In this document: positions 1-64,000 of the stretch, one piece after another
Position numbering within the stretch: position 1 is the first letter of the stretch
Layout: every line of letters begins with the position of its first letter
Assembly (NCBI GenBank): GCA_025603075.1
Contig: MU626269.1
Location: 1-64,000 of the forward strand
DNA length: 64,000 bases
Reading direction: 5' to 3'
Origin: Neoconidiobolus thromboides FSU 785
Lineage: Eukaryota > Fungi > Entomophthoromycota
Program-made: the position numbers and the translations under genes
The notes under the pieces: model-generated
The model's database searches: none
Seen by the model: only the letters and a program-made list of their open reading frames with translations
What the model was told of the DNA's origin: nothing

Positions 1-54
1 TTCAACTATTTCCCCTTCCGAATTTATTATACTCCATAAGCCTTGTACTCCCAT
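1..54 (-). CDS. 5' end of an XPG/Rad2-family nuclease (runs off window start)
   Basis: Minus-strand ATG at 54 gives MGVQGLWSIINSEGEIVE, matching the MG(V/I)xGLW N-terminus of XPG/RAD2/GEN1 nucleases. Only 18 codons are visible. Confidence 0.65.
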   Translation of the reverse strand, partial: MGVQGLWSIINSEGEIVE

Positions 55-565
55 TTTACTTTTATATTAAACGAAATGAATTAAATCAAAAGGTAACTTT
101 TGTTTTAATGGCTTATTTCACTTTATATAAGTTTTAGCTTAAATTAAAAGGTTTTAAATTGTGACGAAACTTCAATTATTTCAAATTTGAAATTAATTTA
201 TTAGAATTATAAGTATTTTGATATAAGATATATAATATTAAATAAAAAAAATTAAATATTGAATTACAGCTTAATATAATTTGCTTAGAAGCTTACTTCA
301 GAATTTTTTAAAAGTTAAGATAAGCAGTTCAATTATGATATCTAAAAATCATCGTGAAAGCAGAGGAAGCTGGGCTACTTTCAAAGAGTTTTGGGGCTAT
401 GTCAAAGCCTTCTCCTACTCTTAGAAGTTGGGTTACAATCAAATCCATCCTGCTAGTACAAATATACTAAATACACACTTCATTACAAAACTTAACTTTC
501 ATGTAACCATAGAGTGGAGTAAACAATAAAATTCAAAAATTTTAAAAGTCAAAATGTTAGCCTTT

Positions 566-670
566 ATATAAGGATGTGTTTTTTGTTCAAGAATTTTACT
601 AGCAACCTTTCCACTCAAATAGCACTTAAAAATGGAAAAAGCAATAAAGTCAAAAATAACATCCCCATAT
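566..670 (+). mobile_element. ATAT-MITE copy 1
   Basis: Matches the family consensus; right end ACATCCCC-ATAT. Confidence 0.85.
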
Positions 671-1390
671 ATTTATTATATAAAATAGAAATTATAGACT
701 TAACTTTATTATACAATTTGTTCTTAGTCCAATATCTTTAATTTCAATCTATTGATATTTTCAAATTAATTTTGGATATTTAGAAAGTAGATAAATAATA
801 TAAAAATCTACCAACATATAAAAATCCCAACTTCAAGGTTATGGAGGCTTGATTTTGTAACAAAAAAAGATAGCTAAATTATTTGAGTTTATTATTGATT
901 ATTAGTTACTAAATGTAAGTTCTTTCATGTATAAGATGCTGTTTTCATTGAATAAATAACCTTTAGATGATAAAATAATAGTTTGTTAGCATTGATATGG
1001 GAAGATGAATTATATTAGACCAACTCTCGAGCAGCATAGATACTCATGAGTTCCATTTGGTATCAAAATGAGCTCAACCTGCTTGTTTTAATCTATATTT
1101 AGTGTCGGGCTAGTTGACGTTTTCTGTAATAAACAAATAAAGTAGATAAACTGGGTTCAACTCCTAATAAAAAATAACTATTTTATTGAGGCTAATATGT
1201 AAAGGACAATAAAAGATTCCAAAATTTTTAAAATTCAAAGTTCATTTTTAGAAATTCTTAATTTTTTATATTTTTTCGAATATTTGGAACTTTAAATTTA
1301 CTGTTTTTAATTTCAAATCCAATAGAAAAATAGAAAATATAGAAAATATAGAAAAATTCTGACAAATAATATTACTAACATTACCAAACA

Positions 1391-4300
1391 ATGACAATGT
1401 TAACAAAAAGTATATCCAAAATCATTCGCGCAGATGAATACAAAGTAAGCTTTGCCTACCCTTACTCTCTCTCTCAATTACTAACCCTATTTTTCTATCT
1501 TTTTATTAGAATAATAACATTGAATCAATCCTACATCATGGACCTATCGTTGGGTTAAAATATCTTAATGGATTGATTATAGCTAGTAGTAACGATCAGT
1601 TAAAAATATTTGATAACGAAGAGAGATTACGATTTGTTAGTGAAAAATTATTAAATTCTCAAAGAATATTTGGTATTGAAGAAGGTAAATTTTGTACTAT
1701 TTATAGAAAACAAAAAGGAAAATAGACAGAAGAAGGAAGGACAAAATGGACACTAAAAAGTATTGATTTTTTTTAGTAAGTATAGAAAAGGATGGTTATT
1801 TGATTCTTATTACTGGAGGAAAGTTTATGAGATTAGTATATTTAAATGTTAATGAGGATAGGTAATTTTAGAACATCATTGATTTTGTTTCCAAATCTAA
1901 AATTAACGCAATTTATTATTATACCTAGTGGAATTTCAATCACCTTAAAAAGTGAAATCATAGTCTTAAAAGATTGGTTACTGACGATTAAAATCAATTC
2001 ATATAATAATAACGAACTAGATTTATTCCTAAGTTTTAGTAATGGATTTATAGCGAAATTAATATTAACTTTGAATCAACAACTGGAATTTGAAACTATT
2101 TCGGATTATGGTTCAGTATTAATCCCTAAAAAATGTTTATTGTAAGTTTTATTTTATGAATTAACAATATGAATTATTAAAATAATTATTTAATTCAATT
2201 AGATATTCCTCATTATTTTTGAATAATACTATAGCTGCTAGTGGCACTATATTTAATGAAATCATTATTTGGGATTATAATAATACTAATATTAATAATA
2301 CAACAACAATTAATGGTAAATTAGTAAAATGTTTAAAAGGTCATGAGGTAACCTTAATTAATAGTTAATAACAATATACCAGTTTTGTTAAGTCTGTAAT
2401 ATTATTTATTAGGGTGTTATTTTTGGCTTAGATTTTTTAGAAAATAAAAATTTGTTAGCATCTACATCAGATGACCGAACTATCAGAATTTGGGATTTAA
2501 ATCAAAAGTAAGCTTAATAGAATAATAATGCTAATAGTAACAAATATTTTAATAAACATTTAGAAATGAAAATGAAAGTTTAAAATTTACTATATTTGCC
2601 CATCAATCTCGAGTATGGAAAGTGAAATTTATAAATTCTAAAAAAATATTAAGTATTGGTGAAGATTCTAGTTGTAAATTAATTCATTTAGATTGGGATA
2701 AAAATGAATATCATATAATTCATTCATTTGAAAATCATTTGGGTAAAAATTTATGGAATTTCCAGATTTCAAATGATTATAAGTATCTTGTAAGTTTAAA
2801 TAGAATTATTATAGTTTAATTAAAATTAAATTTTAATATTTTAACATTTATTTAATTTAGTTTACTGCTGGTAATGACGGAGCATTGATTAAATGGGAAT
2901 TAATGGATTGGTTAAATGAAGGTATTAGTTTATTTTAAAAGGATTTTATTTTATATATTAATGATTATTTTTATATTAAATTAGCACCTTTAAAATTAAA
3001 TATTGAATTAGAAAAAGTAAGTTGTATTGTAACAATATGATAATGATAATGATAATAAATTAATAATAAATCAAATTAGCAACAAAATGATTCTATTTGG
3101 TCATTTATATTATTAAATGAGGAATTAAGTGTAATAACAACAAAAAAAGGGTGATTTTTATTCTATTTTTTATATTAATTTTATTAATTAATATATCTTG
3201 TTACTGTTTTATAGAATTGTTTATTTATATAATATAAAAAATGAACAAATCAAACATATTAAATTACTTAAGGATGATGAATTAATTGGTTACTCATTAA
3301 TCTCATTTATTTATAATGAAATTAAAAAACAGTATTTAATTTCAATAGCAAGTAAAATTGGATCAGTTTTCTTTATTTTATTAAATCAAATTGATCTAAG
3401 TTTTGAAGTAATATTAGAGTTTATTATTTATAATAGTAACAAAATAATATTAATTTTCATTATTAGGTAACTAAACTTCAATTACATAATTCAAGAATTG
3501 AGAAAGGATATTTAAAATATAATAATGATAATCAACATTTTTATTATTTAACTAAACAAGTGGATCAAAATCAAATTTTTATTAATCAATTTCAAGTTAA
3601 TGAAAATACAATTATAAATCAAGTAAATAAATAATAATAATAATTGTAATTATATAATAATAAAATATTAATTTTTCATTTATAGAATACAACATTAAAA
3701 TTAGATATAGAACATTATAATATAACTAGTTTTTATATACAACAAGAGAATGATGATATTAATATATTATTAGGTACAAGAAATGGAAAATTAATTTATT
3801 ATAAAAATGAGAAATTAAAAGAAATTCAGGAAGATTTACATAATAAAGAAACAGTTAGTGATATTCTTTATTATAAAAATAATTATTATTGCTGTGGTAG
3901 AGATGGAAGTTTTACACAATTTATTATTAATGAAAAAGAAGAAATTGAGTTATTAAAGAACATTAAATTAACTAAAGGATGGATTGAAAAGATGAGTGTT
4001 TATAACAATGAATTTTATTTTATTACATTTTATCAAAAAAAAATACAAATAATTGAATATGATAGTTACAATATATTATTTTCATATAATTGTGGGGGAG
4101 CTCATCGATTATGGTCAATTCATATTAATTGTAAATTACAATTAATGTTAAGTTATATAGAAAAAGGAAAAATGAGTTTTATTAAAAACATTCAAAATAA
4201 TTTCAATAAAAAGTTATTACCAAGTATTCATGGCAGAGAAATTAGATGTTTAGAATTAATTAAAGAGAATTTATTTGTTACTAGTGGCGAAGATGGAATT

Positions 4301-5519
4301 ATTAATTTAATTCAATTAAATAATAATAATAATAATAATAATAATAATCAATTAAATAATAATAATAATCAATTAAGTTACAAATTAATTGATTTTAATA
4401 ATAAAACCATGGGTTTAATTACTAAATTAATTTACCTAAATAATTATTTATTTTCAATTGGAGCTAATCAAACGCTATATGTCTGGAAAATTATTAACAA
4501 TCAAATAATATCTTTCGTTAGTGAAGCAGAAAAAATTGGGTAAATTAATTGTTATAATATCACAATATGATAACAAAATATCTATAATAATATTAATTAA
4601 CTTTAAATAATTATTTAGTGATATTCAAGAAGTACGTATTATGGAAATCAAAGGGTATACTATAGATGATAATAATATATTATTATTAATTGGTTATTCC
4701 AATGGCTATTTAAGATTATTTAAATTTAATAATGAAGATTTGAAAGTAGAATTTTTATTTGAAATTCAATTAAATCCAATTAAATGTATATTATCGATGG
4801 AATTTATTACTGAATTTAAATATGATAGTAAGTAATTATATTATATTATATTATATTATACTAATTATAATTCATTCACTATTAGATGAATTCAATTTAT
4901 TTTATATTATTGGAGATAGTAGTGGACGAATTCATATAATACAAGTCAATAAGAACCAAATTCATCTAGTCAATAATCAAATAATCCATCAATCAGGTAT
5001 TAATAGTATTAAAATAATTCAGCATAATAATAATAATAACAATAATAATCAATATTCTATTGTTTCTGGTGGTGATGATACAAATTTAATAATTAATAAA
5101 ATTCAATTGAATTTTATTAATAATGAAATTAATGTAAATTGGCTAAATCAGTTAATTTGCGATTATAAAAATGTATCTGCAATTCAAGGTAATTTGTATT
5201 CTATAATAATAATATAATACAATATATTAACATTAGTTTAAAAATTAGATATAATTATAATGTCTAATAATAATAATAATAATAATAAAATATATTCAGT
5301 ATCATCTGATTCTAGATTAATTGAATATAATTATAATTATAATGAATTAAGATTTAATTATAATTCCAGCTTTATTATTGATTTATTTGATCCATCAGCT
5401 ATTTTATTGAATCAAAGGTAAGTAGTATTATTATATGTTTTGTGTTTGGCAATATTAACATTTTTTTTAGTAATCAACTTATTATCTCTGGGTTTGGTAT
5501 TCAAGTATTAAAATTATAG
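1391..5519 (+). CDS. TRM734: WD40-repeat protein Trm734/Rtt10/WDR6 (tRNA 2'-O-methylation cofactor), multi-exon
   Basis: Spliced motifs GTIFNEIIIW, KGHEGVIFGL, LASTSDDRTIRIW, SRVWKV, CCGRDG, NCGGAHRLW, HGREIRCL, HQSGINSI and VSGGDD occur in WDR6 order, with GT-AG introns and stop TAG at 5517-5519. Confidence 0.88.
4319..4372 (+). repeat. (AAT)n microsatellite encoding poly-Asn in TRM734
   Basis: Directly visible AAT runs; translates QLNNNNNNNNNQLNNNNNQL. Shorter runs lie near 5025-5050 and 5265-5290. Confidence 0.9.
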
Positions 5520-5928
5520 AATAATCGTGAAGAAGTGTTTAAAATAGAAGTTACATTTCTTAATAAAATAAAAGAATTTATTTTTATTAATTGAGTTACC
5601 TTTTTAAGTAAATTGATTAGATATTCAAACTTTGTTCAACTGTTTTTGATATTTTATACAGCTACTGCAATTATATTCTAACATAATTTGCAATGATTTT
5701 TTAGAGCTAGTTATTTGCTTGATTAGTTTCTTTATGGCTTAACAAATTAGTATAGTTTTAACTTAATTTTCTTTTTAAATGAGTGATTGATTAGGTTACA
5801 ATAGAATTGCAGCAGCTAACATCTAGATTCTTGAAAGTTTAATTGGATCAATTTGTTAGCATCTAAGATTTCAATCTAAAAAATTATAAAATTGTTTATA
5901 CTAAAACTGCAAATATTTAATTTCTACA

Positions 5929-7012
5929 ATGTCAATAGAATTTAAAGATGATTATACACAAGAACTAGAAGGCTATAGTTTACCTCCAGAAGAAAACAAT
6001 TTTACACTAACTCCCAATCTTACTACTGAAAATAATTTTACTTCATCAACACCAAATTTAGACGATTTTTCACAGTTGTATCTACAATCTACTTCCATTG
6101 AAAGTTTACAAAAATTATTAATTAATGAACGGAATTGTCCAGAATTATTGAAATTTAATTTTTTATTATTAGAAGAAGTTAATGAGTTGTTAGAACTACA
6201 AGTAAGTTAAAAGTTTTTAAATTATTCATATATATTGATGTTTTTAATATGTACTTAATGTATTAATTATTTTAAATAGTTAGCTAACTTGGAGATTATT
6301 CAATTGAATTCTAAAAATAAACCGGAAGATGAAATTAAAGTATTATTATTACAATCTGATATTGATAAGATACAATATTGTTTAAGAAATTATTTTCGAA
6401 CTAGGATTGATAAAGTAAGTTAATTCAACATTCTAAGTATATGAATAATAATTTAACTTGAGCTTTTTTTTATTCTAAATCTCTCTTTTTTTTAGATTGA
6501 AAGATATTCTATTTATTTTTATTTGAATTTGAATATATTTCAAGAATTGTTTGCTGAATTTGAGTTGGATTATTTAAGAGAGTAAGTTTGTACATTTTAT
6601 TTAATTCACTTATTTACCTTTTGTCAAACAATTAGCTATTACTCTCTATATACCAATTATTTAAAATCAAATCAACCAGAAACATTACCAGAGGAGATAA
6701 GACTGTTAGACATCAATGAAAATCAAAGTAAGGATTTATTAAAATACTGTTATTTTCTGTTAATTATGAATCAACTTTAGTATTAAAACCTAATTTAAAT
6801 GAACCTGTATTTATTAAATGTTTAACAAAGATAAGTGACTATACATTAGAAAATAGGTAATATTTTATAATAGATAATAATATAATGACCTTAACTGATT
6901 AACTTCTTGACCATATAGTGAAGTAATTGAAATGAATCCAGGGAATATATTTTTTTTATCTTATTCAAGTATTCGTGATCTATTAGAAAAAGAATTAGTT
7001 GAATTGATATAA
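5929..7012 (+). CDS. SLD5: GINS complex subunit Sld5 (GINS4), multi-exon
   Basis: LINERNCPELL, DIDKIQYCLRNYFRTRIDKIE, KPNLNEPVFIKC and the C-terminus YSSIRDLLEKELVELI*. Confidence 0.88.
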
Positions 7013-7130
7013 AATAGATTAAAACAATAATATAATTATAGTAATAATAATTACAAATAGTCAAATACAAGGTTGATAATATATAATAAAAAATAATTTA
7101 TAACAAAATAAAAATAAAAATAAAACTTTA

Positions 7131-8283
<1,153 letters not shown>

Positions 8284-8852
8284 TGTTATATTATTATTGA
8301 CAGATCGATGAATCAATGATGATAAATCCTTTTTTTATTGATAAAGATTATTTAGTCTTTTTGTGAGTTTTTGTGTAATTAAATGATAGATATCCTATTG
8401 GTTCAAGTTGAATTATTTTCTTTAAATGCTCAATGAATATATCAATTCCTTTTGTAACTTATTGTGAGAAATTGGTTCTGTTTAAACATTAAATAGAAAT
8501 AGAAATAAATGAAAGGATGTATTATGAATATGAAAATATACAAATTAAATATTAGTATCAGATCAAGATAAAGTATAGACTTCGTAGTATTTAAATTAAA
8601 TCTTGATCTATTTTAGACATAATTACTGTCAGAGTATGATTTGATGTCAAAAGAAGTCTTCTCATTTCTGTAAACCTTAACTCCACTTTTAAATATAATA
8701 AGGAATATAAACTTATAAAAAAGAATTCATTTGAATGATATCAAATTGTAATCTAGAATTAATTTAGAATTATTAGCAAAATATAGATCCTTGTTATTTC
8801 TATGAAGTTTCGATTAAAATTGTCACTGCTAAAAAAATCTTAAATTCAACTT

Positions 8853-9076
8853 ACCCTTCTGAGGGATTCGAACCCACATCTTAGGAATTATATGGGGATA
8901 TATTTTTGTGTTTAAGGATTTTACTAAAAAAATTTCGGCTTAAATGTGCTTAAAACAAAAAAAATAATGAAGCCAAAAAAAACATCCCCATATATTAATT
9001 TGAGAAGTCAACCAGCACTTATTTGACTATTAAATTTTATATAAGATCCCATGTGATACCATTATATTAAGTAAGC
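8853..9076 (-). pseudogene. Degenerate intron-containing tRNA-Ile(TAT)-like gene interrupted by a MITE
   Basis: Minus strand reads GCTTACT-TA-ATAT AATGGTATC ACAT-GGGAT CT TAT A [intron + MITE] A ATTCC TAAGAT GTGGG TTCGAAT CCCTC AGAAGGG T. The T-loop and anticodon stem are recognisable; acceptor and D stems carry mismatches. Confidence 0.45.
8890..8993 (+). mobile_element. ATAT-MITE copy 2
   Basis: ATAT-GGGGATA...ACATCCCC-ATAT. Confidence 0.92.
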
Positions 9077-9370
9077 AACTTACTAGAAAGAATAATTTGA
9101 AAAATTGCTTTAATAAAAATATTTTAAGCTTTTAATAACAATAACAGTTGGAATATTGATAAAGTTAAAGCTAAAGTTTTAGTATCAAACAAGTTATATA
9201 TTTTAAATTTAAATATTATGCTATATCATAAAAATATATTACAGTTAAGAAAGCTATATCTTACATATAGATTAAAGTTTCGTAATAAGGCAAATAACTT
9301 ATGATACAAGTTTGTCGCCATTTAAAATCAAAACCTGTTTTTTAACTAATATCAAACTGAAAAAAACAGT

Positions 9371-9473
9371 ACAGGAGTGTTTTTTTTGACTTCATTATTT
9401 TTCCATTTTTTAAGTGCTATTTAAGCGGAAAAATTGGTAGTAAAATTCTTAAACATAAAAATACATCCCCATA
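9371..9473 (-). mobile_element. ATAT-MITE copy 3
   Basis: Reverse-orientation match to the consensus; flanks degenerate. Confidence 0.85.
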
Positions 9474-9630
9474 CCATGGTTTTTTATTACATCATCATCT
9501 TAAGACTTTGAATTTCGGTCAAACTTTCAAAAATGTGGAACTAATTACATATCTCAAGATCATTAGCCATAATAACTTTTTTTATACTATTTCTTTAACT
9601 TTATTGCTTTAATTCTCAATTTACTATATC

Positions 9631-10243
9631 ATGACAAACAACAAAATATCAACCCAAGTACAAAAAGTGAATAAAAAAGCTCCCATAATAGTAGATTATA
9701 CAAACCTTGTATTACCCAAGGTAATCCACTCATTACACCAATTCAATATTAACATCAACAAAGCATATAGACATCATAAAAGCTTCTGAGGGGAGAGTCA
9801 TTCAAGAATTTATAGTAGAAGAAAAGCATTTGGTAACCATTTCAATTATTTTCTATCAATTATTTTGTAACTTCTTATTATTAAAGAATCCAAACCAAAA
9901 CCTCCATGGTGGATTTATAGCTTATTTAGTTGATGTCTGTGGTGCCTATGCATTATCTACCTTAAACTTAAAAAAGTCATTTGTTTCGATAGATATTAAT
10001 ATAAGTTATTTAGCTAATGCTAAAATCAATGATAGAGTTAGATCAGTAAATTGAATATTGGCATTTGAAAGTAAAGTTATTAACTATTGATAGGATGCTA
10101 AAGTAGATAAAATTAGTCAAAATTTAGCGTTTGTATCGGTGGAAGTATCAAGATTAAATGAGAATGGAGAGAAAGTGACAATTGCTTTGGGTAGACATAC
10201 TTTATTTTTAAAAAATAATAAGGCGAATAAAAATAAACTTTGA
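9631..10243 (+). CDS. Hot-dog fold acyl-CoA thioesterase (ACOT13/THEM2/PaaI-like), paralogue T1, 4 exons, C-terminus NKL
   Basis: NPNQNLHGGFIAYLVD (N-x5-HGG-x6-D spacing as in ACOT13), VSIDINISYL, ALGRHT. All three introns are GT-AG and in frame. Confidence 0.88.
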
Positions 10244-10666
10244 TAAAAATGTGGATAATATAAATCTTTTCATGTTCTACTTAATAAATGAAGTTTTGCA
10301 TTGAGCTTTATATTCAGAAATAGTAAACTGAGGACTGTTATGTTAAATACATAATATTGTCTTTAAAATAAATATACATTAAATGAAGCTTTAATACGAT
10401 AAGATCGAAGCGGAGTTTGAAGTAATAGAGGGCTAAACCATCATTGTTGAAAAGCACGAGCCATTCCTGTGAAAATTATTGCATAGTTCATAAATAAATA
10501 TCGAAACACTTTTCAATATTCGATTAGATTTTTTGAAATTTTATGCTGTATAAAAAATAATCAAAAAATGACGTAGAAAAAAATATTTTACCCAATTTAA
10601 GAATTCTTTTATAAGCATCTTGTAATTATCGTTTAACTTTAAATCAAATTTCAATTTAATGCCTAA

Positions 10667-11360
10667 ATGTCAACCAATCCATTAATAAACAGAATTCAAA
10701 ATATGAAGGTGTTTTTTTGACTTCATTATTTTTTCTATCTTTTAAGCGTTATTTAAGTAGAAGAATTATTAGTAAAATTCTTAAACGCAAAAATACATCC
10801 TCATATGGTGAAAGAAATTCGGCATCGATGTAATCATACAGACGCTATATTACTCAAGGTTAAATAATCTAACAAATTTATACACACTAGTACCGTTAAA
10901 GTATTTTCAAAGTACAGAACAAAAGAAGGAAAATTAGTCTAAAAGTTTATAGTTGAAAAATATTTGATACAATTATTGATTTTATTTATTAGCTTTTTTA
11001 AACCTTTTTTAAACCTTTTTAAAAAAGAATCGAATCTATAGTCTTCATCATAGATTTTTAGTTTATCTTGTGGATGTCTGTGGAGCTTATGTAATTTCTA
11101 CAATGCCTATGAAGAATTTCGGAGTTTTCGTGGGTATCAATATGAGTTACTTATCTAACATTAAAGTGATAAATCATAAGGAATTAATAAGAACTATTAA
11201 TAATACATGAAAGGAATCAAGAATTGATAAAATCGGTGGCAATTTAGCTTTTACGTCAATGGAAATATCTAGACTTGATGAAAATAAAAAGGCAGTGATT
11301 GTTATAGGAAGAAATACAATGCATTTACAAAATAAAGCTAATAATAAAAGTAAATTTTAG
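10667..11360 (+). pseudogene. Thioesterase paralogue T2, pseudogene
   Basis: MITE inserted in exon 1; frameshift and stop in exon 2; second donor GT changed to AT; HGG changed to HHR. Remaining exons align to the other paralogues. Confidence 0.88.
10701..10806 (-). mobile_element. ATAT-MITE copy 4, inside exon 1 of T2
   Basis: Element 10705-10802 is flanked by ATAT at 10701-10704 and 10803-10806. Removing it restores the reading frame. Confidence 0.95.
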
Positions 11361-11675
11361 TAAATATAAGTATCGATCGATATTACATATTCTGTAAAAT
11401 ATCTGGGCGTTTGAATACAACTTTCTATTGCACGCCATTAAATTAAGAAATCTGAAAATACAAAACAATAACTATATTCAAACTTTCAAAAGATCATTAA
11501 GATAATAGGTAATATCTTTTTTATTGCAGTATTTGACTAATGATTGTTTAAAATTCAAGCTACAAAAAAATGACAATGTGAAAAATAATGCTCGCTTTTT
11601 TTATTTAACTTAAGCTTTAGTTTCAATAAACAGTTTGATAATTTCCCAATCTCAAAAATTTATTTTTATAATATT

Positions 11676-12282
11676 ATGTCAGAAAACCAAATAATAAATG
11701 GAATACAAAACGCAATTGAACAGATTAGAGAAGGATCTGGTTATACAAGTATCGTTTTACCTGAGGTTAGAAATACTGATAAACTTGTCTCAATTTAATA
11801 TTATTAAAGTATTTTCAAACTATAGAAGGGGAGATAGGAAGATTAGTTCAAGAGTTTATTGTTGAAGAAAAGCATTTGGTAAAGACGAGTTTTAATCTAT
11901 CAGTTTTATTTTTTTATTTTTTTAAAGAATCCCGGTCATAGTCTTCAAGGAGGATTTATAGCTTACCTAGTGGATGCTTGTGGTGCTTATGTAGTTTCAA
12001 CTATCCCAAAAATTAATTATGGGGTTTCAGTGGATATTAATATAAGTTATTTAGCTAGTGCTAAATTAGGTGATAAAGTTACAGTAGTAAGTAAAATAAA
12101 AGTTTTATAAGGATTATTAATGAAAGTTAAAGGAATCAAGAGTAGATAAAATTGGACGTAGCGTAGCTTTTACATCAATAGAAATATCTAGAGTAGATGA
12201 AAATGACAAAAAGGTAGTGATTGCTTTGGGCAGACATACACTGTTTATGAAAAATAATGACACAAATAAAAGTAAAGTTTAA
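11676..12282 (+). CDS. Hot-dog thioesterase paralogue T3, 4 exons, C-terminus SKV
   Basis: MSENQIINGIQNAIEQIREGSGYTSIVLPE / ...NPGHSLQGGFIAYLVDACGAY...GVSVDINISYL... / ...ALGRHTLFMKNNDTNKSKV*. Confidence 0.88.
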
Positions 12283-12969
12283 TTGATATGTAGCGTTTTG
12301 AAGCTAACTATACAAATGAAGTATCTAGAACCTATATTGAGTTAAATGTTTGTTAATACTAAACCATTTGCTGCTGTGATTTAATTCATTGTTTTCAATA
12401 AAATACATAAAAAATTAATTTTAATAGAGTAAAACTAGAGCTTTGGTTTAAACTTATAATATAAGCCATTCTAACAATTACTGAAAAATATTGAAGCATT
12501 TATACAAAACCTTTAAAAAAAATCTTGAATTAAGTAAACAGTTTTACCCCTGATCTTACATATTTAGTTTTCATTGCTATTATGTTAACATAATAATAAG
12601 TTGTGAGACTTTTTTGTTAAATTGATATTTAAGATGTTTTCCTATTTCAATATTTCTAATTTTTTAATAAAATTGAACAAAATACAAGTCAAAAACCAAA
12701 GTCATACCACCAAGTTTTAATACGATAGCTTGGAAATCTGCCTTATATGGTAAATAGTTTGTAAATAAATAAAAAATGAAGAGAAACCTGCCTAGTAAAT
12801 AATCATATTACTTAATTTCAATTAATATTATCCAAGTAGTCCATTAGCTATTATTATATATTTAATGTGAATCTTACCAATCAATACATTGCTTTTGTCC
12901 AAAAGTAAACTAAGTTTCTATTAAATAAAACAATAAAACGATATACTACTAATTTAAAATGAAAACATA

Positions 12970-13075
12970 ATATGTGAATGTATTTTTGTATTTAAGAGTT
13001 TTACTAACAATTTTTCCACTCAAATAGTGCTTAAAAGATGGAAAAAGTGATGAAGTCAAAAAAACATCCTCATAT
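12970..13075 (+). mobile_element. ATAT-MITE copy 5
   Basis: ATAT on both flanks; consensus body. Confidence 0.9.
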
Positions 13076-13545
13076 AATAAATTTTAGTTATTTACTTATA
13101 TGAAATAAAGATCAGAAATAAAAATAGTAATTTTAAATATTGAAATTGTTGTAATATCAAGACAATTAATATTGTACATGTTTTTTCGCAATGTATTTTA
13201 ATCATTACATTTACCAACTAAATATATATAACATACGCTTATATTCAAATAATTGATGTTATAATAACATAACTTAATATACTAATATTGTAAATTGTAT
13301 TCTCAATAACAATGGAGATAATCGAAGATTAGTAAATCTAGTTAACTTAAAGTAAATATTGATAAATTAATAAAAAGGAATATAGCTATTTACTAACAAC
13401 GGACCGAAATTTTCCAAAAAAGATATTGGATCAATTTTTTGCCTGACCGAAAATCCAAGGAAAATAATCATTCACCATCTAATATTACAATAAAAAAGTA
13501 TAAAAAGCAATGAAAAGAGATTTAAAAAAGCTTTTGTAATAAAAA

Positions 13546-14648
13546 ATGAGTTTATTAAATACCTTGGATACTATTGCTTCAAGTAATAACGTTGTATCGG
13601 CATATAATGATGCCCCAGTAGACTATTTAATTAAAATAGTAGATTTAGCTTTAACTACTAACAAAGCAGTCTTCAATGTTGTAGAAGCTAAAATTAACGT
13701 ATGGATGCCAACATTGATGATAAATTTAAGAGAACAGACTTCTAGTTTAATCTCACCAATAAGTAAATATTTGCCATTGTTAGATCCTATCCAAGTGTTT
13801 TCTATTTTGTTTTTATATATCTTTGTTGTGTTTTTTTGGCTTAAAGTAGCTTCTAGCTTCCTCCCACGTTTCGAAGTAAGATTATTTTCCCTTTTCCATA
13901 ATTTCTGTATGGTCGTTTTATCTGCCTACATGTGCTCTTCTATCCTATTACAAGCTTATGCAGATAAGTATACTCTATTCACTAACCCCGTCGATCACTC
14001 TCCAAATGGTATTCCAGTAAGTTATTTTATTATTATTTGTGTATGATATTATATAATAATTAGTATTGCATAATATCTGTTCCTATTATCATTGCTATTA
14101 TGACAATTTATATTTACGTTTTTAATTAGATGGCTAAAATAATATGGTTATTTTATATTTCCAAAATCCCAGAGTTTGTTGACACTATGATTATGTTGAT
14201 TAAACAAAACTACCGTCAAATTTCCTTTTTACATGTATACCATCATAGTTCGATCTTTGCTATCTGGTGGGTTGTTACCTTGATGGCACCAAATGGCGAT
14301 GCTTATTTCTCAGCTGCATTGAATTCATTTATTCATGTTGTTATGTATGGATATTATTTACTCTCTGCACTTGGATTCAAATCTGTCTCCTTTGTTAAGA
14401 AATATATTACCATGGGACAAATGACTCAATTTGCACTCAACTTTATTCAAGCTAGTTATAATATTGTAGACAGAAATTACTTACGTCCACAAGTCCATGA
14501 ACAAGGATTAGCTTATCCTTATGCTCTTTCCGTCTTACTTTGGTTCTATATGATCTCTATGTTGGTGTTATTCGCTAATTTTTATATTCAAGATCGTATC
14601 CGTCAATCAAAGTTAAAGTCTCAACAAAAGGGAAAGAAAATGAATTAG
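13546..14648 (+). CDS. PUFA (delta-6-type) fatty acid elongase, GNS1/SUR4/ELO family, 2 exons
   Basis: SKIPEFVDT, QISFLHVYHH, NSFIHVVMYGYY and KKYITMGQMTQF are ELO motifs. One intron lies after GIP. Confidence 0.95.
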
Positions 14649-15220
14649 TATATAAAATGTTATTGTTATAAATAAAATAAAAAATTTAATTGAAAGTTAT
14701 ATTTTATTTTTCTCTAACAATATACTTTTTTATGTACTACTTTTAATAATTAGTAAATAAAGAAATCATTAGCTTAAAAAAGAGCACGTTTAGATAGTAT
14801 GTGGCATTACTTTTCAAAGAATAGTAGGCTCTTAAAATAATTCAATGAAAACGCTGTAAAGTAAAACAATGGTTATTGTAATTGGTTCTATCTTTTGAGT
14901 TTGATTATTTTTTTAGTTTAAAATGTAATTTGAAAACAAAAAATTTTACAATTAACCTTATATATTATTCTTATTCAACTAAACACTATTTTAAAAAACT
15001 ATGCAACTTTCAAAGTTGAAATTTTGGGATTTTAGTCCAATTTTGAAATAATCAAAGCAACCAATCATGCCATTTTATTTGGAGCATACTATTTTTCAAA
15101 AGTATTCCACATACTATAAGTTTTAAAAAAAATACTAATGAAAAAAGCTTAGTCACACTATACTTTAATCAAAATTTTAGAAAATCAAAAAACTATCTTT
15201 TTATTTAAACAATTGATTTA

Positions 15221-15914
15221 ATGGTAGAGTATAGTAAAAATTCAAAACTAAAAATAAGCCAAAATAAAGATAAACTATATGATGGAGAGGAATATGCAAA
15301 TATAGAAATAAAAAGAACCAAAGAAAAAAAGGATACACAAGCGTTAAATATTAGTGTTAATAAGCATAGCTTGTATGACGAGGAGGAAATCAAAGTCTTA
15401 GAAACTAAGAAGCAAAAAGAGCTTGACAAAATAGAAAAAATAATATGCAAAGTATGCAATATACTAGTTGAAAAAGACTACTATACAAAACATATAGTAG
15501 GTATTGCTCATAATTTGAAAATGGAATCTATCAAGGCTCCAAAGAATTTATTTATTAGGGCGGTGAGTTTCATTGTTATTTTTTTGAAATCATTTATTTA
15601 TTTCTTCTAGAATAATATAGGTTATAAACTATTAAAAAAGAATGGTTGGAAGTATGATAAAGGATTAGGTGCAAACGAACAAGGGATAAGAGAGCCTATT
15701 AAACCAAAGATTAAAAAAGACAGATTAGGAATTGGAGCTGGCAAAAGTAAAAATGAAGTGTTAAAACCAAAGGTAAATCATAGTCATTCGTAAATAATAT
15801 AAGATTGTAACCATTAACGAATAGATTAACCGGTTAACTCAAAGGGAAGTAGTCAAAGCTGAGGAAATGGAAAGAATGAAAAGAATTAGAATATTAAATT
15901 ATCTAAATAATTAA
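15221..15914 (+). CDS. G-patch domain protein (GPANK1-like) with a zinc-finger-like CxxC...H...H
   Basis: CKVC...HIVGIAH followed by a spliced G-patch NNIGYKLLKKNGWKYDKGLGANEQGIREPI and C-terminus RIRILNYLNN*. Confidence 0.75.
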
Positions 15915-15958
15915 AAAGAATCAAAGCTAGTTGATGCTAAGTCTACTTAATTTTATTT

Positions 15959-16869
15959 TTAAAATTCCAAAGTCTGCTTTTTAAGTAAAGCTTTCATCCC
16001 AGGCGCAATTCTAGGTTCTCCTTGGGCATCTTTAACATAGCGAAAAGGCATAATTGTGGATTCACTATAAGTAGGTCAACATGCTAATAAAATGGGTAAT
16101 TATAATAATTAGTTTACTTTTTGTTAAATTTAATCTCTGGATTATCTGCAAATTGAATATCATTAAACTTGATTTTATCTTCCAATATCAGTTTTGTGGT
16201 CAAAACAGCATGATCCGTAGTCATCTGTTCTTTCCCAAGGTTACGAGCTAGTAATAGAGTATTATTGAATTAGTTCTAATAAAATTAATAATCTAAATTA
16301 CATTTGAAGCCTAATTTTCTTAATTCTATAGTACGATCCCTATATAAAGTTAATTCAAAAATACGATTAGCTGTTAATTATTTTTTACTTACTTTACAAT
16401 GCAATCTATTGCTTCAGTATCTTCATCACCTAATCAACTATTAGATTATTTTGATATTATTTTGACTTGACTTCTTTACCCAAAATGCCACCAAATAAAA
16501 CGTAGTCAAACTCACTAACATCCTCTGGTGCTAACACTTTATCGGATTCTTGATCCAACAAACAAATCTAATAAATCAAAGTTAATTCTATAAATATACT
16601 AAATCATCTCGAAAATACCCTATCAAATGGTAAACCAAGATCTAAAATATCTTTTTGGGAACATAACTCCTTTGATACATTCTCAGGCATATCTTTGATA
16701 TGTTCTTGTGGTACCTTTGTAAACAGTAAGTTATCTTTACCTACAACTTGACTCATATGCGAATATTCTAGTTGGCACCTTAGGTTTTCGTTAGTTGATT
16801 TTCATAGGGAATTAACATTGTTTACCATTCGTAGACCTCCTCTTCCATATGCTCAACAATGTATTTCAT
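15959..16869 (-). CDS. SFM1: SPOUT-family protein arginine methyltransferase Sfm1, multi-exon
   Basis: MKYIVEHMEEE, LEYSHM, ICLLD, FDYVLFGGILGD, RNLGKEQMTTDHAV and MPFRYV follow yeast Sfm1 order. Confidence 0.88.
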
Positions 16870-17146
16870 TTTGACTTTGATTGGAAAAAAAATAAAGAAA
16901 AGATAAAAAAATAAAAATCAATAAAAATCAATAAAAATACAAAATATAGGATAAAAGAATATAAAGAATCATATACTTTGCTACTTTAGTAAGTAAAATC
17001 CCATACTTTTTAACTTATCATTTTAATAATATGAATAAGACAAAATCACCCAAATTTAAAATTTAATTTAAAACCAACAATTAAATAATTCATCTATTAC
17101 ATTTTATTTTATCCTTAAACAAGTAATCCCCACTATCATTAATCCT

Positions 17147-17533
17147 TTAAATAACCTTGGGAGCTAATGAAAGTACTTTAAGCCATTGTTTTTGACGCAA
17201 TTCATTAGCGACTAAACCTAATACACGGGTACCAAGGGGCTGTTGAGAAGCATTAAGTAAAACACAAGCATTATCATCAAAACGGATATATCTACCATCA
17301 GCTCTACGAATTTCTTTCTTACATCTAACAATTACTGCTCTTTTAACATCTCCTTTTTTAACTTTAGCAATACTATTCCCTCTTTCTGTATTAATTGGTT
17401 TAGCTTTCTTAACAGCTACTACAATCTCATCACCGACGCTAGCTACTTTCCCATTGCGCAATACTTTGATACATTCGACAAAGATAGCCCCTGAATTGTC
17501 TATAACGTTGAGGATACTTTTTAGTTGGATCAT
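17147..17533 (-). CDS. MRPL38: Mitochondrial ribosomal protein uL14m
   Basis: [48 protein letters not shown]; single exon. Confidence 0.95.
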
Positions 17534-17703
17534 TTTTTATTTTTGTTTTAAAAGTTAAAAACTAGCTAGAAGATTTGAAAATTAAAAGCTTCGAGAGTTT
17601 TTTTTTAACCAATCATTTGCAAGTTAAAAGCTGATATATTTTTAAAAGTCAAAATAAATGTAGATAAAAGTAGTCTATATTAAACAATAAAAATTAATCA
17701 AAT

Positions 17704-20093
<2,390 letters not shown>

Positions 20094-20375
20094 TTTTGAA
20101 TTACTTTCTCTAGTTTACTACTTGTGACAAGTATAGTATAGCTGTCAATATTAAGAAAAAAGTTTGTTTTGAAAAATTGAGTTTTTTATCATTTCTGATT
20201 GGAAGTTTCTAGAATTTATGGATAAATTTTGACTCCTTTTTATAATTGATCGTTATCTGATCAGGGTTAATTAGTCTAGTTGATATTATTTAACTATTTT
20301 TATTTAAATTAAATGTAATATAATAATAAAAAGCAAAAAAGATTGATATGTGAAATTATATTCCGCTTGCTTTAT

Positions 20376-21412
20376 TTAATTGGATTTTTTGTCTTTTAAA
20401 TTGCCCATTCTTTTACGATCATTAATATAAAAGTGAACAAAAAGAGAAAGCATAGAGATCATGTATAGTAATAATAGGCATGATAGGAAATGAGGATAAC
20501 CGCCATTATTCAAATGTTTTTCTGGCCGGAAGAAATAATAATCCAAAATATTAAATGATGCTTGAATAAAATTTAAAGAAAATTGAAGGATCTGAGCTAT
20601 AGTTATATACTTCTTAATAAAGCTCACAAAACTTAATTTCAACGCAGAACCAAGATAATAGGAATACATTAAGATATGTATAAAGGTGTTTAAAATGGTG
20701 GAAAAATAAGTATCCCCATTAGGACCAAATAAAGTAACTAACCACATTACTATGAATATTGAGGTGTGATGATACACATGTAAGAATGAAACTTGGCGAT
20801 AATTCTTTTTTAATAACATAATAATGGTATCATTAAATTCAAATATTTTAGAAAAATAAAATAGCCACACTATTTTGGTCATCTAAATAATGTTATAAAT
20901 ATGAGTATAATTATATAAAATAGTAATCTTACGGGTATGCCAGTAGGTGTAATATCGATAGGGTTACCGAATAGAGTATAGTTATCATGTATAGTCTGTA
21001 GACTTGTAGCAATAAAAATATAAGCTGAAATTACAATCATAAAGGAATTATGAACCATTGAAATTAATCTTAAGTTATATTTTTTAATCGTATCATTATT
21101 ATATAGTAAATAAACTATAGTCAAATAAATTGATAGTATTATAAATACTTCTGTCAACTTCATCAGAGGCAATGATTCGCTATTAGAGATACTCCTAGTC
21201 TTTATTAAGCTTTCTAACTTTTCAATGAGATTTTTACTATTCTTATTGATCACATTTTCAATCGCATGGGTATAAGGACTGAAATAAAAACTCAATTTTT
21301 CAGTGAACTTTAATATTATATCTACTGGTAAATCGTAATATGCTGCTTTTACATTGTATTGCTTACAAACCGAGTTTAATTTATCTATATTCATTGTGAT
21401 AACTATTAGCAT
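20376..21412 (-). CDS. Second ELO-family fatty acid elongase (divergent paralogue), 2 exons
   Basis: SKIFEFNDT, QVSFLHVYHH, NTFIHILMYSYY. The intron (20883-20932) is at the same GIP/M position as in the first elongase. The start may be the ATG at 21394. Confidence 0.92.
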
Positions 21413-21712
21413 TAAAATCGATTGTGTATTTTATTTATACTTTGAGTTTACCCTTAATCGTTATCCCTTCTTTTAAGAGCCAATCAAATCGGTTACTACT
21501 AATCCCTTTATTTACCCTTTTTTATCTGTTTGAAGTATTATATTAAGCTAGTAATTACTATTGACAATACCAATATATCATAACATTTACATAAATAATA
21601 AAGAAATTACAAAGACAATTTTAAATTAATAAATAATTTTTTATTATTACATAGAACTTAACTCCGGACTATTATTAAACCTCAAAAACTCAATTTCATT
21701 AAACTCGATTAT

Positions 21713-22234
21713 TTAAACCATAAAAGAAACAGTCCATGAGAACCAATTTAAAGCAGACAATGTGGTAAGAATAAAAGGTACATTGAGTGCACAGATAGTT
21801 GATAATTGATTAGGTTCAAGAGGAGCAACTGGGTAGTTAATGAACCAGATAATGGAAGCAACCATCCAAATAATAGCAAATAATAAACTGAAGCATTCTT
21901 GTAAGCCTGGAATGGAAGTCAAAGTTGTCCAACAGTTTGGAATGGCTTTGTAGATAGTATCACTATCTGAGACCATCAAAGAGAATAAAAAGGTCAACAA
22001 GGAAATAAACTGATTTGTACGTTGTAGTAAACCAACGGGTTGATTCGCGTATATAGGATGTTGTAAAATGTAATAACCGTAAAATATAAAGTAAGCACCA
22101 GATAATAAACATTGGCTCAATTTATTACAGTCTTGGAAATCGATATTATGTACAGTTTGTTTGGTTTGGGTGGCATTGCTATTGTTATTTACAGTAGTAG
22201 TACTGGTAGTATTATTTAAAGTCGTAGAACTCAT
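21713..22234 (-). CDS. Uncharacterised four-helix membrane protein, possibly MARVEL-like
   Basis: 173-aa single-exon ORF with ATG and GC above background. It has a Thr/Asn-rich N-tail and four hydrophobic segments; helices 3 and 4 (ECFSLLFAIIWMVAS, LSALNWFSWTVS) resemble MARVEL patterns. Confidence 0.7.
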   Translation of the reverse strand: MSSTTLNNTTSTTTVNNNSNATQTKQTVHNIDFQDCNKLSQCLLSGAYFIFYGYYILQHPIYANQPVGLLQRTNQFISLLTFLFSLMVSDSDTIYKAIPNCWTTLTSIPGLQECFSLLFAIIWMVASIIWFINYPVAPLEPNQLSTICALNVPFILTTLSALNWFSWTVSFMV

Positions 22235-23757
22235 ATTAAAACTAAAATTGAATTAAAAAATAAGAAGCAATTATTATTTTATAAAAATTATAATTATTTT
22301 AATTTTATAACCGGTATTTTTATACTTTGATTTTATTGATTTCTTGCTATACCTAAAATAACTTTATGGGGTACCTTTAAGCCTTTACATTATGCACCCC
22401 TAATTTGGTGCAATAAAGAAGGTAGAAATTACTTTATTTTCTCCACTTTAACCAATCAAATTAGTTATCCCCCATTCAGCTAGATGGGATTAAATCTAAC
22501 AATCTAAGGCATGAAACCTACAATTGTAAGTCACAACGCTTTTTCAGCAACTTTGAAATTGACCCCTTCTTTTGCATTTTCTTTTTACTATGCTTCTTGA
22601 TTTATTTTTAATTGAATTATGTCCAATTAAATGCTCATTACATGGTAAAGATGTGATTAAAATCAAAAGTTTTACTTTAATACATTATTGCTTTTAAAAA
22701 TTACAGTTTTTATGCACTATGAAATAATAGTTTTCAATATTACTTTATCTATTTAATTTTTAAAAAGTTAAATAACAATAGATTTAAATGGCGCTGAGAC
22801 AATATAATATAAAAGTTGGCTATTAAATGACTGTTTTAAAAAATAATTACGTAGTTCAGACAATGATCAGGATAAATAATAACTTTTACAATCTTTTTAT
22901 TAGTTCATGTATTAAATTTATTTAATAATTACTTGTTAAATAGTATAATTTTAAATAAGGTGATAATAGTTGTAAATTTTGACATTTAAAATACAAAAGG
23001 CTGTTCATAAGCAAAATTACGTAGTTCCTATAGGAATCAATATACAAATTTACTTTTATTAGCTTCAGTTAATTCATTCTATTAAATTTATATAATAATT
23101 ACATATTAAATAGCATAGTTGTATCTTATTAAAGTAATCTAATTAAATCCAAAGCTTAATACTCACAATTATTGTTGATATAATGGTATTTAAATCACAA
23201 ACCTTTTTATATAAATTAGATCCGCCTGAGTTTTATCATTGCATTTTAATTGTATTTGTTCATAGAGATTATAACTAATTGAATAAATGTCAGCAACTTT
23301 TTATTAACTTCATGTCTTTTAAATAAAACTTTAGTTTTGAAAATATCTTTTAACATTTATATTGATTTAAAATGTGAAGTTAAATTTAAAAAATAATCAC
23401 TGCTTTAGGAAATCTTTTTAACTACACAGACTAAAAGATCTGAGGCTAAAAATCCACTATTAGGAGCGTTAGTTAAGTTCTTGAAAGCAAGCTAATTTTC
23501 CAGCTATAAATATTAAATTTTAATATCAACTATTGCTAAATATAGCCCATATTTATTCTTAATTTAGAACAAACAATATAATTTAAGAATTTATACCTTT
23601 AGTTAATCAATTATTCACTATATTAGTACTCAAACATGATCATTAAAGTAACTTTTAACAAATAATCAGTCTAAAATAATAGCAATTTATTAGCTTTACC
23701 TTCATTTTATCTACAATCAAAAGAAAGTATGAGACAGACATTATTAGGTGAAGAAAT

Positions 23758-23860
23758 AGTAGAAATGTTTTTTTTAGTTTCATCACTTTTTCCATTTTTT
23801 AAGCCTATTTGAGTAGAAAAATTGTTAGTAAAATTGTTAAGCAAAAAAATGCATCCCGTA
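23758..23860 (-). mobile_element. ATAT-MITE copy 6
   Basis: Reverse-orientation body; termini eroded. Confidence 0.8.
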
Positions 23861-24136
23861 ATGTTACATTATTTTATCTTTCATGCTGCCTTTAATTTCT
23901 ACATTTAAAAGACTCTATAATGAATTTGAAACTTTATTACTGTTAAAAAAAACAACTACAACTAATAGAAAATTCATAGCCTTTCTTGTCTCATAACGTT
24001 TACTAATTCGAAATTCATGGCTATTACCCCCGATGGTTATATTAGTTTGTAGAATTCTCTAAATTTAGATTTGAAAAATGTAGAGTATAAATAACAAAGA
24101 TTTAAGCCTTACACTTTTTAAATTTTAAATTTTATC

Positions 24137-24745
24137 ATGTCAGATCCAAACACCCAAAGGTTAAACAGAGTTCAAAATGCGGTAGAAATGATCCGCATTA
24201 TGTCCAGCTATACAGATATCGTGTTACCCGAGGTAGGCAATTCAACCTATTAGTTCATTTTAATATTATTAAAGTATTTTGAAACCATAGAAGCTGACAA
24301 AGGTAGAATAGTACAAGAGTTTATTGTCGAAAAAAGGCATTTGGTACATGCTTAAATTCTATCCCATTATATTTTCTAATTTTTTAAAGAACGGCGATCT
24401 TAGCATCCATGGAGGATTCTTGGCTTATCTAGTGGATGTATGTGGTACCTATGCAATTTTGACTTTGCCAAAAGATAATGTTGGTGTTTCAGTGGATATC
24501 AATATAAGTTATTTGGCTGGTGCTAAAGTAGGCGAAAAAATTAGAGTTGTATGTAAAATAAGTTATTTAATGAAGATTACTAATAAACATAATAGGAATC
24601 AAGAGTGGATAAAATTGGACGCAGTTTGGCCTTTACATCAGTAGAGTTATCCAAGGTAAACAAAGATAACAAAAAAGTGATAGTTGCTTTGGGAAGGCAT
24701 ACCAAATTTTTGAAAGGAAATACTAAAATTCCAAGTAAATTGTAA
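24137..24745 (+). CDS. Hot-dog thioesterase paralogue T4, 4 exons, C-terminus SKL
   Basis: NGDLSIHGGFLAYLVD, GVSVDINISYLAGAKVGEKIRV, ALGRHTKFLKGNTKIPSKL*. Confidence 0.92.
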
Positions 24746-25335
24746 TAGAAGTTAGAGTATTATAGAAATTGTAATGTTATGAGTAATAAAAAAGAGCTAA
24801 ATGTTGAACTTTACATTCAAGTATAATTGAACAGTCTACAAATTTTCATTCTGCCCTTTTTAAGGTACATGCTAAATATAACTTTTTTATTGAAAAATTA
24901 TAATTTTGATATGAAATTTTATTAATTTAAATAACTCTGAAGAACTACTGTGTGTTTAAATATAATAATCATCAAAAAACCAGATTTCTATTTCAGCTTC
25001 ATGGTCTAAATTTTATAGAGCTATTACCCTTTATATTACTTTTCTAAAGTTGCAACTTAATTCAAAATTGGCTAATTTCTGACAATATACCAAATACAGA
25101 GAATTTTGCATTAGGCATTTAAAACAACTTACTCTTGAAACAAAACTACAGACAAATAGCTAATGATATTTAAAGGTTTACCTTTTTCCAATATGTCTTT
25201 ATCAGAAAGTACCACCTGTTTTATTAAAGATCAAGGTCGGATTCTTAAAAATCAAAACTATTAATATATTTTTACAAAGACCTAAAAAAAAAAAGGATTT
25301 TGTTTTTACTATTTTTAATTGATTCATCATAAATA

Positions 25336-25440
25336 CATGGGGATGTATTTTTGTATTTAAGAGTTTTACTAACAATTTTTCCACTCAAATAGTGCTTAAA
25401 AGATAGAAAAAGTAATGAAGCCAAAAAAACATCTCTGTAT
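25336..25440 (+). mobile_element. ATAT-MITE copy 7
   Basis: GGGGATGTATTTTTG start; consensus body. Confidence 0.88.
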
Positions 25441-25647
25441 TCTTAATATTCTTGACACTAGTTGTGGAATTTTTGGTTTTTTAGACCTAATGTCCAGCAC
25501 ACGCTGTTATCTTGAATATTTTAACCAAAAGTTCAATTCTGAAGCCCTGTATTACGAGTGAGCGTAAGTTAAATCTTTAAAAACTATATAACATACTCTC
25601 TTATATATTTGAAGTTGAATTTAAATTTAGCTGTTGTCAAAAATAGG

Positions 25648-25753
25648 ATATGGGGATGTATTTTTGTGTTTAAGAATTTTATTAACAAATTTTCCGCCCA
25701 AATAGCGCTTAAAAAATGGAAAAATAATGAAGTCAAAAAAAACACTCCCATAT
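25648..25753 (+). mobile_element. ATAT-MITE copy 8
   Basis: ATAT on both flanks. Confidence 0.92.
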
Positions 25754-25903
25754 ATATTATCAATAATTTTGTGCTTTTGATATCATACAGCAAGTGGTTA
25801 ACTATCAATGTATCTTTATAGCTAGTCTATTGTTTACTATACAAATAATCAAATTTTATACATAAGGCGAATAAATGAATAGTTTGATTCTTGGTTGATT
25901 GTT

Positions 25904-26014
25904 ATATGGGGATAGGCTATATTTTTTTGCCTAATAATTTTATTAACAATTTTTCCACTCGAATAGTGCTTAAAAAATGGAAAAAGTTATGAAACCAAAA
26001 AAACAGCCCCATAT
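25904..26014 (+). mobile_element. ATAT-MITE copy 9
   Basis: ATAT on both flanks; short insertion in the left TIR. Confidence 0.9.
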
Positions 26015-26598
26015 GCTCTGGGGGATTTTATACAAAAAATAATTTATTAGTTCTAACACTAAGTAATTTTTTAAAAACGAAAAATCTCTCAATTTAAGAG
26101 GATACTAAACTGTAGTCATATACTCTAGTTCTTCTTAAGTGATTGAAATCTACTAGCATATAGCAACTTATTTAGCAGGCACGATAAATCTAGCCTATTT
26201 TTCAAAAAATTTTATTTACCTCAATAAAATCAAATTTTAAATTTAACTGTTTATAACTAAAATCAAATAAGAATGGAGCGAAATAAACCAAACAAAATGG
26301 AATAACAATATTGTACCATTTTATTCTTGGAGTTGCTTTTTATTTCTGTATTTATAAGGATCTTCAATGAGCTAGAACTTGAACTGCTATTAATGAGCAA
26401 TACTCGTAAAGAAAATAAAAAAGGCCATAGCCTTAATTATTTCATGTGAATATATTATTCACAATTCGAGGCCGTTGGGTCCTATTAAATTATATTATTT
26501 TTGGTAATTCTCTAATGATAAGATAAAGTATAAATGCCAAACTTTAGGGCTTTAACTCTTCAATTCTTTAATTCTCTAATTCTTTGATTACTTTTACT

Positions 26599-27211
26599 AT
26601 GTCGGACTCAGCCGCCCGAAGATTAAACAGACTTCATAAAATGGTAGAATTGACCCGCAAGGTATGCGGCTATACAAGAACTGTGTTACCCGAAGTAAGA
26701 AGTTTTATACACTAGTTCATTTTAATATTATTAAAGTATTTTGAAACCATAGAAGCTAACGAAAGAAGAATAGTACAAGAGTTTATTGTCGAAAAAAGGC
26801 ATTTGGTATGTATTGAAGTTAATGCTCATCGTTATATCTTAACACCTTTTTAAAGAACAACGACTCTAGCATCCATGGAGGATTTCTGGCCTATTTAGTG
26901 GACATGTGTGGCAGCTATGCAATTCTGAATTCACTCAAAGATTACTGTGGGGTTTCAGTGGATATCAATATAAGTTATTTAGCTGGTGCTAAAGTAGGCG
27001 AAAAAATTAGAGTGGTAAGTATAGAAAACCTTTTATTAAAGGCTATTATTAAATACAGTAGGAATCAAGAGTGGATAAAATTGGACGTACTTTGGCCTTT
27101 ACATCAGTGGAATTATTCAAGTTAAATGGGGATAATAAAAAGGTGGTGATTGCTTTGGGAAGGCATACCAAATTTTTGAAAAGAAATACCAAGGCTTTAA
27201 GTAAATTATAG
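26599..27211 (+). CDS. Hot-dog thioesterase paralogue T5, 4 exons, C-terminus SKL
   Basis: NNDSSIHGGFLAYLVD, GVSVDINISYL, ALGRHTKFLKRNTKALSKL*. Confidence 0.92.
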
Positions 27212-27403
27212 TGGATATTAGAATACTATATGGGTTGTAATATATGAAATAAAAGGGAATTTATGCTAGACTGTAAGCTCAAAGGATTATTAGTTATTAT
27301 AAATTATTACATTCTCTTATTTTTCAAACTTACACATCAGATACATATTTATAGTAGGAAAAGTAAAACTTTCAACCAGTTTAGTTGTAGAAATTTGTTT
27401 TAT

Positions 27404-27507
27404 TTGAGGATTTTTTTTTGGCTTCATTACTTTTTCCATCCTTTAAGCATTATCTAAGCGGAAATTTTATTAGTAAAATTCTTAAATATAAAAATACATC
27501 CCCATAT
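27404..27507 (-). mobile_element. ATAT-MITE copy 10
   Basis: Reverse body ending ACATCCCC-ATAT. Confidence 0.88.
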
Positions 27508-28543
27508 TCTATAATATTTCAGCGAAGTTTTTAATTTTTTAGACTTACTATGCAATATATCCCATCTTTTCAAATGTAAAAACTAAAGATTTGAGTTTAA
27601 AATTCTCTATTAAAGATGAGTATAAGTTAATTTACTAGAAATTATTCGAGCTTCCCTGTTATACACATTTCTTTTAAACTCAACCATGCTAAATGTGCTT
27701 CGTATTTTTTAAACTATAAGATAAATAATTCAAGTAGGAATTTATGGTTAGAATTAATTTGTCATCTACTATATAAATCCTTTAAGACTACAACTGAATG
27801 AGCTTTATTAAATGTTTGGTCTGAAATAGCTATAGCAAAGCATTGATTTCATTTCTATTTCATTTCTATTTCATCTTTTATAATCAGAAGTAAAGTACGA
27901 AAAGAACAAAAGTGTAATAAAAGGGACAGTAGTGTACGATATATTTTCGTTTATAATTTACACACTTTCCTAAAAAACGGACATTTTTGAATAAAAATTT
28001 TGCCATATATTTGAAAAAAATTATGCATTTTCTAGTAAACTCAAGGTCAAATTCTTCACATCCATACATGAAAATGCGTGTGTTTTTTCAAGTAAATAAC
28101 AAAATACATATTTGAAAATGTTCATTTTTTTATATGAAAGTGCTTAAACCATTAATGAAAATAGTGTATTTATGAAATAGATAAAAAGAATTACATTCTT
28201 TTGTTTAAAAGGTTTTCCAATGAATCAAAGCTTGTGCAGTTACAAAGGAACATTGGTTATAGCTATTTTCTTAAAATCTTGAGCCCAATAAGGCAAGTGT
28301 CTTTATTATTTATAGATAGATAAGGCCAAAGAAGTTAGGAGGCCAATTATCTAGAGAGTCAATTCCAATATTACTTATAAATTAATAAAAAAATTTATAG
28401 CCTTTTTTGTCTCTTTACAATTACTAATTCAAAATGAGGCTATTGGCTCCGATTAAATTAAATTATATTTTCGACTATTCTTCAACAACAGACTAAGGAT
28501 AAATAGTGAATTTTGGAACTTGCATTCTTTAATTACTTTTACC

Positions 28544-29155
28544 ATGTTAGACTCATCCACCGAAATATTAAGCAAAATCCAAAAAGCGGTAGAAGCTATC
28601 CGCACAATGTGTGGTTATACAAGCATCGTATTACCCAAGGTTAGATAACCAAATACACTAAACAATTTTTAATATTATTAAAGTATTTTGAAACCATAGA
28701 AGCTAAAGAAGGGAGAGTAGTCCAGGAGTTTATTGTTGAAAAAAGACATTTGGTACATGCTTAAATTTAGATCTGTTACATTTTCTGATTTTTTTAAAGA
28801 ACGGCGATCTTAGCATCCATGGAGGATTCTTGGCTTATCTAGTGGATGTATGTGGTACCTATGCAATTTTGACTTTGCCAAAAGATAATGTTGGTGTTTC
28901 AGTGGATATCAATATAAGTTATTTGGCTGGTGCTAAAGTAGGCGAAAAAATTAGAGTTGTATGTAAAATAAGTTATTTAATGAAGATTACTAATAAACAT
29001 AATAGGAATCAAGAGTGGATAAAATTGGACGCAGTTTGGCCTTTACATCAGTAGAGTTATCCAAGGTAAACAAAGATAACAAAAAAGTGATAGTTGCTTT
29101 GGGAAGGCATACCAAATTTTTAAAAGGTAAAGGGGGAGGTGTAAATAAGCTATAA
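28544..29155 (+). CDS. Hot-dog thioesterase paralogue T6, 4 exons, C-terminus NKL
   Basis: Same exon structure as T4; exons 3-4 nearly identical to T4; ends KGKGGGVNKL*. Confidence 0.92.
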
Positions 29156-29819
29156 TGTATCTTAGAGTGTTACAAAGCTTGCAGCATCATTGGATAAAGA
29201 AGTATTGATCCTGAATTGTATGCTTGATGGTAATAAATGACAATGATTATAATTAATAGCATTTAATTCTTTCCTTAAATGTATACGTCAAGTGCAAGTT
29301 TTATTTATAGAAGTTGCTATAACTATAGCCCAACATTTAATTTTTTAGTTGATAATGGCTTGGGGAGCATTGAAGTATTTATTGTGAAAAATTTAGGAAG
29401 TGCTTACTATTCTATTTTACTTTATTGCTTAAATTTTATAAAACTGTGAGCGTGAGTCATATTACTGCTTTCAATAAGTTGCAATGCCATTGTGTAAATA
29501 AAAGCATTTTATTAACATTGTTATGTGTATTTTGCATAAAAATATTTAAAATGATTTCAAGAATGTCAATATTTAAAGAATGACTTATTTTTTAAAAACA
29601 GTTTAGAGTTTTAGAAAGTATACTTAAAGACGAGAAATCCAAATAACTTTTAATGTTTGAAATTTTATTAGCTACTTTATCTAGGTTGTAAGAACTTGTT
29701 ACACTTTGTATCTGCTGTTTATAATTTACTTTTCTGCACTTTGTATTTTTCAATATTATACTTTTTATTGAAACTAGACACCATTAATTTTAAAATTTGA
29801 TAGCTGTTTTATGGAAAAG

Positions 29820-29919
29820 TATGGAGAGATGTTTTTATTTCGTCGCTTTTTCCATTTTTAAACACTATTTAAATGAAAAATTGCCAGTAAAATCCTTAAA
29901 TAAAAAATATAACCTCATA
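29820..29919 (-). mobile_element. ATAT-MITE copy 11 (degenerate)
   Basis: Reverse-orientation partial match. Confidence 0.7.
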
Positions 29920-30252
29920 AAATCTAACAAAAATTATAACAATATTTCAAAAAAATGTTTCAACTTTTAAATTTGATAATAACTTTAAAATCATTTCAAG
30001 TCAATTGTTATTGAGAACTTTAAAATGCTTTAATAGTTTCCAATCGTTAGCTCGAAATAGCAGGTTTTTGAACCTTGTACAACTTTTAGTTGCAATCATA
30101 TTATTATTTCTAAAAGGATATATTCGGCTACATGAGTTCAAGGGTGATATAATAGACTTTCTTAATGACAAGTATTTTTTTGTATACAAAATCCGATATG
30201 TGCCCTCGTTTATTTCATATAGCACAGAACATCTATAAGATTCGGATGCCTA

Positions 30253-30830
30253 CTACAATTTGCTTTTATTTACATCGTTGTCTTTTAAAAACACTGTATG
30301 CCTCACCAAAGCGGTTATAGCCTTTTTATCATTTGCATTTTGCTTAAATAGCTCTACTGATGTGAAGCCTAAATTGAGCCCAATTTTATTTACTTTTGTA
30401 TCCTATCAATTATGGTTAGTATTTTTTCTAACTATTTTTTGTTAATTTCCCACTTTAACTCTATTTTCCACTTTAGCACTGGCCAAGTAACTTATACTAA
30501 TATCTACCACAATCCCGGGGTACTTTTTAAGGGTAATTAATATTGGATAGACAGCATAATGATTTACAAGGTAAGCTATAAATCCATCATAAATACTATT
30601 CTTGGGATTCTTTAAAAAATTAAAAAGTAATTGATGGATTAGAATCTATGTTTTTATTGAGTGTTTTTCAGTAATAAACTCCTGAACTACTTTTCCTTCT
30701 TTAGCGTATATGGCTTTAATATACTATAATCATTAATATATACTAATATATGAAACTGTTTCCTATGGGTAAAATAATGCCTATATAATTAGGTCTTTTA
30801 TCAGACACTACGCCATTTTTTTGTACTTTG
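30253..30830 (-). pseudogene. Thioesterase paralogue T7, probable pseudogene
   Basis: Exon 4 DTKVNKIGLNLGFTSVEL...LVRHTVFLKDNDVNKSKL* is intact. HGG/D are changed to YDG/N, the intron-3 donor reads GG, the intron-2 donor is not recognisable, and the candidate ATG is followed by TAG. Confidence 0.8.
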
Positions 30831-31928
30831 TTTGTTATTTGGTTGCCTGTCATTCTTTAGTAAATTAAATTTAAACGGCAAGATTGATAAGTGATTCAAT
30901 TACTACCTATTATAACTGACAACTTACCTAAGTGATACATTCTTTTCAAAAAATTCACCCGAATTTATCTATCTTTTAATAAGACCATTTGATTAAAAAA
31001 TTGCTCAGGTTTAAATCTCAATAGTTTTTTATTAGATGCTCTTTAAGCTATCTGATATAGTTTACTCAAAAAGAACAGCTAGTCTATTTTTGAAACTACT
31101 TATAGAATTGATATACTACAATTTAACTTATTAATTTTAAGCATTGTTCTATAATAAATCAAAATTAGGGTTGATGTTAGAGTTAAGATACAGTGCTAAT
31201 ATAAATTGTTCTAATTTCAATGTTATCTTCGTTAGCTTCAAGGTTAGCTTTGTATTAATTATAGTATTAATATTAACGCAATTATAATATTTATATTAAA
31301 GCTAATATTAAATTTTGGCTAGTTTTGTATTATATTTTATATTGATAGTTTTTAAGATATAAAGGTATTAAACGGATTGTAGGACTAATTTAATATAATA
31401 ACATGCTCATGTGATTCCAAGACAAAGCGTTTAGTTACCGGGATTGTTTATAAATAAATAAGTGAGTTCTTTTTAATATATAACAAATTTTTAAAGACTA
31501 TTTCATGTTTTAAACATTAAGAGTCATTCCAAGAATTATCACAAATACACCTTATAAAATAGCTCTTCAAGTATACCATATTAAAATATCAATTCAATTA
31601 TGAGAATAATTTATTAGAACATAATTGAGCAGAAAAGTTGACAGTTTATACTTGGAAAAACGACTGTTGGTTTTGCTATTTTATTAAGTTTCACTGTGTT
31701 AATTTCTTTATTGCTTTTCAATCCTCGCTGGTCAAAACATAATGTCTTGTTTTATTATACTTTAGTCAGGATTCTATGTTATTCTAGAGGTTTTTTGCTT
31801 GAATATATTTTAAGGATATATACAAATGGTCATAGCCGATTTGATTTTGCAATTTTTTAAAATGAAACTCAATATAAGTCTTAATTATTTCATATACTAT
31901 AATAACATTTATTATACATATGTACTTT

Positions 31929-32539
31929 TCACAATTTACTCTTATCTCCGTTACCATTTTTAAAAAACACTGTATGTCTTCCCAAGGCGATTATGACTTT
32001 TTTATTATTTTCATCCTGTCTAGATATTTCTACTGCTGTAAAAGCTAGACTACGTCCAAATTTCTCCACTTTTGATTCCTTTTAACTACTATTAATAGCC
32101 CTTTCAATTTTTTAATTAATTTACCACTTTGACTTTCTCGCCTACTTTAGCACCAGCCAAATAACTTATATTAATATCCGTTGAAACCCCAAATTTCCCT
32201 TTAGGCAAAGTCATAACTGCATAGGCACCACCATTATCTATAAGATAGCCTATAAATCCACCATGGAGACTTTGACCAAGATTCTTTAATAAAAAGGTTT
32301 AAAAAGTAATCAACAGATTAAAAATTGTAACTCTACCAAATGCTTTTTTTCGACAATAAACTCTTGAACAACTCGCCCTTCTTCAGCTTCTATGGTTTGA
32401 AAATACTTTAATAATATTAGTATGTACTAGTATATTAGAAGCTGTCTACCTTAGGTATTATAGTGCTCGAATAGCCACAATTTTTACGAAAATGCTCTAC
32501 TACACTTTGTACTTTATTTACTATTGGATTTTCTGACAT
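31929..32539 (-). CDS. Hot-dog thioesterase paralogue T8, 4 exons, C-terminus SKL
   Basis: MSENPIVNKVQSVVEHFRKNCGYSSTIIPK / ... / NLGQSLHGGFIGYLID...GVSTDINISYL / ...ALGRHTVFFKNGNGDKSKL*; all introns GT-AG. Confidence 0.92.
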
Positions 32540-32777
32540 TGTATAATAAATTAAAAATGAAAACTTTGAAGGTTGGTATTTATATTTAATTTATGGTTGA
32601 GTAATTATTGAGAATAGTCATTAGAGGACAATCGGAGCCAATAGTCTTGCGTTCTGAATCATCAAGTGTCAAGGTAAGAACTATAAACCTTATTAATTTC
32701 AAAGCCAAATTTTGCAATAATCCGCTTTGCCTCACTAAAGGGCTTTTTGATTTTAAAAAATCAAAAGGGAATAATAC

Positions 32778-32878
32778 ATTTAATACATTTTTATATCCAA
32801 GAATTTTACTAACAATTTTTCTACTTAAATAGCGTTAAAAATGGAAAAAGTAATGAAGCGAAAAAAAAACATCTATAA
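32778..32878 (+). mobile_element. ATAT-MITE copy 12 (degenerate left end)
   Basis: Body matches the consensus. Confidence 0.75.
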
Positions 32879-33551
32879 GTATTGCTAATTATGGAGTAGT
32901 TCAATATTAGTATTACATTTGTTTACTCTTATCCTTCTCATATTATACCATTGATTATGAATAATGAAACAAACCATACTAGAAAATATATATTTGACAT
33001 TCCAAAGTGATACATTTATTGAAATTTTATATTATTTAGGTGTTTAAATTATAAACAATAAATTGCTAAAGTAAATATTAGTTCTTTATAGAGTAGGAGC
33101 TTGTGAGTTAACTCTGCGCTTTCGGTTTAATATGCTGTTCTTCATCTATCCTCCCTTACCTTAATATATTTTATTCTCAGCTTTTTAATTTATTTTTAAA
33201 AAAATGTCTGTGAACTCGTGGTAGCTTTGAGTGGTTTATAAAAGAGATACTTGAAATTCCCTAAAACAATACTAGAAGTAATATTGGTTAAAGTTTTTGT
33301 ATGTCAGATACATCTAGTTTGATATTGAGTCTTTTAATAATATGCAATATAATTCAAAACATTAGTGTATAGTCATTTAATGGTCCTGGGCTTACGTTAA
33401 TATTGCAATATTTCATTAAATGATAGTTACTTTTATAAAATAAACACTATTACTGCTCTTGTTTTCTATTCCTATTTAGATTAATCAAAATAAAGTGTGA
33501 TTTCAATCTTTTTTTTCTCCTTCACACTATTTGAAAGCCTGATCAAATAGA

Positions 33552-33657
33552 AATGGGAGTGTTTTTTTTGACTTCATTATTTTTTTCATTTTTTAAGTGT
33601 TACTTAAGCGGAAAATTTGTTAGTAAAATTCTTAAACACAAAAAATACATTTCCATT
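33552..33657 (-). mobile_element. ATAT-MITE copy 13
   Basis: Reverse-orientation match. Confidence 0.85.
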
Positions 33658-33760
33658 TGCTTAAAAAACACAAATCAAACAGCTTAACTAAATGTAAATA
33701 CTTAGAAATTTTCTCAGCTAAAAGATCCAGTAATTAGTCAAACTTTAGTAGTGTTTTAAA

Positions 33761-33867
33761 ATATGGGGATATGTTTTTGTGTTTAAGAATTTTACTAATA
33801 ATTTTTCTACTCAAATAGCGCTTAAAAAATAGAAAAAGTGATGAAACCAAAAAAAACATCCCCATAT
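33761..33867 (+). mobile_element. ATAT-MITE copy 14
   Basis: ATAT-GGGGATATG...ACATCCCC-ATAT. Confidence 0.93.
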
Positions 33868-34469
33868 AATAAAGCAGGGTTTGATTGAATTCTTTAATAT
33901 GTAACATAATACTTGCTTGGATAAGCTCAACTGGAAGGTCTTATTTAAACTAATAAAAACCAAAACTTTAAGCTATAATTCTCCTCTTTGATATTGTAAA
34001 AATATACATTTCATATTCTAAACTGTTATATAACTAGTTTTATTTCTTTACTTCTAATGTGTTATTACTCTCTGTTACAATAATATGAATTTTCAAACTA
34101 ACCATTACTATTCTATAAATCATAAATTGGTTCTAAAACTATAATAATAGCAACTATTATTATCATAAGCAGTTTAATTGTAAAAAATATGTTAAAGGAT
34201 TATTGCTAAATAAAAAAACTTTGTTATGGATAAACTTTTTTGTTATAACTTTTATTTATAATTGAGCTTCATACTATGAAAATGAAGAAGACCAAAGAAT
34301 GATATTGCAATCACTTAGAATCATAATTTAACACATCATAATCTTAAGTCTAGGATAAGGGAAGGCCTGGCGTTTTGATCTATCTCATTAATTAAAATTA
34401 ACTATTAAACTGTGCTGATTCATAAAGTAGATGCCACCTAAATAGTAATTATTTTTAACCCATGCTAAA

Positions 34470-34540
34470 ATGATGCCAATATCTTATAATATTGCGCCAT
34501 ATCATCAAAAATTGACTCATCATTAAAGAAATGATGCCAT
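34470..34540. promoter_or_regulatory. Cluster of CYS-3/MetR-like bZIP sites plus an AP-1/Gcn4 site upstream of STR2
   Basis: ATGATGCCAT (34531-34540, exact ATGRYRYCAT), ATGATGCCAA (34470), ATTGCGCCAT (34491), TGACTCA (34513-34519). Confidence 0.55.
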
Positions 34541-34741
34541 CAAAAAAACCAACTGGGATTTTAACTATATTTAGCAATTTTTAAGCCAAAAGCTCAATGC
34601 TTTTAAACTTTATTCAAATTCTTAACTAAATTCCAGTAGTCACATAATAAAAAGGAATCATCAACCATTATAAAAACTCAAAAAATGGAAAATAAATCAA
34701 TTTTCAATTTTCAAAAAAAATTACAAAGCTAATAATCCCAA

Positions 34742-36722
34742 ATGGTTGAACTCACATCCGCGAATATAGAACTCCATAATAACCAATGGTTACAAAGTGA
34801 TTTAAGTTTATGTTCACCAATACCCCCAAATACACCCCATGCCGTTTCTGTATCATTACCAAAATGGAAAGATAATATAGATTATGAAGAAGGTAATCCT
34901 AGAGTAATGGATATTATGAAATCAGGTTATCCTAGATTTTGTATTCATGAATCTGTGGTGAAGGTAAATTTTGTTTATCATCAATATTTAAGAGATTGTA
35001 GTATTGATAATTTTGTTTTTTCTACTCTAGTTAAATGAACAATTAGCTAAAAGAGTTGGGAGGGTAGGCTCAATATGTTATTCTTTTCCATCCAAAAGGA
35101 TAGTTGAAGAATGTAAAAAATTTGTCATTTATCATTGTAATCAACAACAACGATTAGTATTAGATTCATTAATACTAGCTGAATATCAAATTAGTTCTAT
35201 TGATAATGATAAATTACCAACAGTCACATTACATTTGATATTTTTTGATCAAATATTACAACCTTTAATAAAACAATTTTGGCAACATACAGGAGAAATT
35301 ATAACTTCTAGATTAGCAGAACATTGCTTAAATTGTTTAAAAACACCAACTTCTCCTAATAATACGAACATAATAGCTAAAAAAAATCAACGATATAGGA
35401 AATATACTAAAGAAAATGCAGTTGAATCAGAAGTTAGTGAAACTTTTGATCCTATATTTATTGAAGAAAGATATGGACGTAATTTGTCTATTGAATTTGT
35501 TCATTTGGCTAAATTATCATTGAAAAAAAGAATTAAGTTGGGAAATCAATTGAACAATGATTTAGTAAATGATACTGAGAAATTGAATGGAATTGAAGAT
35601 GTATTTCTTTATCCTACTGGTATGTCAGCTATTTATAATGCTCATAGGCTGGTATTAAATACTATTGGTGAGTTTAAAACTGTTTGTTTTGGGTAATATT
35701 TATTTTATTTTATTTCCTATTAATACTAATATTAATACTTTATTAACATAGTTTTCCTTACACAGATACTTTAAAAATCCTTCAGAAATTTGGTACGGGT
35801 TGTTATTTCCTTGGTCATGGAGATAACTCTGATATAGAATTATTAGAGAATATTTTACTAAAAGAAAAAATATCAGCTTTATTTTGTGAATTCCCAGGAA
35901 ATCCGTTACTAAAATCAGTAGATTTATTGAAACTTAGACAATTGGCAGATAAATTTGGGTTTATTATTATAGTGGATGATACCCTTGGTAGTTTTATTAA
36001 CATTAATGTGAGTGAAGTAGCAGATATTATGGTATCTAGTTTAACAAAGATATTTTCAGGAGATAGTAATGTTATGGGAGGAAGGTAAATACAATAACAA
36101 TGATAAAAAGTAATAATTAAGCTAAATATTATTTTATTTTAGTTTAGTAGTATCATCCAAATCAAAACATTATAACATGTTAAAACGAGGATTAAACCAA
36201 TTATATGAAGATTTACTATGGTATGAAGATATATTATTTCTAGAAAGAAATTCTAGAACGTTTGAGACTAGAGTTAAAAAAATTAATCAATCTACAGAAA
36301 TTTTATGTGATTATTTAAAATCCCATTCATTAGGTAAGTATTAATGTACGATAAACTAATTAGCATTAATATGTTATTTAATAGTTCATCGAATCCATTA
36401 TCCTAAATATACGACTCCTTCCCACTACCAGCAATTCAAAACATCCAACGGTGGTTATGGAAGTTTATTTTCAATTGAATTTAAAAACGAATTGAATGCA
36501 ATTACATTTTATGATAATTTACTTACAGCAAAAGGCCCTTCATTAGGTACGAATTTTACTTTGGTTTGTCCTTATACTTTATTAGCTCATTACAATGAAT
36601 TGGATTGGGCAAAACAATTTGGTGTTAATTCTAATTTAGTTCGAGTAGCAATAGGATTAGAAGATATTGATTGGTTGAAAGAAGCATTTGGAAGAGCTTT
36701 GAAATCGATTGAGCATCCATAA
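34742..36722 (+). CDS. STR2: Cystathionine gamma-synthase (fungal Str2/MET-7 type), multi-exon
   Basis: [68 protein letters not shown] (PLP lysine), [19 protein letters not shown]. Confidence 0.93.
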
Positions 36723-36954
36723 ATGGGTTAAATTGAGTTATAAAAATGAAATTAGATGTTATTAACTACATTTATTATTTATCATTCTTGTAATTATATT
36801 TAGAATTTGATTTATTTTACATTTTCTTATGTTTATTTATTACCAATAGAAACTTAAATATCATACTCTAATTTAACTTTCTATAAAGCCATTTTAGCAT
36901 ATTTAAAATCAAATAAAAAGTTAATTGCATCAACATTTATTCACTGTCAAAATA

Positions 36955-38649
36955 TCAAATATCCCCTGCCATTCTAGCTGCTTTAAACTTAGATACCTTC
37001 TTTGGCTTTCTAAAATTTTTAACTTCTTCACTCTTACCATTCTCTTTCTTTGGAGCTTCTTCATAAGTATCAAAGGTATATCTATTAATTTCTTTCTATA
37101 AAAAAATAAACAATATTAATCATTCTTAATCAATCGAAGTTTAAATAAATAATTTTTTTAATAATAATTACCTCTTCCCTTTCTTCTAAAGAAGTAGAAA
37201 ATCCCCCTTGACTAGCAATTAATTGATTTCTTCTTTCATGGTATAAGTTATTAATCTAAATAATAACAAAATAAATAATGAACAATAAACAGATCATCAT
37301 AAACAATCAACTAACTCCACTTACCATTTCAAACTCTAATGCCCCTTCCAATCTATCATAATCAATAATTTCTGGTGTCTCTTTCTCAATAACTTTCATT
37401 TTCATAGTTTGAGTATCTTTATTACTAGCACCTTTACCTTTAGTTGTTGATTTCTTTTTATCTCTTACATCTACAACAGCAATATTATCATCTTCTCCAA
37501 TTTCTTCAATTCCTGAAGTATCCCTCATTAACATATCAAAATAAGGATTTTTACGAAATTCCTCTGGTGTACGATGAGAAGACTCTTTGACTGTATTTGA
37601 AAAACTAACTTGTTTTTTATTCTTATTCCCTCCTTTTTCTTCTTTATTCATTACTCCTCTTTGTTTCTTTCCTTTTTCTTTAATCTGGTTACTGAGCCCA
37701 TAAACTTCTTCTTCTTCATTATCTTCCATTTTCATTCCATTCATAGCATAATTCAAACCTTCTAAATAATTATCATCTTCATCTTCTGATTCTTCACCTT
37801 CTCTATGTTTTGGATAAGGTTTATATTCTTCTTCCGATTCTTCTTGATGTAAACCTCTTTTTTCTTCTTCTTCTAATTTATCTAAATACAACCGAATAGC
37901 TCTTTCTTCTTCAATTTCTTTTTGTGTTTTAACGCGGTATCTTTCTGTTGCTTTTGATTTTGGTTTTGGAGCTGGTATGTTTACTTCAATCACTAATTAA
38001 AAATAATAATTGAGTTAATAAATTTGAGTTTTATAAAAGTAATAAGTGAATGACTTACCATTTTCTTCTTCTTCAGAAGAATGATATTCTTCTCGGATTT
38101 CAACTATTTTGTTACCATATTCATCATACTGTAAAATAACAAATCAATAAAAAATAAGAATAAAAACTTAATTTTAATTTTAAAATAAATTTTACCTTTT
38201 GGCTCTCTTCACCAAATAAATTATCAGCTAACTTAGCTTTATTATCTAGTAATTGAATATCTGATTCTAAACTTTCTATTTGTGTTTTTATAATTGCTTT
38301 TCTTCGAGCAATGATTTGTTTACTTTGTTCACCACTCCTTAATGTAAACCAATTTTCACCTAATAATACCATATATTCATTAGTATTCACTAAAGTTCCT
38401 GGCATTAAAGCTAAGGGACCTATAGGGACCTATTTGATAGTTAATAACTAAAAACAATAAAACCTAATAACTTAGTCTAATTACCATCACTTCATGTTTT
38501 AATTTTTTTGGCAAATCGATCAACAACTCATCAACTTTATCATATTCTTGTAATAAATTAGTTTGTGTGGATAATTCAAAATTGATTTCTTTTTTTTGGT
38601 TTTTTATAGATTCTAAAAATAGTTGAGTTTTTGAGTTGAGTTCCTTCAT
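36955..38649 (-). CDS. BUD27: Unconventional prefoldin URI1/Bud27, multi-exon
   Basis: LPKKLKHEVMVPIGPLALMPGTLVNTNEYMVLLGENWF, an acidic middle region, and C-terminus KKVSKFKAARM. Confidence 0.88.
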
Positions 38650-38888
38650 TATTATGTCTATTTAATATACAAATACAATACAACTTGACTAAAAGTGTCA
38701 ACCTTATTTATCTTTTAACCTATCGGTTTTTTACTCATTAAGTTGCAATATTTGCAGAAAAGAGGGATGAGTTGAACAAAATTTGCAACCTTTGATAGCC
38801 ACCTACGTTTTTCAGACTTTCGGTATCATTATCCCTTAAATTTAATTATACTTTTGTTGATAATTTAAACTCTTTTAACTTAATCAAA

Positions 38889-40055
38889 ATGGCTGATGAA
38901 ACAATCCCAATAAAACATACTGAAAATGAAGTTGAAGTTGAAGAAGACATTGATGATCTATTAGATGGTAAGTAAACTTCTTTCTTTCTTTTTTCTTACA
39001 TTCATAAACCCTCATTATTTTCTAAATTAATACCCTCACCTTTCTCTCTATATAGATGCTTTGGAGTCCTTTTCTAAAGTAAATATTGAAAAGACGTCCC
39101 AAAAAAATCCAGAGCCTACTCTAGATTTCAATTTTGAAGAAGAATTTGCTAAAGAATTAAGTAAAGGTATGGAAGATTTATTAAAAAAAGCGAATAATGG
39201 GGAAGATTTAGATGCTAGTATGGAAAATTTGATCAAATCAGCAACCTCAAAGAATTCATTTCAATCAACAATGGATCAGACAATGAATAAGTTGAAAAAT
39301 AGTAATGAACAAGTGAAGGTAAGTTGAATGTTTAGATTTTTTTATAGTGTATATTTAAAATTAATGAATATTAATTGATGTAATATTTTAGTCTGAAGTT
39401 AAAGAAGATAACATGGATTCATTTATGGAAGATTTAATGAGTCAAGTTGGGGATATGACGAATAGTGGCGATTTTGAAAAAACAATTGAAGGTTTAATTA
39501 CTCAAATTATGAATAAAGATTTACTTTATGAACCAATGAAGGATTTAGTAGAAAAGGTAAGTCAATCTCAATACACATTAATATTTATAAAATTTAAAGC
39601 AGTTTTTTAATTGATTGATTTTTATTACTGTTATAGTATCCAGAATGGTTAGAATTAAACAAAGATAAACTTAACAAAGAAGAATTGGATAAATATCAAA
39701 AACAATATACTATTGTACAACAAGTTATTAAGGAGTTTGATTTACAAGAATTAGATGCGGAAGGTAATGTTAAATCTACACCAGAAAATACAAAGAGTCA
39801 AGTAAAGGTTATGGATTTAATGCAAGAGGTAAGGGGTTAATCTTTTTATTTATTTGTTATACTTGTTTTGTCTTTATAATGATTTAAATTAATTGATCCC
39901 TTGGATGATTTATTAATATTTTTATATTCTTTTAGATGCAAGAATTAGGCCAGCCACCTGCTGAATTACTTAAGATGGTTTCACCTGGATTAGAAGTTGG
40001 TGAAGATGGTCAACCTAAATTACCTAAAGAGTTGGAAGAATGTAATATTATGTAA
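38889..40055 (+). CDS. PEX19: Peroxin Pex19, multi-exon
   Basis: EDIDDLLDDALE, KDLLYEPMKDL..KYPEWL, MQELGQPPAELL and C-terminal CaaX CNIM*. Confidence 0.94.
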
Positions 40056-40198
40056 TCATAATGGATTATGTTATAGGCTCTCTTTCCATCTTTTTTTAAT
40101 ATTAAAAAATTACTAATACTTCTTTGAATAATTATGGTATTTTATTATTATTATTTATTTTTATGTTGAATACTATGTTCAATAACTATTATTTATAT

Positions 40199-40300
40199 TT
40201 AAGGGGTTTTTTTTGGTCCCACTACTTTTCCCATTTTTTAAGTGCTATTTGAGTAGAAAGATTATTAGTAAAATTCTTAAATAAAAGATACATCCCTATT
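40199..40300 (-). mobile_element. ATAT-MITE copy 15
   Basis: Reverse-orientation match. Confidence 0.82.
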
Positions 40301-40528
40301 TGATGTATCAAGCTTTAGATAATGGATTTTTGTTTTAAGCAAATTATAAATTTTTATTTATTTATGAAGTTGTTTGTATTGATTGATGTTCTACATATGA
40401 CTAACACTATTTTCATATTAGACAATTAACTCAATACATATACAATCTTTAAAAATCCTCATAAAAAACCAAATAGATTATATTAATGAAGCATGAGTTT
40501 TATTTGAATTGCTCGATAATTTCCCAAT

Positions 40529-41033
40529 TCATTTTAACAGTGGAAGTGAGTATTTGATTGACATTAACAAACTTAAAACATATTAATGAATCGCTCGATT
40601 TAATTAATTTGAAAGAAGTGCTCTTACCTTAACGCAGAGATCAATCCAGCTGGCATAAACTTACCACTATTCGAAAACCTCAAACCCATTACAACTAATA
40701 AGATTAAACTTAAAGCTAAATAAAGAAATCATATTAACACCAATATACCAACTTAAAACAGTCACACAATTCTAATAAATAAATTGATTTTTTACCTAAT
40801 GATAAATAAACATCATTTTGATTTTTAGAAACTCTATTAGCTGCATAAGCTAATAATCCACCAAAAGTTAATCCCATAGAAAGGGAAGGCACACTACCTA
40901 AGAATAGAGAATAATATCAGTAATCTGAGATGAATTTCAATGAGTATTAAATCTTTTAATTACCTGCTTTAATATAACCAATGCTACCACCAATAGCAAC
41001 GATAGCTGCATAAGCATAACCTAGATAATCCAT
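40529..41033 (-). CDS. TMEM14: TMEM14-family small membrane protein, 4 exons
   Basis: GYAYAAIVAIGGSIGYIKAGSVPSL and MGLRFSNSGKFMPAGL are TMEM14 signatures. Confidence 0.88.
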
Positions 41034-41175
41034 CTTCTTTGTTTTTGAATTAGAGACTGATTGAAAACTTTAAGTTTAGTGAAGTCACCTATTCAAAGCT
41101 TGAAGCTGAGTGATATTATTTCAGCCAATAATGTTTACACATTCGCTTTTTTAGCTAAAGTTTATATAATTTTTT

Positions 41176-41282
41176 ATATGTAGATATATTTTTGCTTAAG
41201 AATTTACTAACAGTCTTTCTACTCAAAATAGTACTTGAAAAAAATGAAAAAAGTGATGAAATTAAAAAAAACGCCCCTATAT
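41176..41282 (+). mobile_element. ATAT-MITE copy 16
   Basis: ATAT on both flanks; body somewhat diverged. Confidence 0.82.
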
Positions 41283-42612
41283 ATTCCTGTAAAATTTCAT
41301 AAAAAACATTTACCATAAAGTATACATCCACTTTCGCCTTGATAGTTATTTTAAATAAGCTTATATAGTTTATTTAAATAACATTATTAAATATTGTTTT
41401 ATTTATTAGCTTTATAATTAACTATATTGTACTATAATAACCATTTAAATTATTTATAAAATTGCAATTAGTTTTGTAATCAATTTAGTTATAATTTACA
41501 TAAAATTCAAGATTTTTTTATTTAGATTTGCTATAAAAACTTTTACTACTTAATTATAAAAAATGTTGCTTTTGTATCTGATATCTATATTTAATAGTTA
41601 TAATAGAAAATTATAGCTATTATTATATTTTTTATATATAATTGTTTCATATATAATATATGTTAATATAATAGCTTAACTTTCTAAGTTATTTTTTAAT
41701 ACTAGCCTTTCTAACAAAACTATTGAGTTTTTTATGACATTCATATAGATCTTATAACTCAACTTTATTTTAGTTATATAAACTAAGACTTTTTAACTTA
41801 TAGTTAGTTAATTAAACTAAAATTGCTTTTAACTTTAATTATCAAATATCAGCTTTTATAATAATATAACATTTATTATTAATATATATATAAATATATT
41901 TATTTATTTAATGATTTTACTGATAATCTTTTTTTCTAGGTTGCACTTAAAAAAAAAAGAAAAAAGTAAAAAACACTTATATTTTATTATTTAAATTTTT
42001 TGTAAATTTTTTTATAATGTTAAATAAGATTAGAAACCTTTAAAAACTAAAAGCCAGCTTAATCTTAAAATTTTGTTTAATTTATGATATAAGAATAAAG
42101 CAGTAATAATGCAAATAACTAATTAATATAAACAACTACTAATTATAATATATAAAATCTAAAAAAAAGATATATAAATAGCTAACTTATTAAGCTGTAT
42201 TAAAATATATATTATAAAGTTTTTCCCTTTTAATAAGCAGAAGATCTTATCATATTTTTAGTTATAATGTTTAAATATTAGTATTTAATTTTATTTAATA
42301 AGTGTGAAATTATACTAAATTAGAAGCTCATTTCAAATTCAATTTTAAAAGTGAGAAACTGGCTAATTAAAAATAAGATAAAATAACTAATTAGATATTT
42401 GGAGTCAAAATACTCAACTAGTTATTTACTTAGATTTAATTATCAACTATTAACATTCTTATTTAATTCTAGAACAAGTTTCCAATTTAATCAAACTTAT
42501 TCAGAATTGTCTTTAACAATTGCTTCATTTTTATTTTGAATGATGTCAACAAATATGTTTTTAGTTCACTAAAAATAATTTTCAAGATTTTACTTCTTTT
42601 AATAAAATTAGA

Positions 42613-44424
42613 ATGACTACTGGTAAATCAACAATCAATAACGAATATTAATAAAACTAATAAAAAATAACGCAGATATCAAAACCCCATTGATACCTAT
42701 TGAATTGAAAGGTAAGTTTTATAATATTTTATTTTACTTTTTAGTGGCTATATAATTAATATTTTTAGATAAAGTATACAACTTATTTTTCAAGTTAGAG
42801 TATCTTAATAAAACTGGCAATTTTAATGATCGTATAGCTAAACACATCGCAAATGGTAAAATTACCCTAATTAAATAACAATGATATTAGCTAAGTTGAT
42901 AACAGATATGAAATGCAATGGTTCATTAAATAATAAAATCCATTTACTAATACCAAACTATGGTAGCTTAGGTAAATTAAAAATAATCAATATTTATTAA
43001 AGTATATTCAAATCTTTAATATAGCTTTAAGTTTAACCAGTTTATTGTTAAATACTGGTATTAAGATTAGTAGCATTATCAATTATAGAACACCAAGTCA
43101 TATAGTGAATTTACTAAATTTAATGAAAGTGGATTTAATTACTTGCAATAATGAAACTGAAGTATCAACTGTGATGAATAAAGTAAGATTGGAATGTAAA
43201 GAGAATAAAGAAGAATTAATTACTGTTGATAAGGTAAATTATTGAATTTGTAGATGTTTTATTGAAATTAATAGTTTATTATCATAGACAACTTTTGAGT
43301 TTGGATTAAAAAATGGAATTAAAGAGTTAATAAATGAAATACTAATTCAATGTCCCAAGTTGACACATTTAGTTTTATCGGAAGACTTTTATGGTAAGTG
43401 AATTTATTGCTTTTTTCTTTGTAAGTTTTTAACTTGTTGTTAGATATCAAAAAAACATTAGTAAATTATTTGGAAGAGATTAAAGTGAATTTTAAAGTAG
43501 GTTTTATTTTTATTAGTTAAATTCAATTGATTTGTTTTCTTATTAGGTAATTGTGGTAAATACAAATATTATATTGGATGATGATTTAGTAAGAGAAATA
43601 TTAATATCTAATTAGTCGAATAGTAATTTATAAAATTAGGACATAAAAAACTCTAAAAAAATCCAAATTGTTAAAACTGAAGACAAAAAAGCACATTTTT
43701 ATTTTAAAAAGTTAATTCAAGAATATGGTATATTAGCAGGTAATATATGTTTAAAAAGCCAATCGTAATGTGACAAATGATTATAGGTCCAACATCGGGA
43801 GCTGTATTAAGTGCTATATTAAACTCAAATATTGAAACCAATAGCAATGTAATTGGGATATTAAATGATTCATATAAGGATTATTTAGAAATTTTATTAA
43901 ATGAAGAAGATATTGTTGAAGATACAACGATTATTAATCCAAGTTATGGAACTTATAATGAGGTAATTTAATATCAATGATTCTATAGTAATGTAAATCA
44001 ACTTAACAATAATTACAATATAACTATCTAGGCTTGTGTAGAAGATTTGCAATTGCCAGCAGCTGTGACTATACCTAAAACTACCGATTTAGAAACTGCT
44101 TTAAATATCATGGAGGAAAGAGATTATTCCCAATTACCAATAGTTAATGAACATCGTAAATTAATTGGTTATATAACTAAACAACAGATTATGAATAGCA
44201 ATAATAAAAAAGAAGACAAAGTTCTAGGTCCAATGTATCATTTTAATAAAAACCAACAATATATTATAATTACACCAGATACTTTATTAAAAGAATTGAA
44301 TGATTTTTTTGAACATCATGAAGTCGCATTTGTCACTGATAGAAATCGTAAATTTTGTTTGGGTGTTGTAACAAAAAATGATTTAACTAATTTTTATAAA
44401 AAAAAGAATCAGTTTTATATTTAA
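42613..44424 (+). CDS. Cystathionine beta-synthase-like protein (PALP fold plus tandem CBS domains), predicted catalytically dead, many exons
   Basis: KTPLI, KLEYLNKTGNFNDRIA (vs KCEFFNxGGSVKDRI), LIPNYGSLG (vs IEPTSGNTG), GPTSGAVLSA and ILNDSYKDYL. The CBS pair is DYSQLPIV...ITPDTLL...LGVVTKNDL. Confidence 0.8.
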
Positions 44425-44523
44425 TAAAACAATTATATTATATAAAACAATACTAGCTTATTATTATCTACTTTTTAATTTTATTTGATTATATTTTTTA
44501 TAAATAATGAAAAAAATGGTAAT

Positions 44524-45833
44524 TTATTCTGACTCAGAATCAGAATCATATTGATTACCTAATAAACTAATATTAGTAGTATCCGCCTTACTTTTTTTGC
44601 TTTGATTCTCTTCTTGATTATTAGCTATACTAGAGGTACGAGTGTAAGCTTTAGTATATTTCATTTGTTGAGAAATTTGACTTAATGATTGAAGAACATC
44701 TGATCTAATAAGTGAACTTTTATTTTGAGTCTCAATTTCTTGTTGATTAGTCTGATTTTCAATTAAGCCTTGGTGATCTTTTTTATTTTCTTCCTCTTCT
44801 CCTTGTTCTTCATTATAATTTAATATAGGATTGGTAAACTCTTCTGGTAGATGTTCTTTTAATGCATTGTAAACATCTTCTTCTGCCCTTTGTCTCACTT
44901 CTTCTTTAACTCCTTCATTTGGATCTTCAGTGGCCCATCTATTATTATGAGTTATTATTTTTAAATTTTTGTCAATTCATTTTTACCTAACGTTAAGTAT
45001 CTACAGAAGGCAATTAAAATTAGTCCTTAGTTCTCAGTAAATTTAATAACAATTACCTCACTTCTTTCCAAAGACTGATTAGACATTGCTTCTTTTGCAA
45101 ACTCAGCATAAATCCTTCTAGAATATTGAACAAAAGCTACACATTTACCATGTAATATATTAACTATAGAATTTTAATATCCAAAATTCAAAATATCTTT
45201 TAAAAAATTACTACTTACTCTTAACAATTTCCCCAAAGGGACTAAAAGCTTCCCTAATAACGCCTTCCATATCGTCATAGGGAGCAATTCTACCTACATA
45301 CAACGTTTTATTTTCTCTAGAAAAAGCACCTACACCACCTAAATCTCCTTTAAATTCCCCATGTCTTTCTCGTCCAAAGATATCTACTGGCATCTCTTCT
45401 TTATCTTCTAAACATGGTATACGATGCTTAAATCGGCATTCTTTACCATAAGGGCAACCCCCTCTTGCAAAAAACATACAAAAATAAGTGCCTGGATCTT
45501 TTTCCCCTTTTGTCCACCCAATATCTTTACGTGGATTGAGTTTATAAGGTGCTTTTTCTCTGTTAACATTAGTTGAAGTAATTATATCAATATTTTACTA
45601 ACTACTTACCCTACCCCAACTCGAAAGCCTGTCCAGCGATTGTACCAGATATTATAACTGGTGGCTCCATCAATTTGGCCTTTTAAAGCACCAAGGTCAT
45701 GCAGTACTTCTTCACCTACCTGATTATAAAAGATTAGCATTTATTTTGATTTCTGTTTCTAGTGATGTTATATTACCTGTTTACGGGCAGGTCTTTTTAA
45801 TTGCTCTTCTATTGTTTTTGGATGTTCAAACAT
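44524..45833 (-). CDS. CWC2: Pre-mRNA splicing factor Cwc2, multi-exon
   Basis: KRPARKQ, YNIWYNRWTG, CCCH finger FCMFFARGGCPYGKECRFKHRIP, DIFGRERH, RRM KTLYVGRI. Confidence 0.94.
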
Positions 45834-47456
45834 TTTGTTTTGAATACTTTTGACAAAAATTGATAGCTTTTAAGTTTACTAGCTTGAATTTTAGGTTTTA
45901 GTGCTTAAAAGTTAAACCAATTAAAACTTACTATTTAGTACTTAATTCAAAGGCAAGAAATGTAAAAAAAATGATCAGATAGAAATCAAACATATTCTAA
46001 AAGTTAACACTTAACTTCACTAGTATAATTAATTAGACTATACAAAAATTTCAATTTGAAATATGCTGTGAAATAACAAATTAAGTTAAGTTTGCAAACC
46101 CAAAAATCTGATATGAACGTTCTTAACTGTTATTAAATAGCTAATTACTACGCTTAGGATACCTTTACTTCTGGAGATCCTGAACCAATGTACTATCTAA
46201 ACGATACAATTAGTTAGAAAAGTCCTTAGATAAAAACATTTCCTGGTATAGTGAACGTAACCATATCAGTTGGTTAGTATCTGATGATATTGAATGCGTC
46301 ATTTACTCATACTTTGGTTTATTGCTTATAATTCTATTTCATTACAATTATAAAAACTTAAAGCACTATTATTAAAAGTGGGATTATTTAATTAAATTAT
46401 CGTTTGAGTTTATAAGTATTTTATAGTTACTTTTTATTGATCATTTTAGTTGTAAAAGTAGATGGTATATAGCTATCTTACATTATCTATACATCTATAA
46501 ATTTAAAGTTTACAAGAAGAATTCTTATAAAAAAGCTTATATTAAAAGTCATAAAACTGATTAAATCTTTAAAATAGACTAAAGCTTAATAGAAACTATA
46601 CCAATACGACAGCATAATTATTTTATTTGCTTTTCATTGTCAAATGTATATTATTTGATATTAAATAGTTCAGTAAGGGGCAGAGGCTAACTGGTCTATT
46701 TTGATGTATTAAAAATCAGGCCCTAGCTCTAACTTTAACCTTGACCATAATGCTCTGCCGCGACTTTAGCTTTAGCTCTAATCACTCTAACTCTAGCCAT
46801 TGTCATATATATGTTATTTTATCACCTATCCTCAAATTAATCAGCTTCTGTCCCTCTCTAAATCACCTATTGCTGTTTTATTTTATTTTTATATGGAATT
46901 ATACTTACTACCCTCAATTTAAATGGAGCCTACCTTTTTAAAATGTAAAACCTTCCATAACAGAGCCATATAAATATTGCTTTAATAACTATATAGTTTC
47001 ATTCATTTTAAGAGGTTATAAATCAAAAATATATAGACTTTGTTTCAATTTAAACAGTGATAATAATATTATAGTTGGCTTTTAATCTTTTATTAACTTT
47101 AACTAATAAAAATAAGGGAAAACGTTTTAACTATTGTGTAGAAAAATGAAAAATATAAACTAGAAAGAATAAACACTGTCTAAAAATCTGAAATTATTTT
47201 TTAGGCCAGCTAATAAAAATTCCAAATTCAACTAAGGATTACTGTATATGTACAGTTCGACACTAGGAAAAAGATACTAACAAGCCTTATTTGAATTTAT
47301 TATTTTAAAATAAAATTTTGAAAGAGAAATATTTTTTGTTTTTATTTTTGATGCTTTTTAAATCCTTTTTATTATAAAGATTAGATCGTTGGAAAAACCA
47401 TCAAGTATTTTGTTTGTTATAAATCAATAGCTAGTATTAGAAAAAGGTACTGGTAG

Positions 47457-47563
47457 ATATGGGGGATATTTTTTTAACTTCATCACTTTTTCCATCTTTT
47501 AAGCGTTATTTAAGCAGAAAAATTCTTAGTAAAATTCTTAAACATAAAAATACATCCCTATAT
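47457..47563 (-). mobile_element. ATAT-MITE copy 17
   Basis: ATAT on both flanks. Confidence 0.92.
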
Positions 47564-47890
47564 ATTAAAATAAATTCCAATAAAACGACATCCGAACAAT
47601 TAGGATGAATTTTGTAAGTTTTTGAAAAATTGTAACTTATAGCCATTTTAATATCTGTGAAATTATATCTATTATAAATTTGCTCATTTTGTACTTTAAT
47701 TGCGCCGAATAAACATTATAATATATGAAACCTGTTATTATATTGAATCTGTCATAGATTAAAATGAATATTGTCAGAAAGTCTATTTATTTTGATTAAT
47801 AAACCTTTTCAGTTTTTTATTTTTAGTTAGGTAATCTTTAAATTCACCCTATTAAAAGTCTGTTTTATTTTATAGGCTCAATTTAATAAC

Positions 47891-47995
47891 ATATGCCAAT
47901 GTATTTTGTATTAACAATTTTACTAACAATTTTTCTACTCAAATAGGGCTTAAAAAATGGAAAAAGTAATGAAACCAAAAAAAACGTCCTTATAT
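47891..47995 (+). mobile_element. ATAT-MITE copy 18
   Basis: ATAT on both flanks; left TIR eroded. Confidence 0.85.
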
Positions 47996-48614
47996 ATTGC
48001 TATAGATTATTAATTTAAAAATACTGTGATTTAAAATCCTACTGTAACTGAGTACGAAATAGTGGGTATACTTAACCTTTAAACTGATGTAACTAATATT
48101 TTATAAAAATACTGACAGTTAATTAAATATTTAAATTCACTTTTATAAATTCGATTTATCAGCACTACTTTTTTATGGAATATGAGCTGTACCGATTAAA
48201 AGGGTTAAATGAGCCTATTATTTCGCACTCAGTTATAAAGCTTATTATCACACTTTATTTACTAATATAGTGATCCGTTTCGTTTACTGAAGGCTTTAAG
48301 TCTACATTTATTATATTAAATCCAAAAGTAGGTGGAATAAGGTTGGCTAATACTAATTATACATACGTTGAGTTATAATTTACAAATGGTTTTTTCTAAT
48401 AAAACTTATTTAGATAAGGACTATATAATTATTTTAGACTAAGTTGAAGTAAGGATTCAATATGAAATTACACTTTATAAGCTAAAAAAAGTAATATGAA
48501 CAAACACTATTCATTAAATATCAAACAACAATTTCTTTAAATAAAACTCTTGACTTGCTATAAAAAAACACACTTAAACAAATTATTATTTCTATTTTAT
48601 TTATTAAATTCTAT

Positions 48615-50422
48615 TTAAATACTTCTTTTATAGCCCTTTCTTTTAACTAATAAGCTTTTGGCTTTATCCACTGTAGCCAAAGACTCTTGAATTTCTTTAG
48701 GAAGCTTACTAAAATTAGGTATTTCTTGTCCTAATCCTTTAATCATATTTTTAACTTGAGAGTGGGCGTTTTTTCTACTGATGTATAACAAACTACATAA
48801 TGATAAGTCTATATAAAAATGGTATTAGAGAAATTGAAATCAAACTGCATTTAATAACTTACAATAAGTAAAGTTCGAATTATAAAACTGTTTAATAATT
48901 GATGGCTTAATCTTTGAACACAGCATATTCAACTTATGTAAGTTATCTGAAGCTGGCTTTGGAATCTCATGGTCCAAATCCAATATATCTAATTTCAGTC
49001 CATTCTTTCCTAATCTTTTAACAAGGTTCTTTTCCATTTCGGTCAATACTAAAATACTAGTACCTTTTTTACCTGCACGCGCTGTCCTACCAATACGATG
49101 CTTATAGGCATCGATAGAAGCTGGGCTTCCCCATTGAATTACCAAGTCAACATCAGAATAATCCATCCCTCTAGCAGATATATCGGTAGTTATCAATACT
49201 GCTTTTTTATCATGTTGAAACTTTTCTGCTATTAACAAACGCTCTTTTTGGTCTAATTGGCCATGCATCTCATATATTTTTATACCCATTTCTTTATATA
49301 AACCACTTATGATTTGGACTGAGATAACCGTTGGCAAAAATAAAATAATCTTCTTAAACCTTGGCTGTGATAAAATACCATAGATTAAATGTGGGTGGAA
49401 ATTATGGCTTGATATGATATATTTTTGATCTAATTTATCAATATGAGTTGATACTTCTTCTTTTTTTGGTGTTACGTCAATCTTCAGTACCTCTTGTTTT
49501 TCATTAAATATTTTCTTCATCAAATTATCATCTAGTTGTTCAGGCATCGTAGCACTAAACATCATTGTTTTTCTATCCTTAGGTAAATTTTTAAAAATGG
49601 TTAGTATATTAGTTAAAAATCCACGGTTAATCAGTTCATCTGCTTCATCTAGAACAATCTAAAAACATAAATTATAATTTAACAAAAAGCATTTATAAAT
49701 AATCTTCTCACCAATTTTAACTGCTGTAACTGCGTCCTAAATACCCTAGAACTAGAAATAATATCTACAATTCTACCTGGTGTAGCTACTATAATGTCCA
49801 CTCGTTTATTACTCACCCGACTTAAGTCCCCTACTCTTGACGTACCACCAATAAAAGATAATAAATGAAATGGTAGTCCTTTCAATAATTTTTTGGCATT
49901 TTGAGAGATCTGTAATACTAACTCGCGGGTAGGTACCAAGATTAATACAGATACTTGCTTTCCTTTGCTTGTCTCTTCAGGACTCAATGTACGTAACATT
50001 GTTTCTATACTTGGTATAAGATAAGCTAATGTCTTTCCAGAACCTGTATGAGATTTGATAATTGCATCTCCTTGGATGGGCCATCTACTTAAGAGCTGAT
50101 CTTGTACTTTGGTGGCGACCTTGAGTTTAAAGTGTTTATTAAGGTTCATTTTTACAATCTCAGGGATCACTTTGAAGGAATCCAGTTTGACATCTGAAAA
50201 TATACTATCCTCCATTATTTCATCTAGTTTTCCTTGATCAATTTCACTCCGTTTAGGCTCATTGTGTTCAAGTTTACTGTATTCTGTTGATATTTTATTT
50301 ACATGTTTTAATGACGATATTGTATTAAAGTAGCTGCTTCTATTTATATTGGTACTATTGAAAGTACGTATCGCTGGTTTTGATAATGTCAAAGTTTTTA
50401 ATTGAAGCCATTTCAAGATCAT
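48615..50422 (-). CDS. MSS116: DEAD-box RNA helicase, Mss116-like (mitochondrial), 3 exons
   Basis: HTGSGKT, PTRELV, ATPGR, LDEAD, FSAT, TDISARGMD and HRIGRTARAG, with a presequence-like N-terminus. Confidence 0.8.
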
Positions 50423-50475
50423 TTTTTAAACAAACCAAATTTTTTTTAAATTTATTTTTCTTTTCGAATTTTAAA

Positions 50476-51960
50476 ATGGAAACTGATACTAAAAAACCAA
50501 AATTGAATGGCAATATAGAATCAAATATAATAAATCAACATTTCGACACAAACTCAGATTTTTTTAAAAAATATAGTCATTGTTATCAAAACAATGTGTC
50601 TATAGATATCGAATTAGACCATACCAACACTTTACAATCACATAACAAAGTGGTCACTACCCCATTTTTAGCCGGCAGTATAGGCAACGTATTCAACCCT
50701 AAGTTCTTAAAAAAAGTACGTAAAGAAATTGAGCAGAAACAGAAATATGATAAACGATACAATGATTTATATGAATTCTATCAGTCTAAAGACCTTAAGA
50801 GTACTCCTTTAAAAAATTTGAAACAATTAAGGGATAGTATATATGGTTCTACTTTCCTTGATTTTTTTTCGAAATTAACTGGTATAAAGTTAACAAGCAA
50901 ACTAGACGTTTCAGTTTCTAAATACATTTATGGAAATCATTTGTTATGTCATGATGATGATATCAAATCTGAAAAAGAGGGTAGACGTATAGCGTTTATT
51001 ATTTATTTAGTGGATGAAGACTGGGATGAGAAAGATGGTGGAGCGTTAGAGTTGTTTAGTAGGTAAATATTCAATATAATGCTTTTATTCAATTTCTATA
51101 AATAATTTAAATTATGTTAACTTAGAGATCAATATGGGCAGCCAATATTTAATAATACTATAAAATTAACACCTAAGTGGAATCAGTTAGTATTTTTTGA
51201 GATTGGAAACTATTCATATCATCAAGTATCAGAAGTGTTAGCCAAAACAAAAGATCGTTTATCTATTGTTGGTTGGTTTCATGGACCTTTAGATAATTTA
51301 AAAAAACCATTAGTTAATTATGAATTTACAAAAACAATAGAATATAAATTACAATTATCTGATTTCATTAATAAAGATTATTTAAACAAAGAAAATATTC
51401 AGAAAATAAATCTTCAATTCAACAAAGATGCTACTATTGAATTAAGACAATTTTTATTACCAGAGGTATATCAAACATCATGTGAAGAATTGAATCAAAT
51501 TATTTGGCATCCCATTTTAGGCCCAGCCCATATAAGAAAATATAGAAAAGCAGTGGAAATGTCTAAAACTTTAAGTCTATTAAAAGAATTGTTTCAATCC
51601 GATCAATTCTTACAGTTATTAAATGAACTCTTGAACCAAAACTTAATGCAATACTATGGTGAATTACGTCAATTTTGTGGCGGAGATTATACCCTGCTAC
51701 ATGACCATGCTTTAGAACCAGAGGGCATTGATCTTATCTTCCCGTTAATAAAAGATTTGAGTCAGGTTTGGAAATCCGATTATGGCGGTAACTTATCCTA
51801 TGTTTTAGATGGAAATGAATTATTTTCTCATTTGCCTTCCAATAATTGCTTGACATTGATTAAGAGAGAAAAGGATACTTATCGCTTTCTTAAATATTTG
51901 AAATTATTTTGTCCGTTTGTTAGAACTGAGTTTGCTTTTACTTACCAACCTGAAAAATAA
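50476..51960 (+). CDS. TPA1: Prolyl 3,4-dihydroxylase Tpa1/OGFOD1, 2 exons
   Basis: DLYEFYQSKDL, LLCHDD (HxD), RRIAFIIYLV..WDEKDGGALELF, HQV, RLSIVGWFHGP, and a second degenerate 2OG domain. Confidence 0.92.
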
Positions 51961-52235
51961 AATAGAGTTTATATCATATTTTGAATTTATTTTAACATTT
52001 GATGAAAGTTTACTAAAAAGCCACAAAACACTAGATAAAAGTATCGCCCTTTGTATTCGTATGCTAAAAAATATACCAGAGATATTACAATACCTAAATT
52101 AGTACTTGTTCAGTATATTAGATTCACTTTAAATAAAGTAGCACAAAATTCCGAATTTAATAAATACCCTAAACAATCGCGAAAAATCAAACATCCTTAC
52201 AAAACAGCATACAAATTAAAAATTAAAAATCCCTT

Positions 52236-52896
52236 TTATTCACTAGAAGCACCTTCATCATCCGAATCTTCTTCCTGTGCCTCAACCTCAGCAGCCTTAA
52301 AGGAATGTTAATAAATCAAACATCAAAAGTTAAAGGATAAATCACTTACGAATTTCCTAGCTGTAGAAGCTTCCAACAATAGCTTTTTAATGGGTGCCGC
52401 ATCTTCTTTATAATTAGGTAAAAGCTCCTTTGGGATCATCCCTTCCTTATTAGTAATATTAGGGTCAGCTCCTGCCTTCAATAAACTATCCACTATGTAT
52501 TCTGTATATTTAATGTCTTCAAGATCCAAACAAGCTACATGCAATGCTGTATTTTTATTCATACGATCAACTTGATCTACATCAAAATTATCTAGTGTCA
52601 AGAGCTTTTCAAGTACTTCGGTGGAGCTTTGTTGGATGCTTTTTTTATTAAATAATTTATTTTTTAACTTTTTTAGGTTATATAAATTAGAAATTACCAT
52701 ATATGAATGCCAGGATTACCCATAGCGTCGGTACAGTTAACATCTAAAGTGGATTCGTTTAAAACTTCTGATAACAGATCTAAAGAGTCCGTTCTACAAG
52801 CAGAGATGAAACGTTCGTCTAAGAATTTTTATTATTATTAGTTATTGACAGTATTATTAAAAATCTGAACTTACTGGCTGTTGCTCCTTCCGACAT
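52236..52896 (-). CDS. Small ankyrin-repeat protein with acidic tail (YCR051W-like), multi-exon
   Basis: NERFISACRTD, VNCTDAMGN, NTALHVAC, LLKAGADPNITNKEG, and tail EEDSDDEGASSE*. Confidence 0.82.
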
Positions 52897-53354
52897 GTAT
52901 CTAAAAATTTTATATAAAAAGGCTACGTTAATAGGGGTTGTTTTATGAAGCTTTTGAAAGTGTAAATTCAATGATTTGTTCTAATGGTAATAAGCCACCT
53001 AAGCTAGCTGTTAAATGGAGATGGGTTAAAATTCGAAGTTGGATTAGCCCAAAATATTTATACCTTTTTGAGTTGCTAGTTTCACTTCTGATATTTAGAT
53101 TCAGCTATCCTAAGCAATAAATAAGCTTTTTGATGATAGAGTCTGGTATTTAAGTTGTTTTTTATCTTCAATTTACTTCATTATTAATGGTCTAAGTTAT
53201 AAACCATAGTTCAAGCACTTTATTCCCAATAAAAATCATACTAGTGAATTTCAATTCTCGCGATGAAAAACTTAGCATTATCCCCCAAGGTTTTCAAAAC
53301 ATACAAAAAACTTCGATTTTGAAAAAGTGAATTTTTAGTTAAAAAATAATCAAA

Positions 53355-53793
53355 ATGGCAGGTTACAAATTAGAAATTTTTAAAGTAAAGAATAAAAAAA
53401 TATGAAAATGGGATTACTAACCACCTTATTATAATTAAATAATAAATCAGTATGGTTTCTATGTCTTTTTCCCAATTTCAATGATGCTCTATCTCGGTGA
53501 TCCATCATTTATTGAAAATCATGTTGTTGGAGTAACTTTTATAAATCTATATGTAAAATCAAACGCCTAATACTTATTCTACTACAGGAAAAATTCTATC
53601 CACGTTTACAGGATTGTAATGTAAGTTTTAATTAATATAGGCATAATCAAAATATTTATTGTATTTTTAAAAATTAAAGCGCCCTGGAAAGACTAAAGAA
53701 GAAGTTGAAGAACAGTTAAAAGAAGCTAGAGAGAGATTCCGAAGATACAAAACAAATAAGAATAACGAGAGTTCAGGTAGTGATGCTCTTTAA
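53355..53793 (+). CDS. PET100: Cytochrome c oxidase assembly factor Pet100, 4 exons (missed by the ORF track)
   Basis: Spliced MAGYKLEIFK/YGFYVFFPISMMLYLGDPSFIENHVVG/EKFYPRLQDCN/RPGKTKEEVEEQLKEARER fits the Pet100 pattern LEvFKfg.YifFPI. Confidence 0.82.
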
Positions 53794-53908
53794 TATTAAT
53801 ATTTCTTGAAATAAAATGATAGATAGTTAGCTTTAAGTTGGATTGTTTTTTGTTTTTTAAATTTATAATAATAAAATTTAGTAACGAAATTTATTTAACA
53901 TTTTAATC

Positions 53909-54254
53909 TTAATTCAACTTTGTCAAAACCTCTTTTAATCTTTTAATCATTGCTGCTTCATCTACTCGGTGCATTTGTAAAAGCTCTTCTTTAATTTGAT
54001 TATCATTTAATCTTTCTTTGACCAAAGTTATCACCGGTACATCAAAACAATATTTTTGGTAAACTTCATTCCCTTTTTTATTGATATCTACTTCTTCTAA
54101 ATCAAAAGGAACCTTTTAAAAATAATAAATACTGAGCTATAAGTATAAATATATATGTTACTTCTTTTCCAACGTTATCCAAAGCGAGTTTAGCCGTATG
54201 GCACAACGAACAGGTCTGATTTATAAATATCCTAAGTGCTAGTTTTTTACTCAT
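53909..54254 (-). CDS. Glutaredoxin-like protein (DUF836/C5orf63-like), 2 exons (missed by the ORF track)
   Basis: MSKKLALRIFINQTCSLCHTAK (CxxC), VPFDLEEVDI, KYCFDVPV, MHRVDE. Confidence 0.82.
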
Positions 54255-54376
54255 TGTGTTTATTTTCAGTTTCTACAAAAATAAAAAAATAAAACCAATC
54301 AATATGCTCATTTAAATTTGGTCATAACTTAAAAAAGAACTCTGTGATCGCAAAATCAATTTTAATTTTTTCAAGA

Positions 54377-55625
54377 ATGAGTGACAATAATGAAAACATC
54401 TATTTAAACGACCAAGAAAAAGAAGAATCACCACAGGATAATCAATTGTTGGCTCAGATCATAATGTCGGCAGCTAGCAAAATTCCGTTGAATTATAACT
54501 CAGAAACGGAGGGCAGTCCAAAAAACAGAGAAAATTTAGAAATTGGAACTGAGACAAAGTTTAGGAATGAGCAAGAAATAGGAGACTATGATGAAAATTA
54601 TGATGAAGAGGAAGATCAGAATTATAACGAAAACTATAAGAAAGAGGGGGGATATGAAAGAGAGTATAATTCAGAGGTAGGAGAAGAAAATATAGGAGGA
54701 AATGTAGACAATGAAGAAGGAAATAAACAAGCATATGAAAGAGAAGATACTCAAGAGTATGAAGAAAAGGAAGGAGCCAGTTACATTGAAAAAAATGATA
54801 AAGAATATGAAAAAGATTCGGGAGATTTTATAAAAGAAAGTTCCGAACAATCTGAAGAAGTAGTAACAAAAGTAAAGAAAACCGAACGTATAGCAAAGGC
54901 TGATAAAGGATCTGAAAGGGAAGGTACAGAAGATATTGAAGAAGAAGACGAAGTCGAAAGGAAGAAGAGGAAGATGGAGCTGGATGAAGTACAGGAAGGA
55001 ATGATCGATGAAGAAGAAGAAGATGACGAGGATTTGGGAGTATCTTATATCGACACAGAACAATCAAGTAAAGTAAGGAATTCAGGAAGAAGTAATGCAG
55101 AGTTAAGGTAGGTTTTTTCACTATTTCTTCAAAATGAAATTAAAGATTTGTTTAAAGGGCTTTGATTGAAGCTTTTGATCCAGAACAGTTAAAAAGATAT
55201 GAAGTTTTTAGAAGAGCAGCGTTAAATAAAGGCACAGTTAAAAAGGTAAATAATTGGATTATAGTGAGCTTATAAGGTTTTAACTTAAACTAGGTAGTTA
55301 GTAGCATGATCAACCAACCATTTGCTCAAAACCTTAGTATGGTAGTTGCTGGTTTTTCAAAAGTATTTATAGGAGAAATCGTTGAATTAGGTAACTATTT
55401 TAAAATCAATTTGTTTTAATAGTATTGATTGTTTTAGCGTTAGAAGTTCAAAAAGAATGGGATCAGAATGAGATTGTGACTAATGCATTACAAGGTAAAC
55501 CATTTAATATTCCAAGAAAATCACCTTTGCTTCCAGAACATTTAAGAGAAGCTTACCGTAGATATCTATTAAACCATAGGATTAGTAATAGCTTTTATAA
55601 GAAACCAAAGATATTAAAGAGATAA
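54377..55625 (+). CDS. TAF11: TFIID subunit Taf11 with long acidic N-terminal extension, multi-exon
   Basis: [52 protein letters not shown]. Confidence 0.92.
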
Positions 55626-56157
55626 AACATATTTATCTTCAAAAAAGACTAAGTCAATAAAATAATCAAATGGCCCCTTTACAATAGCTCATGTTGGGAC
55701 AACTCAATTCATTAATTGAATAATATCAACCCTCGATTTTCAAAAGCACAAAGTAGTAATAAAGCAAACAGGATTATATATCTTTTTGAAAAACAATTTT
55801 TTAATTTCGTATTGCTATTGTATTGAAAGTAAACTTGAAAATAAAACTTATACATATTTTCACCTCGTTTATTTATTATTAATTTATAACTTTTACAGTA
55901 TAAAAAATCTTCTTTTTTTAGTGTTTGGAGATGCAAGGCTATGTCAAAAAGTTTATAGAAAAATGAGACTTTTTTTAAATAAATTGTATAGAATGTTATC
56001 TACACCTATCCCATATTTAAAACAAATTAAGCTATTATTTTTTGAGGTATGAAGAAAACAAAGTTAGGTTTTAGAGGCGCTCTAGGGTAAAGGTACAATG
56101 AAGTGTTATTAAGTGATAAGGATCTCAATCTGCATTATTTTTCAAAATAACTTCATT

Positions 56158-56264
56158 ATATGGGGATATGTTTTTGTATTTAAGAGTTTTACTAACAATT
56201 TTTCCACTTAAATAGCGCTCAAAAGATCGAAAAAGTGATGAAACCAAAAAAAATATCCTCATAT
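56158..56264 (+). mobile_element. ATAT-MITE copy 19
   Basis: ATAT on both flanks. Confidence 0.92.
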
Positions 56265-56426
56265 AGTCTATTGCATATACAAATTCATAAGTTTGAGTTA
56301 ATTATTCTGTTTTATTATTGAAATATAGCCTGAACTTTGACGTGGTACAATGAGGCAATAATTTTTGTATTAACTAAAAAGACTTAATAAAAATAAACTT
56401 ATCAACGGCTGCTGCTTCATTTAATT

Positions 56427-56533
56427 ATATGGAGATATATTTTTTTGTCCAAGGATTTTACCAATAACTTTTTCACTCAAATAGCGCTTAAAAAATGGAA
56501 AAAGTGATGAAACTAAAAAAAACATTTCCATAT
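56427..56533 (+). mobile_element. ATAT-MITE copy 20
   Basis: ATAT on both flanks. Confidence 0.9.
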
Positions 56534-56636
56534 CTCGAAGATGAGTGATCCAGCTAATTTGAACTTCATAAGAGGTGCGCTACAACATTGCATATTAAAT
56601 TTGCGAAAAAATATAATTTATTAATCAAGGTTACTA

Positions 56637-56741
56637 TTCGAGGGTGTTTTTTTTGGCTTCATTACTTTTTCTATCTTTTAAGCGCTATTTGAGTGGAAAA
56701 GTTGTTAGCAAAATTCTTAAACACAAAAATACATCCCCATT
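56637..56741 (-). mobile_element. ATAT-MITE copy 21
   Basis: Reverse-orientation match. Confidence 0.88.
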
Positions 56742-57090
56742 CCATGAATTTTTGACTCATTCTCGTAAATCTATTAGAGTATTTTTTATATAAGCTAGCG
56801 TAATTGTTTGATTGAAATTTCAAACTAATAATTATAAGAAAATAAATTGTTAATAAACAGAATGAGCTAAATTTGTAGTTTCATTAACAAATATAAAGGT
56901 ATAAATCACTATCAAATAAAATACTATTTTTAATATCTTAGTTGAATTTTCTACTTTCTATATCTGAAGAAAGGGAAAACCTGCGTTAAAATTCAACTTG
57001 AAAGCAATAGGTTATTATCACCTCAAAGTATATTCGAAACATTTCAAACCTCCTATATACTATATTTTTCGAATGTTTTAACTCATGAAG

Positions 57091-57195
57091 ATATGGAGAT
57101 GTATTTTTTTATTCAGGAATTTTACTAACAACCTTTTCACTCAAACAGTGCTTAAAAAATGGGAAAGTAATGAAACCAAAAAGAACATCCTCATG
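57091..57195 (+). mobile_element. ATAT-MITE copy 22
   Basis: ATAT-GGAGATG...ACATCCTC-ATGT. Confidence 0.88.
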
Positions 57196-58068
57196 TTATT
57201 TTCAAAGCCTAAAGTATATTAAATTTCAAAAAAAAGTTATTTCTATCCTAGTGGCACTTTTAATAAAATAATTCTTTTAACCTATGTTCTACAAAGTTGA
57301 TAAAATAATAAACTATTCAATAACTTTATCAAATTCACAAAACCTATACAACTTTTTATAACTACGCATTCATATAAAAGGTTTTATTCATTAAATAAAG
57401 GTTTTTAAAATGTAAGAGGTTGGGGTTCAGGATTGCAAGTTTTATAAGGTAAAGAGTCATTTCCAATTCCTCTAACAACTGGTCCTTTTTCAGATTGTGG
57501 AATTTATTACACTATTTAGGGCTAAAACCATACAATGAATTCAAAATTTTAAGAGATAACTTTCATACACTTTATCTATAATTATAAATCTTGTGATGAA
57601 GCAACACCAAGAAAAAAACAAATTTTAAATTTTAAATAGCCTAAATAAAAAAACAGAAAGTGAGGCTTTTGCTTCACTTATCATGTTTCTAGTTTATTAT
57701 TTTCAAATACTCTATTTTTATATTATTTGATTTTTGTATAAATAACAGACAATGAAATAACATGATATTTTAGTTTAAATCATAAATAACACTAGTCTAC
57801 CAGTCAATTCATTAAATTTATTAGCAAACCAAATGACATTGCGCTTATAAAATATTTATTAAACATCATTCAATAAATCTGGTTGGTTAGTAAAAATACA
57901 AGTTTCAATTAAGGATCAGATGATATAGTCTACCCCTTGTTTATTTTGACGAGAAATCAAGTAAACTAAAAAACAATTAAGTCATAAACTATAAACTCAA
58001 TTAAAGAATAATAAAATAAAAGACAATATTATGATATTGATATTGATATTGATATTAATATTAATTTA

Positions 58069-59025
58069 TTATAGTAACATTTTACGATCCACAGTATTAA
58101 AAATTTGATTTTTATCCATATCGATATAAACCTTATCATCTTCTTCTTCTTTTATAGTTTTAGTGAAATAACGTTCTTTCAATTCGCTAAAGATGGCTGG
58201 TAATGCTGGATCAAATAAAAAGAAAACAAAATTCAAAATACCTTGAACAGAAGCGCAAAAAAATTGAACAACATAATCAGCATAAGTTAAGTCACCGCTA
58301 GTTGGTGCTAAAATCATAACGACAAGATAAGGCAATATAGTTATTACGGGTACAGTTGGGTATAATAATAATCGAGTGACCATCCTTCTTAAATTAAATT
58401 GTTGATAAGAACTAGATGGGTTGGAATTATGACTTGATTTATTTCTAGCTTTATTTAACTTTAGGATGACTATTATAAATATTACTAGACAATATAGGGT
58501 TGGTAATAAAATCCAATTTCCAAATGTAAAAAATAATACGACTTTATTAATTGGATACTTAAATTGATCATAATAAGGGCATACACCTACATTTATAAAG
58601 CTTAATACTGCAATTGGAATGCAACATATGACTGAAAGTATACAACATGTTACCACGTAAAAGGTACATGATTTTACATACTTTGGTTTATCTAACAAAA
58701 AGATAATCATTAAATTATATGCCATACATGCCGTAATAAAAGTGGTTAAAAAATTTGAAAATAGGGAAAGTAAGGTCACTACTTGACATGCTAGCATATC
58801 ATCATCATAAACCGCCATATTTGGCGCATGACTTAAGATATCTGCTAATGATAAAAAAAAATACAATTTATAGCTGAGACGTTTACTTGCTGAAAACTTT
58901 AATACATAAGTGGATCCTATAATTACTGTTAATAAAAATGATAACACTAAGGATATTATATTGATATATTTAAATATAGTTTGGGCATCTATCACTCGAA
59001 CATAATCCTCTGCGCTTAGAGCCAT
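58069..59025 (-). CDS. Intronless 7TM G-protein-coupled receptor (cAMP-receptor/Git3-like)
   Basis: 318 aa with seven hydrophobic segments; RLSYKLYFFLSLADILSH, C in loop 1, RLLLYPTVPVIT, QGILNFVFFLFDPA. Confidence 0.8.
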   Translation of the reverse strand: MALSAEDYVRVIDAQTIFKYINIISLVLSFLLTVIIGSTYVLKFSASKRLSYKLYFFLSLADILSHAPNMAVYDDDMLACQVVTLLSLFSNFLTTFITACMAYNLMIIFLLDKPKYVKSCTFYVVTCCILSVICCIPIAVLSFINVGVCPYYDQFKYPINKVVLFFTFGNWILLPTLYCLVIFIIVILKLNKARNKSSHNSNPSSSYQQFNLRRMVTRLLLYPTVPVITILPYLVVMILAPTSGDLTYADYVVQFFCASVQGILNFVFFLFDPALPAIFSELKERYFTKTIKEEEDDKVYIDMDKNQIFNTVDRKMLL

Positions 59026-62000
59026 TTTTTCAAATTACGTTAAAAAAACATTATAAATTCGATAGTTATTTGCTTATATACAAATGTTTTTTAGAAGTAA
59101 AATAATATGGTGCATATCTTCTTAAATCAACTTAAATTCTTAAAAAAATGTATCAAATGATATGATTTTCATTTTATTGCTTTTAATTTTAGATTTGATT
59201 ATGCTGCTAAAATCCCAAGGATCCACCATGATTATTTTTATCCTTTATTTTTGCAAAATCACGTTTTATTTACCACCTTATTTAATATTTATGGAAAATT
59301 TATTATTTTTGATAATTAATTTTTACTAATAAATTGTCCGTAATAAAATCAAACATTGTTTATAATTGTACAGTAGTAGCTTCGACTTATTATTACTATC
59401 ATAACTTGGAATACTTTTTACATTATTATTAATACCCCTAATACATTTCATAAGTACTTGCATAATTTTTGATATATAAATTCTATCATCAATCTCGATT
59501 TATTCTTATTCTAATAAATTTTTAATTAATGTCACATTAACCAATGATCATTTTAAACTAGACCGTCAAGGATTAATAATAAACCATGTCTACCTCTTTA
59601 ATAAACAACAATCTATTTATTTTATAACTGAATTTAAAATGCGATTTCCAAAAGTAAATTTGAATAACAAAACATATAATTACTTTTTGAAAATAAACTC
59701 TATTTAACACAATACTTCAATATAATAGTTTAATAAAATGATAACTTTAAATTGATGTTTAGAAAAGAGTAATTAAATATTTAAGCTTAGTATTATAATA
59801 CTAGGTTACCACGTACTCTTAATTAATGCCTTAGTTTAATATTTAAAAAATATCAAATTCATGCTTTTATTAATAGATAATATAGAATCTCAAAAGCTGG
59901 GTCACTATGACCATAAATCTAATACCTATTTTTTATATTTATTATTGTAGTTTATTGGGGTGTAGCATTTAATGTTAAAGAACTATACGGTGTCTTATTT
60001 GAATAGGAAAAGTTGAGGTGCTTTTATTAATTTAATGCTTATATTGATAGAATGGGACAAAGATTACTTTTAAACTATTAAAGTAATTAATAAGTTTTTT
60101 AAAACTCTTGAAAAGGCATAATCCCCAAGTAGTTTATTATTTAAACACAACAATTATGAAATGAGTAATAAAAGAAATCGATTATTTGGTCATTGACTCG
60201 TTGCTCCTTTTATTCTTTAAAAGACGAGTAACCAAATATGAAAATCTTATAGACTTTCTTCTCCTCAACAAAGAGTCAAGAACCTGCAAGATACATTAGG
60301 CTAGGATCAATGTTAATCAATAGGATTTTAAATAAGAAAGTTATTATTTTTCAATTTATTTAGAAAAAATAATTTAAATTACATATTTTTACTACTGTAA
60401 CTTTAAGAAAACGTTATAAAAAGGAAACTTTTAGTTATTTTTAAACTCAAGCAATACTAATACTTATATATATAGATATTAAATAAGAATATAATCAATT
60501 AGTATTATACATGAAGTCTAGGATGATAAAAAATAAGCTCCTACTTCCAAATAAAACCTTTTTAAAGACTATCTAGAAGCAAGCTTGGACCTTATAATTT
60601 TACAATTTACAACTTTAAATTTATTTTTTAAAAATTGCAATTAACTTGGTAATAATTAATTTTCCCATGATATTTTGAGCAAAAATAACAACCTTCAAAA
60701 CTAGCAACTTTATGAAAGATTATTATTTTAGCTAAGAAGTTATTTAAAATTTCATTTTTTGTTTAAAATATCCCTAGAAGTCTTTAGTTTGATGTTTTAA
60801 ATCTTGATATTTATTTTCACTGGGGCTGAATGTAAATTCTTATATATATAATGAAAAGATCGATAATCATATAAGATAACATATATATAATATGCAATTT
60901 GAACTTTTTATTAAAACATTGTCATATTAACTTCAAGTTAAAAGACCGAACTTTAACTAGATTCTAGAAGCTGATTGGTCTAATACGTAAATTGTGGAGA
61001 AATAAAAGGTTAAAAGTTACCAATTTTATATGTAGAACTGATCTTTCGATTTCTACCTATATTTACACTTTAAAGTTTAAATGAAATTACTGAAGTAAAT
61101 TTTATTCAATACAACTAGTTAATATTTGTAATATATATTATAATAAATCAATAATAAACTTGAATTATCATTTTAAAATGATAAAAAGCTAGACTTCTAG
61201 TTAAAAGAATTTATTAATTAGTTTAATGATTTGACATACATAGCTCGTAATAGTTGAAAAAGGAGTAGTAATAATAATTCAGTCTACTTAGATAGATTCT
61301 ATAAATGGATAGACATGATGGAAGCGAAAGCTATTGTTTAAGAGGCATTATAACTTTCTGAACTCATGTAAGGTTTATTACGATGGGACCTTATATAAAG
61401 CTTAAAAATGGTGCCTTTTTTATTAATACAACGATTTTTAGGTGCACTTCTTCGACGAGTTACTCTAAAGATTTCATAATGTTGATACAGTTTTGTGGCT
61501 TTAAGCCATCCGAAGAAAGTCATCTTTGTTATAATTGTTAAGTAAAATAAAGTAAAGTAAAAAGAGAAAATATATATTCTGTAAATATTTATAACTTCCT
61601 TAAAATTTGCATTAAATGGCTTTGGTTTTAGAATCTTACCTTGTTTTATGGTACATTTCTAAAACAGCTGATTTTTATTTTAAGATGCTTTATTGGTTAA
61701 GTTTAAATTTTCCTTTTAATTTGAATATTAAATTATGAAATAGAAGGAGTGTATAGTTCTATATAGCTTTATTTGTTTATATTAATTTATATACTCTTAT
61801 TTTAATAATATATATGAAAAGAATTAAAATTTATATTTAATAATAGTATAAATCAATACCCTTTTCGCTCCAGTTACTTTGCCCACTTTTAAGCAGTTTG
61901 GAATTTAAACTATTAGTTAATCTTAGCTAAAAATATGATAAAATAATGTTTTACATTATAATTAATAATTTCATTAATTGTTAAGTTTTAAACTTTAATT

Positions 62001-62685
62001 TTTTTAAAATAACAATTAAAATTATGTGTATAAATCAATAAGAATGAGAATAATATGATGGTATAAAATAAGAGTATTTAAGGAGGGTTCAAATTAACTC
62101 ATACTACTTAGAAATTTTCGAAAAAATTTATAGAAATTTTACATCGAAAATACTTTTTTATATGATGATAAATTTACAAAAGGCTTTAATTTACAGAATT
62201 TAAATTCCCTGCTAATGAAAGTCAGTACTAAACTTTCAAGGGCAAACTTTTTTCCTTTCATTCTTCTGTAAACTAATTGTTAGTTTTTATGACTTAGATA
62301 TGTAAATAGACAAATTTTTGTTTATTACTTTTACATATCAAGTTGAACCCAAACTTTAAAAATAAGCTGTATGTTTTTAAACTAAATTTCGACATGATGA
62401 CAACTCAATATAATCTCAGACATGTATTTATTAAAATAAAAATTCCGATATAAAAACTTTAAAGTTTAATCTGAGATTTCTTGGCCCTCTAAAATTAGAT
62501 AATTTTGAGATCATAATTATTATGATGCTCTGACATCATTTTTTTGATGACAAAATTAATTTTAATAGTAAAAAAGTTTAAATTTAAAATGATTAAAAAT
62601 TACGTAAAATAAAGCATTATAGAAGAAGCAATATATAAACTCGAAGAAAATAAAAAGATAGAATAAAAAACATAAATTATTATAA

Positions 62686-64000
62686 ATGCCATCAACTACT
62701 CATATAACCCCTTCAGCTGCTATTGCTGTTGAACAAATGAAGACCAATGATACTAAGGATGACTTTGAAGATAAGTCTGTTCTTAGCAATGACTTTAATA
62801 AATCTAGTGGTCTACCAAGTAACAATTTGACAGCTTTGAAAATAAGTAATGTTTTTGATGATAATTTAAATAACAAAAACAGTAAAAACAACTTAAATGA
62901 GTCACCAGTATTACATAAACACGACTACACTGAAAGTGATAATACCTCCGAATCTAATACCGATAATGATGATTTACTTAGGCATGGAAATAAGCATAAT
63001 TTAAACCAACATTATAGTCATACAGAAAAAGAAAATAACCCCCTTTTGAATGATCGAATTCTATCTAAAGAGCACGAGGTTCTAGGAAACCCAGCGTTTG
63101 AATCTAGAGATCAAGAAAGTTTTCGCACAGAACCTGCTTTATTCAACAATAGGCATAGAGATATATTACCATTAAGGGAAGAACATGAACCTTTTGTCCA
63201 AAAAGAAAAAGATAATTCGCTTTTAAATAACCAAACTCCATATAAAGAACCAGGAATTTTGAAAAAACCAGTGTTTGAGCATAGAGACCAAGGAACCCTT
63301 AGTACAGAACCTGCTTTATTTGACAATAGCCATAATAATATACTACCACTAAGAGAAGGATATTTACCTTTAGTTGATAAAGAGAGAGAAAACAGTCCTG
63401 TTCTAAATGATCAAATCCCATTTAAAGAGCATGAAACTTTAAGAAAGTCACCATTTGAACCTAGAGATCAAGAAATTTTTAGTACAGAACCTGCTTTATT
63501 CAATAACAAGCATAATGACACCCTACCTTTAGGGGAAGAATACGAGCCTTTGGTTTATGAAGAAAGAGAAACTTACCTTAATTTAAACAAAACCCCATCT
63601 AAAGAATCTGAACTTTTAGAAAAATCAGTATTTGAACCTAGGGATCAAGAAAGCCTTGGTATTGAACCTACTTTTTTAAATAATGGCCTTGACGATAAGT
63701 TATCATTAGGAGAAGAGTATGAGCCTTTTGTTCATAAAGATACACAAAAACCTTTAGCTGCTCCAATCAAATTGGATATTAGCCCAAATTCATCTGTAAG
63801 TAATAGTATAAATAACAATGAGAGATTGTTTGCATCTGAAGCTATCGCTACTCCATCTATTTCTGATGCTCACTCTAAATTAAATGATCCTTTCTTTGAT
63901 TCAAATATATCGAAACCAAAAGACTTGGATTCTAATGTTAATGATACTGCTACTGATTATAACAAACTTGAAGAACTACCTGGCTCTTTCCCAGCCGATA
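62686..64000 (+). CDS. Low-complexity protein with four 59-60 aa tandem repeats (runs off window end; absent from the ORF track)
   Basis: Open frame from ATG 62686 (MPSTTHITPSAAIAVEQMK...) to 64000 with no stop; ends ...EELPGSFPAD. Confidence 0.85.
   Translation, partial: MPSTTHITPSAAIAVEQMKTNDTKDDFEDKSVLSNDFNKSSGLPSNNLTALKISNVFDDNLNNKNSKNNLNESPVLHKHDYTESDNTSESNTDNDDLLRHGNKHNLNQHYSHTEKENNPLLNDRILSKEHEVLGNPAFESRDQESFRTEPALFNNRHRDILPLREEHEPFVQKEKDNSLLNNQTPYKEPGILKKPVFEHRDQGTLSTEPALFDNSHNNILPLREGYLPLVDKERENSPVLNDQIPFKEHETLRKSPFEPRDQEIFSTEPALFNNKHNDTLPLGEEYEPLVYEERETYLNLNKTPSKESELLEKSVFEPRDQESLGIEPTFLNNGLDDKLSLGEEYEPFVHKDTQKPLAAPIKLDISPNSSVSNSINNNERLFASEAIATPSISDAHSKLNDPFFDSNISKPKDLDSNVNDTATDYNKLEELPGSFPAD
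63020..63740 (+). repeat. Coding tandem repeat, about 4 x 177-180 bp
   Basis: Anchor AG(A/G)GA(T/C)CAAG occurs at 63106, 63283, 63463 and 63640; unit pattern FEPRDQE.FSTEPALFNN.H...LPL.EEYEP.V.KE. Confidence 0.92.

Follow-up and report, generated by a model that had tools for sequence, protein, structure and literature searches.

Genes of the locus

The window, a stretch of 64,000 nucleotides of contig C12 from the insect-pathogenic fungus Neoconidiobolus thromboides, strain FSU 785, contains exactly eight copies of an ACOT13/THEM2-type thioesterase gene, as counted by tblastn with the exon peptides of the window, and a six-frame search of the whole genome added a single unlinked copy, T9 on contig C62. 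The eight copies lie in one 23-kb region, T1–T3 at 9.6–12.3 kb and T4–T8 at 24.1–32.5 kb (Table 1).

Table 1. Positions of genes and sequence features in the window
Feature	Position (strand)	Description	Exons	C-terminus
T1	9631..10243 (+)	Thioesterase, ACOT13-like, intact	9631-9720, 9764-9832, 9887-10045, 10094-10240 + stop	NKL
T2	10667..11360 (+)	Thioesterase, pseudogene		SKF
T3	11676..12282 (+)	Thioesterase, intact	11676-11765, 11810-11878, 11928-12086, 12133-12279	SKV
E1	13546..14648 (+)	ELO elongase (PF01151), 329 aa	13546-14016, 14130-14648 (intron 14017-14129)	KKMN
SFM1-like	15962..16756 (-)	Arginine methyltransferase, housekeeping	Multi-exon	
uL14	17147..17533 (-)	Mitochondrial-type ribosomal protein (PF00238)	Single exon	
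Fumarase	17704..19284 (-)	Class II (Lyase_1 + FumaraseC_C); 5' end lies outside mapped part	Multi-exon	
E2	20376..21412 (-)	ELO elongase (PF01151)	21412 (or 21394)-20933, 20882-20376 (50-nt intron 20932-20883)	KKSN
T4	24137..24745 (+)	Thioesterase, intact; identical to public protein P0002 (157 aa)	24137-24232, 24275-24343, 24390-24548, 24596-24742	SKL
Conversion tract	24380..24711 (+)	332 bp in T4, identical to T6 28790-29121		
T5	26599..27211 (+)	Thioesterase, intact; identical to public protein P0003 (157 aa)		SKL
Promoter box	28440..28454 (+)	CTATTGGCTCCGATT (reverse CCAAT), about 100 nt upstream of T6 ATG		
T6	28544..29155 (+)	Thioesterase, intact	28544-28639, 28684-28752, 28800-28958, 29006-29152	NKL
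T7	30253..30853 (-)	Thioesterase, pseudogene		SKL
T8	31929..32539 (-)	Thioesterase, intact; identical to public protein P0004 (155 aa)	32539-32450, 32405-32337, 32283-32125, 32078-31932	SKL

All nine copies share a four-exon layout with three phase-0 introns of 42–54 nt. In T1, T3, T4, T5, T6, and T8, the exons are open and every boundary is a canonical GT..AG, with all 18 splice-site pairs kept across these six intact copies despite dS values of up to 1.2. Five of these copies are covered by public gene models; that of T3 (P0009) is truncated, and that of T6 (P0001), with other splicing in its 3' part, has no tail. The original prediction of eight paralogues with one four-exon structure, six of them intact, matched our exon and splice mapping, and its bounds, the ATG codons of T1 and T8, proved exact.

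The two remaining copies are pseudogenes. In T2, exon 1 is split by a MITE of ~100 bp (about 10703–10806), exon 2 has an in-frame stop (10940–10942), the third donor is changed from GT to AT (11169–11170), and two catalytic positions are altered (Gly to His, with HGG turned into HHR, and Ser to Phe). In T7, the donors of introns 1 and 2 are missing, and there are three catalytic changes (HGG to YDG, i.e., Gly to Asp; Asp to Asn; Ser to Val). The spacers of the array are dense in MITEs.

Between the thioesterase clusters lie the elongase genes E1 and E2, which are each other's closest paralogues, with a common intron position and 61% identity in exon 2 and 35% in exon 1. E1 contains the motifs KIPEFVDT, QISFLHVYHH, NSFIHVVMYGYY, and TMGQMTQ, and E2 the motif QVSFLHVYHH. 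Glutamine at position -5 of the His box marks PUFA-type elongases (PMC8073319); both proteins have this signature, and the class read from these motifs is the one predicted earlier. The interleaved housekeeping genes foreseen for the locus, SFM1-like, uL14m, and class-II fumarase, are found between E1 and E2.

The CTATTGGCTCCGATT box occurs exactly upstream of both T6 and T8 (32630–32644, minus strand for the latter) and in degenerate form upstream of T4 and T5, and TATAAAT lies about 50 nt upstream of the ATG; this CCAAT and TATA promoter is kept in all four genes.

Thioesterase fold and C-terminal tails

PF03061 matches fall on exon 3 in several array copies, the closest solved relatives by sequence are fish, mouse, and human THEM2, and a search of 1.8 billion proteins placed animal ACOT13 proteins among the best matches. 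The AlphaFold model of T4 (pLDDT 93.4) superimposes on human THEM2 (PDB 3f5o) with a target-normalised TM of 0.90. Domain, sequence, and fold thus bear out the assignment to the ACOT13 type.

The catalytic residues of human THEM2, Asn50, Gly57, Asp65, and Ser83 (PMC13114782), align with N56, G63, D71, and S89 of T4, and these four positions show little or no variation in an alignment of 40 sequences. All four residues are kept in T1, T3, T4, T5, T6, T8, and T9, including T3, where QGG replaces HGG. On the basis of these residues, the six intact copies are predicted to be enzymatically competent.

In fold, the model also matches PaaI of E. coli and the Arabidopsis 1,4-dihydroxy-2-naphthoyl-CoA thioesterase DHNAT1, and several PTS1-tagged "small thioesterases" are known from plant peroxisomes (PMC3355810). 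By analogy with plant DHNAT and PaaI, the array could encode peroxisomal enzymes acting on non-fatty acyl-CoAs (hydroxyphenylacetyl-, 4-hydroxybenzoyl-, or naphthoyl-CoA) in a specialised or detoxifying pathway rather than in bulk lipid metabolism, and the fast-evolving N-terminal exon and the His-to-Gln change in T3 would fit such a diversification of substrates. We consider this rather unlikely, since THEM2 is much closer (35–42% identity, TM 0.90) than DHNAT1 and PaaI (19–22%), and aromatic-pathway genes were not seen in the window.

Each of the eight array copies ends in a PTS1-like tripeptide, as had been claimed from the outset: SKL in four copies, NKL in two, and SKV and SKF in one each. 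The last three are non-canonical variants of PTS1, which may work as such, given examples from yeast and plants. T9 ends in KES and has no PTS1-like tail. In the T4 model, the tail is a flexible C-terminal extension of low confidence (pLDDT 53 in the last block). Judging by the tripeptides, the array thioesterases are predicted to be peroxisomal; the presence of ACOX genes indicates that peroxisomal beta-oxidation exists in this organism.

Expansion of the array and its relation to the elongases

The array copies form one clade (support 100/99) with T9 as its sister (98/97); the most diverged member is T1, with 46–54% amino acid identity to the others. The nearest relative of T8 in the right cluster is T3 in the left cluster (dS 0.61), and this, together with the position of the array on both sides of the elongases, indicates that the locus was rearranged. 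Gene conversion is seen between T4 and T6, whose shared tract is flanked by sequences only 75% and 53% identical. Across thioesterase pairs, dS is 0.21–1.2 and dN/dS 0.27–0.51, exceeding 1 for exon 1 in some pairs, and this N-terminal exon is the most diverged (20–53% amino acid identity against 51–100% in exons 2–4), in line with the diverged N-termini noted originally. Entomophthora muscae has one ACOT13-like copy, without PTS1, and PTS1 was absent from the Mucorales ACOT13-like proteins checked. The array thus appears to be a birth-and-death expansion, specific to this lineage in the sense that it postdates the divergence from the taxa sampled; this part of the prediction is upheld by the pseudogenes, the gene conversion, and the sister relation of the array clade to the PTS1-less T9.

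With two of eight copies being pseudogenes, relaxed dN/dS of 0.3–0.5 (above 1 in exon 1 of some pairs), and MITE-rich spacers, the array might instead be mostly decaying redundant DNA of little or no function, its PTS1-like tails being inherited relics. We regard this as very improbable: six copies retain open frames, all splice-site pairs, and the four catalytic residues at dS of up to 1.2, whole-gene dN/dS is clearly below 1, the CCAAT and TATA promoter is conserved in four genes, and most intact copies have public gene models.

The E1/E2 pair has a different history. Synonymous sites are saturated between the two genes (pS 0.80), compared with dS of 0.2–1.2 among the thioesterases, which indicates that elongases and thioesterases were duplicated in separate periods; the E1/E2 duplication is much older than any thioesterase duplication.

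This bears on the original proposal that elongation is coupled to acyl-CoA release in peroxisomes, in which the array and both elongases would be one functional acyl-CoA tailoring locus. By analogy with the animal Sprecher route, PUFA or very-long-chain acyl-CoAs made at the ER would pass to peroxisomes, be chain-shortened, and be released by the thioesterases, and the locus might serve growth on insect lipids; the suggested use of host-cuticle lipids is speculative. The thioesterase clusters do lie on both sides of E1 and E2 within 23 kb, there may be a selective reason for the elongases staying inside the array, both elongases carry the PUFA-type His box (PMC8073319), and a delta-6 elongase is documented in Conidiobolus (Tan et al. 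2011, as cited in PMC10890106). With about five separate ELO locations in 24.6 Mb, the chance of an ELO gene in a given 23-kb span is about 0.5%, an argument weaker than this number because many lipid-related families would look meaningful post hoc. The box ATTGGCTC lies upstream of E2, T6, and T8 and is the only promoter word that E2 shares with the thioesterases; however, it is a CCAAT-type box of generic kind, two further occurrences in the window are at unrelated sites, and its count was reached in 1 of 100 shuffles.

Against such coupling stand the far greater age of the E1/E2 duplication and the three housekeeping genes inside the block. ELO enzymes work at the ER, outside the peroxisomal matrix in which the thioesterases are predicted to reside. 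All seven desaturase and all five ACOX loci of the genome are on contigs other than C12, and no ELO gene was found near the ACOT13-like genes of four other fungi (Entomophthora muscae, Syncephalis fuscata, Mycoemilia scoparia, and Paraphysoderma sedebokerense), over 10 kb or, where the contig was shorter, up to its end. Coupling is therefore unsupported and improbable, and the elongases most likely adjoin the array by position only and not as part of a functional unit.

Taken together, the data make it likely that the locus holds a tandem, lineage-specific family of peroxisome-targeted ACOT13/THEM2-type thioesterases shaped by birth-and-death and gene conversion, with the elongases separate from it. 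An ancestral ACOT13-like gene without PTS1, of which T9 would be the surviving representative, may have duplicated, and one duplicate would have gained a flexible C-terminal tail ending in PTS1 and then multiplied to eight. Six copies remain under moderate purifying selection, with the N-terminal helix diverging fastest, and two are decaying. The proteins would be imported by PEX5 into the peroxisomal matrix and, as THEM2-like homotetramers, hydrolyse acyl-CoA thioesters to free CoA and free acids. The acids are probably beta-oxidation intermediates or end products, and substrate preference probably varies among the paralogues. E1 and E2 represent an older, independent local duplication.

Comparison with known systems

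The array proteins resemble animal ACOT13/THEM2 (PDB 3f5o, 2f0x, 2cy9, and 4ord) in being a single hot-dog domain of about 140–157 aa, with the identity and TM given above, the same Asn/Gly/Asp/Ser set, and a GRHTK motif. The PDB chains of THEM2 from human, mouse, and fish are 138–149 aa long and lack the tail of roughly 10 residues found in the array copies. Animal ACOT13 is single-copy and cytosolic or mitochondrial and is not known to have a PTS1, whereas the eight copies of N. thromboides are clustered and all have a tail with a PTS1-like tripeptide at its end.

E1 and E2 share with PUFA-type ELO proteins (the Conidiobolus obscurus delta-6 elongase of Tan et al. 2011, as cited in PMC10890106, and the ELOVL2/4/5 group) the PF01151 domain, KxxExxDT, Gln at -5 of HxxHH, NxxxHxxMYxYY, TxxQxxQ, and a C-terminal di-lysine.

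The plant proteins sT1–sT5, including DHNAT1/2, are likewise single small hot-dog thioesterases with AKL or SKL tails, found in peroxisome proteomes, and their family is expanded in rice (PMC3355810). DHNAT1 matches the T4 model in fold but is only about 19% identical and belongs to another branch of the 4HBT superfamily; the DHNAT substrate is a naphthoyl-CoA, and the plant genes do not form a single eight-gene array.

Among fungi, the ACOT13-like genes of Mucorales, Entomophthora muscae, Syncephalis, and Dimargaris are single-copy. SKL tails are sporadic among fungi, PTS1-bearing genes being found in Mycoemilia scoparia and in Paraphysoderma sedebokerense, where two annotated 4HBT genes lie within about 3 kb. 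All these fungal genes belong to the same orthogroup, with 38–51% identity. The searches gave one or two ACOT13-like genes for each of the compared fungi, against nine in N. thromboides, eight of which form their own clade.

Thioesterase paralogues and their family

A tblastn search with exon peptides derived from the window found eight copies of one thioesterase gene there (T1–T3 in a left cluster, T4–T8 in a right one), and a six-frame search of the whole genome returned these eight and a single further copy, T9, unlinked on contig C62. Eight of the nine ACOT13-like copies lie within one 23-kb region of contig C12, which is 209,837 bp long and opens with the 64-kb window, in an assembly of 24.6 Mb, 799 contigs and ~26% G+C. 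The exons of each copy were mapped individually with the public protein P0002, identical to the T4 model, as reference. All nine have four exons and three phase-0 introns of 42–54 nt at identical positions. Open exons and GT..AG at all junctions are found in T1, T3, T4, T5, T6 and T8; the other two array copies are pseudogenes. In T2, exon 1 is interrupted by a MITE of ~100 bp, a stop codon lies in frame in exon 2 and AT stands at the third donor; T7 has lost the donor sites of its first two introns. The six intact paralogues are 46–85% identical, with between-copy identity of 20–53% in exon 1 against 51–100% in exons 2–4. Exon mapping, splice sites and exon-wise identity are therefore in full agreement with the original prediction of eight copies at these positions, six of them intact and with diverged N-termini.

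In the public annotation, the array genes are called "Thioesterase/thiol ester dehydrase-isomerase", with no more specific name, and some of the models look wrong: P0001 (T6) omits the final 26 codons of exon 4 and with them the NKL tail, P0009 (T3) runs into intron 3 and ends at 113 aa, and P0012 (T9) is without exon 1, an exon that the genomic sequence contains together with a GT donor. Just to the left of the array lies an ordinary housekeeping gene for galactose-1-phosphate uridylyltransferase, a single exon with both GalT domains. The start of the contig was examined for telomere repeats and none were seen; a subtelomeric position of the array was considered and is not claimed.

The exon 3 ORFs of T1, T3, T4 and T5 score 25–39 bits against Pfam 4HBT (PF03061, cut-off 20.6), and a genome-wide six-frame 4HBT scan recovered T1, T3, T4, T5, T6, T8 and T9 together with two more loci, on contigs C34 and C134. 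The best PDB sequence matches are fish, mouse and human THEM2/ACOT13 (4ord, 2cy9, 2h4u, 2f0x); a search of 1.8 billion protein representatives gave 1,420 matches, with animal ACOT13 at 45–47% identity among those inspected. The AlphaFold model of T4 (pLDDT 93.4) has six strands and one long helix at its centre (63–79); it predicts a single hot-dog fold in which an antiparallel sheet wraps the long helix. Its top Foldseek match is human THEM2 (3f5o, E 2.4e-14, target-normalised TM 0.90), whereas PaaI and Arabidopsis DHNAT1 are less similar, with 19–22% identity.

The active-site set of human THEM2, Asn50, Gly57, Asp65 and Ser83 (PMC13114782, Table 4), corresponds by sequence alignment to N56, G63, D71 and S89 of T4, in columns that are invariant or nearly so in an alignment of 40 sequences. 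All four residues are kept in T1, T3, T4, T5, T6, T8 and T9; the replacement of HGG by QGG in T3 alters a His outside this set. Of the pseudogenes, T2 lacks two of the set (Gly→His, Ser→Phe) and T7 lacks three (Gly→Asp, Asp→Asn, Ser→Val). Profile, modelled fold and catalytic set place the six intact copies among the predicted ACOT13/THEM2-type hot-dog thioesterases.

Coordinates of the features discussed, in the window unless a fetched locus (L) is named
Feature	Coordinates	Strand	Remark
Galactose-1-phosphate uridylyltransferase	7297-8316	-	
Elongase E1	13546-14648	+	
Elongase E2	21412-20376	-	
Orphan membrane protein ORF	21713-22234	-	173 aa
Identical tract, T4	24380-24711		332 bp
Identical tract, T6	28790-29121		332 bp
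MITE-like element, reference copy	9360-9490		
MITE-like element, other copies	572-664, 8891-8987, 10709-10805, 12962-13070, 23766-23857, 25337-25439, 25649-25748, 25920-26003, 27407-27506, 29847-29919, 32787-32868, 33556-33650, 33762-33861, 40206-40296, 47469-47562, 47899-47985, 56159-57191		four copies in the last interval
T9, public model P0012	L001 ~5428-5990	-	contig C62
ELO locus with SLLQCYHH	L004 ~1290-1571		contig C79
ELO locus with SLLQSHHH	L007 ~947-1222		contig C79
Mycoemilia scoparia, ACOT13-like gene and MAPEG genes	L009 650-4996		JANBPU010000556.1
Paraphysoderma sedebokerense, 4HBT genes	L010 10001-13093		

Duplication history and C-terminal tails

A maximum-likelihood tree was built from public full-length proteins; lacking public models and analysed exon by exon, T1, T2 and T7 are not part of it. 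T3, T4, T5, T6 and T8 form one clade (100/99), sister to T9 (98/97), and the clade of array and T9 is nested in early-diverging fungal ACOT13-like proteins. Among the best representative matches there was no Conidiobolus coronatus orthologue of the array thioesterases.

Substitutions were counted by the Nei–Gojobori method, and both dN/dS and identity are totals over the separate exons. Synonymous divergence is lowest for T4–T6 (dS 0.21), followed by T4–T5 (0.40), T5–T6 (0.58) and T3–T8 (0.61), and reaches 0.88–1.2 between T1 and the others; dN/dS values of 0.27–0.51 for the thioesterase pairs indicate purifying but relaxed selection. The duplicated unit is ~600–750 bp long and consists of the gene with ~120 bp of promoter. 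T4 and T6 share an identical tract of 332 bp with flanks that are 75% and 53% identical, which is the trace of a recent gene conversion. Since T3 of the left cluster is nearest to T8, a gene of the right cluster in reverse orientation, the clusters did not expand locally and independently of each other; the locus has undergone rearrangement. A single inverted segmental duplication yielding both elongase genes and both thioesterase clusters was rejected, because synonymous sites are saturated between E1 and E2 and the T3–T8 dS is 0.61.

The ~100-bp MITE-like element is present in 21 copies, 80–93% identical, in the 64-kb window; 13 of them occupy the array spacers from 8.9 to 33.9 kb, and one is the insertion in T2. 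The element may promote rearrangement of the array. Pseudogenes T2 and T7, conversion between T4 and T6 and MITE disruption, all within 23 kb, bear out the proposed expansion by birth-and-death.

For the C-terminal tails, we counted as a peroxisomal targeting signal (PTS1) an exposed tail that ends in (S/A/C)-(K/R/H)-(L/M) or in one of the accepted variants. The canonical SKL ends T4, T5 and T8, and also pseudogene T7; the remaining copies end in NKL (T1 and T6), SKV (T3) and SKF (T2). NKL, SKV and SKF may act as PTS1 variants, and the tails of T1–T8 (NKL, SKF, SKV, SKL, SKL, NKL, SKL, SKL in order) are read here as putative PTS1 signals. The tripeptide closes a ~10-residue tail C-terminal to the conserved GRHTKF motif, and this tail is probably flexible, because it is the sole low-confidence (low pLDDT) segment of the T4 model. 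T9 ends in KES, and PTS1 is absent in most other fungal homologues inspected (among them those of six Mucorales species, E. muscae, Syncephalis and Dimargaris); an SKL tail was found elsewhere in one paralogue of Mycoemilia scoparia and in Paraphysoderma sedebokerense. The signal seems to be a gain within the lineage. Judged by their tails, the array products would be imported into the peroxisome; ACOX genes of peroxisomal beta-oxidation exist in the genome.

The elongase pair and its relation to the array

Between the two thioesterase clusters lie E1 and E2, genes of the ELO family with PF01151 matches (152 and 143 bits for the second exons) and one intron each at the same codon. They are 61% identical in exon 2 and 35% in exon 1, and are mutually closest among the ~six ELO loci of the genome, the remaining loci being at most 42% identical. 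Read directly off the translations against the motif list of PMC8073319, both contain KxxExxDT, QxxFLHxYHH, NxxxHxxMYxYY and TxxQxxQ, with a C-terminal KKxx. According to the Hashimoto criterion, PUFA elongases have Gln (or His) at −5 before the HxxHH box (PMC8073319), and the boxes QISFLHVYHH of E1 and QVSFLHVYHH of E2 have Gln there. The label "PUFA-type" is thus borne out as a predicted subtype by this signature, with all four ELO motifs present; the ESM Atlas assigned "ELO family" to E1 exon 2, without subtype. The elongase locus on contig C22 has LEFLHWYHH, unlike E1 and E2. Conidiobolus obscurus has a documented delta-6 elongase (Tan et al. 2011, cited in PMC10890106). On contig C79, the place of FLHxYHH is taken by the unusual boxes SLLQCYHH and SLLQSHHH at two ELO loci, of which the latter contains in-frame stops and may be a pseudogene. 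The ORF directly upstream of E2 has an Asn/Thr-rich N-terminus, several hydrophobic segments and no Pfam match.

The original prediction regarded thioesterases and elongases as one acyl-CoA tailoring locus, and the position of the PUFA-type pair between the clusters invites this reading; the evidence on age, gene order, promoter words and cell compartment argues against it. Synonymous sites between E1 and E2 are saturated (pS 0.80), so the elongases duplicated long before every thioesterase duplication. The space between the clusters is also occupied by genes for an SFM1-like protein, uL14m, fumarase and the orphan membrane protein; that housekeeping genes are interleaved in the block had been correctly foreseen. 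All seven fatty acid desaturase loci and all five ACOX loci of the genome are on other contigs. ELO enzymes act on the ER membrane, whereas the predicted site of the thioesterases is the peroxisomal matrix.

T4, T5, T6 and T8, and no other genes of the set, share a reverse-CCAAT box ~100 nt before the ATG and TATAAAT ~50 nt before it; in T6 and T8 the box is the exact 15-mer CTATTGGCTCCGATT. A k-mer search found no words of 8–10 nt common to all thioesterase and elongase promoters, and the sole word shared with an elongase promoter, ATTGGCTC in E2, T6 and T8, is a generic CCAAT word.

Linkage was compared in four distant relatives, E. muscae, S. fuscata, M. scoparia and P. sedebokerense, and an ELO gene was not found within 10 kb (or to the contig end) of their ACOT13-like genes. 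Within the same limits, the E. muscae gene has no relevant neighbour; that of S. fuscata adjoins a TPP enzyme and a DAO-type dehydrogenase, and the SKL-ending gene of M. scoparia adjoins three tandem MAPEG genes. MAPEG are membrane proteins of eicosanoid/glutathione metabolism, which gives the Mycoemilia neighbourhood a lipid flavour unlike that of the N. thromboides array. In P. sedebokerense, the SKL copy is followed ~1.7 kb downstream by a second 4HBT gene, and an unannotated gene of 168 aa separates the two; small tandem duplications of the ACOT13-like family therefore occur elsewhere.

Because the comparison covers these four distant species, we consider the elongase–thioesterase coupling unsupported rather than refuted. 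A more far-reaching version of it seems very unlikely to us: the array would consist of neofunctionalised peroxisomal thioesterases that differ in chain-length preference and whose import signals are graded, co-selected with a delta-6-type elongase pair, and together they would set an unusual output of fatty acids and eicosanoid precursors in this aphid pathogen by elongation in the ER followed by peroxisomal trimming and release. If true, it would be a rare primary-lipid gene cluster in an early-diverging fungus.

Significance and comparison with known systems

The array itself suggests that peroxisomal acyl-CoA handling has been elaborated in the N. thromboides lineage, which could relate to growth on insect lipids. 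The six paralogues on a THEM2 scaffold are a natural series for mapping the determinants of acyl-CoA specificity, and the SKL, NKL and SKV tails are a natural series for the strength of peroxisomal import. The combination of birth-and-death, gene conversion and MITE disruption within 23 kb makes the locus a compact example of array evolution in an early-diverging fungus.

The array does not establish a new kind of system or an elongase–thioesterase pathway. In the literature searched, there was no paper on a thioesterase expansion in N. thromboides. Neither the enzyme family nor its fold is new, and small hot-dog thioesterases tagged with PTS1 are already known, with plant sT1–sT5/DHNAT as the published case (PMC3355810); what is particular to N. 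thromboides is the size of the expansion, with eight clustered copies in 23 kb.
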